From contig JALDRA010000001.1 of assembly GCA_031316235.1 (NCBI GenBank), positions 3,000,001 through 3,032,000 on the forward strand: a stretch of DNA of 32,000 nt, in the 5' to 3' direction. Under the pieces are notes generated by a model, which saw nothing but the letters and a program-made list of their open reading frames with translations, had not been told where the DNA came from and ran no database searches. A program made the translations under genes and the position numbers. The stretch comes from Candidatus Scalindua sp. Lineage in GTDB: Bacteria; Planctomycetota; Brocadiia; Brocadiales; Scalinduaceae. Below are positions 1 to 32,000 of the stretch, piece after piece (position 1 is the first letter of the stretch; each line of letters opens with the position of its first letter).

Positions 1-517
1 AGGGATTTGCAATACGTATTGCCTGCGAGACATTCAGGTGTGTCAGTCCTCCTGCAATTATTATGGGGAGTGAGGTCTCTGTTTTACCTGCAATCCTCCA
101 GTCAAAGGTGGTTCCTGTTCCTCCCATCTGGTTTTCTGCATATCCGTCCAGCAATAAGGCATTTGCCTCATAGCCTTGTATCTGGGGAATGTCCTCCGCA
201 TTTTTTATTCGAAACGCCTTAATGATCTTAAACTGTTTCAGACTATCTAAAAAACCGGGTTGTTCATTGCCGTGAAGCTGTATAGTGTTGATTCTGCAGT
301 AGTTACAGATATCTTCAATATTCTTGGCACTTTCATTGACAAACAGCCCTACAAGGGTGACAAATGGCGGCAGCTTTTGTACAATATCTTTAACTTTTTC
401 TTTACGTACCTGTCTCTTGCTCCCGGCAAACACAAATCCGATAGCGTCCGTTCCGTAATCAACGGCTATTTTTGCATCTTCAAAATTTGTTATACCACAA
501 ATCTTTATCCTTGTCAT
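1..517 (-). CDS. trpF: Phosphoribosylanthranilate isomerase (TrpF); C-terminal end runs off the window
   Basis: My own reverse-strand translation from the ATG at 517-515 gives MTRIKICGITNFEDAKIAVDYGTDAIGFVFAGSKRQV...TIQLHGNEQP...ALLLDGY...GGTGTTFDW...PIIIAGGL. This is the typical TrpF (beta/alpha)8 signature. A GAGGGA Shine-Dalgarno sequence lies about 10 nt upstream. The gene is absent from the ORF track because it has no stop codon in the window. The track ORF 260..700 (+) is its antisense shadow. Confidence 0.85.
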   Translation of the reverse strand, partial: MTRIKICGITNFEDAKIAVDYGTDAIGFVFAGSKRQVRKEKVKDIVQKLPPFVTLVGLFVNESAKNIEDICNYCRINTIQLHGNEQPGFLDSLKQFKIIKAFRIKNAEDIPQIQGYEANALLLDGYAENQMGGTGTTFDWRIAGKTETSLPIIIAGGLTHLNVSQAIRIANP

Positions 518-860
518 TTCTTATGCTTCCCTCATTTACAATCCTCAATCTCAGAAGCCGACAAGGTTCTTGACTGGTTCTGTTCAATCGGAAAATCTGA
601 ATTTCACGCAAGTTCATGCCCTGAAATTCCAAAAAAATTCTGCAGGGGACACAATAAAAGTTTACCGTTAACTCTTTTTATCATGATCATGATACCGTAA
701 GAAATAATCTAATTCTATAGAGAAATCAATTAATAGTTTGGCAAATTAAATTGAAATCATATTAATAGTACAGTGCAGACATATCAGAATTGAGAGGTGA
801 ATGGTAAAGAATCTCCATATCACCGTGCATTTAATGCTTAACGATTTTGTCTGCTGCGTA

Positions 861-974
861 TATATACTAAAACCGATTTGGTTTTCGGCTTTACCGGAAA
901 CCAAATCTTGGTGAAGGTATACTCGCTCAATTTTATTTCGGATTTTATCCGAAAACCATTTCGAAATGAGTATA
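861..974 (-). repeat. Copy A (intact) of a ~113-nt structured intergenic repeat (MITE/REP-like)
   Basis: The reverse complement reads TATACTCATTTCGAAATGGTTTTCGGATAAAATCCGAAATAAAATTGAGCGAGTATACCTTCACCAAGATTTGGTTTCCGGTAAAGCCGAAAACCAAATCGGTTTTAGTATA. It aligns end to end with copies C and E. It lies in the divergent trpF/CDF intergenic region. Confidence 0.9.
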
Positions 975-1200
975 CAAAGGGATTTCTGCACCAGGTCAAA
1001 TTATATCAGCATGCAATCTGCTGCGGAGCAGTTATCTGGCTTCTCTGATTACCCTGAACTATCATCAGGAGTTTCAATAAGGAGATGGCGGTTTTTCAAC
1101 AATTGACTGTTGACTGAGTTCCATTGTAGTAAAAAAATACTTGATTTTCACCTGGAGCTGTCCTATTCTTATCTTGTTGTAATCAGATAAGGGGAGATTT

Positions 1201-2391
1201 ATGGCAGGAGAATTCAATAAAAAAATAGCGCAAAGAGTTATAAAAAATTTTGATGATGTAGATAACAAAGCGGTACGAATCAGTTACGGTCTGGTTGCCG
1301 GCTGGTTCGGGATTTATGTTACCTTTGTACTTTTTCTGGTGCAGATTACTCTCGGCCTCTTATCAGGGTCAGTATCTCTTATCGCCAATGCGTTTCATCT
1401 CCTCTCACACCTGGCAAACTCAATCATACTTGTCGTGAGTTTCAAGGTGACGGCGCGTCCTGCTACAGAGAAGAATCCATTTGGTCATGGAAGAATAGAA
1501 CATATCGCACCTCTTGTCATGTCTATATTGCTTTTTGTTTCCGGTGTTCAGATAGTAGAGAAGTCTCTTCACCAGGTTTTTTCCCCGCATGAACTCAACT
1601 ATTATCCTGCACTCCCATGGATTCTTTTCTTGACTATAATAATAAAACACTGGCTCTCACGGTTTGTACGCTTTCTGGGAGAGAGAGTTGATTCCCATGC
1701 TATCCTGGCAAATGCGGCTCATCATAAGATTGAATCTGTCATGACACTTACGGTAACCGTGGGGTTAATTGCTGGTCATTATCTTCATCATCCCGAGCTG
1801 GATGGGTATATCGGTATTTTCGTTTCAGCCTGGTTACTCTACCAGGGGTACTCTCATGGTAGAGAGGCAATTGTTCCTCTGCTCGGACAGGCCCCTGATA
1901 AAGACATTATAAAAAAGATCCGAGAGACGGCAAAATCTGTCGAAGGTATTGAGGATGTTCACGAGATTATTGTGCATGACTATGGATCGATGTATCTTAT
2001 TTCATTCCATGCGGAAATACCCGAACGGTTCGGATCAATTGAAATGCATGAAATAGTTGAACGAAGTGAACACAAACTGAGAAAAACATTCGGAGGAGAA
2101 GCGGTATGTCATGTTGATCCTTTAATGGAAAAAAGCCCTAAAATTCAGGCACTGGAGGAGAGATTTAAAGAGATAGTGAATGCGTTTTCCCAGATTGTAG
2201 GCTACCATGATTTTCGGGTTGTGCATGGAAATGATGATAAAGTTATCCTGGTAGCCGATATAGATTTGAAAGAAGATGTGCTCAGTGAGAGTTATGATCA
2301 GATCTCTGAAGAATTTGAAGCTCAGATAAAAAAAGAGATTCAGGATATTCAATACTGCAGTTTCTATATCACACCAAAATTTTCATACTGA
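1201..2391 (+). CDS. Cation diffusion facilitator (CDF) family metal efflux transporter with a tandem C-terminal cytoplasmic domain
   Basis: The ORF encodes 396 aa with six predicted TM helices and the CDF signatures HLLSHLANS and FGHGRIEHIAPL. A ZT_dimer-like domain (VEGIEDVHEIIVHDYGSMYLISFHAEIP...CHVDP) is followed by a second, similar fold (IVGYHDFRVVHGNDDKVILVADIDL). A GGGGAG Shine-Dalgarno sequence precedes the ATG. Confidence 0.9.
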   Translation: MAGEFNKKIAQRVIKNFDDVDNKAVRISYGLVAGWFGIYVTFVLFLVQITLGLLSGSVSLIANAFHLLSHLANSIILVVSFKVTARPATEKNPFGHGRIEHIAPLVMSILLFVSGVQIVEKSLHQVFSPHELNYYPALPWILFLTIIIKHWLSRFVRFLGERVDSHAILANAAHHKIESVMTLTVTVGLIAGHYLHHPELDGYIGIFVSAWLLYQGYSHGREAIVPLLGQAPDKDIIKKIRETAKSVEGIEDVHEIIVHDYGSMYLISFHAEIPERFGSIEMHEIVERSEHKLRKTFGGEAVCHVDPLMEKSPKIQALEERFKEIVNAFSQIVGYHDFRVVHGNDDKVILVADIDLKEDVLSESYDQISEEFEAQIKKEIQDIQYCSFYITPKFSY

Positions 2392-2443
2392 ACCACGCTA
2401 TTTTTAAGATTGGCGTGAGGAATTTCAAAACCATGATATATAC

Positions 2444-2535
2444 TATACTCATCTCATACTGGATTTCGGATAAAATCCGAGATACAATTGAGCGAGTATA
2501 CCTTCACCAAGATTTGGTTTCCGGTAAAACCGATC
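2444..2535 (+). repeat. Copy B of the structured repeat; 3' module replaced or truncated
   Basis: TATACTCATCTCATACTGGATTTCGGATAAAATCCGAGATACAATTGAGCGAGTATACCTTCACCAAGATTTGGTTTCCGGTAAAACCGA matches the consensus and then diverges (TCATTACGATCGAATGG...). The copy starts 53 nt after the CDF stop codon. Confidence 0.85.
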
Positions 2536-2727
2536 ATTACGATCGAATGGTTTGGCCAGGCGGGTAATCTCTGATTCCTGTACCCGGGGTATGATAGGCT
2601 TTCCCTGACCGTATAAAATACCCTTTTGTTTTCTTCAGCAACAGATGCGGTAACAGGCTACTGAGATGGGCTCACGAAAAACATGGAGCGATATGCTTTT
2701 TAATTTCAGAGATCATTTTCGGAACCG

Positions 2728-3384
2728 TTACCCCTCCCTGATCAGGGGGTGCCAGATATCTTCTGAGAGTTTCTCTCCAGATATGGACTCCAATATCTTG
2801 AATATGTACTCATCTTCATCAAGGTTGCTTGACTCAATTACTTCTTTAAATGCCTGATCTGATAGTGGCATAACGGCGGTTAAATCCAGCTTCCATTGTT
2901 CCTGTTCTTTCACAAATTGATACTTCAATGGAGTCTCCTTTCCGTAATTAATAAAGACCGCTGTTGCAGTATCAGTTGACTCAGTAATTTTACCGATATC
3001 AGAGTTGATGACACTATCCTTGCCTATCCACCCCTTATCAACAGAATGGATAAAGAGTTCCTCTGCTGTCATGTGTGAAAGTACCTCCGCATCCATTCGA
3101 TGGCGAAGAAGGATGACCATCATTTTATCAATTGTGGAAAGATTCCTTACCTCCTCTTCTTCCCCTGTCAGGGCAGACTTCATTATTTTACCGTAATACT
3201 CTATCGTGGAATTACTGACATATTGAACTGCCTTGCTGCCATCCTGATCCAGGATAGAGCTTTTGTAATTGTCAAAAGCACCTCTTACGCCACTAACTGC
3301 TATCGTCTGCTGAGGTTCCTCTGCAGTGCAGTTCGAGATTGAAATGCATAATAATATAATTACGGCAGTTATTCTGTAGTTCAT
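2728..3384 (-). CDS. Hypothetical secreted or lipoprotein-like protein
   Basis: The ORF encodes 218 aa with an N-terminal signal peptide (MNYRITAVIILLCISISNC). The composition is acidic and coding-like. It lies 36 nt downstream of the helicase gene on the same strand. I recognised no family motif. Confidence 0.6.
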   Translation of the reverse strand: MNYRITAVIILLCISISNCTAEEPQQTIAVSGVRGAFDNYKSSILDQDGSKAVQYVSNSTIEYYGKIMKSALTGEEEEVRNLSTIDKMMVILLRHRMDAEVLSHMTAEELFIHSVDKGWIGKDSVINSDIGKITESTDTATAVFINYGKETPLKYQFVKEQEQWKLDLTAVMPLSDQAFKEVIESSNLDEDEYIFKILESISGEKLSEDIWHPLIREG

Positions 3385-3420
3385 TGCTATCTCCTTGAAG
3401 AAATTTCATTTCCAATTGGA

Positions 3421-5016
3421 TCAGTTACGTTTTTTCTGACTCTTCTTCGCCTTTGAAAAGGATGGGCCAACCCCTTGTTTTCTCTTTTTAAAGTAAGATA
3501 ATAACGTTTCTGCCTCATGGAAAGGGAGTGTCACAAAGGAGAACTTATCGAGGATTTGAACGTCGCGTATTTTTTCATTTGAGATACCGCACTTTTCTTT
3601 GATAACATTCACCAGTTTTTTACGTGTGAAACCGTCCTGTTTGCCATGGGTGACGAAGAGACGTGTTTTTCCTTTCATATCAACAACTACATTTTCTATC
3701 TTTGTATAGCTTGTCTCGTCCAGCTCGTCCTGAAAGGCATGTTGTAAAAGGGCTGCCAAAATATTCACTGGCTCATTATTTTCTAAAAGCTCCCTGGACA
3801 TTTCGAGATATCCACTCCTTGGAGAGGATTTTACAATGTCTTCAAGGTCGACCTTAATCCTGTTTTTTTTAATGTTGATGATATCCGAAACCTCGGGCAG
3901 CTTCGCTTTACGAATATCTGTTTTTGCTTCTCTCTTAATAAATTGTAATTTTCTGTATTCTTCAGGAGTGATAAATGTTATGGCATTTCCCCCTTTACCC
4001 GCCCGGCCCGTACGGCCGATTCTGTGAACATATGATTCCGGATCCTGGGGCAGAGAATAGTTGATCACGTGGGTAAGGTTCTGCACGTCTATTCCCCGGG
4101 CAGCAACATCGGTTGCTACAAGGATATTGAGGAGTTGTTTTTTAAATTTTTGTAATATTTTTTCCCGCTGGCTCTGTGACATATCTCCATGCAAGGCATC
4201 GGCATCATATCCTCGCTCCATCAGGTGGTTAGCGACAGTATCAACATTTATCTTGGTTCTGCAGAAGACCAGTCCATAAAACTCCTCTTCAATGTCTATG
4301 ATTCTACAAAGAGCCTCAAATTTATCTGCAGCAGATACCTCAAAATAGATCTGGTCAGTCTTATTTGTGGTGAGCTGACCGGTCGTTACCTTGAGAATAT
4401 CGTATTCGCCCATGTATTTTTTAGCAATCTTGATGATTTCCGGCGGCATCGTGGCAGAAAATAGCATCGTACGCTTGTCAGGACCGGTATTTTCTATTAT
4501 CTCGCTGACATCTTCAAGGAAACCCATGTTCAGCATTTCATCAGCTTCATCCAATACAAGAAACGATATTTTGTCTAACTTCAATGTGCGGCGTTTAAGA
4601 TGGTCAATTATCCTTCCGGGGGTACCAACTACCACATCTATCCCTTTCTTAAGGCTTCTGAGCTGCAGGTCCATCGATTGTCCACCGTAGATGGGAATAA
4701 TGCTCAAATTTTTCTTTCCCTTTAATGAATTAATCTCTTCAGCCACCTGGGTAGCCAATTCTCTCGTTGGAGTGAGAACGAGGGCCTGTACAGACTTTGA
4801 CTTTTCTGTCAAGAGTTCTAGTATGGGAAGACCGAAGGCGGCAGTCTTGCCCGTACCGGTTTGTGCTTGCCCGACAATATCTTTCTTTCCTGACAATATG
4901 GCGGGTATGGTCTTTGCCTGTATCGGTGTTGGTTCTTCAAATCCCTTTTGCTTCAGGACACTTAATACTCTTTTAGATAGACCTAAATCTTCAAATGATT
5001 TTATCACAGATTCCAT
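3421..5016 (-). CDS. deaD: DEAD-box ATP-dependent RNA helicase (DeaD/CsdA/CshA-like) with a DbpA-type C-terminal RNA-binding domain
   Basis: The motifs present are the Q motif (FEEPTPIQ), motif I (AQTGTGKT), PTRELA, DEAD, SAT and HRIGRTGRAG. The C-terminus is DbpA-like (RLFVTHGKQDGFTRKKLVNVI...FVTLPFHEAE) and ends in a basic tail. An AGGAGG Shine-Dalgarno sequence is present. Confidence 0.93.
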   Translation of the reverse strand: MESVIKSFEDLGLSKRVLSVLKQKGFEEPTPIQAKTIPAILSGKKDIVGQAQTGTGKTAAFGLPILELLTEKSKSVQALVLTPTRELATQVAEEINSLKGKKNLSIIPIYGGQSMDLQLRSLKKGIDVVVGTPGRIIDHLKRRTLKLDKISFLVLDEADEMLNMGFLEDVSEIIENTGPDKRTMLFSATMPPEIIKIAKKYMGEYDILKVTTGQLTTNKTDQIYFEVSAADKFEALCRIIDIEEEFYGLVFCRTKINVDTVANHLMERGYDADALHGDMSQSQREKILQKFKKQLLNILVATDVAARGIDVQNLTHVINYSLPQDPESYVHRIGRTGRAGKGGNAITFITPEEYRKLQFIKREAKTDIRKAKLPEVSDIINIKKNRIKVDLEDIVKSSPRSGYLEMSRELLENNEPVNILAALLQHAFQDELDETSYTKIENVVVDMKGKTRLFVTHGKQDGFTRKKLVNVIKEKCGISNEKIRDVQILDKFSFVTLPFHEAETLLSYFKKRKQGVGPSFSKAKKSQKKRN

Positions 5017-5728
5017 TTCGTAATTGTGTTCCTCCTTACTTTCCAGCTATTATCCGTTAAGTCACCTTTTTTCCGGGTGAAAATAATGTAGGGTATCACC
5101 CTGAGAGAGGTAATGTCAAATTAAAAAAAAGATGCGAGAATAGTATTGTAAATAATGTGTATGCAATAGCCTACAGAAAAAACGTAGAATTTTCAATTGG
5201 TTAACTCTCTATCAGGATTTTCTTTTAATATACTGTAGGTTAACCCATTCAACACTCTACCGTATTTTTATTACTGCATTTTGATAAGATATTTATACAT
5301 ATATAGTTATTTTTATTTCCCATACTGGTATACTATTCGCTGATCAGGTATGCTTGGAAACGTGAAAAAAGCTTTGTTATTTTTTTCTGATTCCTTCGGA
5401 GGATTATTGGTAGTACGTTTCTCTCTATAGGTTAAGCGTATCCTGCTTCGCAACTCTCATAAAATTACTGCCACGTCTCCACTTGAATGGCTATTGTGTC
5501 CCCATGCCGGGTATCTGCCCGAATGGATTCATCCGTGCGGGTGTAATATGCACGTAAAACATGATCATGGAATTTCTCCGTACCTGCTCTTAATGACAGA
5601 TTGTTTCACGTGCCTTGCTGTCCTCTTCCATCCAGGAGCGATAATATTTCTTCCCCGCTGGTTTATCCCAAGGAAGCGGTGTGGCAGGTTTTTTTCGTTT
5701 ACAGGCTCATGTAAAGTGTTTTTGTGTT

Positions 5729-5842
5729 TATACTCATCTCATAGTGGTTTTCGGATAAAATCCGAGATAAATTTGAGCGAGTATACCTTCACCAGGATAT
5801 GGTTTCCGGTAAAACCGAAAACCATATCGGTTTTAGTATATA
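5729..5842 (+). repeat. Copy C (intact) of the structured repeat
   Basis: The sequence is TATACTCATCTCATAGTGGTTTTCGGATAAAATCCGAGATAAATTTGAGCGAGTATACCTTCACCAGGATATGGTTTCCGGTAAAACCGAAAACCATATCGGTTTTAGTATATA. It ends 37 nt upstream of the CapD-like start codon. Confidence 0.9.
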
Positions 5843-5878
5843 ACTGAAATAGTGAGGATTCTCTGAAACAGTACAGAA

Positions 5879-7945
5879 ATGATAGAGTTCCGAAAAGGTT
5901 TTTTGATTAAGAACAGGCGTATAGTGGTGACAGCCATTCATATCCTTCAGGTAGTGGTGGCGAATTATCTTGCCTTTCTCCTGAGATTTGAGACACCATT
6001 TTCGACTGTGTATGCAGACCAGCTGTTCCCTTCACTTCCTGTCCTGTTGACAATCCGCCTTGCCCTTTACCTTCAGGCGGGCATGTATAAAGATCTCTGG
6101 CGTTATTCAAGTATCAGCGACATGATCAGTATTATAAGGACGGTTGCAATCGGAAGTGTCGTATTCTTTGTGATAAACAGGTATTTCCTGGGGAGTACCT
6201 ACTATCCTCTCTCGGTGTACGTGCTTGAATGGATGCTGCTTCTGTTTATTTCCTGCGGGACCAGGCTTTTGATCAGGGTCTGTTTCAAGAAGTATCGAAG
6301 CTTTCAATCGTCAGCCAGAAAGATCCTGATTATTGGTACGACAGCTGGTGAAGCAATTGTACGGGATATGAAAAACAACCCGGGATCATCGTATAACCCG
6401 ATCGGGTTCATGGACGAAGACCCGTATAAAAAAGGGCTTGAGATACACGGTGTTCCCATCTTCGGTCAAATAAGCGGCCTGGCTGGCGTGATAAAGAAGC
6501 AGAAGCCTGATGAGATACTGATTTCAATGGTTTCAACGGACAGTAAAACGATTAAGAGTATCTATGACCAAAGTAAGCCCTTTAACATTCCTATCAAGAA
6601 ACTGCCCGGGATAAATGATATCCTTGTGGGCAATATTTCCGTGGAAGCGAGACTTGGTCAGCGTTTAATTGACGCCGGCATGGTGAAGGAAACCCAGATA
6701 CAGGAGGCCCTTGCCTTACAGAAGAATGAGGGGGGGATGCTGGGTTCGATACTGGTTCAAAGCGGGTATATCAAGGAGGAAGAGCTTTTTTCTTATCTTA
6801 CCGAGCAGAGCGGTATTTCCCGTATGAAACCGATATCGCTTGAAGATCTGATCCAGAGAGAGCAGGTGAGGTCTGACATACAATCAGTGCGGGAATTTAT
6901 CCAGGGGAAAACGGTGATGGTAACGGGGGCAGGCGGTTCGATAGGGTCTGAGCTGTGCCGTCAGTTAATTAAGTACAACCCCGCTCACCTGGTGCTCTAT
7001 GAGAGATATGAGAACAGTCTGTTTCATATAGATCATGAATTAAACCGTTTTGAAGAGAACAGGGCAAAGAAGAACTTTACGCCGGTGATAGGAGACATGC
7101 TGGATACCAGGAATCTGGAATATGTCTTTTCCACATACAGGCCTCAGATTATTTTTCATGCGGCGGCACACAAACATGTTCCCCTGTTAGAGCAGAACCC
7201 GCTGGAGGCGGTCAAGAACAATGTCTTCGGTACAAAAAATGTGATAGAAGCGGCGGTGAAGTACAATGCGGAGAGTTTTGTGCTGATCTCATCAGACAAG
7301 GCGGTAAACCCGACAAGTACCATGGGGGCCACGAAACGCATAGCCGAGTTTTTAACGATAGCGATGAATGCCTTTTCAAGTACAAAATTTTCAACCGTAC
7401 GGTTTGGAAATGTGCTGGGGAGTAATGGAAGTGTTATCAAGATCTTCGAGGAGCAGTTGAAGCGGGGAGGGCCATTAACGATTACGCATCCGGAGATAAA
7501 GAGGTTTTTCATGCTGATACCGGAGGCGATCCAGCTGGTTCTTATGGCGGCGGCGCTGAAGAAGGGTGGACAGATTCTGGTGCTTGATATGGGAGAGCAG
7601 ATAAAGATCGTAGAGCTTGCGGAGAATCTGATAAGGCTTTCGGGGTTTGTTCCTCATAAGGAGATTAAGATGGAGTTTACGGGTCTTCGCCCTGGTGAGA
7701 AGTTGTATGAAGAGCTGTTTGACAAATCGGAAAAGGTTATCAGCACGATGCATGAAAAGTTCTGGCTGACGATTCCTGAAACTCCTTCGATAGGGGAATT
7801 TAACAATCAGATTGCGGAACTTGAACGCATTGTTCGGGACAATGCAATAGACGAAGTAGTCTCGGCAATTAAGGACATCGTGCCAAGTTTTAAATGTGAT
7901 TACCACCATGAAACTGATCAGTCATTGTCGCAGAATACTGGATAA
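5879..7945 (+). CDS. Membrane-anchored polysaccharide biosynthesis nucleotide-sugar 4,6-dehydratase (CapD/PglF/WbpM family) carrying an inserted MshEN-like motif
   Basis: The ORF encodes 688 aa. It has four N-terminal TM helices, then a Rossmann-like domain (KILIIGTTAGEAIV...NPIGFMDEDP), then the SDR catalytic domain (VMVTGAGGSIGSEL...ISSDKAVNPTSTMGATKR). The insert at residues 258-310 is described in the findings. Confidence 0.92.
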   Translation: MIEFRKGFLIKNRRIVVTAIHILQVVVANYLAFLLRFETPFSTVYADQLFPSLPVLLTIRLALYLQAGMYKDLWRYSSISDMISIIRTVAIGSVVFFVINRYFLGSTYYPLSVYVLEWMLLLFISCGTRLLIRVCFKKYRSFQSSARKILIIGTTAGEAIVRDMKNNPGSSYNPIGFMDEDPYKKGLEIHGVPIFGQISGLAGVIKKQKPDEILISMVSTDSKTIKSIYDQSKPFNIPIKKLPGINDILVGNISVEARLGQRLIDAGMVKETQIQEALALQKNEGGMLGSILVQSGYIKEEELFSYLTEQSGISRMKPISLEDLIQREQVRSDIQSVREFIQGKTVMVTGAGGSIGSELCRQLIKYNPAHLVLYERYENSLFHIDHELNRFEENRAKKNFTPVIGDMLDTRNLEYVFSTYRPQIIFHAAAHKHVPLLEQNPLEAVKNNVFGTKNVIEAAVKYNAESFVLISSDKAVNPTSTMGATKRIAEFLTIAMNAFSSTKFSTVRFGNVLGSNGSVIKIFEEQLKRGGPLTITHPEIKRFFMLIPEAIQLVLMAAALKKGGQILVLDMGEQIKIVELAENLIRLSGFVPHKEIKMEFTGLRPGEKLYEELFDKSEKVISTMHEKFWLTIPETPSIGEFNNQIAELERIVRDNAIDEVVSAIKDIVPSFKCDYHHETDQSLSQNTG

Positions 7946-8022
7946 TTCAATCACTGAGGCTGATACCCCGGTTTGCAGCAAACTCTGCAATGATACAGCG
8001 GGTGAACGTTTGTATTAAAGGG

Positions 8023-9879
8023 CTACAACGAATCCTCTTCTTGTTTAAAAACCAACTTTTCCTGTTCGAAGCGTTCTGTAATCTCTTCCAGCGCTTCGTA
8101 CAGGTTGTTGATTTCGCTTCTGGTTTTCTTTACAGAGAGAGATAGTGCGGTGATGCTGTTTCCATCTTTTTCGTAGGACGCCTTTATGAGGGCTTCTGTG
8201 TCATTGTGAAGATGCTGTTCCAATTCGTCAATGGCTTTCTCGATCTTCTCTATCTTTTTTTTGTAAGGTGTGAGAGTTTTTGACCGTTTGGTAAAAAGTG
8301 CGGCACGCGCCTTTCTTGCATCCTTCTGGGTAATTGTCTTCTGAGGTTTTGCCTGTATACTGGCCACTTTCTTTCCGAGCGTAATGCTCTCCTGGTCGTC
8401 CCAGCCGATCTGGTCAAGGAACTTTGCGTATCCGCCATAAAAGAGAAATGCCTTGTCATCTTGAAAGACAATCAACTTGTTTGCAATCTTGTGAAGAATA
8501 TATTCATTGTGCGTTACCATGACTACGGCACCCTCAAAAGAGGTGATAGCCTCAATCATAGCATCGCATGATTGAAGGTCCAGATGATGTGTGGGTTCGT
8601 CAAGCAGGAGAAGGTTGGTTGGTGATACCAGTATTTTACCGAACAAGACTCTGCATTTCTCTCCTCCTGAGAGGACATGTATCTTCTTGAGGGCGCTATC
8701 CCCTGAAAACATCATCGCACCGCAGATATCCCTGACTTTTCTCCGTTCGAGAAATGGGTTACTCAGTGAAATCTCTTCCTCGATTGTCAGTGTGTCGTTG
8801 AGGGTTGCGGTATTGGCTTGTTCATAGTATCCGATTTCTGCTTGCGGGTGGTTTGTAATCTTGCCCTCAACAGGGGCTAATCCGCCTGCCAGCAGTTTCA
8901 AGAGAGTCGTTTTCCCTTTTCCGTTTTGGCCTATGATGCCGATCCTGTCTCGGCTCTCGATAGCAAGATCGAGGTCGCTAAACAAATAGGGAGGTCTGCC
9001 ATCGTAGGAGAATGCCACCTTGTGTACTTCCTGCACATACTTGGCTCGAAAAGCAGCGGAACCAAACGAGAATGAAAGGATAGGGATTTTATCCAGTTTC
9101 TTATTTATTTCCTGTTTTTCAAGGGTCTTGATCCTTGATTGTACCAGGCTCGCATGGCGTGCCTTTGCCCGGAAACTGTTAATGAACTGTTCTGCCTGCT
9201 TTCTCTTTTTCTCTTCGTTGAGACGCTCTTTTTCGTAAATTTCCTCTTCTTGGGCAATCCTCTCATAATACTCTTTTGTTGTACCCTGAATTTTTTTTAT
9301 CTTGGTCCGGTGGATGCCCATGATGTGTGTCGTCACCGTATCCATGAAACTCCTGTCATGGCTTATAATCATGATCTCATTTGGCCAGGAATTCAAAAAA
9401 TGTGTCAGCCAGCGGATAGAAATGATATCGAGAAAATTGGTGGGCTCATCAAGTAACAGTAAGTTTGGTTCGGAAACCAGGACTTTTGCCAGATTCAGGC
9501 GTATCTGGTAACCACCTGAGAATTCGGAGGGACTTCGATAGAAATCACCCTCTGAAAATCCAAGGCCTGAAAGGATCTTTTTGACCCTCCACTCTTCCTC
9601 TTTTTGATTCTCCTGCAGACCGCGACAGCCTTCTTCCAGGACTGTCGGCTTTGTAAAAGAGATATGCTGACTCAGATACCCAATGCGATAATCCTTTGGG
9701 ATCTTAATGGTACCCTCATCATAGTGTTCCTCGCCTGTGAGGAGCCGGAAAAGGGTTGTTTTCCCATGACCGTTTCTTCCTATGAGGCCAATTCGCTCAC
9801 GGGGGCTGAGACCAAAAGAGATGTGATTAAAGATGACGTGTCCGAAATACTGTTTACTGAGATTTTGTACAGAGATCAT
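8023..9879 (-). CDS. ABC-F family ATPase (Uup/YheS-like; two ABC cassettes, no TM domain, C-terminal coiled coil)
   Basis: There are two Walker A motifs (GRNGHGKTT, GQNGKGKTT), two signature motifs (FSGGYQIRL, LSGGEKCRV) and two Walker B motifs (LLLLDEPT twice). An inter-domain linker and a Lys/Glu-rich C-terminal coiled coil are present. The track ORF extends to 9972, but ABC-F proteins normally start at the MISVQNLSK-type N-terminus, which is the ATG at 9879. Confidence 0.9.
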   Translation of the reverse strand: MISVQNLSKQYFGHVIFNHISFGLSPRERIGLIGRNGHGKTTLFRLLTGEEHYDEGTIKIPKDYRIGYLSQHISFTKPTVLEEGCRGLQENQKEEEWRVKKILSGLGFSEGDFYRSPSEFSGGYQIRLNLAKVLVSEPNLLLLDEPTNFLDIISIRWLTHFLNSWPNEIMIISHDRSFMDTVTTHIMGIHRTKIKKIQGTTKEYYERIAQEEEIYEKERLNEEKKRKQAEQFINSFRAKARHASLVQSRIKTLEKQEINKKLDKIPILSFSFGSAAFRAKYVQEVHKVAFSYDGRPPYLFSDLDLAIESRDRIGIIGQNGKGKTTLLKLLAGGLAPVEGKITNHPQAEIGYYEQANTATLNDTLTIEEEISLSNPFLERRKVRDICGAMMFSGDSALKKIHVLSGGEKCRVLFGKILVSPTNLLLLDEPTHHLDLQSCDAMIEAITSFEGAVVMVTHNEYILHKIANKLIVFQDDKAFLFYGGYAKFLDQIGWDDQESITLGKKVASIQAKPQKTITQKDARKARAALFTKRSKTLTPYKKKIEKIEKAIDELEQHLHNDTEALIKASYEKDGNSITALSLSVKKTRSEINNLYEALEEITERFEQEKLVFKQEEDSL

Positions 9880-10185
9880 GAGCGTAAGACTGTTTGCGCA
9901 AAAGTGAAAGCTGTTCTTCCATAATGGTGCAATACCTTCATTCCATTTAAAACAACTAATGAATAGTAACATTTTGCCGTTGTAACAGCAAAAAGATTTC
10001 TCATAAAATGAACAACCGTCATTGATTACTCTTTACGGAGAATCTTGCAGAAACCGAAGTATTTTATAAAAAACTTGCTTAATTTTTCCATGGATTTATA
10101 ATCATACTCTGTGCTGAGTAGGAGTTGCATATGCCGCTATATTTTAACTTTACATGTCTTTGCTGATGAATCCATTATATTTATT

Positions 10186-10851
10186 ATGAAAAATTACTTA
10201 CCAAATGAACGCTTCCTGATTATCTGCTTTTTTCTCCTCTTCCTGGCATCGGTTTCGTGTGCAGACGCGGAGCAGGATACACTTCCTTCTCTCCCGGATG
10301 TTTCCGTGAAAGGAGAGCAGGACAGAGAAAAGAATGAAGCACCCGAACACGTGATCCTTCGCAGCTCATATAGAAACCTTTCCGCATCGCAGGTTGAGGC
10401 CATACCCTATAAAAACATTCGGAAATTGAAAAAATGGGGGTTTTATGGGAGCAGTACCCTTAAGCGGGATTATGTGGAAAAAACGATCATGGGTGACAAG
10501 GTCGTTATTGAGGCAACTACCGGACTAATGTGGCATCAATCAGGTTCAGAAAACAACACGAAATGGGAAAATGCGAAAAAATGGGTGCAGGAGTTAAACA
10601 GGAAAGGGTATGCGGGATACCAGGATTGGCGGCTGCCCACGGTAGACGAGGCGGTTTCTTTACTGGAATCAGATAGAAAGAGCAACAATCTCTACATTGC
10701 CCCCATTTTTGATAAGAATCAGCTATATATCTGGACAGGAGACGGCTTTCTAGAATATTCAGCGTGGGTCATTTCCTTTCGCAGTGCACTGGTAACCTGG
10801 AGTGACAGTACGTATCGCAACTACGTCCGTCCGGTACGCACTATTCAATGA
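10186..10851 (+). CDS. Secreted DUF1566 (Lcl C-terminal domain-like) protein
   Basis: The internal ATG at 10186 gives a signal peptide (MKNYLPNERFLIICFFLLFLASVSCADA). The characteristic DUF1566 core is present (GLMWHQ...W..A..WV..LN..GYAGYQDWRLPTVDEAVSLLE). The track start at 10111 is a GTG that would add a non-signal extension. Confidence 0.8.
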   Translation: MKNYLPNERFLIICFFLLFLASVSCADAEQDTLPSLPDVSVKGEQDREKNEAPEHVILRSSYRNLSASQVEAIPYKNIRKLKKWGFYGSSTLKRDYVEKTIMGDKVVIEATTGLMWHQSGSENNTKWENAKKWVQELNRKGYAGYQDWRLPTVDEAVSLLESDRKSNNLYIAPIFDKNQLYIWTGDGFLEYSAWVISFRSALVTWSDSTYRNYVRPVRTIQ

Positions 10852-10955
10852 TCCGGTACGTGAAAGCGGGACATGAGTGCATTTGCGACAATTTTATTAT
10901 ACATTAGTTTGGTATGATGCCATGCATACGCGCTGATATTGGAGAATAACGAAGA

Positions 10956-12323
10956 ATGGCCACAATACTACCGTTTCGAGGATTAAGGTATAATCCTGAA
11001 AAGATAGAGGATGTTTCAAAAGTGACAACACCTCCTTATGATGTAATCTCTGAAAATGAGAGAGATAGATTTTATGAACTTCATCCAAACTGCATAATCA
11101 GGCTCATACTGGGGAAAGATCTTCCTGGAGACGATCAATCGGTCAACAAGTATACAAGGGCTGCTGGATTTTTCGAAGAGTGGAGAAAAGGAGAAGTCCT
11201 CACACAGGATTCAGATCCTGCCATATACGTTTATGCCCAGCAGTTTACGTTGGAAAATAAAAGATATACCAGAAGGGGATTTGTCTCTTTGGTAAAATTA
11301 GAGGATTTTAAGACAGGCCATATCTACCCGCATGAACATACGCTCTCAAAACCAAAGGAAGACAGGATAAAGCTCATGCAGGCATGCGATGCGAATTTCA
11401 GTCAGGTATTTACCTTTTATGAAGATAAGGAAAGAAAGATATCTGAAATTCTATGCAATACGACTGGCGGTGATGCCGAGATGTGTGCGTCAGCAGAGAT
11501 CGATTTTGTTGATGTGTATGGTGTGAGGAATTTACTCTGGTGTATCAGGGACACAGAAGTTATTAATGAGATAACTGCATTGATGGAGGATAAGCCTCTG
11601 TTTATAGCGGATGGTCACCATCGATACGAAACAGCCCTTTATTACAGGGATATCAACAGAGATAATGAAGAGATGCAAAAACAAATAAAGCAGAGTGGTA
11701 CCGATGGGGGAATTGGTTCCCCCCTTGATTATGTAATGATGATGAATGTTGCAATGGAAGACAAGGGGCTTCAGATTTTACCAACGCATAGACTGGTCAG
11801 GAATATAGGAAAGCTGCAGCCTGACAAGATAAAACAATCCTTACTGGAAGTTTTTGAGATTGAGAATATGGGAAAGGATTGTGAAATAGATATGTTCACA
11901 AAGAGGCTCAGGGAGGAGAGGGTGTCTCACTCTTTTATTCTGTATATTGGTGAAGAGGATAAGGGGTTTTACTTGTTGACGGTACGAGATAAGGTACGGC
12001 TTCATCAAATCCTGGAAGGAAAACACGCTCACTGGAGGTCTATTGACACGGGAATATTGCATGGCTTTATCTTCGAAAAAATTCTGGGTATTAAAACTGA
12101 AGATATTGCAAAAACTGATTGCCTGAAATATATCCAGAGTGAAAGTGAGTCAATAGCAGCGGTAAATGAGGGTGAATATCAATTAGCATTTTTTCTGAAT
12201 CCGACAAGAATTGAGCAGATACGGGACATTGCCATTAAGAGGGATAAGATGCCGCCAAAATCAACGTATTTTTATCCTAAACTGATTACGGGGATAGTTC
12301 TTAGGCATATGATAGAAATTTAA
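10956..12323 (+). CDS. DUF1015 family protein (function unknown)
   Basis: The ORF encodes 455 aa. The N-terminus is the typical DUF1015 opening (MATILPFRGLRYNPEKI...VTTPPYDVIS), followed by FIADGHHRYETAL. Confidence 0.85.
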   Translation: MATILPFRGLRYNPEKIEDVSKVTTPPYDVISENERDRFYELHPNCIIRLILGKDLPGDDQSVNKYTRAAGFFEEWRKGEVLTQDSDPAIYVYAQQFTLENKRYTRRGFVSLVKLEDFKTGHIYPHEHTLSKPKEDRIKLMQACDANFSQVFTFYEDKERKISEILCNTTGGDAEMCASAEIDFVDVYGVRNLLWCIRDTEVINEITALMEDKPLFIADGHHRYETALYYRDINRDNEEMQKQIKQSGTDGGIGSPLDYVMMMNVAMEDKGLQILPTHRLVRNIGKLQPDKIKQSLLEVFEIENMGKDCEIDMFTKRLREERVSHSFILYIGEEDKGFYLLTVRDKVRLHQILEGKHAHWRSIDTGILHGFIFEKILGIKTEDIAKTDCLKYIQSESESIAAVNEGEYQLAFFLNPTRIEQIRDIAIKRDKMPPKSTYFYPKLITGIVLRHMIEI

Positions 12324-12344
12324 CCCGTTGAGTAGAATATTTTA

Positions 12345-12373
12345 TTGACTTTGCATTTAATATGAGCTAGGAT
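12345..12373 (+). promoter_or_regulatory. Putative sigma70-type promoter of the riboswitch-controlled operon
   Basis: TTGACT (12345-12350), a 17-nt spacer, then TAGGAT (12368-12373). It lies about 15 nt upstream of riboswitch helix P1. Confidence 0.45.
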
Positions 12374-12388
12374 ACTTCAAAATTAAGA

Positions 12389-12493
12389 CTTATCTAGAGT
12401 GGTGGAGGGATCGGCCCTGAGAAACCACAGCAACCGATTTCTGCGTAATGCGGGAATATCGGTGCTAATTCCTACCTGATAGGGAAAGATAAG
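12389..12493 (+). promoter_or_regulatory. SAM-I (S-box) riboswitch aptamer
   Basis: CTTATCTAGAGTGGTGGAGGGATCGGCCCTGAGAAACCACAGCAACCGATTT...ATCGGTGCTAATTCCTACCTGATAGGGAAAGATAAG carries all the conserved S-box blocks: GGUGGAGGGA, GGCCC, GAxAAACC, GCAACC, GGUGCUAAUUCC and the P1 closing strand AGAUAAG. Confidence 0.95.
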
Positions 12494-12500
12494 ATTAGGA

Positions 12501-12543
12501 AAAAAGCCTCTTCTTATCTTTATTGTAAGAAGAGGCTTTTTTT
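12501..12543 (+). terminator. Riboswitch expression-platform intrinsic terminator
   Basis: A 12-bp stem (AGCCTCTTCTTA, 12505-12516, pairing with TAAGAAGAGGCT, 12526-12537) is followed by a T7 run. The CTTATCT in the 5' arm can alternatively pair with the P1 3' strand AGATAAG. This is the classic antiterminator/terminator logic and implies an OFF switch when SAM is bound. Confidence 0.9.
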
Positions 12544-12557
12544 GTATTGGAGGTAAA

Positions 12558-13805
12558 ATGGGTTTTGTCAAAGGACTTAAATGCAGGGAATGTGGAAAAG
12601 ACTATCCGAAGGAACCAATTCATGTTTGCAGCTTCTGTTTTGGTCCCCTGGAGGTTGATTACGAGTACGATGAAATAGGGAAAGTGATAAGTCGGGAGCT
12701 GATTGAGGCTCGAAAACCAACTATGTGGAGGTACAAAGAGCTCTTACCTCTGGATAGTGAACCGACAGTTGGTGCACAAGTTGGCTTTACTCCATTAGTA
12801 AGAGCTGATAATTTAGCGAGAAAACTCGGGGTAGATGAGCTCTATGTGAAAAATGACTCTGTTAACTTTCCCACATTTTCTTTCAAGGACAGAGTAGTTT
12901 CCGCTGCCCTTTCAAAAGCCAAGGAGTTTGGTTTTAAGACTGTGGCTTGTGCAACGACGGGTAATCTGGGAAACTCTGTTGCTGCGCAGGCGGTTCAGGG
13001 AAATCTGGAGAGCTATATCATCATGCCTGCCAATCTGGAGCAGGGAAAGGTGCTCGGCACCTCTATTTACGGGACAAATGTTATCGGCATAAACGGTGGT
13101 AATTATGATGGTGTGAACAGGTTGTGCTCTGAAATTTCAGATAAGTATGGCTGGGCATTTGCAAATATCAATCTCCGCCCGTTTTACGCTGAAGGTTCAA
13201 AGACCTACGGCTATGAGATTGTGGAACAGCTTGGCTGGAAAGCTCCAAAGCACGTGGTAGTGCCTATGGCCGGTGGTTCACTGATCATCAAAATAGGGAA
13301 AGCGATAAAGGAGTTTGAGAAACTAGGTTTGATTAATGGTTCAGATACGAAACTTTATGGTGCACAGGCTTCAGGATCCTCACCGATTTCAACTGCAGTG
13401 AAAAATGGAAGTGAATTTATTAAGCCGGTTAAACCCGATACAATAGCGCACTCTATTGCCATTGGGAATCCTGCGGATGGTTATTATTCCATAAAGGCAA
13501 TTCATAATAGCGGTGGCTGGGCTGAAGATGTTACTGATGATGAGTTAATCGAGGGGATAAAGCTCCTTGCCTCAACAGAAGGGATATTTACCGAGACTGC
13601 GGGTGGTGTAACCGTGGCCGTTACAAAAAAACTTCTGGAACAGGAAAGGATACCAAGGAACGAGTCAATCGTAATTTGTATTACGGGGAACGGCCTTAAA
13701 ACGCAGGAGGCGGTTTTGGGCAGGGTAAAACAACCCAGTATTATCAAACCTACTTTAGAAGATTTTGTCGCATTTATGGAGAAGAAAGAGTGTCTGGCCG
13801 TGTGA
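12558..13805 (+). CDS. Threonine synthase homologue (PLP fold type II) with an N-terminal zinc ribbon; candidate O-phosphohomoserine-dependent homocysteine synthase
   Basis: The ORF encodes 415 aa. The N-terminus is a Cys4 ribbon (CRECGKDY...CSFCFGPLEV). The PLP-lysine motif is TFSFKDR, and the glycine loop is GNLGNS...MAGGS. A GGAGG Shine-Dalgarno sequence is present. The gene lies directly downstream of the SAM riboswitch. Confidence 0.85.
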   Translation: MGFVKGLKCRECGKDYPKEPIHVCSFCFGPLEVDYEYDEIGKVISRELIEARKPTMWRYKELLPLDSEPTVGAQVGFTPLVRADNLARKLGVDELYVKNDSVNFPTFSFKDRVVSAALSKAKEFGFKTVACATTGNLGNSVAAQAVQGNLESYIIMPANLEQGKVLGTSIYGTNVIGINGGNYDGVNRLCSEISDKYGWAFANINLRPFYAEGSKTYGYEIVEQLGWKAPKHVVVPMAGGSLIIKIGKAIKEFEKLGLINGSDTKLYGAQASGSSPISTAVKNGSEFIKPVKPDTIAHSIAIGNPADGYYSIKAIHNSGGWAEDVTDDELIEGIKLLASTEGIFTETAGGVTVAVTKKLLEQERIPRNESIVICITGNGLKTQEAVLGRVKQPSIIKPTLEDFVAFMEKKECLAV

Positions 13806-14042
13806 GGTTTCGTTGGTAATGTATCTCTTGTCTGGGCAAGAGGGTAAACAGCGAATGTACTCCAGGGTAGTAGCAACTGAAATAATAAGAGTTCAAGACC
13901 CGATAATCCGTCTGCGTCGTGCAGGCGGAATCCTTGGGGATATATAGACTATGAACAATCTTTGCTCCTGACGGCAAAGCAAGTGTTTTTCATGTAACTA
14001 TTTCCTGTTTAGAATTTTAATTCAGAAGAAAGAGGTAATACC

Positions 14043-14330
14043 ATGGCCGTAAAAGTAAGAATTCCAACTCCTTTAAGGTCTTTAACCAATGGCTCCGATG
14101 AAGTTTCTGTAGAGGGAAATACCATTAAAGAGGTAGTGGATAATCTTGAATCAAGCTATCGAGGAATTAAAGAAAGAATTTGCGATGAGAACGGTCAAAT
14201 CAGAAAATTCATTAACTTCTATGTCAATGAAGAGGACATCAGGTTCCTGAACAACCAGGAAACACCGGTTAAGGACGGCGACCAGATATCGATAGTACCT
14301 GCCATAGCAGGAGGCACTGCTTTGTGCTGA
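14043..14330 (+). CDS. CysO/MoaD/ThiS-family ubiquitin-like sulfur carrier protein with a C-terminal extension after the GG motif
   Basis: The ORF encodes 95 aa. The layout closely parallels mycobacterial CysO as I remember it: V.IPT.LR, G...V...G.T, NLE..Y.GI.ERI, F.N.YVN.EDIRF, DGD.I.I.PA.AGG. It ends ...VPAIAGG-TALC. An AAGAGG Shine-Dalgarno sequence is present. Confidence 0.85.
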   Translation: MAVKVRIPTPLRSLTNGSDEVSVEGNTIKEVVDNLESSYRGIKERICDENGQIRKFINFYVNEEDIRFLNNQETPVKDGDQISIVPAIAGGTALC

Positions 14331-14670
14331 AAGCTTCAACCCTGTTTGTTGTATCTGCTTATTAGTTTCTGTACATAAAAATTTTTGAAATGTACAGGGA
14401 CGACCATGTCTGGCATGAAAGGGAGCAAAATTTCCAGCATCGAAACCTTAATTCTGCCTGGAAAGCCCGTAAAAACTTCGGGAAAGGTATGAACGGGATT
14501 TCAACGGGTCAATGATGGCGGAGAAAAACAGCATGGAAGGGTGTTTTGCATGATAAGAAATACCTGCAGGAAAGGACTTTGCCGGGTCGGGAATCAATTG
14601 CGGATTTAACAGGTAAGCTGCTACTGTTTTTTTTACATATAGTACTCACTCCCTTAATGCTGAATAGGTT

Positions 14671-15363
14671 TTATTGAAAAAATGTAGTCAGTTCTCTTGG
14701 TACGCATATGTCTGTTACGATTAATTCACCCGTACATTCCAATCCGCCCTCATGAAAAAAACCCGTTTTTGGCGCGACAAAAGTAACAGTCTTTGCAGCT
14801 TTGACGGCAGCGCCTAACTCAGTTCCTTCATCGCAATCCAGCCCCGAGGGTATGTCGACAGATACCACCGGTATATTTGTGGCATTTATTTTCCTGATAA
14901 GTGTTCTGATCGGTTCCCTAACTTCGCCCCGTAAGCCGGTACCAAAGATTGCATCGACGATAACGGTACTCCTTTGAAGTTCTTTTTCTGCACCTTCAAT
15001 ATCATGGAGGTTTCGTAACTCTTTTACCTCGATCTTCATATTCAGTAAAATCATCAGGTTTTTCCCGGCATCACCATCTGATAAAGCATGAGCAATATTG
15101 GTGGTTAGATATACGGAAATGTTTACATTCTTGTTATAAAGATGTCGAGCTGTTACAAATCCATCCCCGCCATTATTACCTTTTCCGCAAAAAATTGTTA
15201 CCTTGGCCATGTTCGGCTCATCCAACATCTTCATAATTTCTTCGGCTACGTTTCTGCCGGCGTTTTCCATTAAGATTATGCCCGGGATACCGTATTCTTC
15301 GATAGCTTTTCGATCAATCTCTCTTATTTCATCCCGTTTCAGAGCCTTTCGCTTTTCAGGCAT
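14671..15363 (-). CDS. nnrE: NAD(P)H-hydrate epimerase (YjeF N-terminal domain only)
   Basis: The motifs present are LMENAGRNVAEEI, the FCGKGNNGGDGFVTARHL loop, and DAIFGTGL...VVSVDIPSGLD. The likely start is the ATG at 15363 (MPEKRK...). The track ORF adds 11 residues, reaching 15396. Confidence 0.88.
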   Translation of the reverse strand: MPEKRKALKRDEIREIDRKAIEEYGIPGIILMENAGRNVAEEIMKMLDEPNMAKVTIFCGKGNNGGDGFVTARHLYNKNVNISVYLTTNIAHALSDGDAGKNLMILLNMKIEVKELRNLHDIEGAEKELQRSTVIVDAIFGTGLRGEVREPIRTLIRKINATNIPVVSVDIPSGLDCDEGTELGAAVKAAKTVTFVAPKTGFFHEGGLECTGELIVTDICVPRELTTFFQ

Positions 15364-15751
15364 TATAAAACCTTTAATTAAATGGTTACAAAACAATCGA
15401 AAAAAGTTTTTTTCAGAGTTCTGGCATAACCTTCTCGTAAAGAAAATGTTTGTTCCTTAGGTCTGATAAGTTAATCATCTCTATTGCGTTACAGTTTAAA
15501 CAGATACTGTCTGGCGTTACCTAAACAGCCTTAGTGCAAACACGGGGGGGGGAGCACTCGTTAGGGGTGTGAAACCTACAATAACAGGTTAGAAAGAGAA
15601 TGACAATGAAAAAGCGTAAATGGCAGTGTCGAAAAGAGTAATTACTCCATTTACGAAACGCTTTACGGAGTTATTTAGTCAATTTTCACGGATAAGACAA
15701 TAAGAAATTGCAGCGCTCTATTCCCAACACGGAGGATGAGGATTCAACTAC

Positions 15752-15783
15752 AACAGGTGAAAGCGTTCACCTGTTTGTTTTCG
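15752..15783 (+). terminator. Orphan rho-independent terminator on the plus strand
   Basis: A 10-bp perfect stem (AACAGGTGAA, loop AGCG, TTCACCTGTT) is followed by TGTTTTCG. No annotated plus-strand gene lies upstream of it for 1.4 kb. Confidence 0.6.
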
Positions 15784-15866
15784 TCTCAGGGTGAAGGAGA
15801 TTCTTCGTTTGCCGGATATGACCATGGGAGGGTACATTCTCAGCCTGCTTCCGGGGTAAAAACAAC

Positions 15867-15895
15867 TTGACGATGAATTTTAATTTATTTAAAAT
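15867..15895 (+). promoter_or_regulatory. Putative sigma70-type promoter facing the zinc-ribbon gene
   Basis: TTGACG (15867-15872), a 17-nt AT-rich spacer, then TAAAAT (15890-15895). This is the same architecture as the queD promoter candidate at 27099. Confidence 0.5.
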
Positions 15896-16037
15896 GGAGA
15901 GTAAGGTTTGCCTGTCTAAATTTTGTAAAATCTGATAGATTGTACAGATACATGGAGGGTTGGTTGAAACCACCTGATTTATAAGGTTTCAGGCAGGTTT
16001 TTACAGAGTAAGAACTTTGGAGCGATGAGTAGTTTCG

Positions 16038-16150
16038 TATATACTGAAACCAGATCCTGGTGAAGGTATCCCCGGACAAAAAGCGCCGAGGACTTTACTC
16101 ACTCAATTTTATCTCGGATTTTATCCAAAATCCAGTATGAGATGAGTATA
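16038..16150 (-). repeat. Copy D of the structured repeat; carries a 27-nt insertion and lacks the core of the 3' hairpin
   Basis: The reverse complement reads TATACTCATCTCATACTGGATTTTGGATAAAATCCGAGATAAAATTGAGTGAGTA[AAGTCCTCGGCGCTTTTTGTCCGGGGA]TACCTTCACCAGGATCTGGTTT-CAGTATATA. The 5' module is identical to copy E. Confidence 0.85.
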
Positions 16151-16232
16151 TCAAATTCATACTAACAGGGTGGTAAGCTTGTAAGTCTTTATATTTTCAG
16201 TACCATTAATTTTCTTTAAGGGACGGTGTAAA

Positions 16233-16550
16233 ATGGGAAAGGTAAGATGCCCGGGAAGCATAAAAACGACGGTACCGGAACCACTTGAGCGTAAGTGCCC
16301 TAAATGTGGCAGCTTAGTTGAGATCTGGAGTGATGAGGAAAAGGCAGACTGCAGGTGCGGTGCAACAGTCTTTAAGGATGTAAAAATGACCTGTGTCGTG
16401 TGGTGTAATGCTGCGGAAGAGTGTGTTGGCGACATAGTAGACGTCAAAAAAATTAAGGAAGAAGCAAAAAAGAAGGCGGCTTCTGAAGGAAATCCAGACT
16501 TCGTAAAACAGGTAACAGAGAAAATTATGAAGGAGAAAAAATCTGATTAA
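16233..16550 (+). CDS. Small cysteine-rich zinc-ribbon protein with a Lys/Glu-rich tail (hypothetical)
   Basis: The ORF encodes 105 aa with 8 Cys, including CPKCG...CRCG and C...WC.....EC. The C-terminal tail is KKIKEEAKKKAASEG...KIMKEKKSD. The composition is coding-like. I recognised no family. Confidence 0.6.
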   Translation: MGKVRCPGSIKTTVPEPLERKCPKCGSLVEIWSDEEKADCRCGATVFKDVKMTCVVWCNAAEECVGDIVDVKKIKEEAKKKAASEGNPDFVKQVTEKIMKEKKSD

Positions 16551-16561
16551 GTTTTTCCTGT

Positions 16562-16674
16562 TATATTCAGCTCATACTGGATTTTGGATAAAATCCGAGA
16601 TAAAATTGAGCGAGTATACCTTCACCAGGATCTGGTTTCCGGTAAAACCGAAAACCAGATCGGTTTTAGTATAT
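16562..16674 (+). repeat. Copy E (intact) of the structured repeat
   Basis: The sequence is TATATTCAGCTCATACTGGATTTTGGATAAAATCCGAGATAAAATTGAGCGAGTATACCTTCACCAGGATCTGGTTTCCGGTAAAACCGAAAACCAGATCGGTTTTAGTATAT. It starts 12 nt after the zinc-ribbon stop codon and is in inverted orientation relative to copy D. Confidence 0.9.
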
Positions 16675-16849
16675 TTGCACCAAAAAGAGATATGAAATCT
16701 GGACATATCATACAAAATTCTGAAAACCAAACAAATTCAACTCGAAAACAAGGATAATAGTGATTACCGACGAGTATCTCCTTTCGGCCGGGACAAAAAT
16801 CTTAATGGCATAACTTGTTGACCTATTGTGTAATTGACGTTATTCATAA

Positions 16850-17300
16850 TCGGTATCCCTCAAAAGAGTAATTCGTAATTTTTTGTCTGACCAGTATACC
16901 CGGATACCTGGAACAGGGATTGGTGAAAACATTTTAATGAACATCCCGTCTCATTTCATCTCTGTTGCATGCCCTCTATTTTTTTTAACGATCTGACGTT
17001 CAGCAGCGGAAAAATCTCATCTCTCATAACTCATTTCCAGATGATGGAGAACGTAATCGCATGGTTAACCATCTATTGCCGCCCGCAGCGGTAAAGTGTT
17101 GGCAGAGTCGAAGGTTTTTAGAGAGTATTATTGGCTGACTGAGGACGAGAAAATCGGTGGGTTGATCAAAAAAGCGGCTGCCGTTCTTCAGAAGGATGGT
17201 TTGTTTCTGAAATGTTCCAGCTATTACCTGTCCGTTGTATAGCCGAAGCCGTTCAGGTACCGGCACGTAGACTCTTCCTGCCTGAGATTACGGGAATTCT
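16850..17300 (+). pseudogene. Possible frameshifted remnant of a class I SAM-dependent methyltransferase
   Basis: Plus-strand fragments lie in different frames. One is ...QYTRIPGTGIGENILMNIP (motif I-like GxGxG). Another is VFREYYWLTEDEKIGGLIKKAAAVLQKDGLFLKCSSYY, which follows the typical post-motif-III pattern 'l...e....l.ka...Lk.gG.f'. No intact ORF exists. The track ORF 17024..17266 (-) is antisense to these fragments. Confidence 0.35.
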
Positions 17301-17645
17301 GATTGTTGGAGGTGGATAACTAAGGATTGCAAAAGGTATCACCTCTTCGAAATGGTTGAGAGGGCAGCATGATTTACAGACCGGAATTCACCTGTTTGTT
17401 ATGGAAGGATAACAAAAAATGTTATGCTGAAATAACAAACAGGAAAACAAAAACCATACCTGTTTTTCAAACGTCATATCTGATATATAGTTAGGTATAC
17501 AAAACTGTAAAAAAAAGTTCGGCATTATGTTTGCTTTTTTTGATTTCGGAAGTGCTCTGTCACTTTTAATCATATCAACTTGCGTTGTCTGGCACAGAAG
17601 TGTAATTGTGATACATTCAATGACCGTGTTCCGGAGTAATAGGTA

Positions 17646-18011
17646 ATGGATAAAACGATAATGATTGTTGAAGATGAACTGCACTTCCAGGATCTCTATA
17701 AAGCGATATTGGAAAATACAGATTATGAGATCATCTGTGCGTATGATGGGAATGAGGCATTGGAGAAATTGGATGAAAAGAGACCTGATTTGATTATTCT
17801 TGATATACTCTTAAATATGATAACGGGTGATACACTCTTTTTCTATTTAAAGAGTATGCCTGGATATGCTGATATACCGATTATAATTGCTACAAGCGCC
17901 TCAAAGAGTACCTTTAGAAATTTGATTGAGATGGATCCAGATCTCGTATTTCTTGAAAAAACTCTGGTTTGGGAAAATCTGATTGAAGAGATTCGGAACA
18001 AGATTGGATAG
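17646..18011 (+). CDS. Stand-alone response regulator receiver (CheY-like)
   Basis: The ORF encodes 121 aa with IMIVEDE, the phospho-acceptor context PDLIILDILL, IIIATS, and FLEKT in the conserved Lys position. There is no output domain. A GGAG Shine-Dalgarno sequence is present. Confidence 0.88.
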   Translation: MDKTIMIVEDELHFQDLYKAILENTDYEIICAYDGNEALEKLDEKRPDLIILDILLNMITGDTLFFYLKSMPGYADIPIIIATSASKSTFRNLIEMDPDLVFLEKTLVWENLIEEIRNKIG

Positions 18012-18150
18012 AAGGTTTTCTTAAAGAATCAGCGTTGTTAAGACAGTAAAGAGAGAGAACCAGGGAGTGAGTACGCTGTCCAAAATCTTGCTGCAATTAT
18101 GATGAGTACGCGACAAGGTGAAGCTCTTCATGCGGTAATTCCTGATTGGG

Positions 18151-18180
18151 AAAACCTGGGGCAATTGATCCCCAGGTTTT
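18151..18180 (+). terminator. Intrinsic terminator hairpin (bidirectional type)
   Basis: AAAACCTGGGG, loop CAATTGAT, CCCCAGGTTTT forms a perfect 11-bp stem with flanking A and T tracts, followed by GTGGTTT. It lies between the receiver gene and the HAMP-PAS gene. Confidence 0.65.
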
Positions 18181-18282
18181 GTGGTTTGGAAACTAGGTAG
18201 AGTAACTTGTTGGATTTAGATTAATTTTTAGTGAAAAATGTTATCCCTTTATCCTCTCTTAAACAGATGTATCAGATAATAA

Positions 18283-19233
18283 ATGGTTATCAAAAGCAAA
18301 CTGTTATTCTGGTTGTTGCTTCCTAATATAATAATAACAATTTCTGTGTCGGCAGCTTGGTTTTTTACTAACCAGAAAACGATAAGGCAAAACATCAATA
18401 ACCAGATTGCAATATCTGATGTTCAGTTACGCGAAGAAGCGCCTGCATCCCTGGAGGGAGAAAAGAGTTCTGCTGATAATTTTCAATCTGAAGCAAATAT
18501 TTCTGGATTCTTTGCTTCACCTGTTTACCTGCGAAACTTCTTGATATTGATGGGAATTATAGGGGGTACTTCTGCTGTAGTGATGATCAATATTTCTCAA
18601 AGGATTAGCAACTCTCTGAAAATAATTACAGAAGGGACAAAAAAAATAGCAAGTGGAGACTTTGGGTATCCAATTTCAACAGATACATTTGAGAGTGAAG
18701 TCAGGGTGCTTGGTGAATCGTTTAATTTGATGATGAACAAGCTGAGAGAGGCAGAAGATAAAAACAGAGAGCTTTTTTTGCAGGTGAAGAGAGGGAGAGA
18801 CGAGTGGCAGGAGACCTTTGATTCAATAAAGGATGTTATAACAATTATTGACAAGGATTTCAGGATAATCAGGGCAAATAAGGCATTTTTTAAAGAGTAT
18901 AATATTGATAAAACACGGTTAAAAGAAAAAAAATGTTTTGAAGTTTTTTATGGAGTTGATGCACCGTCGGAGAATTGTCCCCTCATGCAATGTTTTGAAA
19001 ACCTGAAAACTGTGTACGAAGAGATGGTCGATACAGAGATGGATGAGATATTTCTTGTTACGGTCTTTCCTCTTTTTGATGAAGAAGGGGAAATTTATGG
19101 TGCTGTGCATCAAAAAAAGGATATAACTTTTCAAAAAAAACTGCTTAAAGAACTTATGAAGAAGGCAAATAAATTAGATGAGGCAAATAGGGAACTGGAA
19201 AGGTTGACCCGTATTGTTTCTGAGCTGAGATAG
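18283..19233 (+). CDS. Membrane HAMP-PAS sensor protein ending exactly where a histidine-kinase H-box should start (probable truncated kinase)
   Basis: The ORF encodes 316 aa with two TM segments and a HAMP domain (ITEGTKKIASGDFGYPIS...VLGESFNLMMNKL). The PAS domain is WQETFDSIKDVITIIDKDFRIIRANKAF...CFEVFYG...CPLMQC. A coiled coil ends the protein (...LERLTRIVSELR-stop). There is no DHp or HATPase domain. Confidence 0.8.
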   Translation: MVIKSKLLFWLLLPNIIITISVSAAWFFTNQKTIRQNINNQIAISDVQLREEAPASLEGEKSSADNFQSEANISGFFASPVYLRNFLILMGIIGGTSAVVMINISQRISNSLKIITEGTKKIASGDFGYPISTDTFESEVRVLGESFNLMMNKLREAEDKNRELFLQVKRGRDEWQETFDSIKDVITIIDKDFRIIRANKAFFKEYNIDKTRLKEKKCFEVFYGVDAPSENCPLMQCFENLKTVYEEMVDTEMDEIFLVTVFPLFDEEGEIYGAVHQKKDITFQKKLLKELMKKANKLDEANRELERLTRIVSELR

Positions 19234-19429
19234 TCATCTGGTTTATTCTTCATAAAGTTTTAAAGTAAAAAATCTTCGGTCTCTCCTCAGAAAAAAAAGG
19301 GCAGCATCAAGAGAAGATGCTTAGTCTGACCTGTTCCTGAATAAAACACCTTCCTGCCTCCCTAACTCCTAGAAGATACAGCTCTGTATCATTCCAGAAT
19401 CAGTATGGATAGTATAGAAGGATAAGAAA

Positions 19430-19976
19430 ATGATAAAAGTCCTGCCGGCACAAATACCTGACATAGCGTTAAGGGCAATGCTGCGTTCCAGCGATAGGAT
19501 GATAGTTTTTATCTTTTACGCAGTTATTCTATCCAATGTAATCTCCGCATTTTCACAAGAGCTTTCAGTATCACCACAAGATAAGCCAGGATCAGCGGTT
19601 GATGAAGAGATCAGGTGGTTGCAGGCGGAAGCATTTGATTTGGATGTTATCCTGGCTTCCAGAAAGTCAGAAAAGCTTTTTAAAACGGCAGCTGCTATTT
19701 ACGTAATTACCCAGGAAGATATACGTAACTCATCAGCCACAAATATTCCTGAGTTACTGAGGATGGTACCTGGAATTAATGTTGCACGAATAGATGCTAA
19801 TAAATGGGGAGTAACTTCACGTGGGTTTAACAACAGGTTTGCAAACAAGCTTCTTGTACAAATAGACGGGCGGATTGTTTATACACTCCTTGAATTTAGT
19901 GGAACAAATGCCGACCGTACACAGTCAACAGAGGTTTGAACGGAGTCTGTACGCTAAGATAACATGGCAATTCTAA
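19430..19976 (+). pseudogene. TonB-dependent receptor remnant: plug domain joined out of frame to the last ~15 codons of the barrel
   Basis: The track ORF 19430..19939 encodes a signal peptide plus a plug (AAIYVITQEDIRNSSATNIPELLRMVPGINVARIDANKWGVTSRGFNNRFANKLLVQIDGRIVYT) and then turns to nonsense. The +1 frame reads ...QQRFERSLYAKITWQF-stop (stop at 19974-19976). That is the canonical outer-membrane-protein C-terminal motif ending in an aromatic residue. About 500 barrel residues are missing. Confidence 0.75.
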
Positions 19977-20124
19977 AAACAACAACCGTAATGTCATGTC
20001 CCGTCAAGCTACGGCTATGACAGGGTGTTTTATCTATGGCAGATTTACCAAGAGAAAGCGATGGTTTCATTCAAGCCTGCTTGGCATTGGCAAGGCTCCG
20101 ATTCAGGGGATAAATATGTTACTA

Positions 20125-20238
20125 TGTATACGGAAACCGATTTGGTCTTAGATTTTTCTAAAAACCAAAGACTGGTTAATGGTATATTTGCTCCGTTTTT
20201 TCCGTATTTTATCCGAAAATCATTATGAGATGAGTATA
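20125..20238 (-). repeat. Copy F of the structured repeat; strongly diverged
   Basis: The reverse complement reads TATACTCATCTCATAATGATTTTCGGATAAAATACGGAAAAAACGGAGCAAATATACCATTAACCAGTCTTTGGTTTTTAGAAAAATCTAAGACCAAATCGGTTTCCGTATACA. The termini and the TTTGGT/ACCAAA pairing are retained, but the interior has drifted. Confidence 0.7.
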
Positions 20239-20293
20239 CGTGCCAGAATTGTTCAGTGCTTTTCATTGGTTGTACCAGAAACGATTAAATAGA

Positions 20294-21160
20294 ATGGCAA
20301 TTTTAAAGAACTCTGTCTCAAAACATTTTAAAATCAATGCCGTTTCCGGTAAGTGCCGACAGGTTATTACCCTATTCCTATTGATCGTTTTATTATCGAT
20401 TCTCAGCCTCTCCGAAATTCTCGCCTCAAAGGATGTGATCTATTTCTATAACCCCGAAACCAACATCAATAATTTTGTATTGCTCAAGAAAGAGTTTGAT
20501 AAATATCTTTCGGAATTTGGCCAGTTTACCTTTCAACCATTCAGTGATAGAAAAACATTTGAGAAATCTGCGGCCAATAAAAGGGATGTGATTTTCCTGA
20601 TCTCAAGCTGGCACTTCCTGGATCTCAAGAAGAAAATTCAACTGAAACCTGTTTTTATGGGTATTTCAAAGGGTAAACCAACTCAACGGAAGATCTTGTT
20701 TTCGAGAGGAAATAGTGCGAGTATCGATTATTTGAAGGGTAAGAGCGTTGCATCTTCAGGGAGTGAGGGATATACAAAAAATATCCTCTTACAGATGTTA
20801 GGGAAAGAGGTGGAAGATAGTGTTGATACCTTGAAGATATTAACCGTTCCCAAAGACATTGACGCGTTGATGGCTTTGGGATTGGGAATGGTGGATGCTG
20901 CTTTGTGCACAGAGCATACCCAGGCGAAATTATCGGAAATCAATCCTAAACTATGCGTTATGTTGAAGGAGCTCGCAAGCACGGAGACATATCTTCAAAT
21001 AGTAGCAGTACCAAATCCGTCCGACGAAAATATTGAGCTGGCATTATCCATAATTGCAAAGATGACATCTTCAATAAAGGGCAGAAGGAATTTAAAGATG
21101 ATAAGTCTGGATGGATGGAAAAAAGTAAGTAAAGCGGAAAGGAAATATCTGGAGAATTAA
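20294..21160 (+). CDS. Periplasmic substrate-binding protein, PhnD/phosphonate-binding-like fold
   Basis: The ATG at 20294 gives a signal anchor (MAILKNSVSKHF...ITLFLLIVLLSILSLSEILA). The body resembles PhnD-type binding proteins (GKSVASSGSEGYTKNILLQMLG...DALMALGLGMVDAAL). The track start at GTG 20240 abuts the repeat and is unlikely. Confidence 0.7.
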   Translation: MAILKNSVSKHFKINAVSGKCRQVITLFLLIVLLSILSLSEILASKDVIYFYNPETNINNFVLLKKEFDKYLSEFGQFTFQPFSDRKTFEKSAANKRDVIFLISSWHFLDLKKKIQLKPVFMGISKGKPTQRKILFSRGNSASIDYLKGKSVASSGSEGYTKNILLQMLGKEVEDSVDTLKILTVPKDIDALMALGLGMVDAALCTEHTQAKLSEINPKLCVMLKELASTETYLQIVAVPNPSDENIELALSIIAKMTSSIKGRRNLKMISLDGWKKVSKAERKYLEN

Positions 21161-22149
21161 TGAACAGTTCTTTTAGAAAAATTTCAGATGGTTTAGAAAA
21201 GTTCATCTGCTCCGGCAAAGGGGTATGCAGTTCCGGTATATGCAGAATCTTGATTCTCATCCTTTTTTCGATATATATCGATGGACCGTTGAGGGCCGGT
21301 GAAGAGGATACCGTGATTGTTCTCAATTCAGATGCTTCCATCAACAAATATTCTATTGCTCAAACGGTATTTAACTCAAAAATGACCAGGGTGGCGCTCG
21401 AAATAGACTTGGGAAGTAAATGGTTGGATGAAGAACAGATCAAGAAAAAGATCTTTGCGGTAGATCCGGACATCATCTATTGTATCGGATCCAAAGCGTA
21501 CCAGATGGCGTATGATCTGAGGAGAGTCAGAAAGCTGGTGTTTTCACTCATGATAAATTGGGAACGATTTCCGCTCGGCAAAAACGTCTATGGGGTATCC
21601 AATGAACTTTCACAAGATATGCAACTCACCATGTACCGCTATTTCTTCCCCGGTGTGAATAAAATAGGTGTATTGTATAGCAAGGCTTATAATGTAGAGT
21701 GGTTTAAGAAAACAGTCAGACATGCGGAAGAAATGGGTATTGAGATTATAGGCAAGCCGATCAGGAAGCCAGAAGATATTAAGTCCGATCTGAATACAAT
21801 ACTCCCGGAAGTTGACGCTTTGTGGCTGATCCCCGATCCACTGGTGATTCGTGATATTGAATCGATAAAGGTGGTCTTTGAGGCAAGTGATGAAGCAAAG
21901 AAGCCGGTCTTCGCATATGATAAAGTTTTTGCCACTTTTGGTGCATCATTGATCATGTCTGCCGATGTTTCGACTATGGGGGTACAGGCAGCCGATATAG
22001 TCCAGGGGATACTTGATGAAAAGGAAATTGCGGAGAGGGTTCACTACCCGGCGGGATCCTTTGTTATCCTGAACATGAAAAAGGTGGAAGAATACGATTT
22101 GCTATTTAATATAGACTCTTTAGATTCAGTAAATGATATTATAGAATAG
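21160..22149 (+). CDS. Periplasmic substrate-binding protein of the ABC_sub_bind family
   Basis: The ORF encodes 329 aa with a signal-like N-terminus. It has the characteristic blocks KIGVLYS, A...GIEIIGKPI, VDALWLIPDPLV and the PVFAYDK...GASL layout. Its start overlaps the preceding stop codon (TAATG), which suggests translational coupling. Confidence 0.8.
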   Translation: MNSSFRKISDGLEKFICSGKGVCSSGICRILILILFSIYIDGPLRAGEEDTVIVLNSDASINKYSIAQTVFNSKMTRVALEIDLGSKWLDEEQIKKKIFAVDPDIIYCIGSKAYQMAYDLRRVRKLVFSLMINWERFPLGKNVYGVSNELSQDMQLTMYRYFFPGVNKIGVLYSKAYNVEWFKKTVRHAEEMGIEIIGKPIRKPEDIKSDLNTILPEVDALWLIPDPLVIRDIESIKVVFEASDEAKKPVFAYDKVFATFGASLIMSADVSTMGVQAADIVQGILDEKEIAERVHYPAGSFVILNMKKVEEYDLLFNIDSLDSVNDIIE

Positions 22150-22174
22150 ACTTATAAATGGGACTATCTCAACA

Positions 22175-23836
22175 ATGAAGGATACCATGACAAAACGCAT
22201 CCATATAAAAAGAGGCATTCGCTGGAAACTTCTTTCTACCATGATAGGTTTGGTTGTGGGATTGCTTATTCTCATTACCATTGTTCAGACTTTGGCACAG
22301 AAGAGGATTTTAGAGGGAGAACTGGAGAACCGTATCTCTTTGATGAAAGAGAACATCCGTGAAAGAGGCAAGACCATATCTGATCACCTGGCACGATTGA
22401 CTGAAAATGGGATTGCCTCTTACAATTTTTCGAATATAACAATGGTATTAAATAAGTCTGTAGCAGACGAGAAAGATTTAATATACGCCATATTGTCGAA
22501 TTTCTCCGGAAGGGCTTATGTTCACACCTTAAAACCGGAGTTCGAGCATGAGATATTATCAGGTTCAGAGGATCTATTTGCTGTCAGCCAAACGAAAGCA
22601 ATTATTAATGAGTATAAAAAGGGGAAAGATTCCTTTATGGAGTTTATTGTACCTCTTAACGCGAGTACAAACCAGTGGGGAGTGCTCAGGATTGGTTTTT
22701 CACTGGATAAGCTTCATGATGAAATTGCTCAGTCGAGGAGGGATATTTTACAACAGTCGAGATATATGATTTTTCGATCAATTCTGATGTCTTTTATTTT
22801 CCTTCTTTTCGGTATTGCAGTAGTATTTATGATATCCAACAGATTGTCCAGACCTTTAATTAAATTGGCTGAATCGGCGGGGAGGTTGGCAAAAGGAGAA
22901 TTCACTGTTACCGAGAACATCAAAGTGACAACTGAAGATGAGATCGGAATGCTCGGCAAGGCTTTTATAGAAATGTCCAGAAAATTAAAAGTATCTCACG
23001 ATATGCTGGAAGAATCTAACCGGGCCTTGGAACAAAAAGTAGAAGAAAGAACCCACAGATTGGAAGAGGCAAATAAGGCTCTTAAAGAGCAGGATATGAT
23101 AAAAACAGAGTTTTTATCAACCGTGTCACATGAAATTCGGACGCCGCTTGCTTTGGTATTGGGGTTTGCAAAGATTATAAACAGGAGACTTGAAGGTGTA
23201 ATTTTCCCCCACGTTACGGTTGAAGATGAAAAGGTGGAGAAAACAAAAAAACAAGTAAGAGAGAATATAAACATAATTATATCGGAAGGGAACAGGCTGA
23301 CGGATCTCATTAATGAACTCCTTGACATATCAAAAATCGAATCAGGAGAGGTTGAATGGAAGATGGAGCCCGTTTCCGTTGCAGAGATTATTGAACGTGC
23401 AGCAATGGTAACAGGCAGCTTCTTTGTGGGAAACAGGATTAAGTTTATCGTGGATATAGAAGAAAAGCTGCCAAAAATTGTGGGGGATAAGGATAGGCTG
23501 GTACAGGTCGTCATTAACTTGATATCCAATGCGGTGAAGTTTACGGAAGCCGGCACTATAACCTGCAGAGCAAGAAAGAGAATTAATGAGATTCTGGTAA
23601 GTATTGTGGATACAGGAGTAGGAATTGATCTTGTTGACCAGAATAAGATATTCGATAAGTTTAAGCAGGGAAAGATCATGTTAAAGAAAAAATCGAAGGG
23701 AACAGGTCTTGGTCTTTCAATTTGCAAGAAGTTAATAGAGCATCACGGGGGGAGAATATGGGTAGAAAGCCGATTAGGCAAAGGGAGTACATTTTCGTTT
23801 AATTTGCCCTGTTGTACAGGATCTGGAGAGTTGTGA
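22175..23836 (+). CDS. Sensor histidine kinase (TM, periplasmic domain, TM, HAMP, DHp, HATPase)
   Basis: The HAMP domain is RPLIKLAESAGRLAKGEF...MLGKAFIEMSRKL. The H-box is FLSTVSHEIRTPL, the N-box NLISNAVKFT, G1 DTGVGI and G2 GTGLGLSICK. Confidence 0.93.
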   Translation: MKDTMTKRIHIKRGIRWKLLSTMIGLVVGLLILITIVQTLAQKRILEGELENRISLMKENIRERGKTISDHLARLTENGIASYNFSNITMVLNKSVADEKDLIYAILSNFSGRAYVHTLKPEFEHEILSGSEDLFAVSQTKAIINEYKKGKDSFMEFIVPLNASTNQWGVLRIGFSLDKLHDEIAQSRRDILQQSRYMIFRSILMSFIFLLFGIAVVFMISNRLSRPLIKLAESAGRLAKGEFTVTENIKVTTEDEIGMLGKAFIEMSRKLKVSHDMLEESNRALEQKVEERTHRLEEANKALKEQDMIKTEFLSTVSHEIRTPLALVLGFAKIINRRLEGVIFPHVTVEDEKVEKTKKQVRENINIIISEGNRLTDLINELLDISKIESGEVEWKMEPVSVAEIIERAAMVTGSFFVGNRIKFIVDIEEKLPKIVGDKDRLVQVVINLISNAVKFTEAGTITCRARKRINEILVSIVDTGVGIDLVDQNKIFDKFKQGKIMLKKKSKGTGLGLSICKKLIEHHGGRIWVESRLGKGSTFSFNLPCCTGSGEL

Positions 23837-24094
23837 GCAGAAGCGGAAAACTGACCGGCAAGAGACGCTACACAGGCTGAACCGGAACCAAAAAAGGGGA
23901 TTGGTGCCTGATTGTTCTGGCTCGTGCAGGTTGGTACCTTAAAAACCATTGTAACCCATGCCCGTTCCAGGGATACGGCGACAGGCTTCTCTAGAAAACC
24001 GTAATCCTGAAATCCTTTTCCGGCACATCCGGGGTGAGTGATTATCGGGTACAAGGGGAAAAAATTTTTTTAATTAATGGGAGGAATGAGGGAG

Positions 24095-24475
24095 ATGGAA
24101 AAAATATTAATAGTGGACGATGAGCCCGGTATGAGGATGTTGCTTGAACAGACTCTCGAAGATATTGAGGAGAAAGGAGTAGAATTGCTTACAGCATGCA
24201 ATGGGGAAGAAGCAATCGGGCATATAAAATCAGAAAGGCCATCACTCGTCTTCCTTGATGTTATGATGCCTGGAATGGATGGTTTTGAAGTGTGTGACAG
24301 GGTAAAAAATGAATTTGGTATGAAAAATATTTATATATTGATGCTTACGGCAAAGGGACAGGATGTTGACAAAAAGAAGGGAAAAGAGGTTGGTGTTGAT
24401 TTTTATATGACAAAACCCTTTGATCCTGACGATATTGTTAAAAAAGCTCTTCAGGTTCTTGGTTTGGGGAAATAG
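24095..24475 (+). CDS. Stand-alone response regulator receiver (CheY-like)
   Basis: The motifs present are ILIVDDEP, the LVFLDVMMPGMDG phospho-acceptor context, ILMLTAKG and YMTKPF. The ATG at 24095 has a GGAGG sequence about 10 nt upstream. The track ORF starts at 24077. Confidence 0.9.
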   Translation: MEKILIVDDEPGMRMLLEQTLEDIEEKGVELLTACNGEEAIGHIKSERPSLVFLDVMMPGMDGFEVCDRVKNEFGMKNIYILMLTAKGQDVDKKKGKEVGVDFYMTKPFDPDDIVKKALQVLGLGK

Positions 24476-24588
24476 GCTGTCAGTATGAATAAGGGGTTAT
24501 TGTCTCTGCTCATCCGGAAAACCCGAACCCTGAGCGTACAGACTCTTCATTTTTCCACAATTGGCAAGCGTCACATAATAAGATTCAA

Positions 24589-26169
24589 CTAGAATTTCAA
24601 CATGTAAGCAGAGTTTATGCATTCCAGGTTTTCCAGTGAGGCGATGGTGTCGAGAGAAACCATTCCATCAACATTTAATACTACGAGTGCATTACTATTA
24701 TCTGTTTTTCTTCCAAAAGTCATGTGCCCGATGTTGATAGCCTGGTCACCTAATACCTGCCCTATTTCTCCAATCAATCCTGGTTTGTCCTGGCCTAACA
24801 AGACTAAGACATAGCCTTCAGGATTCATGTCAACTCGAAACCCATTTATTGTTTCTATCCTGGGTTCTTCATTTTTGAATACCGTACCTGTAACTGATTG
24901 TTCTCCGTGTTCAGTGATGATTTTGGCTGTAATAAGGTTTGTATAGTCTTCTACGGCGCTGCTGATTATCTCGTTTATCTTAATGCCTCTTTCGTCAGCC
25001 AGGATACGGGCGTTAATAAGGTTAACCTTCTCTTCCAAAACATGTTCCAATAAACCTGCAAGCAGGCTGTCCGTTATCGGATGGATATTGTTTTTAGAAA
25101 TTTCACCACTAAATTGAATCTCAATAGATAAAAGTCTCTCGTTTACCAGCTGGATTAAAAGAGCGCCCATTTTTTCTGTTAATGTCATATAGGGCTTTAG
25201 CTTCTCAAAATCTTTTTGACCCTGTGCGGGTAAGTTGACTGCGTTTAGTATGTTTTTTCCTAGTAATGCGTTTGCCATCTGTTCTGCAGCATCTTTTGCT
25301 ACTGCGAGCTGGGCCTCTTCCGTTAAAGCGCCGAGATGCGGAGTCGGAAGGACATTTTCCAGCTTTAAGAGCCTGTTTTTTCCCGGTGGCTCTTGTTCAA
25401 ATACGTCTAAAGCGGCTCCGGCCACTTTACCGCTTTGGAGTGCATCAAAAAGCGCATCTTCTGATAATATCCCTCCACGAGCACAATTTATTATTCTCAC
25501 ACCGTGTTTCATGAGTTCAAATTCGCGGGCAGAAATAATATTTTTGGTGTCCTTTCTTAAGGGGATGTGCAGTGATATATAATCTGACTGCCCAATCAGC
25601 TCATCTAGATCCTTTACCTGTTGTAAGTTGAGTTTTGAAGCTGGACCAATGGGAATAAATGGGTCATATCCAATTACCTTCATCTCTAATGCTGCAGCTC
25701 GTTTTGCAACTTCTTTTCCAATTCTTCCAAGCCCGACGATCCCGAGAATTTTTCCTGAGACCTGAATTCCGATAAACTTCTTGCGTTCCCATTCTCCCTC
25801 ACGGACAGATTTGCACGCCTGAGGTATGTTTCTTGATAAGGACAGCAGCATGGTAATTGTGTGTTCGGCTGTTGATGTAGTATTGCCCCCGGGGGTATTC
25901 ATGACGATAATTCCTCTTTTTGTAGCAGCAGGGACATCAACGTTGTCAATACCAACGCCCGCCCTGCAGATTGCGCGAAGTTTTGTTGCTCTTTCCAGCA
26001 CTTCAGATGTGACTTTGGTACTACTGCGAATAATTAATCCATCGTATTCTCCTATTTCTTCACATAATTCTTCCGGTGTGAGATTATTCTTGATGGTTGT
26101 CTGGATACCCGAGTTTTCCAAAATGGTTTTACATATTTCAGGAACGTTATCTGTTATTAATACTTTCAT
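24589..26169 (-). CDS. serA: D-3-phosphoglycerate dehydrogenase, long form with ASB and ACT domains
   Basis: The start is MKVLITDNVP. The NAD-binding site is GIVGLGRIGKEVAKRA, with catalytic-region motifs RGGI and PHLGA.T.EAQ. The C-terminal ACT domain is LVLLGQDKPGLIGEIGQVLGDQAINIGHMTFGR. The track ORF reaches 26358, but the canonical N-terminus is the ATG at 26169, which has an AAGGAAA Shine-Dalgarno sequence. Confidence 0.93.
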   Translation of the reverse strand: MKVLITDNVPEICKTILENSGIQTTIKNNLTPEELCEEIGEYDGLIIRSSTKVTSEVLERATKLRAICRAGVGIDNVDVPAATKRGIIVMNTPGGNTTSTAEHTITMLLSLSRNIPQACKSVREGEWERKKFIGIQVSGKILGIVGLGRIGKEVAKRAAALEMKVIGYDPFIPIGPASKLNLQQVKDLDELIGQSDYISLHIPLRKDTKNIISAREFELMKHGVRIINCARGGILSEDALFDALQSGKVAGAALDVFEQEPPGKNRLLKLENVLPTPHLGALTEEAQLAVAKDAAEQMANALLGKNILNAVNLPAQGQKDFEKLKPYMTLTEKMGALLIQLVNERLLSIEIQFSGEISKNNIHPITDSLLAGLLEHVLEEKVNLINARILADERGIKINEIISSAVEDYTNLITAKIITEHGEQSVTGTVFKNEEPRIETINGFRVDMNPEGYVLVLLGQDKPGLIGEIGQVLGDQAINIGHMTFGRKTDNSNALVVLNVDGMVSLDTIASLENLECINSAYMLKF

Positions 26170-26390
26170 GTTTTCCTTAAACGATTCTGTAATTATTTTG
26201 ATTAGAAGCCGGTAATTTGGTAAGATTTTAGCATGAGAGTATGGGGAAATCAAACGGAATCTACTCAAGTTGAATCCGGTGCATCCTGGAGCATTTGAGG
26301 GCAGTATGCATATTAAATACGCATTATGTTCAATTGGAGGTCGGGGATCGGTAAGCAATACGGCCGGTTATAAATTCTTTGGAGGTTAAA

Positions 26391-26876
26391 ATGCTATTAA
26401 GTAAATTGTTTTTGGTTAATCACTGGATACACCTTTCTGCTGCAAGCCTCTTAATAGGTGGAATGGTTTTTCTTGTTGTTATTTTGCGACCGGTACTGGG
26501 GAGAAATTCTCAGGTCTCAGAAGTGGCGACTCTCGCGGATGATATTCATGGTAGGTTCCGTAACTATGTGGGTATTTTAATTGGTGTAATTATTTTTTCT
26601 GGAATAATCAATTTTCTTGAAAACTTAATGGGTAATGCGATGGCAAATGCAAGCGCAATGCATGTCACCCTTATCCGGGTAAAGGTTGTAATGGCAATTT
26701 GTCTTTTTACTATCTATGGTATCAATGTCTTTCTTGCCAGGCAACCGAAAGCAGACAAAGGTGAGAGTTGTTCCTGTGTTATGAAGCCTCCCATTTATAA
26801 GAGAGTGTTACAGATGACAGCTTTGGTATTAGTTTTTGCAATTCTTTTTTTAGTGGTGACATTGCATACCCTGTAA
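26391..26876 (+). CDS. Small integral membrane protein (4 TM; CopD/DUF2269-like), function unknown
   Basis: The ATG at 26391 lies 6 nt after a GGAGG sequence. There are four hydrophobic helices, with HWIHLSAASLLIGGMVF in TM1, as in CopD-type proteins. Confidence 0.6.
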   Translation: MLLSKLFLVNHWIHLSAASLLIGGMVFLVVILRPVLGRNSQVSEVATLADDIHGRFRNYVGILIGVIIFSGIINFLENLMGNAMANASAMHVTLIRVKVVMAICLFTIYGINVFLARQPKADKGESCSCVMKPPIYKRVLQMTALVLVFAILFLVVTLHTL

Positions 26877-27098
26877 AATGAATAGTACCTGCTATGATAG
26901 AATGTGTTGATGCTGTCCGGGATTCAAGGGGTCTTCTAATCCCGGGCAACACTGATACGAAGGCAGGAAAAATAACACGGCAAGGAAAATCGAATATCAC
27001 GTACAAAGGGCAACAGTCTCCCGTCAATATGCCCTCTTTCTGGGTAAAATAGGGCTTCTCGGTCCTTTTTCTGATAACCGTAACGATTCAAAAAAGCC

Positions 27099-27127
27099 TT
27101 GACTTTATTTATTTACACAGTTAAAAT
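27099..27127 (+). promoter_or_regulatory. Putative sigma70-type promoter upstream of queD
   Basis: TTGACT (27099-27104), a 17-nt spacer, then TAAAAT (27122-27127). It lies 40 nt upstream of the queD ATG. Confidence 0.5.
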
Positions 27128-27166
27128 CAGTTAAGTTTTATTAGCGTTTCCCGATAAAGTAATAAC

Positions 27167-27532
27167 ATGTATGAATTAGTGGTAAAAGACGTTTTTGCCG
27201 GCGCTCACTCTCTGCGTAATTATGAAGGGGAGTGTGAAAAGCTGCATGGGCATAATTGGAAAGTAGAGATAACCCTTCGATGTGAAGAGCTTGACGATTT
27301 AGGTATGGTATTTGACTTCAAAAAAGTTAAAAAAATACTGGGGGAAGCACTTTCGCATTTTGATCATTCCCATTTAAATGAGCTTGAAGAGTTTTCACTT
27401 GTGAATCCAACAACGGAAAATGTTTCAAAGATACTGTTCAACAAAATAGGCGAAAAGTTACCCCCTAAAATATCCATTGCTAAGGTAAAAACATGGGAAT
27501 CTGATAACTGTGCTGCGGCATACTATATATAA
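27167..27532 (+). CDS. queD: 6-carboxy-5,6,7,8-tetrahydropterin synthase / 6-pyruvoyl-tetrahydropterin synthase family
   Basis: The ORF encodes 121 aa with FAGAHSL...CEKLHGHNWKVE (the Cys-x3-HGH zinc/catalytic motif), DFKKVKK, LDHSHLNEL and NPTTEN. Confidence 0.88.
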   Translation: MYELVVKDVFAGAHSLRNYEGECEKLHGHNWKVEITLRCEELDDLGMVFDFKKVKKILGEALSHFDHSHLNELEEFSLVNPTTENVSKILFNKIGEKLPPKISIAKVKTWESDNCAAAYYI

Positions 27533-27552
27533 ATCGCTCTTTTCAAATCGTT

Positions 27553-28857
27553 GTGAAAACCCATTTTAACACACCAATTCTTCAGATAGCCTTAGACTTT
27601 GTCAATTTGCGACGTGCAGTAAATGTAGCCCGGGAAGCGGTAAAGGCAGGCGTTGACTGGGTCGAGGTGGGCACCCCTTTGATTAAGAGTGAGGGGCTGA
27701 ATGCTGTCAGGGTGCTGCGGGAAGAATTTCCTTCGCTTACGATAGTAGCTGATATGAAGACAATGGATGCGGGGCGCATAGAAGTGGAATCCGCAGCCAA
27801 GGCCGGAGCCGATGTTTCAGTCGTGATGGGAGAAGCCTCTGAGGGGACGATAAGAGAGTGTATTTATGCGGGGCGAAATTATGGTATTAAGATATGGGTT
27901 GATTTTCTGACTCAAACCGATTTCGCTGAGCGTGCGATGAGGGCGGAGGAATTAGGAGCAGACTTTATCGGTGTGCATACGCCTATTGATGACCAGATGA
28001 GGGGTATGCATCCGTTTGAGAGCTTAAAACAGATTTGCTCAAAGGTTACTATCCCGGTATCAGTTGCAGGAGGTATTAACTCTGAGAGTGCCGTGGATGC
28101 AGTAAATGCCGGGGCAAGCATTGTTGTTGTCGGCGGAGCTATCTGTAAGGCGGTAAGTATAAGCGGTGCAGTTGCTGACCTGAAAAAGGCTCTCCGTGAT
28201 AAGAAAAAGATTTCGGTAACTCTTTATAAAAGAGTTGCAGGTGCGGATGTATACGAGGCATTGAAAAAAGTTTCAACTGCTAACATTTCGGATGGAGGGC
28301 ATCGGTTAAAGGGTATCAGCAATCTGCAGTGTCTCAGCTTGGAAGCGAAGATGGTTGGGCAGGCTTTTACCGTCCGTACTTACCCCGGAGACTGGGCAAA
28401 ACCCGTAGAGGCTATCGATAAAGCTGAAAAGGGGAGTGTGATTGTTGTTGATTCCGGGGGCTCTGGGCCTGCTGTTTGGGGGGAGCTGGCTACGCAGAGT
28501 GCTCTCCAGAGAGGGATCGCTGGTGTGGTGGTAAATGGGGCTGTACGGGACAGCTGCGAAATTAGAAAATTAAAACTCCCTACTTTTGCAAAATCAGTAA
28601 TGCCACATGCCGGAGAGCCTAAAGGGTTCGGGGAGATGGGGGTACCGTTAACAATTTCCGGAATAACGATTAAAAGTGGGGACTGGATTGTTGGTGACGA
28701 AGATGGACTGATGGTTATTCCACAACAAAAAGCAAAAGAGATGGCGAATTTAGCAATGGATTGCTGTGAAAGAGAAAACAGGCTGCGTGAAGAGATACTG
28801 GCGAATAAAACTTCTCTTGGGGAGGTAATGGAATTATTGAGATGGGAAAAAAGATAA
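27553..28857 (+). CDS. Fusion protein: 3-hexulose-6-phosphate synthase-like (OMPdecase/HUMPS fold) N-domain plus RraA-like (class II aldolase/decarboxylase fold) C-domain
   Basis: The N-terminal half reads LQIALDF...VDWVEVGTPLIKSEG...IVADMKTMDAG...GADFIGVHT...VAGGI. The C-terminal half reads GDWAKPVEAID...GSVIVVDSGG...AVWGELATQSALQRGIAGVVVNGAVRD...LPTFAK. The start codon is GTG. Confidence 0.85.
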   Translation: MKTHFNTPILQIALDFVNLRRAVNVAREAVKAGVDWVEVGTPLIKSEGLNAVRVLREEFPSLTIVADMKTMDAGRIEVESAAKAGADVSVVMGEASEGTIRECIYAGRNYGIKIWVDFLTQTDFAERAMRAEELGADFIGVHTPIDDQMRGMHPFESLKQICSKVTIPVSVAGGINSESAVDAVNAGASIVVVGGAICKAVSISGAVADLKKALRDKKKISVTLYKRVAGADVYEALKKVSTANISDGGHRLKGISNLQCLSLEAKMVGQAFTVRTYPGDWAKPVEAIDKAEKGSVIVVDSGGSGPAVWGELATQSALQRGIAGVVVNGAVRDSCEIRKLKLPTFAKSVMPHAGEPKGFGEMGVPLTISGITIKSGDWIVGDEDGLMVIPQQKAKEMANLAMDCCERENRLREEILANKTSLGEVMELLRWEKR

Positions 28858-28878
28858 AATTTTTGGAGTTTTATTACT

Positions 28879-29379
28879 ATGAAATGTGACTCATGTGGCA
28901 AAAAAATCGCTACCGTTCATCTTACTGAAATAGTTGGAACCGAAAAAAAAGAAAAGCATCTATGTGAGGAGTGTGCTCACAATGTAACAAACCATTTTCC
29001 TAAGGCTCCCTCTCCTTCAGATATACTGACGAGTATCATTAATCAGGTTTCGCCAGAGATTGAAGAAATGTCTAAGACTACCTGTCCGGTATGCGATCTC
29101 TCTTACCTGGAGTTTAGATCTCAGGGGCGTCTCGGGTGTCCCATGGATTATGATGCGTTTCAAAAAGGCCTTCTGCCTCTTATAGAGAGAATGCATGGAA
29201 GTTCCCAGCACGTGGGAAAAGTACCTGCAAATGCAAGTGAAGAAGTTATTAAGAAGAACCAGCTGATACAATTGCGTAAGGAATTAAACAGGGCCGTCCA
29301 AAAAGAAGATTACGAAATGGCCGCACAGATTAGGGATAAAATTTATGGACTTTCAGGGAACGTAGATAATGGAGATTAA
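28879..29379 (+). CDS. mcsA: McsA-like zinc-finger / UVR-domain protein (activator of protein arginine kinase)
   Basis: Zinc-finger cysteines are present (CDSCGKK...HLCEECA, then CPVCD...GRLGCP). A C-terminal UVR motif follows (LRKELNRAVQKEDYEMAAQIRDKI). The gene overlaps mcsB by 11 nt. Confidence 0.85.
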   Translation: MKCDSCGKKIATVHLTEIVGTEKKEKHLCEECAHNVTNHFPKAPSPSDILTSIINQVSPEIEEMSKTTCPVCDLSYLEFRSQGRLGCPMDYDAFQKGLLPLIERMHGSSQHVGKVPANASEEVIKKNQLIQLRKELNRAVQKEDYEMAAQIRDKIYGLSGNVDNGD

Positions 29380-30421
29380 AGATCTTTCTGACAATACTGG
29401 CGAATGGTTGAGGGGCACTGGAAAAGAATCGGATATCGTAATTAGCAGCAGGATACGATTGGCGAGAAATGTTACGGGATTTCCATTCCTTTTAAGAGCT
29501 AATTTAAGGCAGAGAAAGGAGGTAGAGTCTTTACTGAAAGAGACTATCATTAAATCTGAGATAACCAAGGAACTGTCATACGTAAACCTGAACACGGTAA
29601 CAACGATTGATAAATTGTTTTTGGTAGAACGGCATCTGATTAGCAAAGAACATGCTGATGGTGATGGAGAAAGAGGGGTTGCATTCGGAAAAACAGAAAC
29701 CATCAGTTTGATGATAAATGAAGAAGATCATTTGCGTATCCAGGTTATCCGTGCAGGCCTTGAGTTAAAAAATACATGGGAAGTGATAGATGAAATTGAT
29801 AACTGCTTGAGCGAAAAATTAAGCTTTGCTTTTTCGTCGCGGTTTGGATACTTAACGGCCTGTCCGACAAATGTCGGCACGGGAATGCGCGCTTCGGTTA
29901 TGTTGCATCTTCCTGCGTTAGGTATGACAAAACATATAGACAAAGTCTTTAATGCTGTTGGGAAGCTTGGCCTGGTAGTCAGAGGATTATATGGTGAGGG
30001 TACAAAGGTTTCAGGTGATTTGTACCAGATTTCGAATCAGTTCACTTTAGGAAAGACCGAGAACGAGATTTTAGCTATTATTGAAAGTGTGATTCCGCGT
30101 ATCACAAGCTATGAACGGATGGCAAGGAAAGCACTTGTTTTAGAAAGTAAGGAACAGTTAGAGGATAGAATTTGGAGATCATACGGTATGCTCAAGGCAG
30201 CACGAATGATTACATCGGAAGAGATACTGCAGTTACTTTCCCAAGTTCGTATGGGAGTGAACCTGGGTTTAATTGATGACATAGAAATGAAGACTCTAAA
30301 CGAACTTTTTATTCTAACACTTCCGGGGCATCTGCAGAAATTGCAGGGATGTGAGTTAGATTCTACTCAGAGAAATATTATTCGAGCCTCCTTTGTAAGG
30401 AAGAGGCTAGAAGACTTATAA
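29369..30421 (+). CDS. mcsB: Protein arginine kinase (ATP:guanido phosphotransferase family)
   Basis: The motifs present are SSRIRLARNVTGFPF, INEEDHLRIQ, GYLTACPTNVGTGMRASVMLHLP and GLYGEG...YQISNQ. Confidence 0.92.
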   Translation: MEIKDLSDNTGEWLRGTGKESDIVISSRIRLARNVTGFPFLLRANLRQRKEVESLLKETIIKSEITKELSYVNLNTVTTIDKLFLVERHLISKEHADGDGERGVAFGKTETISLMINEEDHLRIQVIRAGLELKNTWEVIDEIDNCLSEKLSFAFSSRFGYLTACPTNVGTGMRASVMLHLPALGMTKHIDKVFNAVGKLGLVVRGLYGEGTKVSGDLYQISNQFTLGKTENEILAIIESVIPRITSYERMARKALVLESKEQLEDRIWRSYGMLKAARMITSEEILQLLSQVRMGVNLGLIDDIEMKTLNELFILTLPGHLQKLQGCELDSTQRNIIRASFVRKRLEDL

Positions 30422-30436
30422 TAAAGGTGTATAAAA

Positions 30437-32000
30437 ATGTTTGATAAATTTACGGACAGAGCACGAAAAGTAATGGCACTTGCAAGGGAGGAAGCTAAAA
30501 GGTTTAACCATGAGTATATCGGAACCGAGCATATTTTACTTGGTCTGGTTAAAGAGGGTAGCGGTGTTGCTGCAAATGTCTTGCAAAATTTAGATATCGA
30601 TCTGAAAAAGATTCGTCTTGAAGTAGAGAAGATTGTGCAATCTGGTCCCGATCTTGTTTCAGTCGGTCAGTTGCCGTTTACCCAGAGAGTAAAGAAAGTT
30701 CTCGAATATGCCATGGAAGAGGCAAAGGCTATGGGGCATAATTACATTGGAACGGAACATCAGCTTCTTGGTTTGCTGAGAGAACATGAAGGAGTTGCAG
30801 CACAGGTATTGTTGAATTTGGGTGCTAAATTGGAAGATGTAAGAGAGGAAGTGATTGAACTTCTGGGTGCAACATCAGCGCAAGGTGCAAAGGATAAGGG
30901 GGACAAAAGAGGTAAATCAAAAACCCCGGCTCTCGATTCCTTTGGGCGTGATTTAACGTTGCAGGCCAGGGAACAATCATTAGATCCTGTGATTGGAAGG
31001 CAGGCTATTATCGAAAGGCTCATTCAGGTCCTCAGTCGCCGTACAAAGAATAATCCCGTCTTATTAGGAGAAGCGGGAGTAGGGAAAACGGCTATCGTGG
31101 AGGGCCTGGCACAAGCTGTGGTCAGCGGTGGAGTTCCCGAGCTGTTGCGTGATAAAAGGATAGTAGCGCTAGATCTTGCAATGATGGTAGCTGGCACAAA
31201 ATATCGAGGTCAATTTGAAGAAAGAATTAAAGCGGTAATGACAGAGGTTCGCAGGGTAAAGAATGTAATTCTTTTTATTGATGAATTGCATACCCTGGTA
31301 GGTGCGGGTGGCGCAGAAGGTGCGATAGATGCTTCCAACGTTCTTAAACCGGCGCTTTCTCGGGGAGAAATACAATGCATAGGTGCTACGACTCTTGATG
31401 AATTTAGAAAATATATAGAAAAAGATGGTGCCCTTGAGAGAAGATTTCAGACGATTTTAGTTGATCAGCCTTCAAAGGAGGAAACGGTTGAAATTCTTAA
31501 AGGGCTAAAAGGAAGGTATGAATCTCATCACAGGGTCCAGATAACAGATGGTGCCATAATGGCTGCGACGGACCTTGCAGTACGGTACATTACCGGCAGA
31601 TATCTTCCTGATAAAGCTATAGACGTTATCGATGAGGCAGGTGCCCGTGTCAGGTTAAAAGCGACAACCCATCCTCCGGATTTAAGGTATATCGAGGAGG
31701 AGATAGAGAAGCTTAACAAGGAGAAAGACGAGTCTGTTGCATTGCAAGATTTTGAAAGAGCAGCAAAACTGCGAGACAAAGCAGACAAATTGAAAAAGAA
31801 AAAGGTGAACATTGAAAAAGAGTGGCGTGAGAAACATTCAGAAATTGAAGGTATAGTAGATGAGGATGTTGTAACTGAAGTTGTTTCAACTATGACTGGA
31901 ATACCACTAACACGAATGGAGGAAGAGGAAGCTGAGAAATTACTTGATCTTGAAAATGTTCTCCGCAGAACGGTTGTAGCCCAGGAGGAAGCGATTAGTG
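30437..32000 (+). CDS. clpC: ATP-dependent Clp protease ATP-binding subunit ClpC; 3' end runs off the window
   Basis: My own translation from the ATG at 30437 gives [49 protein letters not shown]. This is the double Clp_N repeat. It continues with Walker A ([13 protein letters not shown]), Walker B (ILFIDELH) and the middle-domain UVR motif ([21 protein letters not shown]). The gene is absent from the ORF track because it has no stop codon in the window. Confidence 0.93.

Follow-up and report, generated by a model that had tools for sequence, protein, structure and literature searches.

Related small repeats in bacterial genomes

The Correia element (CREE/NEMIS) of Neisseria is a non-coding, high-copy and mostly intergenic repeat of ~100-155 bp with terminal inverted repeats of ~26 bp. 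It starts with TATA, duplicates a TA target and occurs in size classes that differ by internal segments, and the functions reported for it involve an IHF site, a promoter and RNase III. To our knowledge, its cognate transposase has not been identified. RUP of Streptococcus pneumoniae and Nezha of cyanobacteria are non-autonomous elements of ~100 nt that also have inverted ends and a TA duplication; both are derived from IS630, and an IS630-family transposase acting in trans is held responsible for their movement. Other small repeats, such as BOX (S. pneumoniae) and the BIMEs and ERIC of enterobacteria, are mosaics of modules, with the BIMEs being built from REP palindromes that are tied to RAYT genes.

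A repeat family found in the anammox genus Scalindua can be set beside these systems. Much of the nitrogen lost from marine oxygen-minimum zones is lost through anammox Scalindua, whose genomes are known almost only as metagenome assemblies. The Scalindua element is like Correia in its size, its inverted ends of ~26 nt, its TA duplication, its TATA start, its internal size classes and in having no identified transposase. It differs from Correia (whose repeat reads TATAGCGGATTAAC...) in its unrelated sequence, in the phylum of its host and in being a tandem foldback with GC-rich hairpin modules. The mechanism that we propose for it is that of RUP and Nezha, although those elements have a parent IS with matching ends, whereas none was seen in the sequence searched here, and there is no sequence similarity. 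Like BOX, BIMEs and ERIC, it is a mosaic in which the end modules are conserved and the internal ones vary in number: its module X resembles the copy variation of boxB, and its long variants, like those of ERIC, carry insertions at fixed internal sites. BOX, BIME and ERIC sequences are nonetheless unrelated to it, and no TA duplication with such ends is known for them.

Six copies of a modular element

The window, a 32-kb stretch of DNA from Candidatus Scalindua sp., had been described in a first-pass annotation as holding six copies of a ~113-nt element. All six are present, with the earlier coordinates off by no more than 2 nt. The copies (c1-c6), given from flanking TA to flanking TA, and a remnant of a second family (F2, described below) are as follows.

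574-635, strand not assigned: F2 remnant, 62 nt, 84% identity (sequence comparison; the 26-nt terminal inverted repeat of F2 is matched by the main element at its 5' end)
863-974, minus strand: c1, complete 112-nt element, flanking TA included on both sides (model positions 1-113, E 2e-36)
2444-2534, plus strand: c2, first 91 nt from the 5' end, covering unit 1 and some of unit 2, 3' end missing (model positions 1-91)
5729-5840, plus strand: c3, complete element (sequence and model match, folding)
16040-16150, minus strand: c4, module X variant with a 28-nt deletion (comparison with locus L021, which has the same form)
16562-16673, plus strand: c5, complete element (sequence and model match)
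20127-20238, minus strand: c6, diverged complete element (model match, E 4.5e-15)

The complete copies in the window are 88-91% identical in pairwise comparison. All copies are intergenic, as had been claimed, with the overlapping ORFs at 746-991 and 5494-5847 being mechanical calls, as is the ORF at 260-700. No ORF is shared across the copies, and the length classes differ by modules that are not multiples of three. The length changes of c4, which had been annotated simply as indels, are not random: c4 belongs to a subfamily in which module X (AAGTCCTCGGCGCTTTTTGTCCGGGGA), a 27-nt GC-rich insert, follows unit 1 (at 16068-16095), and its 28-nt deletion removes the apex of hairpin 2 between GGTTT direct repeats.

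Two foldback units of ~57 nt, arranged in tandem with one TATA in common, make up the 113-nt element, whose core spans TACTCATCTC to GGTTTTAGTA. Unit 1 reads TATACTC...GAGTATA and unit 2 reads TATACCTTCACC...TTTTAGTATA. The first-pass annotation had given the inverted termini as TATACT...AGTATA; the ends are indeed inverted, but the outer 26 nt (TATACTCATCnCAAAATGGTTTTYGG) form an imperfect and bipartite terminal inverted repeat, TATACT, 10 nt, TGGTTTTCGG, rather than one of 6 nt. The 5' arm of unit 1 agrees with the reverse-complemented 3' arm of the element at 20/26 positions, and the bipartite spacing is the same in both. It matches the 5' arm of F2 at 23/26 and that of a diverged subfamily in metagenome contigs at 24/26. 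Smaller forms also occur, including a solo 57-nt unit 1 (L011), a minimal 59-nt foldback (L131) and a 29-nt end-to-end remnant (L066).

Distribution and internal variation

At least 131 complete copies are present in 0.94 Mb of loci from four other Scalinduaceae assemblies, and the diverged subfamily occurs in metagenome contigs. An nhmmer search returned 193 hits, including 112 distinct full copies with unrelated flanks, and more than 118 stretches of 8 kb were matched in Scalinduaceae MAGs among the matches listed. The family is thus genome-wide, as had been proposed, with copies dispersed in several Scalinduaceae genomes. That all six copies lie in the first 20 kb of the window might suggest a local segmental duplication, or a chance match between low-complexity sequences. 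Chance would give 0.02 matches to the core motif TTTYGGATAAAATCCGARATA in shuffled sequence, as opposed to the 6 found in the window, and a local event does not account for the hundreds of copies spread over five or more assemblies and over metagenomes; their flanks are unrelated, and similarity stops exactly at the sharp element ends. Such an origin has next to no probability, and it is ruled out by the dispersed copies, unrelated flanks and sharp ends.

Copies of the 113/114-nt class have a mean column identity of 94%, which we count as a sign of recent activity. Among the copies compared, only two pairs have both flanks in common, both within SCAELEC01; no cross-genome pair with both flanks alike passed the blastn screen of these copies, and one apparent orthologue (L020/L091) was seen by eye. 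Internal variation follows three routes: GC-rich palindromic modules are inserted at fixed sites, one module is duplicated in tandem, and segments between short direct repeats are deleted. The longer variants (133-224 nt) carry their GC-rich hairpin modules at fixed internal positions, with module X present 0, 1 or 2 times in tandem. Within the Scalinduaceae loci examined, the GC-rich modules X and Z are confined to the element, where they sit between the two units, at times as tandem copies. The same genomes hold F2, a second MITE family of ~182 nt with nearly the same terminal repeat, whose two arms match each other at 23/26 positions.

The TA target site

TA is present at both ends in 124 of the 130 scorable complete copies (131 counted). 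The duplication was read from copies nested in other repeats by comparison with uninterrupted copies of the host repeat, so that the empty sites are paralogous repeat copies rather than true pre-insertion alleles. In one comparison (L057 vs. L109), the filled site reads CCTTG-TA-[TACTC...AGTA]-TA-TCTGG and the empty site CCTTG-TA-TCCGG. In L076 vs. L111 the target TA lies within ATAT, and in L043 vs. L091 the lengths are consistent with a 2-bp duplication. One TA of a ~150-nt repeat has been hit twice, in opposite relative orientations (L010/L007), and in L001 two head-to-head copies have one TA in common. These nested copies bear out the earlier suggestion that the TA flanks are a target-site duplication, here a fixed-length one of 2 bp, as in MITEs generally and as in MITEs of the IS630/Tc1-mariner type, which duplicate a TA target upon insertion. 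By sequence, a duplicated TA is indistinguishable from insertion beside a TA by an element with TA at one of its ends. At L010/L007 the duplicated stretch is possibly up to 4 bp (TACA). In the copy at that site, an internal pair (3/55) is altered to match, from T-A to C-G, which a simple model must call a coincidence.

An alternative possibility is movement in single-stranded form, by a Y1/HUH transposase (IS200/IS605 TnpA or RAYT) that recognizes two subterminal hairpins, as in REP/REPIN systems or palindrome-associated elements. A stable hairpin is present at each end, with a similar stem (TTTCGG/CCGAAA) and a TAAAA loop that is shared in direct, not inverted, orientation. The direct loops are more as strand-specific (single-strand) recognition would predict, and they count against movement by a DDE enzyme. 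The same holds for a small compensatory excess in the stems, where 10 cells are changed on both sides vs. 3.3 in shuffles, and for a weak strand bias in orientation relative to GC skew (48 to 30, p=0.054). In L071, a Y1_Tnp gene has a truncated copy 90 nt upstream of it. This is the sole Y1 gene in the Scalinduaceae loci searched, however, and it has an element on one side only, with none at its 3' side, whereas a single-copy RAYT gene would be flanked by palindromes. REP/REPIN and Y1/HUH enzymes make no target duplication, while here TA stands on both sides and nested copies fit a 2-bp duplication. The symmetric TA, the use of one TA in both orientations, and inverted ends that are common to the element and F2, as in a classic inverted-repeat MITE, also differ from IS200/IS605 palindrome elements, which lack inverted ends and a duplication and insert strand-specifically, 3' of an asymmetric target of 4-5 nt. 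Finally, forms lacking the apex of hairpin 2 recur in metagenome contigs (L122, L125, L132, and L134), so hairpin 2 is seemingly dispensable. Movement by a Y1/HUH enzyme is therefore distinctly unlikely. Of the earlier label "MITE/REP-like", the MITE half stands, while the REP-like half is unsupported because of the target duplication and inverted ends.

Database searches and the question of a structured RNA

No copy passes the Rfam gathering threshold, and the best match with E allowed up to 10 scores 17.6 bits against a threshold of 76; the sole Rfam match in the window that reaches gathering is a SAM riboswitch at 12387-12495. The element was also without plasmid or viral match, in agreement with the earlier failure to assign it to a named family, and no paper describing it was found in the literature. 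The family seems to be undescribed, although it is an ordinary kind of element.

Alternatively, selection could be keeping the copies for a function as structured RNA or as a cis-regulatory hairpin (small RNA, terminator or mRNA-stabilizing element). Their predicted folds are very stable, much more so than those of shuffles (z -5.5 to -7.5), and GGTTTT follows hairpin 2. Several copies stand just upstream or downstream of genes, the GC-rich inserts sit in a loop and between helices as RNA expansion segments do, and stem position 72/98 is T-A, A-T, and C-G in c1, c3, and c5, respectively. Against this, the two strands fold equally well, orientation relative to neighboring genes shows no preference (29 vs. 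20 in co-directional contexts, p=0.25), and promoter and terminator prediction found nothing consistent on the copies. The lack of an Rfam match even at E up to 10 points the same way, some half of the copies leave the hairpin-2 apex unpaired, copies with truncations or deletions are common, and the target duplication and insertion into other repeats show transposition. We consider a selected RNA very unlikely. The "highly structured" appearance noted earlier would be mostly a consequence of foldback units, each an inverted repeat with a short loop, and does not appear to require one.

Proposed origin and movement

Taken together, these observations make it probable that the repeats are a non-autonomous DNA transposon (MITE) specific to Scalinduaceae that targets TA and is moved in trans. 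The copies are small (111-224 nt, under the ~300 bp usual for MITEs) and non-coding, with terminal inverted repeats, a target duplication and many dispersed copies. A related autonomous element, also expected of a MITE, was not found in the window (32 kb), in the Scalinduaceae loci (0.94 Mb), in 16 metagenome contigs or in viral contigs. The window itself holds no transposase, as was observed earlier, and a mariner transposase query had no match in the 0.94 Mb. The most likely candidate is an IS630/Tc1-mariner-type DDE enzyme, which would duplicate TA, a family assignment drawn from the TA duplication only, as no autonomous element was found in the sequence searched. A transposase supplied in trans would bind the two outer arms, excise the element and insert it at a TA by a 2-nt staggered cut, and gap repair would then duplicate the TA. 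The inner arms of the dimer would no longer serve as ends, and they would have decayed.

It is also conceivable, though unlikely, that spread and growth depend on the hairpins and that the element is not a passive MITE of the DDE type. A single-strand or structure-specific enzyme would then recognize the direct TAAAA-loop hairpins, and a palindrome-generating process would add modules X and Z. If so, the element would be a mobile-element type without a known transposase class and with self-expanding hairpins, loosely resembling the GC clusters of yeast mitochondria. As a MITE, the far more probable reading, it is a further TA-duplicating element without an identified transposase, like Correia, with an unusually clear tandem-foldback and modular build, and it leaves the current understanding of MITEs unchanged.

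Genomic context and use

Across the loci, 25 copies lie in divergent and 17 in convergent contexts. In the window, c1 occupies the divergent region between a trpF-like gene (minus strand, starting at 517) and a CDF transporter gene (plus strand, 1201), and c2 begins 53 nt past the CDF stop codon, between convergent genes. Copy c3 ends 38 nt upstream of the ATG (5879) of a 688-aa polysaccharide-biosynthesis gene, c5 faces c4 head-to-head with 411 nt of unique sequence between them, and c6 is directly upstream of a substrate-binding-protein gene (mechanical ORF start at 20240, likely ATG ~50 nt further).

The inverted copies c1 and c2 bracket the CDF gene, and related genomes have no such gene at that position. 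This arrangement is like that of MITE-bounded mobilization units (e.g., integron units flanked by two MITEs), but unlike in those units c2 lacks its outer end, and no duplication is readable around the composite. For these reasons, movement of the CDF gene as a unit is only suggested.

Copies of the family are candidate rearrangement sites, as with this metal-transporter gene in a non-ancestral position, and strains could be tracked by the presence or absence of individual copies. In annotation, a model of the family would help to pick out spurious ORFs and calls of "structured RNA" in intergenic DNA. The density of this ~110-220-nt repeat family also explains the fragmentation of short-read assemblies of Scalindua; in this organism, short-read contigs stop within c1, c2, and c3.

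Copies in the Window and Spread of the Family

The first-pass annotation had claimed six intergenic copies of a ~113-nt sequence, and these are confirmed by several approaches. A repeat search of the window recovers them as families D1-D4 and I1-I11, a six-way alignment yields a ~113-nt block in common between unrelated flanks, and the core 21-mer TTTYGGATAAAATCCGARATA matches six times in the window with at most three mismatches, compared with 0.02 matches expected from shuffles. All six were also retrieved with a profile model made from three complete copies, as follows (c1 to c6 denote the window copies).

862-974 (-): c1, profile match to model positions 1-113, complete
2444-2534 (+): c2, profile match to model positions 1-91, without the 3' end
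5729-5841 (+): c3, profile match to model positions 1-113, complete
16033-16150 (-): c4, profile match to model positions 1-92, variant
16562-16674 (+): c5, profile match to model positions 1-113, complete
20127-20238 (-): c6, profile match to model positions 1-112, diverged

Every copy is intergenic. Where an ORF overlaps a copy, that ORF is a mechanical call, and on the strand opposite to 'ORF 260-700' there is an overlapping trpF-like gene.

That these copies reflect a local duplication rather than a dispersed family is excluded by the many full-length copies found elsewhere. When one genome per species was scanned with the 21-mer, at least 118 stretches of 8 kb were matched; among the matches listed, nearly all came from the Candidatus Scalindua sp. 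assemblies SCAELEC01, RBC_AMX3, and OFTM1 and from CBDCUS01, a long-read Scalinduaceae MAG, and one more unit was found in an unclassified Planctomycetota MAG. The few matches in Bacteroidetes, Arcobacteraceae, Mesorhizobium, and Omnitrophota contigs consisted of the bare 21-mer with no surrounding element and were set aside. In the loci fetched from other Scalinduaceae assemblies (0.94 Mb; handles of the form L001, which are also used for metagenome contigs), nhmmer gave at least 193 matches and at least 112 distinct full-length copies. Pairing of the ends gave at least 131 complete elements; RBC_AMX3 holds at least 64 of these and SCAELEC01 at least 52. When the window was compared with these loci by megablast, similarity broke off exactly at the element ends. 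The genome-wide family implied by the six copies is thus borne out, as the 21-mer scan and nhmmer place copies in at least four other assemblies. A metagenome scan added 16 further contigs with a diverged subfamily; many of these contigs terminate inside a copy, and short-read contigs of the window's own organism, to which short-read run SRR28338161 also belongs, terminate inside c1, c2, and c3. Copy density differs between lineages, since no copy was found in the 7-13 kb around the CDF metal-transporter gene of two other Scalindua lineages. An apparent orthologous copy with nearly identical flanks is present in SCAELEC01 (L020 4497-4609) and RBC_AMX3 (L091 6826-6939), where it adjoins lexA-like and Y-family polymerase-like genes. 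The linkers of the two differ in a block of positions (ACCTTC-ACC vs AACTGCAACC), a pattern suggestive of conversion between copies.

Ends and Target Site

The element begins with TATACTCATCTCATAATGGTTTTCGG and ends with CCGAAAACCAAATCGGTTTTAGTATA, and the bases beyond these ends vary. Both ends consist of TATACT, 10 nt, and then TGGTTTTCGG, forming an imperfect inverted repeat with 20 of 26 positions identical. Reading the flanking TA as a target-site duplication is supported by the 124 of 130 copies in which TA is both the first and last dinucleotide, and by nested insertions set against uninterrupted repeats. Intergenic DNA between Scalindua species is too diverged to align, and the empty sites used here are uninterrupted paralogous copies of host repeats, not pre-insertion alleles. 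At L057 the filled site is CCTTG-TA-[TACTC...AGTA]-TA-TCTGG, as against CCTTG-TA-TCCGG in the uninterrupted repeat of L109; as read from this pair of paralogs, the duplication is the 2-bp TA. Duplications of 3 bp or 4 bp, the latter suggested by L010, do not fit L057. Independent insertions in L010 and L007 occupy the same TA of the same ~150-nt repeat in opposite relative orientation, with a duplicated stretch of TA, or up to TACA. Comparison of L076 with L111 places an insertion at the TA within ATAT, the lengths in L043 and L091 are consistent with a 2-bp duplication, and L001 holds two head-to-head copies with one TA in common. These nested-insertion sites delimit a core element from TACTC to AGTA, with the duplicated TA on each side. 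With such a duplication, the empty allele of c3 would read ...GTGTTTTTGTGTT-TA-TAACTGAAATAG..., with one TA only.

Foldback Units and Related Families

The 113-nt element consists of two foldback units in tandem, with TATA as their overlap, each composed of an arm, a short loop, and an inverted arm. Unit 1 is TATACTC...GAGTATA (57 nt) and unit 2 is TATACCTTCACC...TTTTAGTATA. This reading follows from L011, in which unit 1 is found by itself and TA-flanked, from L131, in which a 59-nt foldback joins the 5' arm of unit 1 to the 3' arm of unit 2, and from a 29-nt end-to-end remnant in L066. The two arms of unit 1 match at 21 of 26 positions in the metagenome subfamily vs 18 of 26 in the window type, where the inner arm has drifted, as expected if the outer arms of the dimer alone remain in use.

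The foldback units thus explain the highly structured appearance of the element without a selected RNA. A functional RNA or regulatory hairpin is the reading that this appearance might otherwise invite, and it is counted against by four observations. Both strands fold equally, with two long hairpins on either strand of the complete window copies (z of -5.5 to -7.5 vs shuffles), and truncated copies are many. No Rfam family matches the element, either across the whole window at the gathering threshold or for one copy at E up to 10, which settles a search that the first-pass annotation had proposed. Finally, copies with two neighboring ORFs have no orientation bias relative to their genes: between co-directional genes 29 have the same orientation as the genes and 20 the opposite (p=0.25), while 25 copies lie between divergent and 17 between convergent genes. 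In simple scans for promoters and terminators, no site fell consistently on the copies and totals equaled shuffle expectation; a promoter or terminator role was rejected. On the other side are the paired changes in the 113/114-nt class (50 copies), in which 94.6% of cells pair in the two-hairpin structure, although a mean column identity of 94% leaves little variation to test. Cells changed on both sides number 10 vs 3.3 in column shuffles, and 0 of 500 shuffles reach the observed value. At pair 72/98, c1 has T-A, c3 A-T, and c5 C-G; L007/L010 have C-G at pair 3/55; and the apex of hairpin 2 is unpaired in about half of the copies. Matched arm changes are also expected if one protein binds both arms or if sub-lineages stem from different master copies, and these compensatory changes are at most weak support for a single-strand or RNA role.

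A second MITE family, F2, is ~182 nt long (about 182-210 nt among members) and has a classic inverted repeat, TATACTCATCGCAAATTGGTTTTCGG vs TATACTCATCGCGAATTGATTTTTGG, identical at 23 of 26 positions; its arm and the 5' arm of the main element are likewise identical at 23 of 26. The members and a window remnant are listed here.

L032 2838-3019: F2 member
L100 5418-5599: F2 member
L040 4314-4494: F2 member
L072 2409-2618: F2 member, with a module-X-like insert (see the module list)
Window 574-635: F2 remnant, 62 nt

A third repeat family of ~150 nt has inverted ends AGTGTTTGAACGAAAACT... (e.g., L114 2293-2454, L001 318-466, and L064 1046-1204), with 57 blast matches in the fetched loci and none in the window. 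At least two insertions of the main element lie in this family, at the same TA. Several MITE families thus appear to be present in Scalindua genomes.

Modular Variants

Copies of the main element fall into length classes of 111-114, 131-144, 164-173, ~195, and ~224 nt, and the extra length of the long variants is due to GC-rich hairpin modules at fixed positions.

Module X: AAGTCCTCGGCGCCTTTTGTCCGGGGA, between GAGTA and TACC, at times two in tandem
Module Y: 30-85 nt, CCCGCCCGGCC...GGACGGG, in the apical loop of hairpin 2
Module Z: CCCGCCTGAACGACATGTCGGGCAGG, in the linker

The possibility that the modules are free-standing elements was rejected: X and Z occur only inside the main-element family in the fetched loci. 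Y-like sequence is also found at a few other places. At those places (L102 422-454, L043 7086-7120, L078 918-966, and L047 ~6975-7040), Y-like sequence (CCCGCCCGGCC...CTGGCGGGGACG) outside the element is followed by GGTGGGAATTTTGGAAAAGTTAG and may represent another repeat family. The variant c4 combines module X (16068-16095) with loss of the hairpin-2 apex through a 28-nt deletion between GGTTT repeats, and L021 has the same form. Apex-less forms recur in several metagenome contigs, and the hairpin-2 apex therefore seems dispensable. In L079 (5384-7264), module X of one copy is broken by an insert, probably a group II intron in the GC-rich hairpin, which opens with GTGCG and contains coding sequence for a reverse transcriptase (Pfam RVT_1, E 6e-29).

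Mode of Transposition

The main element inserts at TA with duplication and in either orientation, its inverted ends are common to at least two MITE families, it encodes nothing, and it is found inserted into other repeats. A transposase acting in trans would bind the 26-nt ends, and cut-and-paste with a 2-nt stagger at TA would be the mode of movement. The known prokaryotic family with a TA cut-and-paste signature is IS630/Tc1-mariner. The first-pass annotation had proposed looking for a full-length element that encodes the transposase, and no ORF-bearing element with these ends was found in ~1 Mb of Scalinduaceae DNA, the metagenome contigs, or viral contigs. Pairing of 5' with 3' ends over distances of up to 4-5 kb gave neighboring MITEs only, ORFs between inverted repeats were MITE-bracketed host genes only, and clustering the ORFs of at least 150 aa from the fetched loci for multi-copy transposases gave only an IS1380-like fragment. 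A tblastn search of these loci with a mariner transposase query had no match, and the metagenome scan behind the 16 contigs, which looked for the terminal repeat plus a base excluding known MITE interiors, gave only the diverged MITE subfamily.

Movement by a single-strand HUH/Y1 mechanism is suggested by TAAAA loops in direct orientation, by a weak, borderline bias of orientation relative to local GC skew (48 to 30, p=0.054), and by one neighboring Y1_Tnp gene, but such a mechanism fits poorly with the TA duplication, the inverted ends, insertion at one TA in both orientations, and the recurrence of apex-deleted forms. The Y1 gene is also single in the fetched loci, with the element on one side only: at L071 5154-6261, a 325-aa IS200-like Y1 transposase gene (Pfam Y1_Tnp, E 5e-14) is preceded, at a distance of 90 nt, by a copy cut short after 41 nt, and the 84 nt from the gene's stop codon to the contig end hold no element. 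The related RAYT/IS200 idea was rejected because this sole gene is neither flanked on both sides nor repeated.

Relation to Known Elements

By behavior, the main element is closest to the Correia elements of Neisseria and to the IS630-derived MITEs RUP and Nezha. Correia elements have a TA duplication, ~26-bp inverted repeats beginning with TATA, and size classes, and no transposase is known for them. In its build, with internal modules in variable number, the main element is reminiscent of BOX elements and BIMEs. The consensus had no blastn match among 72,556 plasmids, the terminal-repeat pattern had none in viral contigs, and a literature search on MITEs and inverted or other repeats in Scalindua and anammox bacteria found nothing relevant, with no description of the element among the papers searched. 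The overall interpretation in the first-pass annotation is supported and sharpened, and the tandem-foldback build with nested GC-rich modules is a set of noteworthy details rather than a new category.

Genomic Surroundings in the Window

The copies c1 (-) and c2 (+), inverted with respect to each other, bracket a CDF metal-transporter gene at 1201-2391 (bracketed stretch 975-2443). The encoded transporter has 100% identity to a protein from a Candidatus Scalindua MAG, on a contig of 4,149,782 nt. In RBC_AMX3 (L047 6335-7999), trpF-like, 218-aa, and DEAD-box helicase genes follow the window's order, and the gap between the trpF-like and 218-aa genes is 216 nt vs 2.2 kb in the window. The CDF orthologue of RBC_AMX3 is on contig JALDRB010000008. 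In two other Scalindua lineages (L137-L140), a START-domain gene and citrate synthase come next after the CDF gene, and the window's own contig has only one CDF protein among the search matches. Judging from these differences in gene order and the single CDF protein, the CDF gene therefore appears to have moved to its MITE-bracketed position. c1 and c2 may have moved it, although c2 is without its outer end.

Elsewhere in the window, the 2.2 kb at 15400-17640 are without a convincing gene and hold c4 and c5 head-to-head, separated by 411 nt of unique sequence with Pfam-less ORFs at 16157-16447 (-) and 16233-16550 (+); outside c4 and c5, this region has no blastn or tblastx match to the fetched loci. 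A 169-aa ORF at 19430-19939 (+), whose sole domain is a TonB-dependent-receptor plug, ends ~190 nt before c6 and is possibly a truncated receptor gene. At 12387-12495 (+) there is a SAM-I riboswitch (Rfam RF00162, 78.9 bits); downstream of it come genes for a PLP-dependent enzyme (12558-13805) and, next, a ThiS-family protein (14043-14330).

Follow-up and report, generated by a model that had tools for sequence, protein, structure and literature searches.

A membrane-anchored sugar-nucleotide dehydratase of Candidatus Scalindua carries an inserted MshEN_N module and is a candidate for direct control by c-di-GMP

The stretch of DNA analysed here (the window; 32,000 nucleotides of Candidatus Scalindua sp., GCA_031316235.1 JALDRA010000001.1:3000001-3032000) carries a solitary gene for a sugar-nucleotide dehydratase, located between the genes for a DEAD-box helicase and an ABC-F ATPase (Table 1). 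A syntenic Scalindua locus (L001) displays the same DEAD-box helicase and ABC-F neighbours. Upstream of the gene, Rfam searches revealed no riboswitch of the c-di-GMP or any other class, and a scan for promoters and terminators over positions 5000-8100 gave nothing above the shuffled background. Within the window, Rfam detected a single riboswitch, of the SAM class, at 12387-12495.

Table 1. Coordinates of the dehydratase gene and of the domains and motifs of its product (positions are counted in the window)
Feature	Residues	Position	Strand	Evidence
Complete ORF, PglF/WbpM/CapD-family membrane-anchored sugar-nucleotide 4,6-dehydratase (predicted) carrying the insert	688 aa	5879..7945	+	ORF list, Pfam, AF2, Foldseek
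N-terminal membrane region, four predicted TM helices	1-140	5879..6298	+	AF2 helices, hydropathy
CoA_binding_3 Rossmann-like cytoplasmic domain	~145-250	6311..6628	+	Pfam PF13727, AF2 model
58-residue insertion	V255-G312	6641..6814	+	One clean gap against five insert-less CapD-family proteins
MshEN_N motif I, RLGQRLIDAGMVKETQIQEALALQ	258-281	6650..6721	+	NF053729 positions 1-24; VcMshE R9-Q32
Spacer KNEGG, 5 residues	282-286	6722..6736	+	Length equals the published 5-residue spacer
MshEN_N motif II, MLGSILVQSGYIKEEELFSYLTEQ	287-310	6737..6808	+	NF053729 positions 30-53; VcMshE R38-Q61
Catalytic SDR domain, Polysacc_synt_2	346-629	6914..7765	+	Pfam, phmmer, Foldseek
NAD(P)-binding TGAGGSIG motif (TGxxGxxG type)	349-356	6923..6946	+	Invariant or nearly so in 121 clade members
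Active-site signature S472-D473-K474 ... M482-x3-K486	472-486	7292..7336	+	PglF/WbpM 'TDK...Mx3K' type, without the catalytic Tyr

The full-length AF2 model (mean pLDDT 81.9) places the membrane helices at residues 13-37, 43-67, 79-103 and 111-135, with hydropathy peaks at residues 14-37, 79-101 and 113-136, followed by a Rossmann-like domain in which beta and alpha elements alternate at residues 147-241. The Pfam match to CoA_binding_3 (PF13727; E=1.1e-15) extends over residues 68-233, and the catalytic domain is recognized as Polysacc_synt_2 (PF02719; E=2.3e-116). The phmmer alignment of the latter domain to PglF (E=1.5e-89) begins at 'PISLEDL', and its top Foldseek matches are the PglF structures 5BJU-5BJY (TM 0.93, 43% identity). 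The same order of TM region, CoA_binding_3 and Polysacc_synt_2 is found in PglF of C. jejuni, WbpM of P. aeruginosa and CapD of S. aureus, which also share with the window protein the Tyr-less (T/S)DK...Mx3K active site. The 'TDK...Mx3K' signature of PglF/WbpM-type dehydratases has been defined in a review (PMC8987622), which also reports that truncated WbpM catalytic domains are active alone. The N-terminal modules would then be dispensable for the chemistry, which counts against c-di-GMP control of the enzyme. Among 121 members of the clade to which the protein belongs, D473, K474, M482 and K486 are invariant, whereas residue 472 is Thr in 113 proteins and Ser in 8, namely the window protein and 7 close relatives; a Thr-to-Ser variant of PglF exists as a solved structure (5BJW). 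Sequence and model support the identification of the ORF as a PglF/WbpM-type UDP-GlcNAc 4,6-dehydratase with an intact active-site signature and predicted activity.

Unlike PglF, WbpM and CapD, in which the Rossmann-like domain is followed directly by the 'I(S/E)(I/L)EDLL' lead-in to the catalytic domain, the window protein carries an additional segment at this position, between CoA_binding_3 and the 'ISLEDL' start of the PglF-like catalytic domain. Translation of positions 6650-6808 on the plus strand yields RLGQRLIDAGMVKETQIQEALALQ-KNEGG-MLGSILVQSGYIKEEELFSYLTEQ, that is, residues 258-310, to be compared with the MshEN_N consensus of two 24-residue (R/K/L)LGxx(L/V/I)(L/V/I)xxG(L/V/I)(L/V/I)xxxxLxxxLxxQ motifs which, together with a 5-residue spacer, make up 53 residues. 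The NCBIfam model NF053729.1 ("c-di-GMP motif, MshE-related"; 53 positions, curated cut-off of 38 bits) aligned over its entire length (1-53/53) with 60.0 bits and E=1.4e-16, and phmmer searches against PDB sequences matched V. cholerae MshE (5HTL; E=1e-8) and PilF (6F8L; E=1.5e-20), values well outside what chance would give. The MshEN region of two NfrB models (NF008411 and NF012033) also matches the segment, as does TIGR03029. Judged by the relaxed pattern of Wang et al., motif I conforms throughout, whereas motif II fails at position 1 only (M287); the remaining departures from the consensus are conservative replacements, namely I274 in place of Leu and, following the turn Gly, M268 and Y297. 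In the alignment to the c-di-GMP complex 5HTL, all ligand-contacting or fold-critical positions are kept except for R38M and L25I: G11/G40 correspond to G260/G289, the turn glycines G18/G47 to G267/G296, Q32/Q61 to Q281/Q310, and the triads L10-L54-L58 and L25-L29-L39 to L259-L303-L307 and I274-L278-L288, respectively. Thus, the window protein has Gly at the turn position of both repeats, and the same alignment shows none of the eight XpsE substitutions that abolish binding.

The predicted fold is consistent with the profile matches. The segment consists of four helices both in the full-length AF2 model and when modelled alone, with pLDDT values of 66-78 in the former and of approximately 90 in the core in the latter; the moderate values in the full-length model count against a c-di-GMP sensor. 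In the Foldseek search, the nine best PDB neighbours of the segment were all c-di-GMP-bound MshE or PilF (probability 0.95-1.00), with rmsd of 1.1-1.4 Å over 53-54 residues for eight crystal structures and 6.4 Å for an NMR model, the weak E-values (0.03-0.7) being due to the shortness of the query. With MshE (5HTL) and T. thermophilus PilF GSPII-B (8PDK), the segment has in common the two 24-residue RLG...LxxxLxxQ motifs, the 5-residue spacer and the four-helix bundle, at 38-41% identity over 53-54 residues and rmsd of 1.1-1.4 Å. The complete tandem MshEN motif that the first-pass annotation had read at 6650-6808 is therefore borne out by NF053729, by the phmmer matches to c-di-GMP complexes and by the predicted fold.

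An alignment to five CapD-family members lacking the insert (those of Legionella, Bacillus, Leptospira, Deinococcus and Rhizobium), in which 'G(N/K)I/V..' runs directly into '..V(E/N)(I/L)EDLL', revealed a single gap, in agreement with the earlier proposal that the segment is a discrete domain insertion rather than a family linker. The gap also accounts for the impression that the protein is some 60 aa longer than other family members, and the flanks, 'GNISVEA' upstream and 'RMKPISLEDLIQRE...VMVTGAGGSIGSEL' downstream, were found as described, with Pfam domains on either side. The junctions are of low confidence and flexible, with pLDDT <50 at residues 250-254 and averages of 66-73 for the ten-residue blocks around 311-330 (AF2). 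The check originally proposed, a match to the Pfam model for T2SSE_N/MshEN (PF05157), gave no hit in either the protein or the segment even at E<=10, only a weak DUF4388 match being returned. We rejected this non-match as evidence against the motif: in other proteins scanned, PF05157 matches begin downstream, where the MshEN_N motif ends, suggesting that the model covers the C-terminal subdomain, which is absent from the window protein, and that it is therefore not a valid test for refutation. Indeed, the catalytic lead-in starts 8 residues after Q310, leaving no MshEN_C (T2SSE_N1) subdomain, and the segment thus falls into the category that Wang et al. call 'MshEN_N only' rather than into full MshEN. 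Given that MshEN_C supplies D108 to the ligand in VcMshE, its absence counts against a sensory function.

The insert is present, without gaps, in all 120 best homologues, mainly from Nitrospirota/Thermodesulfovibrionia and also from Scalinduaceae, and hence defines a conserved clade rather than being peculiar to the window gene. NF053729 matches all 75 distinct segments of the clade. Residues G260, L278, Q281, G289, L292 and L307 are invariant among the 121 clade members, and the spacer itself (K-x-E-G-G) is strongly conserved. The motif-I turn Gly is replaced by Asn or Asp in most members, and the published relaxed motif for repeat I is passed by only 27 of the 121, which counts against c-di-GMP sensing. 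The insert, with a pairwise identity within the clade of 0.65, lies between the Rossmann-like (0.59) and SDR (0.73) domains, and dN/dS values relative to the L001 gene are 0.23 for the insert and 0.05 for the catalytic domain. The insert is thus under purifying selection. A genome scan with a narrow back-translated pattern, [MI][KQ][PS]ISL[EV]DLL, identified at least 32 species, a lower bound because the ...DLI of the window protein itself falls outside the pattern. When a representative library was searched with a profile of the segment, the top of the list was taken up largely by proteins with tandem arrays of 3-9 MshEN_N repeats, and the CapD-type architecture was seen in a handful of 50%-identity representatives among the matches listed.

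In Nitrospirota, the gene order reads Wza-like, Wzc-like, ..., oxidoreductase/acetyltransferase, DegT aminotransferase, Bac_transf phosphoglycosyl transferase (PGT), dehydratase and sigma-54 response regulator. The neighbours of these homologues thus include a PglE-like (DegT) aminotransferase, a small PglC-like PGT, an acetyltransferase and Wza/Wzc-type export genes, with the aminotransferase and PGT matching the neighbours of PglF, WbpM and CapD. The dehydratase gene adjoins the PGT gene in 17 of the 32 loci, and one protein (P0254) is a natural PGT-dehydratase fusion in which the insert is kept. The assignment to a bacillosamine/QuiNAc-type pathway, made in the first-pass annotation, therefore holds in part: it fits the neighbourhoods of the Nitrospirota homologues, whereas the window gene lies outside any sugar cluster. 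Neither sugar-pathway nor GGDEF/EAL genes were seen near the latter in the window, which counts against a c-di-GMP sensor. A hidden Markov model of the insert matched only dehydratases in the window and 32 related loci, with no second MshEN_N protein, and the Wzc-like proteins encoded beside the Nitrospirota homologues lack the motif. PEP-CTERM/exosortase exopolysaccharide (EPS) loci in Nitrospirota, which would provide a link to EpsG, were considered and rejected, all matches to PEP-CTERM families being below the curated NCBIfam cut-offs.

Studies on related domains indicate what a module of this kind can do. Isolated VcMshEN_N(1-62) binds c-di-GMP with a KD of 0.35 µM, and the C-terminal subdomain is therefore not required. 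Mutations of the motif Arg shift the affinity by no more than 5-fold. PilF natively carries Leu (L196) at position 1 of motif II, its K167L variant has a KD of 2 nM, and the corresponding study extended the motif consensus to hydrophobic Leu at position 1. The window segment likewise has a hydrophobic residue at this position, and, by analogy with the native Leu196 of high-affinity PilF, M287 in place of Arg should be tolerable. The Met that opens repeat II, noted earlier as an exception to the signature, does not appear to be a weakness, given the native Leu of PilF and the gain in affinity conferred by hydrophobic residues at this position.

From the homology, fold, discrete insertion, conservation, intact active site and operon context of the homologues, we infer that the protein is an inner-membrane PglF/WbpM-type dehydratase in which an inserted MshEN_N module would place the dehydratase step, the first committed step of the pathway, under the control of c-di-GMP, a reading to which we assign a probability of roughly 0.6. 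The insert would represent a stand-alone MshEN_N bundle, the minimal c-di-GMP unit of the MshE/PilB ATPases, held on flexible tethers between the Rossmann-like and catalytic domains. The two RLG-type motifs would together clamp one c-di-GMP molecule: guanine O6/N7 would be read by the main-chain amides of G260/Q261 and G289/S290, R258 and M287 would stack on one face of each guanine, and the triads I274-L278-L288 and L259-L303-L307 on the other. Binding of the ligand to PilF causes the first turn of helix alpha1 to unwind, and a similar change at the N-terminal junction of the insert might reposition the catalytic domain with respect to the membrane module or to partners. The flux from UDP-GlcNAc to UDP-4-keto-6-deoxy-GlcNAc would thereby be switched, by analogy most likely up at high c-di-GMP; the product would be converted to a di-deoxy amino sugar, which the PglC-like transferase would load onto the lipid carrier, starting the synthesis of an exopolysaccharide or glycan. 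That c-di-GMP binds a nucleotide-sugar-modifying enzyme directly as an allosteric effector, adding a new tier of control at precursor supply, is a proposition for which we consider the odds to be even.

Lying just ahead of the element with which the catalytic domain begins, the insert is in a position suited to such direct allostery. The same flexible tethers beside the membrane module would also suit a module which binds c-di-GMP but gates assembly or localisation rather than catalysis, leaving kcat/KM of the dehydratase unchanged. The ligand-bound bundle might then recruit or release the PglC-like PGT, the aminotransferase or the Wzc-like co-polymerase, thereby gating substrate channelling in a membrane metabolon. 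The frequent adjacency of the PGT gene, the P0254 fusion and the ability of WbpM catalytic domains to work without the N-terminal region are in line with this possibility, but the Scalindua gene adjoins no partner, and we consider gating of assembly, including the recruitment scheme, to be improbable, if less so than the other alternatives.

Somewhat less probable still is that the insert is a degenerate MshEN_N which has lost nucleotide binding and is retained between the cytoplasmic domains for a structural role, as a spacer or in dimerisation. Many MshEN domains, including those of XpsE and PA4526, have lost binding, and the missing MshEN_C, the deviation of the clade at the motif-I turn Gly, the Met for Arg in repeat II and the higher dN/dS of the insert compared with the catalytic domain could all be accommodated by such a loss. 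Yet the invariant set comprises ligand-contacting and pocket positions (both RLG glycines, L278, Q281, L292 and L307) rather than merely the core, the inactivating changes of XpsE are all absent, and PilF binds the ligand more tightly when a hydrophobic residue occupies the Arg position. As to the turn, Asn and Asp are good turn formers, and the window protein retains Gly in both repeats. Finally, the module could sense another nucleotide, such as 3',3'-cGAMP or a further cyclic dinucleotide, given that VcMshEN binds cGAMP, if weakly. This appears very unlikely: MshEN domains owe their guanine specificity to backbone amides in the conserved RLGx turn, a feature that both repeats of the window protein retain, and binding of c-di-AMP by VcMshEN was undetectable.

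Known c-di-GMP control of polysaccharide production operates through transcription factors, through the synthases or co-polymerases BcsA, Alg44, PelD, PgaCD and NfrB, and through the BY-kinase-type EpsG. In NfrB and EpsG, c-di-GMP acts on polysaccharide enzymes through MshEN, providing a precedent for the arrangement proposed here. NfrB, the c-di-GMP-activated exopolysaccharide synthase of E. coli (GT2), resembles the window protein in bearing an MshEN-type module on a membrane polysaccharide enzyme, and the closest plasmid-encoded matches to the window segment are NfrB-like proteins. By contrast, NfrB is a polymerising glycosyltransferase with a full C-terminal MshEN, whereas in the window protein the module is an internal MshEN_N only, and the regulated step would be an earlier one, at the nucleotide-sugar precursor. 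EpsG of Methylobacillus sp. 12S, an MshEN_N plus AAA_31 tyrosine kinase/chain-length determinant from an exopolysaccharide locus, is likewise MshEN_N-only, but its module is N-terminal and its output is a BY-kinase ATPase rather than a dehydratase. In MshE and PilF, the domain is N-terminal, accompanied by MshEN_C/T2SSE_N1, and regulates secretion or pilus ATPases, unlike the N-terminal subdomain alone found within a sugar-nucleotide dehydratase. A similar logic, with post-translational checkpoints of capsule synthesis, applies to the S. aureus CapAB kinase acting on CapE, a soluble UDP-GlcNAc dehydratase, and on the priming transferase CapM, although the signal there is tyrosine phosphorylation by a BY-kinase and not a nucleotide ligand, and the membrane PglF-type CapD is not a target.

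Wang et al. (2016) do not list the combination of a dehydratase with MshEN in their table of domain architectures. In the literature searched, we found neither second-messenger regulation of PglF, WbpM or CapD nor a case of c-di-GMP acting on a nucleotide-sugar pathway enzyme, and nothing linking MshEN or c-di-GMP binding to this family, in keeping with the initial statement that no characterised example of such control over a dehydratase was known. If the proposed reading is correct, second-messenger control would be exerted at precursor supply and not at transcription, polymerisation or export, and a sensor on the dehydratase would show that cells throttle the withdrawal of UDP-GlcNAc from the pool shared with peptidoglycan. 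It would also be the first defined link from a c-di-GMP receptor to an output in anammox bacteria (Scalindua) and Thermodesulfovibrionia; our literature search on diguanylate cyclases of Scalindua yielded nothing usable. All that is known of c-di-GMP in granular sludge and in anammox/Nitrospirota communities is a correlation with EPS production and granulation, and the window protein would offer a molecular handle on the control of EPS and aggregation in both groups. The whole clade probably consists of candidate c-di-GMP receptors, which Pfam-based censuses would miss because PF05157 does not detect the segment; its members are currently named 'polysaccharide biosynthesis protein' or 'FlaA1/EpsC-like NDP-sugar epimerase'.

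The tandem MshEN-type motif that the first-pass annotation had read at 6650-6808 (RLGQRLIDAGMVKETQIQEALALQ KNEGG MLGSILVQSGYIKEEELFSYLTEQ in translation of the forward strand) is matched end to end by the NCBIfam model NF053729.1, positions 1-53/53 of which align to residues 258-310 of the dehydratase with 60 bits and E = 1.4e-16 (curated cut-off, 38 bits). The MshEN regions of the NfrB, EpsG and PilB NCBIfam models also align to these residues, and a phmmer search of all PDB sequences with a 97-residue piece returned only MshE, PilB and PilF N-domains, among them 5HTL (E = 1e-8) and 6F8L (E = 1.5e-20), far beyond chance. In the AlphaFold2 model of the full protein (mean pLDDT 81.9; 77 aligned sequences as input), the insert forms four predicted helices (253-265, 271-284, 288-294, 300-311) with low-confidence junctions on both sides, and the core reaches a pLDDT of ~90 when the segment is modelled alone. 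The top 9 Foldseek matches of the segment in the PDB are exclusively c-di-GMP-bound MshE and PilF GSPII-B structures (probability 0.95-1.00, identity 36-41%), the eight crystal structures among them superposing at 1.1-1.6 Å rmsd over 53-54 residues, and the probability falls to 0.14 at match no. 10. We regard it as virtually certain that residues 258-310 are a true MshEN_N homologue.

Features of the window and the dehydratase, with counterparts of VcMshE residues from the alignment to 5HTL
Feature	Window position	Strand	Residues or details
Dehydratase ORF	5879-7945	+	688 aa
MshEN_N motif	6650-6808	+	258-310
CoA_binding_3 domain (Pfam)			68-233
Polysacc_synt_2 domain (Pfam)			346-629
VcMshE R9 / L10 / G11			R258 / L259 / G260
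VcMshE G18			G267
VcMshE L25 / L29 / Q32			I274 / L278 / Q281
VcMshE R38 / L39 / G40			M287 / L288 / G289
VcMshE G47			G296
VcMshE L54 / L58 / Q61			L303 / L307 / Q310
Dispersed repeat copies	859-974, 2433-2556, 5718-5842, 16046-16153, 16551-16674, 20123-20238
SAM riboswitch (RF00162)	12387-12495	+	78.9 bits, full-length
OMP-decarboxylase/HUMPS-like domain fused to RraA-like aldolase domain	27553-28857	+	one ORF
UVR-motif protein and ATP:guanido phosphotransferase	28879-30421	+	McsA/McsB-like pair, after the preceding fusion ORF

The profile match expected in the first-pass annotation was thus obtained with NF053729.1 but not with the Pfam T2SSE_N/MshEN model, and Pfam assigns no domain between CoA_binding_3 and Polysacc_synt_2 in the window protein. 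In other proteins matching the insert profile, PF05157 ("MshEN") starts at the end of the 53-residue motif (for instance, motif 95-156 and PF05157 147-231 in the library protein P0167), and among the proteins scanned it matched solely downstream of this motif for c-di-GMP binding, and so seems to describe the C-terminal (T2SSE_N1) subdomain. Of the two subdomains, the window protein carries the N-terminal one only, so the presence of an MshEN profile hit is judged here by the NCBIfam model rather than by Pfam. It is a member of the "MshEN_N only" class of Wang et al. 2016 (PMC5013675, Suppl. Table 4), who measured a c-di-GMP KD of 0.35 µM for isolated VcMshEN_N(1-62). If PF05157 does represent the C-terminal subdomain, Pfam-based censuses would miss MshEN_N-only receptors of this kind.

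As had been proposed, the segment is a discrete domain insertion rather than a family linker. Alignment with 5 full-length, insert-less family members (34-39% identical, from annotated plasmids of Legionella, B. thuringiensis, Leptospira, Deinococcus and Rhizobium) leaves one clean 58-residue gap facing V255-G312, flanked by conserved sequence ("..LP.l.di..Gni" before, "..v.lEDLLgR" after); the crystallised PglF construct begins with "DISIEDLL", aligned with P317-ISLEDL of the window protein. When the segment was searched against 72,556 plasmids by tblastn, annotated matches included NfrB-like transferases and one pilus/secretion ATPase, many matches fell in unannotated DNA, and no match coincided with a gene annotated as a CapD-type dehydratase.

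Loss of binding in XpsE has been blamed on 8 substitutions (G11V, I19R, L29R, R38G, G40L, L54H, L58C and Q61V), none of which occurs in the window protein in the alignment to 5HTL. The sole non-conservative change in its motif, Met for Arg at the first position of repeat II, would not be a concern, because Arg mutations in MshE shift affinity by at most 5-fold. Like the window protein (M287), T. thermophilus PilF GSPII-B, with a KD of 6 nM, has a non-Arg hydrophobic residue at this position, the native Leu196; L196R binds 4-fold more weakly, K167L, at the matching site of repeat I, lowers the KD to 2 nM, and the PilF authors widened the consensus to (R/K/L)LG… (PMC11731258).

The insert is gap-free in all 120 best database homologues (56-97% identical, ~690 aa), and 75 of 75 distinct clade segments match NF053729, with G260, L278, Q281, G289, L292 and L307 invariant. 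The closest relatives (80-97%) come from Ca. Scalindua or "Planctomycetes" MAGs and the remainder carry the names Nitrospirota, Thermodesulfovibrionales, Ca. Sulfobium or WS5; source annotations of these proteins go no further than "polysaccharide biosynthesis protein" or "FlaA1/EpsC-like NDP-sugar epimerase". Scanning one genome per species yielded at least 32 loci, a lower bound given the narrow search pattern, of which 29 are labelled Nitrospirota or a subgroup (mostly Thermodesulfovibrionia), 2 Scalindua/Scalinduaceae and 1 an Anaerolineae MAG. Clustering at 50% reduces the architecture to a few representatives (P0087, P0125, P0146, P0151 and P0254), suggesting a single origin inside one clade. 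Mean pairwise identity is 0.65 for the insert versus 0.59 for the Rossmann-like and 0.73 for the SDR domain, and the insert, with a dN/dS of 0.23 against the Scalindua locus L001, is under constraint.

The remainder of the window-protein model superposes on C. jejuni PglF (TM 0.93, 43% identity). The catalytic domain retains TGAGGSIG and the Tyr-less PglF/WbpM signature (T/S)DK…Mx3K (S472-D473-K474…M482…K486; signature and mechanism summarised in PMC8987622). Ser takes the place of PglF's catalytic Thr395 in the window protein and 7 close relatives (SDK, not TDK; 7292-7300, residues 472-474), and the other 113 clade members have Thr; a Thr-to-Ser variant of PglF has been crystallised (5BJW). 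In Nitrospirota, the gene lies within a co-directional cluster encoding, in order, a Wza-like exporter, a Wzc-like co-polymerase/kinase, a DnaJ-domain protein, a GFO/IDH/MocA oxidoreductase fused to a hexapeptide acetyltransferase, a DegT aminotransferase, a small Bac_transf phosphoglycosyl transferase, the insert-bearing dehydratase, a sigma-54 response regulator and more sugar-nucleotide enzymes, often with an UpxY antiterminator ahead. This arrangement follows the PglE/PglD/PglC/PglF scheme for priming sugars of the di-N-acetylbacillosamine type. P0254, an 897-aa metagenomic representative, naturally joins Bac_transf, CoA_binding_3, the MshEN_N insert and Polysacc_synt_2 in one polypeptide, a Rosetta-stone arrangement that ties the dehydratase to a PglC-like priming transferase and argues for the two enzymes acting as one unit. 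The sugar pathway proposed for the enzyme fits the Nitrospirota clusters; in the window, as in the syntenic Scalindua locus L001, the gene stands alone, with a DEAD-box helicase on one side and an ABC-F ATPase on the other, and the window has neither sugar-pathway nor GGDEF/EAL genes. In many Nitrospirota loci (e.g., L007, L004, L008, L010 and L023), the regulator directly following the dehydratase has REC, AAA+ and HTH_8 domains, and an UpxY-type NusG antiterminator is often first in the cluster, suggesting layered transcriptional and post-translational control.

The MshEN_N bundle looks binding-competent and is strongly conserved, it is placed, on flexible tethers, immediately ahead of the first catalytic-domain element, the active site is intact, and homologues occur in EPS loci. 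By analogy with MshE and PilF, the segment probably binds c-di-GMP, and we assign a probability of roughly 0.6 to the predicted control of dehydratase output by this binding. The two repeats would clamp one c-di-GMP, as seen in 5HTL. PilF can admit its ligand only once the first turn of helix α1 has unwound (PMC11731258); the counterpart of that turn here would be the junction with the Rossmann-like domain, so that the ligand could alter tether length or geometry and thereby the catalytic domain's position, oligomeric state or contacts with partners, changing the flux from UDP-GlcNAc to the 4-keto-6-deoxy intermediate. Comparison with NfrB and other EPS enzymes favours activation at high c-di-GMP; this step is the weakest.

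Alternatively, c-di-GMP could direct metabolon assembly without kinetic change, which we consider unlikely. A degenerate structural spacer is somewhat less probable still. That the ligand is another cyclic dinucleotide seems very improbable.

Neither the architecture table of Wang et al. nor the full-text searches describe this pairing of a known receptor module with a known enzyme, which implies a new regulatory point. That table (PMC5013675) lists MshEN_N fusions with AAA_31 (EpsG), CheX, Peptidase_M23, CheA, TrxB and REC, and full-MshEN fusions with GT2 (NfrB), REC, HD-GYP and protein kinase, and holds no SDR or Polysacc_synt_2 protein; full-text searches returned nothing relevant linking MshEN with PglF, WbpM, CapD, Polysacc_synt_2 or dehydratase, or c-di-GMP with bacillosamine or WbpM, in agreement with the initial statement that no characterised example was known. 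The closest functional parallel for control at this metabolic step comes from S. aureus, where CapAB tyrosine-phosphorylates CapE and CapM and CapD is not a target. Given the promiscuity of MshEN_N, the architecture is notable but would not shock c-di-GMP specialists; the hypothesis lends itself to sharp tests and bears on EPS control in anammox bacteria and Nitrospirota, in which c-di-GMP has so far only been correlated with EPS.

Many uncharacterised proteins of the representative library (P0121, P0122, P0130, P0135, P0136, P0164 and P0183) contain 6-9 tandem MshEN_N-like units (7 in the 397 aa of P0121), exceeding by far the (MshEN_N)2 and (MshEN)4 arrangements in the 2016 table (PMC5013675), and may be c-di-GMP 'sponges' or multivalent sensors. 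In the window, the SAM riboswitch is located upstream of the ORF for a PLP-dependent (PALP) enzyme (12558-13805). The dispersed intergenic repeat (~115-125 nt, both orientations, copies 67-95% identical) has no Rfam match at gathering score, and between one of its copies and the dehydratase start codon downstream of it lie 36 nt. The repeat has TATACT...AGTATA at its ends and palindromes such as CGGATAAAATCCG inside, and resembles a MITE/REP-like element or a structured RNA.

Follow-up and report, generated by a model that had tools for sequence, protein, structure and literature searches.

The DNA of Candidatus Scalindua analyzed here, a single stretch of 32,000 nt (hereafter the window), very probably carries a unit of two SAM-repressed genes whose products make homocysteine in the MetM/MetO manner. 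As read from the sequence, a SAM-I riboswitch precedes a gene for a homologue of threonine synthase (ThrC), and this gene is followed by one for a small sulfur carrier. An earlier note on this DNA had placed a riboswitch, an enzyme and a carrier here, and all three are present, at the positions it gave or at most 2 nt away. The chemistry that we propose is drawn from homology, genomic context and the published Streptomyces system; for the regulation, the anatomy can be seen directly and the mechanism is what we infer from it. Because the underlying pathway has already been published, the finding extends known biology and is not a discovery of something new. The features of the region are as follows.

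10956..12323, + strand: DUF1015 gene (SerBK-like, kinase-like); Pfam PF06245, 1.6e-88
12345..12373, + strand: putative sigma-70-like promoter, TTGACT-17-TAGGAT; consensus scan
12387..12495, + strand: SAM-I (S-box) riboswitch aptamer; Rfam RF00162, full-length match
12500..12543, + strand: expression platform with an intrinsic terminator; fold and direct sequence reading
12558..13805, + strand: metM-like gene for a 415-aa fold-type II PLP enzyme, a ThrC homologue; ORF and profile matches
13806..14042, + strand: variable 238-nt spacer between the enzyme and carrier genes, with a promoter-like site at 13987-14015 (consensus scan) and the metO ribosome-binding site AGAGG
14043..14330, + strand: metO-like gene for a 95-aa sulfur carrier (ThiS/MoaD family, CysO type); ORF and profile/PDB matches

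The SAM-I leader

The RF00162 model matched positions 12387-12495 from end to end (model positions 1-108 of 108); its score of 78.9 bits (E 3.3e-17) exceeds the gathering score of 44.4. No other Rfam match was found across the 32-kb window. The aptamer ends 62 nt before the start codon of the enzyme gene, with the terminator in between. When the leader was folded, a four-way aptamer was obtained together with a long hairpin at 12506-12536, and the minimum free energy was -66 kcal/mol (z = -6.1), which none of 200 shuffles equaled. The terminator stem pairs 12506-12516 with 12526-12536; an A-run precedes it and seven T follow at 12537-12543. The textbook S-box aptamer and terminator that the earlier note had described ahead of the ThrC homologue were therefore confirmed by the RF00162 score and by the hairpin with its T7 run.

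Direct reading of the sequence shows an exact complementarity between 12512-12520 (UCUUAUCUU) and 12486-12494 (AAGAUAAGA), the latter being the 3′ strand of P1, and the pairing of these two segments would form the predicted antiterminator. The expression platform thus has both a terminator and an alternative pairing to the P1 3′ strand, so that the anatomy of a switch is present and a response to the ligand is predicted. Transcription would start just upstream of the aptamer. When SAM is plentiful, P1 would close, the downstream hairpin and U-run would form, and transcription would end ahead of the genes. With little SAM present, the P1 3′ strand would instead pair with 12512-12520 in the 5′ arm of the terminator, which would block the terminator and let the polymerase read into the genes. 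The promoter-like site ends 14 nt before the aptamer. Its assignment is tentative, and the scan yields no more such sites than are found in shuffles; Scalindua AMX11 has the segment conserved, Jettenia a part of it. The orthologous aptamers score 74.7 bits in Scalindua AMX11 and 85.3 bits in Jettenia, and the leaders of these two have the hairpin and T-run in common. Aptamer and terminator are kept in Scalindua AMX11, Jettenia, Loosdrechtia, Brocadia and one Brocadiia MAG.

The ThrC-like enzyme and its carrier

The enzyme ORF at 12558-13805 is preceded by GGAGG at 12549-12553. Its product matches Pfam PALP (9e-70) and exceeds the cut-off of TIGR00260 thrC (276.9 bits, cut-off 167.1), and it stays below that of NF006050 (280.7, cut-off 303). 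The score against TIGR01136 cysKM was 52.8 bits with a cut-off of 344, which places the protein outside the CysK/CysM family, and TIGR03844, the model for cysteate synthase, a ThrC paralogue, gave a weak match of 58 bits. The N-terminal Cys4 zinc ribbon and the TFSFKDR motif noticed earlier were both found, the former as C9, C12, C24 and C27 (CxxC...CxxC) and the latter with K110 as the PLP Schiff-base lysine. These five residues are kept in 226-232 of 232 relatives, with K110 itself kept in all 232. As the earlier note had predicted of genome annotation, every named homologue carries the label "threonine synthase".

To compare the active site with that of canonical ThrC, we used the structures from B. 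subtilis (6cgq), Aquifex (2zsj), Thermus (1uim) and M. tuberculosis (2d1f), with which the enzyme shares 32-37% identity. The window enzyme belongs to the same fold family, has the same PLP lysine motif SFKDR and probably acts on the same substrate. However, the canonical invariant active-site residues are missing from the window protein and from its clade. Where ThrC has T88, S155, N157, R160, Q164, N188 and N191 (Thermus numbering), the window enzyme has L137, N205, R207, Y210, S214, G239 and L242, which correspond to T88L, S155N, N157R, R160Y, Q164S, N188G and N191L. Four of these replacements (T88L, N157R, R160Y and Q164S) were present in 114 of 114 clade members and in 118 of 118 close homologues; S155N was present in 113 of 114 clade members, and N188 is replaced by G or S. 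In ThrC, T88, S155, R160 and N188 reportedly bind phosphate, according to work on the Thermus enzyme. The substitutions, as seen in the alignment, would fit an enzyme that has given up the ThrC chemistry, in which phosphate is retained and water is added. The window enzyme also differs from canonical ThrC in having VV for GM after the KDR motif, in its additional N-terminal Cys4 ribbon, in the control of its unit by SAM and not by threonine, and in being adjoined by a carrier gene instead of hom, thrB or ask. One relative that has the canonical ThrC signature (P0437) sits in a thrB-like/thrC/hom/ask cluster, with a GHMP kinase gene, hom and ask adjoining. The L, R and Y that replace T88, N157 and R160 of ThrC provide a simple signature by which annotation pipelines could separate MetM-type enzymes from true ThrC.

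The 95-aa carrier matches Pfam ThiS (7.7e-17), and its best PDB matches are the CysO proteins of Amycolatopsis (4n6e_B, 85 bits) and M. tuberculosis (3dwg_C, 82 bits, E 2.5e-22, 47% identity). Its likeness to mycobacterial CysO, which the earlier note had pointed out, is borne out by these matches, with the additions that the gene stands 238 nt behind the enzyme gene and that the protein ends in GG-TALC and not in GG. The C-terminal sequence is ...AIAGG-TALC, and its G90-G91 correspond in the alignment to the GG at the end of CysO. Because four residues (TALC) lie beyond the GG, processing of the carrier would be required. Against the MoaD equivalog TIGR01682 the carrier scored 19.1, below the cut-off of 66.15, and against TIGR01687 moaD_arch it scored 50.8, just over the cut-off of 49.5. 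The earlier note had regarded a carrier gene within a molybdopterin operon, alongside a complete conventional homocysteine route, as damaging to its proposal; no moaE, moaA, moaB or other molybdenum-cofactor gene was found in the 32-kb window, and the carrier gene lies outside any molybdopterin operon there.

The spacer between the two genes is unlike that of Scalindua AMX11, which is 358 nt long. The idea of a functional RNA or mobile element there was rejected as unsupported, for the spacer has no Rfam match, is unconserved in AMX11 and has a folding z of -1.9. Neither the window nor any of the loci retrieved contains a second copy of it.

Distribution, known systems and alternative functions

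We collected 120 further loci by a DNA pattern scan of species genomes. These loci, none of them from Streptomyces, were selected by the FKDRVV motif and by GC-rich codons, and therefore the proportions that follow are no unbiased estimate. All 120 encode a homologue 46-65% identical to the window enzyme. In 92 of the 110 loci with enough upstream DNA, the SAM-I model placed a riboswitch immediately before the enzyme gene, in the same orientation and at most 232 nt away. This linkage was found in Actinomycetota, Acidobacteriota, Chloroflexota, Elusimicrobiota, Planctomycetota and Verrucomicrobiota, which shows that it reaches at least six phyla. The gene immediately behind that of the enzyme is CysO-like in 52 of 88 loci, with 47 of 53 outside the class Actinomycetes and 5 of 35 within it. 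The five cyanobacterial loci have the clade signature and the adjacent carrier gene, and none of them has the SAM riboswitch. In the cultured actinomycete Nonomuraea gerenzanensis, SAM-I is followed by the enzyme gene and then by a gene for a carrier ending in GG, which is the layout given for S. albulus in PMC12172450. The Nonomuraea match was the only one in a tblastn search against plasmids, the chromosome having been filed as a plasmid; when the Nonomuraea enzyme served as query for a protein search, Streptosporangiaceae dominated among the matches listed. Riboswitch-bearing clade members are also found in Micromonosporaceae, and the actinomycete members examined are 46-54% identical to the window enzyme.

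The gene neighbors in other lineages are metK, ahcY, metH and speDE, with hom and thrB not among them. The genes metH and a metE-like gene adjoin in bacterium HR37 and in one Thermodesulfobacteriota MAG, speD-speE in Brocadiia. In the window the neighbors are DUF1015 and YjeF_N genes, and there is no association with hom, thrB or ask. Taken together, the riboswitch linkage, the CysO-like and met neighbors and the replaced phosphate-site residues support the view that this protein clade is tied to SAM/methionine metabolism and not to threonine.

The MetM/MetO homocysteine pathway was described in Streptomyces by Hasebe et al. 2024 (Appl Environ Microbiol 90:e01247-24). GapMind 2026 (bioRxiv 10.1101/2024.10.14.618325) cites that work, lists MetO, Mec, MoeZ and MetM, and states that the characterised MetM uses O-phosphohomoserine and the MetO thiocarboxylate. 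For S. albulus, PMC12172450 reports a SAM riboswitch upstream of metM and an adjoining metO. The Streptomyces pathway that the earlier note had mentioned is thus real, being cited in both of these sources. The riboswitch linkage, which it had said would be independent support in this lineage, is no novelty, because a riboswitch has already been reported for S. albulus metM, and the pathway is already said to occur outside Streptomyces.

The window unit resembles S. albulus MetM/MetO in having a ThrC-homologous PLP enzyme, a small ThiS-family carrier gene next to it and a SAM riboswitch upstream, in the proposed conversion of O-phosphohomoserine and carrier thiocarboxylate to homocysteine, and in the annotation of both enzymes as threonine synthase. 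It differs in coming from an anammox member of the Planctomycetota (41.5% GC) instead of the Actinomycetota, in the 238-nt spacer between the genes, in the extension of the carrier by TALC beyond GG, and in the DUF1015 gene upstream. The earlier reading of the pair as a homocysteine synthesis system gains support from this common architecture and from the comparative evidence. Orthology to S. albulus MetM is suggested by the architecture and by the reported identities of a cyanobacterial homologue.

The carrier is also about 47% identical to CysO of the M. tuberculosis CysM/CysO/Mec/MoeZ system (3dwg_C), in which the sulfur likewise comes from a protein thiocarboxylate, the PLP enzyme has an O-phospho amino acid as its substrate, and both an E1 and a JAMM peptidase are required. 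In contrast to that system, the partner in the window belongs to the ThrC family and not to CysK/CysM, the substrate is likely O-phosphohomoserine, and the reaction would be a gamma- and not a beta-replacement with homocysteine as the product. Wolinella succinogenes reportedly has a protein-thiocarboxylate methionine pathway, HcyS/MetY/HcyD/HcyF, said to have been described by Krishnamoorthy and Begley in 2011. The HcyS system likewise has a ThiS-like carrier with a C-terminal extension that a JAMM peptidase trims and that supplies sulfur for homocysteine; unlike the window unit, it employs the fold-type I enzyme MetY and O-acetylhomoserine, with no ThrC-like enzyme or O-phosphohomoserine.

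By analogy, a JAMM/Mec-type peptidase would trim TALC from the 95-aa carrier and expose Gly-Gly, and a MoeZ/MoeB/ThiF-type E1 would adenylate and then thiocarboxylate the trimmed carrier. The ThrC-like PLP enzyme, with its Schiff base at K110, would eliminate phosphate from O-phosphohomoserine, and the carrier thiocarboxylate would attack C-gamma to give homocysteine, in place of the addition of water at C-beta by ThrC. Homocysteine would then be methylated to methionine.

The alternative that survives best, at a low probability, is that the protein is a bifunctional or moonlighting threonine synthase, perhaps a threonine deaminase, which also makes homocysteine but not as its sole or main role. 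The Microcystis aeruginosa 'ThrC', which belongs to the same clade as the window enzyme, shares 51.6% identity with S. albulus MetM and is adjoined by a metO-like gene, was reported to show threonine synthase kinetics with O-phosphohomoserine in vitro and to deaminate threonine (PMC12172450); the TIGR00260 match of the window enzyme, above the cut-off, points the same way. However, methionine did not rise in the Microcystis study and threonine formation from O-phosphohomoserine (OPHS) was described as weak in some assays (PMC12172450). The Microcystis gene also differs from the window in having no SAM riboswitch, in PMC12172450 as in the cyanobacterial loci of our survey. Expression here and in the 92 of 110 related loci is predicted to be controlled by SAM and not by threonine, the ThrC-invariant residues are replaced clade-wide, and Kuenenia expresses a second 'threonine synthase', all of which argues against this alternative.

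Less probable again is a different substrate or sulfur donor, with the enzyme turning O-phosphoserine into cysteine as an analogue of CysM/CysO on a ThrC scaffold, like cysteate synthase, or using free sulfide without the carrier. The closest match of the carrier is indeed CysO, the cysteate synthase model gives its weak match, and the carrier gene is adjacent in just 5 of 35 loci of the class Actinomycetes. In some bacteria the S-box regulons include cysteine-related genes, which is a further point in favor of this reading. Against it, the characterised relative uses O-phosphohomoserine and the MetO thiocarboxylate, according to GapMind 2026, the genes that adjoin in other lineages are those of the methionine/SAM cycle (metH, metK, ahcY) and not of cysteine synthesis, and the carrier gene is adjacent in the 47 of 53 loci outside Actinomycetes. 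An ordinary threonine synthase beside a MoaD for molybdopterin, with a riboswitch that is coincidental or regulates something else, has the automatic annotation of every named homologue and the TIGR01687 score (50.8 vs 49.5) in its favor, but it is already strongly disfavoured and highly improbable given a riboswitch 62 nt before the start codon with the terminator between, the recurrence of this linkage over six phyla, the lack of moaE, moaA and moaB nearby, a TIGR01682 score of 19 bits vs 66, and an active-site signature unlike that of ThrC, the relative with the canonical signature being found in a thr operon instead.

The unit in anammox bacteria

Riboswitch, enzyme and carrier are kept in all six Brocadiales loci examined. 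The DUF1015 gene, which lies directly upstream of the unit and outside riboswitch control, occupies the same position in Scalindua AMX11, Jettenia and Loosdrechtia, and it was absent in the 120 non-anammox loci; in Jettenia and Loosdrechtia, metK-ahcY are found near the unit, before the DUF1015 gene. The DUF1015 family is serine-kinase-like according to GapMind 2026 (bioRxiv 10.1101/2024.10.14.618325), and the gene is a possible accessory of the unit. A stronger proposal, which we consider unlikely, is that MetM/MetO is the only homocysteine route in Brocadiales and that the upstream DUF1015 gene serves this route specifically, for instance by encoding a homoserine kinase that supplies O-phosphohomoserine. 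If true, this would define a lineage-specific three-gene module and a new function for a DUF1015 subfamily.

Within the 32-kb Scalindua window there is no second ThrC, Mec (JAMM) peptidase or MoeZ-type E1. The Kuenenia proteome contains two 'threonine synthase' proteins, Q1PUL7 and Q1Q1K9, as well as a MoeB/ThiF-like E1 and a MoaD-like 10.5-kDa protein (PMC8027424 supplement). Q1PUL7 is the candidate MetM-like protein by accession proximity only, Q1PUL9 being a 50.3-kDa unknown of the size of DUF1015. In Kuenenia, where this could be checked, a candidate product was detected in the proteome. A group of 443-aa paralogues (P0143/P0424) was considered for the 49.1-kDa protein of Kuenenia and rejected, since their masses are about 47 kDa, the locus has 67% GC, and the gene adjoins leuS without a carrier gene.

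Brocadia and Kuenenia have been inferred, from missing canonical genes, to be unable to make methionine and to be cross-fed (PMC11460484, PMC6714388). Kuenenia labels methionine in isotope tracing without an annotated pathway, and a 'potentially novel pathway' was called for (PMC8027424). The conserved SAM-regulated MetM/MetO unit, present in every Brocadiales locus examined, probably closes this gap and could account for the seeming absence of a route to methionine in the group. For anammox bacteria, both the metabolic models and the view of cross-feeding would then change, which is relevant to wastewater treatment and to the marine nitrogen cycle.

Riboswitch, enzyme and carrier genes

The unit comprises the following features.

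12345-12373: promoter-like TTGACT-17-TAGGAT (site scan)
12387-12495, + strand: full-length SAM-I riboswitch (Rfam, 78.9 bits; gathering score 44.4; E 3.3e-17)
12549-12553: GGAGG ahead of the ORF start at 12558
12558-13805: metM-like ORF, 415-aa PLP enzyme (Pfam PALP, 9e-70)
14043-14330, + strand: metO-like ORF, 95-aa ThiS/MoaD-family protein, 3′ of the metM-like gene after a 238-nt spacer

The earlier note had proposed a SAM-I riboswitch with terminator, a threonine synthase (ThrC) homologue and a CysO-like carrier, and all three were borne out. The riboswitch was the only RNA family that Rfam found in the 32-kb window. The computed fold of the leader (12385-12560) shows a four-way aptamer followed by a long hairpin (12506-12536) and seven T; its minimum free energy is -66 kcal/mol (z = -6.1), and none of 200 shuffles was equally stable. 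The P1 3′ strand AAGAUAAGA (12486-12494) is the exact complement of UCUUAUCUU (12512-12520) within the 5′ arm of the hairpin, and the leader, as read from these predicted pairings, is a classic S-box layout in which the P1/terminator and antiterminator pairings are mutually exclusive. The unit is controlled by a predicted transcription-terminating SAM-I riboswitch.

The enzyme has a Cys4 ribbon (CxxC...CxxC, residues 9-27) and the motif TFSFK110DR, and scores 277 bits against the thrC model TIGR00260 (cut-off 167). The ribbon is kept in 226-232 of 232 relatives and is not exclusive to the clade of MetM-like proteins. Candidatus Scalindua sp. AMX11 has the most similar homologue (95% identity), and proteins of Scalindua, Brocadia, Jettenia, Loosdrechtia and other Brocadiales come next (71-92%). 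Every named homologue is annotated as 'threonine synthase', the mislabelling that the earlier note foresaw.

The best solved relatives of the carrier are CysO proteins of Amycolatopsis (4n6e_B, 85 bits) and M. tuberculosis (3dwg_C, 82 bits, 47% identity). Its C-terminus reads ...AIAGG-TALC. GG is the C-terminus of 39 of the 66 carriers examined, and all Brocadiales carriers extend 2-11 residues beyond Gly-Gly, with an extension that differs by genus (TALC, TAASGNDRYLI, NYRF, KLMLKEF, NS and TQL; window 14317-14330 and loci L001, L007 and L131-L133). Because such an extension would have to be cut off ahead of C-terminal activation, these C-termini imply a putative JAMM/Mec-type peptidase that trims the carriers; no gene for one was found within the 32-kb window. 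The spacer (13806-14042) is 358 nt in AMX11, with scant similarity to that of the window, and 34-70 nt in other Brocadiales. In the window it holds a promoter-like site (13987-14015) and hairpins (folding z = -1.9), and has no Rfam match and no further copies. In Scalindua, a separate promoter may serve the carrier gene.

Active-site signature of the clade

Sequences of 114 clade members were compared in an alignment with the four crystallised ThrCs that match the window enzyme best (those of B. subtilis, Aquifex, Thermus and M. tuberculosis; 32-37% identity), using Thermus numbering checked through the PLP lysine K61.

Active-site residues in ThrC (common to all four structures) and in the clade
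T88: L, 114/114
S155: N, 113/114
N157: R, 114/114
R160: Y, 114/114
Q164: S, 114/114
N188: S or G, all members
N191: L, Q or M, all members

The clade signature also occurs in the 118 closest homologues from a protein search and, as far down as roughly 40% identity, in almost every representative of the 50% clusters. One representative with the canonical ThrC signature (P0226/P0437) is encoded in a cluster with a GHMP kinase, homoserine dehydrogenase and aspartate kinase. In Thermus ThrC, we take T88, N154, S155, R160 and N188 to hold the substrate/product phosphate, and structural work reportedly shows that the retained phosphate directs water addition. Since phosphate-holding residues are replaced throughout the clade, their loss fits a changed reaction specificity, given these presumed roles. 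A separate ThrC-like paralogue group of about 443 aa (P0143 and P0424, the latter at L134 6001-7332) has the signature V88/T155/R157/Y160 and looks like neither a canonical ThrC nor a MetM; the P0424 gene overlaps the end of leuS, lacks a carrier gene and leaves no upstream space for a riboswitch.

Linkage in Brocadiales and other lineages

Riboswitch, enzyme and carrier are retained in all six Brocadiales loci examined: Scalindua (window), Scalindua AMX11 (L006-L008), Jettenia (L001, L002), Loosdrechtia (L131), Brocadia (L132) and a Brocadiia MAG (L133). The gene neighbourhoods suggest methionine and SAM metabolism: in Jettenia and Loosdrechtia the unit adjoins metK-ahcY, speD-speE lies near it in the Brocadiia MAG, and metH lies near riboswitch-less enzyme genes in bacterium HR37 (with two metE-like genes) and a Thermodesulfobacteriota MAG. 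Directly 5′ of the unit in Scalindua, Jettenia and Loosdrechtia is a DUF1015 gene (window 10956-12323, + strand; L001 8125-9435; L131 6341-7651; L007 8322-9689), which comes after metK-ahcY in the latter two genera; none was found upstream of the unit in Brocadia, the Brocadiia MAG or 120 non-anammox loci. GapMind 2026 (bioRxiv 10.1101/2024.10.14.618325) describes this family as SerBK, serine-kinase-like and able to substitute for SerB, and the anammox protein may be a kinase linked to Met/SAM metabolism.

The window is syntenic with three Scalindua contigs across more than 15 kb. A 105-aa cysteine-rich protein with several CxxC pairs (16233-16550, + strand) has no confident family match, and a same-size ORF occupies the matching position in AMX11 (L007 13357-13674). 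Synteny with AMX11 ends past a response regulator: at 18283-19939 (+ strand) a HAMP/PAS protein gene and a Plug-only ORF of 169 aa stand in place of the complete TonB-dependent receptor (680 aa) of AMX11, a difference that may reflect truncation or rearrangement. Further along, 27167-28857 (+ strand) holds a 6-pyruvoyl-tetrahydropterin-synthase-family gene and then a gene for a 434-aa fusion of OMP-decarboxylase/hexulose-phosphate-synthase-like and RraA-like aldolase domains, and 28879-30421 (+ strand) holds genes for a UVR-motif protein and an ATP:guanido phosphotransferase, a pair resembling McsA/McsB (protein arginine kinase), best known from Gram-positive bacteria.

The survey was then widened with a DNA pattern search of species genomes for FKDRVV written in GC-rich codons, which retrieved 120 loci. 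Each of them encodes a homologue that shares 46-65% identity with the window enzyme, and a SAM-I covariance model built from four aptamers was run on all 120. The search pattern biases this sample, so that its proportions are not population frequencies: SAM-I was found upstream (same strand, ending at most 232 nt from the start codon) in 92 of the 110 loci that include 300 nt or more ahead of the gene, and a CysO-like gene comes immediately after the enzyme gene in 52 of the 88 loci that could be tested (47/53 outside class Actinomycetes, 5/35 within).

SAM-I upstream of the enzyme gene, by lineage (biased sample)
Acidimicrobiia 16/16
Thermoleophilia 18/18
Actinomycetes 35/39
Verrucomicrobiota 4/4
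Planctomycetota 2/2
Acidobacteriota 3/5
Chloroflexota 2/3
Elusimicrobiota 1/1
Cyanobacteria 0/5
Nitrospinota 0/3
Dormibacterota 0/2

Despite this bias, the linkage is far too consistent for chance. In the cultured actinomycete Nonomuraea gerenzanensis, a proxy, SAM-I is followed by the enzyme gene and this by the gene for a carrier whose last two residues are GG. Riboswitch-linked MetM-like genes with no carrier gene beside them occur in Micromonosporaceae, Geodermatophilaceae and related actinomycetes (L015, L028, L036, L047, L050 and further loci of class Actinomycetes; L009); sulfur there must come from a donor with its gene at another site or from a different donor.

Probable homocysteine synthesis in anammox bacteria

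The Streptomyces pathway that the earlier note named is real, according to GapMind 2026 and PMC12172450. The former lists a carrier (MetO), a hydrolase (Mec), a ligase (MoeZ) and a MetO-thiocarboxylate-dependent homocysteine synthase (MetM). The latter places a SAM riboswitch upstream of S. albulus metM, so that the riboswitch-enzyme-carrier architecture of the window is already described for Streptomyces, and reports homologues in cyanobacteria, with a metO-like gene adjoining that of Microcystis. These results support the window unit as a probable case, in anammox Planctomycetota, of the recently described MetM/MetO system. The main rival, a bifunctional enzyme, seems unlikely to us, although PMC12172450 reports that the Microcystis clade member makes threonine from O-phosphohomoserine and deaminates threonine in vitro. 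Another substrate, or free sulfide as donor, is less probable still, and a plain ThrC beside a MoaD, contradicted by the riboswitch, gene context and active-site signature, is very improbable.

The Kuenenia proteome table contains two distinct 'threonine synthase' proteins (Q1PUL7, 46.1 kDa; Q1Q1K9, 49.1 kDa), a MoeB/ThiF-like E1, a 10.5-kDa MoaD-like protein and methionine synthase (PMC8027424). Q1PUL9, an uncharacterised 50.3-kDa protein of DUF1015 size, is two accession numbers from Q1PUL7, and this nearness is circumstantial evidence for Q1PUL7 as the MetM-like protein of Kuenenia. Missing genes have led to the view that anammox bacteria depend on partner organisms for methionine (PMC11460484, PMC6714388), and the literature searched gave no link between anammox and MetM/MetO. 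The MetM/MetO biology is itself known; for anammox bacteria, the unit probably fills a documented gap.

Follow-up and report, generated by a model that had tools for sequence, protein, structure and literature searches.

A hairpin with matched substitutions in Candidatus Scalindua is probably the sub-terminal palindrome of a TA-duplicating MITE

The hairpin at positions 16629-16661 of a 32,000-nucleotide stretch of Candidatus Scalindua DNA (the whole stretch analysed, here called the window) is probably, with a confidence that we put near 0.8, the sub-terminal palindrome of a MITE of the IS630/Tc1-mariner type that has spread through Candidatus Scalindua / Scalinduaceae. An earlier, sequence-only reading of this DNA had recognized the hairpin and its matched base changes but had missed that the repeat is a TA-duplicating mobile element. 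This identity accounts for repeats that are dense between the genes of anammox Scalindua, six of them in this 32-kb window. Such repeats break assemblies, generate spurious ORFs and could pass for structured RNAs. For an uncultured nitrogen-cycle lineage of global importance, they also mark recent genome dynamics, and their defined pair of ends can be used for finding the responsible transposase. Substitutions that match across the inverted repeat of a mobile element say little in favour of RNA structure, because the copies share descent, the arms may be a protein-recognition sequence and palindromes can self-correct.

The hairpin and the repeat that carries it

The hairpin that the sequence-only reading placed at 16629-16667 (GATCTGGTTTCCGGTAAAACCGAAAACCAGATCGGTTTT) is present, with its coordinates and bases correct. 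Its stem had been given as 10 bp enclosing a 13-nt loop, but RNA folds extend the helix to 14-15 bp (16629-16642/43 with 16647/48-16661), with one C16639·A16651 mismatch and an apical loop of 3-5 nt in the UAAAA region. Three ACC/GGU pairs are able to lengthen the stem in these folds. The inverted-repeat finder returns arms of 15 nt each (16629-16643 and 16647-16661) that are 93% complementary. The long hairpin has an energy of -20.5 kcal/mol, versus -12.4 for the 10-bp form; DNA parameters give -11.9 kcal/mol for the hairpin. RNA folds of either strand of the element lie far below the energies of shuffled sequences (z -6.9 and -6.6; about -6.7 for both strands of the copy that carries this hairpin). 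The inner 25-mer of the hairpin occurs three times in the window, against 0 expected from shuffles.

This structure is the 3' module of a modular repeat of ~112 nt, of which the window carries six copies, designated A to F. The features discussed below are as follows.

16629-16661 (+): the studied hairpin, with 5' arm 16629-16642 (GATCTGGTTTCCGG), apical loop 16643-16647 and 3' arm 16648-16661 (CCGAAAACCAGATC); variable pair C16632:G16658 and mismatch C16639·A16651, from RNA folds, the inverted-repeat finder and pair statistics
16643-16668 (+): alternative 9-bp hairpin, TAAAACCGA/TCGGTTTTA, from the inverted-repeat finder; it overlaps the 3' arm of the main hairpin
863-974 (-): copy A, complete basic MITE; variable pair T:A
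2444-2533 (+): copy B, 3'-truncated MITE with module 1 and the hairpin 5' arm kept, and the 3' arm and end gone; module profile models place module 1 at 2444-2498 and module 3 model positions 1-33 at 2501-2533
5729-5840 (+): copy C, complete basic MITE; hairpin 5796-5828, variable pair A5799:T5825
16040-16150 (-): copy D, MITE with the optional GC-rich module 2 (16067-16095, minus strand) and its hairpin deleted
16562-16673 (+): copy E, complete basic MITE of 112 nt that carries the studied hairpin; module 1 at 16562-16618, module 3 at 16619-16673
20127-20238 (-): copy F, diverged MITE of the 'TTAGA/TCTAA' subfamily; variable pair T:A

Copy E is defined by nhmmer matches to the module models and by alignment with other copies, and its span counts the flanking TA at both ends (16562-16563 and 16672-16673). 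Copy D carries the same C allele as copy E; its hairpin was lost between GGTTT direct repeats, and GATCTGGTTTCAGTATA is the remnant. In copy F the apical stem has AGA/TCT in place of CGG/CCG.

Copies B and E had been described as sitting directly after stop codons. Copy E starts 11 nt past a stop; copy B starts 52 nt past one, which is not directly after it. One reading frame of the element is free of stops, so copies can lengthen or create spurious ORFs, and two mechanically called ORFs (5494-5847, plus strand, 117 aa; 746-991, minus strand, 81 aa) traverse copies C and A. A small Cys-rich ORF (16233-16550) lies between copies D (-) and E (+), which are inverted relative to each other and point their 3' ends outward, a composite-like arrangement. 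Orthologous loci have the Cys-rich gene without copy D or E, so the gene itself has not moved. Truncation of a 105-aa gene by a MITE was considered and rejected: the ortholog in locus L134 stops at the same codon with no element there.

About 146 non-redundant copies of the element are found in ~1 Mb of Scalindua/Scalinduaceae sequence, and profile searches recover 137 full copies in ~0.88 Mb of Scalindua loci plus the window. The architecture consists of module 1, an optional GC-rich module 2 and module 3, which forms the hairpin. Full copies range from 112 to about 220 nt and fall into size classes of 112/113, 139/140, 166 and 194 nt. The smallest class is the basic form, and the 139/140-nt class adds a 27-nt GC-rich module between modules 1 and 3. 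In the 166- and 194-nt forms, extra GC-rich inserts separate CCGG from TAAAA, a position precisely in the hairpin's apical loop; about 40 locus copies (for example, in L063 and L022) carry loop inserts of 27-80 nt. Within the first 117 loci, the optional GC-rich modules are essentially confined to the element. L134 has a comparable GC-rich hairpin, GCCCGCCCGG…CCGTTCGGACGGGC, by itself between genes at about 9735-9770, and GC-rich mini-hairpins may therefore be independent small repeats that also enter the MITE loop.

The element has no coding capacity, is present in many copies and lies almost always between genes. Long ORFs (at least 110 aa) take up ~68% of the sequence, and 128 of the 137 copies (93%) lie outside them (p about 1e-52). 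An exact 19-mer of module 1 occurs in more than 117 stretches of species-representative genomes, nearly all in three Candidatus Scalindua / Scalinduaceae MAGs. The few matches elsewhere contain that region only, without the 3' module, and among all of these matches full elements are confined to Scalindua/Scalinduaceae genomes. A metagenome scan with a general pattern yielded only two contigs, both T:A at the variable pair; the metagenome scan for copies with a 5' variable base other than T gave 0 matches. The element was not found in a viral contig scan or by plasmid BLAST. No Scalindua MITE family of this kind is described in the literature searched, and the element appears to be an undescribed family that is a new member of a well-known kind, not a new kind.

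Target sites, ends and transposition

Mobility is most evident where empty and filled sites can be compared. Empty sites have a single TA, and filled sites read TA-element-TA. The intact host repeat (...CGCGCCTTG-TA-CCTGGGCAG...) has CCTTG-TA-CCTGGG where it is empty and CCTTG-TA[element]TA-CCTGGG where it is filled, and this is true for both orientations of the element. Written with the ends of the element, the interrupted repeat is ...CCTTG-TA-[TACT...GAGTG/AGTA]-TA-CCTGGG.... The nested insertions may amount to only two or three independent events, since a composite can be amplified again. TA duplication also agrees with three looser orthologous comparisons.

This host is a second repeat family of ~155 nt, …GTGAACGAAAACCCAGTGTTTGAACCAAAACTGCCCAGG-TA-CAAGGCGCGAAATAATTACGTAACCGGAGC…, with dozens of intact copies, and it is abundant in Scalindua sp. 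SCAELEC01. Its central TA is a recurrent insertion site of the MITE, which enters in either orientation. There is no example in the window; those in the fetched Scalindua loci (labelled L) include the following.

L107:821-981: ~155-nt repeat
L117:1124-1280 and 6609-6765: ~155-nt repeats
L097:2293-2454: ~155-nt repeat
About 50 other places in Scalindua loci: ~155-nt repeats

Syntenic loci of related Scalindua genomes (L120-L130, L133-L135) are without copies D, E and F; for copy E, the orthologous loci that lack it are L130 and L133-L135. The sole orthologous filled pair found between two Scalindua species is L018:4498-4609 / L076:6827-6939. Its elements are 97% identical and its 120-nt flanks 57-69% identical, a comparison of element and flank rates that, with one orthologous pair only, has too few cases to use. 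The linker variants of the two elements differ (CCTTCACC, ACTGCAACC), and the pair could reflect conversion between copies or re-insertion.

The ends of the element are imperfect terminal inverted repeats, with 28-nt arms that are 71% complementary in a consensus-like copy. Their layout is TA|TACT-N10-TGGTTTTCGG ... CCGAAAACCA-N10-AGTA|TA. Only the terminal TACT/AGTA and the inner 10-mer match well, and these are separated by the same 10-nt spacing at both ends. The motif TGGTTT(T/C)CGG is present three times: forward near the 5' end, forward again as the 5' arm of the hairpin and reversed as the 3' arm, which is at the same time the inner part of the 3' terminal repeat. The hairpin would thus exist because this motif stands in both orientations near the 3' end. 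If this layout is the explanation, the arms may be conserved as a sequence recognized by a transposase and not as an RNA helix. It is pure conjecture on our part that TGGTTTTCGG is a putative transposase binding site.

The element is filed as a MITE of the IS630/Tc1-mariner type because its TA target is duplicated on insertion and because of its architecture. The assignment rests on these two features, since neither the window nor ~0.9 Mb of fetched loci yielded an autonomous element or a transposase whose ends match. In those loci, left and right ends paired over long distances enclose only ordinary genes and no transposase, clustering of all ORFs of at least 150 aa in the same ~0.9 Mb reveals no multi-copy protein, and there is no transposase among the 20 ORFs of the window. 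A TA target with a duplication of 2 bp marks IS630/Tc1-mariner transposition, and ISY100 and other elements of the IS630 family insert into TA and duplicate it (PMC2170065). The same feature underlies the proposal that the pneumococcal MITE RUP is mobilized by IS630-Spn1 at TA targets (PMC2229807). By analogy, an IS630/Tc1-mariner-type transposase acting in trans would cut the Scalindua element at its ends and paste it into TA.

A different class of mobile repeat has to be weighed here. REP/REPIN-type repeats are spread by RAYT (IS200/IS605-like) transposases that read a DNA hairpin, and if the element belonged with them, the hairpin would be its functional unit. The Scalindua repeat resembles such sequences in being abundant, short, intergenic and palindromic, with a strong DNA hairpin (-11.9 kcal/mol) and a modular mosaic make-up that recalls BIMEs. 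However, it has a duplicated TA and terminal inverted repeats, and we know of neither in REP/REPIN or IS200/IS605 transposition. Its hairpin can also go while the rest of the element persists, there is no RAYT-like gene in the window and the fetched loci, whose ORFs are unannotated, contain no multi-copy ORF. This classification is highly improbable.

Matched substitutions in the stem

The sequence-only reading drew attention to one stem position that forms C:G in copy E, A:T in copy C and T:A in copy A, and all three Watson-Crick pairs are confirmed in the window. Across 146 non-redundant copies the pair is T:A in 139, C:G in two, A:T in one, T·G in two, G·A in one and A·A in one. Of these seven departures, three are Watson-Crick and two are U·G wobbles on the plus strand of the element. 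Each of the two positions is changed in five of the 146 copies, and three of those five are changed at both, which exceeds independence (Fisher one-sided 1.9e-4). Because copies are related by descent, this association reflects only about two or three events. The three matched cases (window copies E and C, and L067:1977) belong to one sublineage whose members also share variants in module 1.

The same sublineage that varies in the hairpin varies at the homologous base of module 1, immediately 5' of its TGG. Nearly all locus copies have A there, and C or G is found in window copies E (16577), C (5744), B (2459) and D (16135) and in L067:1977-2087; the three motif copies of an element differ in this base. 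Two explanations of the variable pair were rejected. A protein half-site with the same base in all three TGG motifs is inconsistent with the bases in copy C (G/A/A) and L067:1977 (G/C/C). A mutational hot spot does not fit rates of five in 146 at each position and 0-9 in 95 at neighbouring stem positions.

The pattern had been called classic covariation that indicates selection on structure. The association is indeed non-random, but selection on the hairpin structure is unproven, given that two or three events underlie the association and that about 40 changes in the outer stem are uncompensated. The reading at issue holds that transcripts of neighbouring genes contain the hairpin as a selected, cis-acting RNA stem-loop (a terminator, stabilizer, processing site or switch) whose pairing is kept by compensation. 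Hairpin selection would also yield the non-random variable pair, with its three Watson-Crick and two wobble departures. It would likewise yield the apical stem of the diverged subfamily, which has been restructured yet is still paired. Strong folding of both strands relative to shuffles is in keeping with such a stem-loop. Transcripts of MITEs do have such effects elsewhere: those of the Correia/NEMIS repeats, which form stem-loops, are proposed targets of RNase III (PMC2229807). At the variable pair, the energy penalty is about 3.5-4 kcal/mol for a mismatch and nil for U·G, so the path U:A -> U·G -> C:G is energetically free. Over the 17-pair stem in 59 distinct sequences, double-change cells number 10, versus 4.5±1.7 in shuffles, a value matched by one of 500 shuffles.

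Other properties of the stem weigh against compensation. Any double change is confined to three of the 17 pairs, probably through two to four events. Within the outer 10 bp, about 40 one-sided changes comprise 11 wobbles, 12 transition mismatches and 17 transversion mismatches, so that wobble is no commoner than transition mismatch, and this spectrum is the one expected from neutral decay. In the commonest subfamilies two inner pairs are mismatched: pair 16-28 as C·A, in 43 of the 59 distinct sequences, and pair 18-26 as A·C, in 38 of 59. These inner mismatches are G·U on the opposite strand, where the T·G copies are A·C, so no single transcribed strand is favoured. RNAalifold had been suggested as a check for supported covariation; with 48 distinct basic copies its covariation term is only -0.77, and the long stem is not recovered, so the program supplies no independent call of the structure. 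Window copy D, L019 and L116 each lost the hairpin in an independent deletion between the GGTTT repeats on either side of it. Evidently the palindrome takes part in DNA slippage, and a copy can persist without it. Together with the gene-context results given below, these observations make a selected RNA stem-loop quite unlikely.

The alternative of mutation followed by repair within the hairpin, which the sequence-only reading had also offered, is still viable. Quasipalindrome correction by template switching is an established mechanism in bacteria. Through intrastrand switching, a change in one arm could be copied to the other, and the covariation would be a mutational by-product. This explanation addresses the covariation only and is compatible with the MITE identity. 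The palindrome behaves as a substrate for replication slippage, with three independent deletions across it, unmatched one-step states stand beside matched ones and the rest of the stem is without sign of purifying selection on pairing. Intermediates one step away from T:A exist for both substitution paths: two copies in L131, which is a contig of a genome closely related to that of the window, carry T·G, and L061 carries A·A. G·A is a further unmatched state. However, all three matched cases fall at one of the 10 outer-stem positions, whereas generic copying should act anywhere. The roughly 40 one-sided changes elsewhere have been left uncorrected, as have the long-standing C·A mismatches of the major subfamilies. 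On balance, template switching is a possible source of the matched pairs, although not the one we would expect.

For the TA-duplicating MITE that we favour, the variable pair probably changed two or three times in the window's sublineage by ordinary two-step substitution. Matching would then have been kept either by a need for the palindrome or hairpin in copies that are still transposing, or by arm-to-arm template switching. These data cannot separate the two routes.

A further reading is that the TA-duplicating MITE spreads only with an intact sub-terminal hairpin, or that the hairpin now serves the host as an RNA or DNA signal. We regard this proposal as unlikely. If it is true, changes that persist in transposing lineages should be compensated or wobble-compatible, while dead copies decay freely. 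A TA-duplicating (Tc1/IS630-like) MITE would then depend on a folded nucleic-acid structure, which lies outside the textbook mechanism of this family, and true selection on hairpin integrity would be an unusual structural requirement for such an element. The GC-rich mini-hairpins placed precisely in the loop would be a second, hairpin-seeking passenger.

Transcription signals and known repeat families

Pseudoknot topology, or a switch between two mutually exclusive hairpins, had been proposed from the complementarity of AAAACCG in the loop to CGGTTTT after the stem. The complementarity itself is borne out by the inverted-repeat finder, which pairs 16643-16651 with 16660-16668 in a 9-bp second stem that includes these sequences. 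However, C16661 is common to both stems, the two 3' arms are separated by 0 nt and the CCG of the second stem is already paired in the extended first stem. An H-type pseudoknot needs loops that are long enough to cross the grooves. The second stem has an energy of -8.1 kcal/mol versus -20.5 for the long hairpin and a probability of about 1e-5 in copy E; RNA folds do find it competing in the CCAG subfamily. Its seven pairs show 0 double changes among the 59 distinct sequences, and all measures are at or below those of shuffles and no better than slid controls. The shared base, the absent connecting loop, the lack of covariation and the energies leave both the pseudoknot and the switch unsupported.

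A resemblance to an intrinsic terminator had been seen as well. The run after the hairpin is UUUU, followed by AGUAUA. A terminator scan passes over the main hairpin and reports just the weaker hairpin of the second stem, one versus 0.8 expected in shuffles. Orientation relative to upstream genes is random: of 96 elements whose two neighbours could both be called (with crude ORF calling), 45 point the same way as the upstream ORF (p=0.61). Tandem, divergent and convergent spacers are occupied roughly in proportion to spacer length. With the scan at shuffle expectation and orientation random, the terminator proposal is not supported, and the gene context also speaks against a selected stem-loop in neighbouring transcripts. 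With respect to the downstream ORF there is a mild bias, 60 of the 96 elements being co-oriented (binomial p=0.018, again with crude ORF calling, from the 137 elements in L001-L117 plus the window).

Comparison with known RNA families also counts against a selected RNA: the best Rfam matches to the element are generic hairpin (miRNA-precursor) models with E>0.5 and 12-16 bits, versus gathering scores of 40-144. The sole Rfam match in the window lies outside the element. It is a SAM riboswitch (RF00162, 78.9 bits) at 12387-12495 (+), just upstream of the ORF of a PLP-dependent enzyme (12558-13805) in an ordinary S-box arrangement.

The nearest described counterparts of the Scalindua element are RUP, Correia/NEMIS and other bacterial MITEs (PMC2229807), along with the IS630/ISY100 mechanism of transposition (PMC2170065). 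Like the enterobacterial REP/BIME and pneumococcal BOX repeats, the Scalindua element consists of modules in variable number, forms strong hairpins and is intergenic. It differs from them in its TA duplication and terminal inverted repeats, neither of which, to our knowledge, occurs in those families. Correia/NEMIS repeats of Neisseria likewise end in TA, carry inverted repeats, come in more than one size (107 and 155 bp in Neisseria) and lie between genes. Stem-loops formed by their transcripts have been proposed to influence adjacent mRNAs (PMC2229807). In contrast, the Scalindua element gives no sign of RNA processing, an IHF site or promoter activity, and its orientation to neighbouring genes is close to random.

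With IS630/Tc1-mariner elements such as ISY100, the likeness is one of architecture: a duplicated TA target (PMC2170065) and inverted-repeat ends. The Scalindua element is unlike them in having no transposase and in being about 10 times shorter. The 107-bp pneumococcal MITE RUP offers further parallels, although no similarity in sequence is expected. RUP is linked to IS630-Spn1, whereas no cognate IS was found for the Scalindua element in the window or the sampled loci; the Scalindua element is also modular, with GC-rich inserts even in its hairpin loop, and its host is an anammox planctomycete. Both are non-coding elements of ~110 bp with terminal inverted repeats that insert at TA and are present in about a hundred or more intergenic copies. 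RUP also tends to enter other repeated or mobile sequences (PMC2229807), just as the Scalindua element is nested in the ~155-nt repeat.
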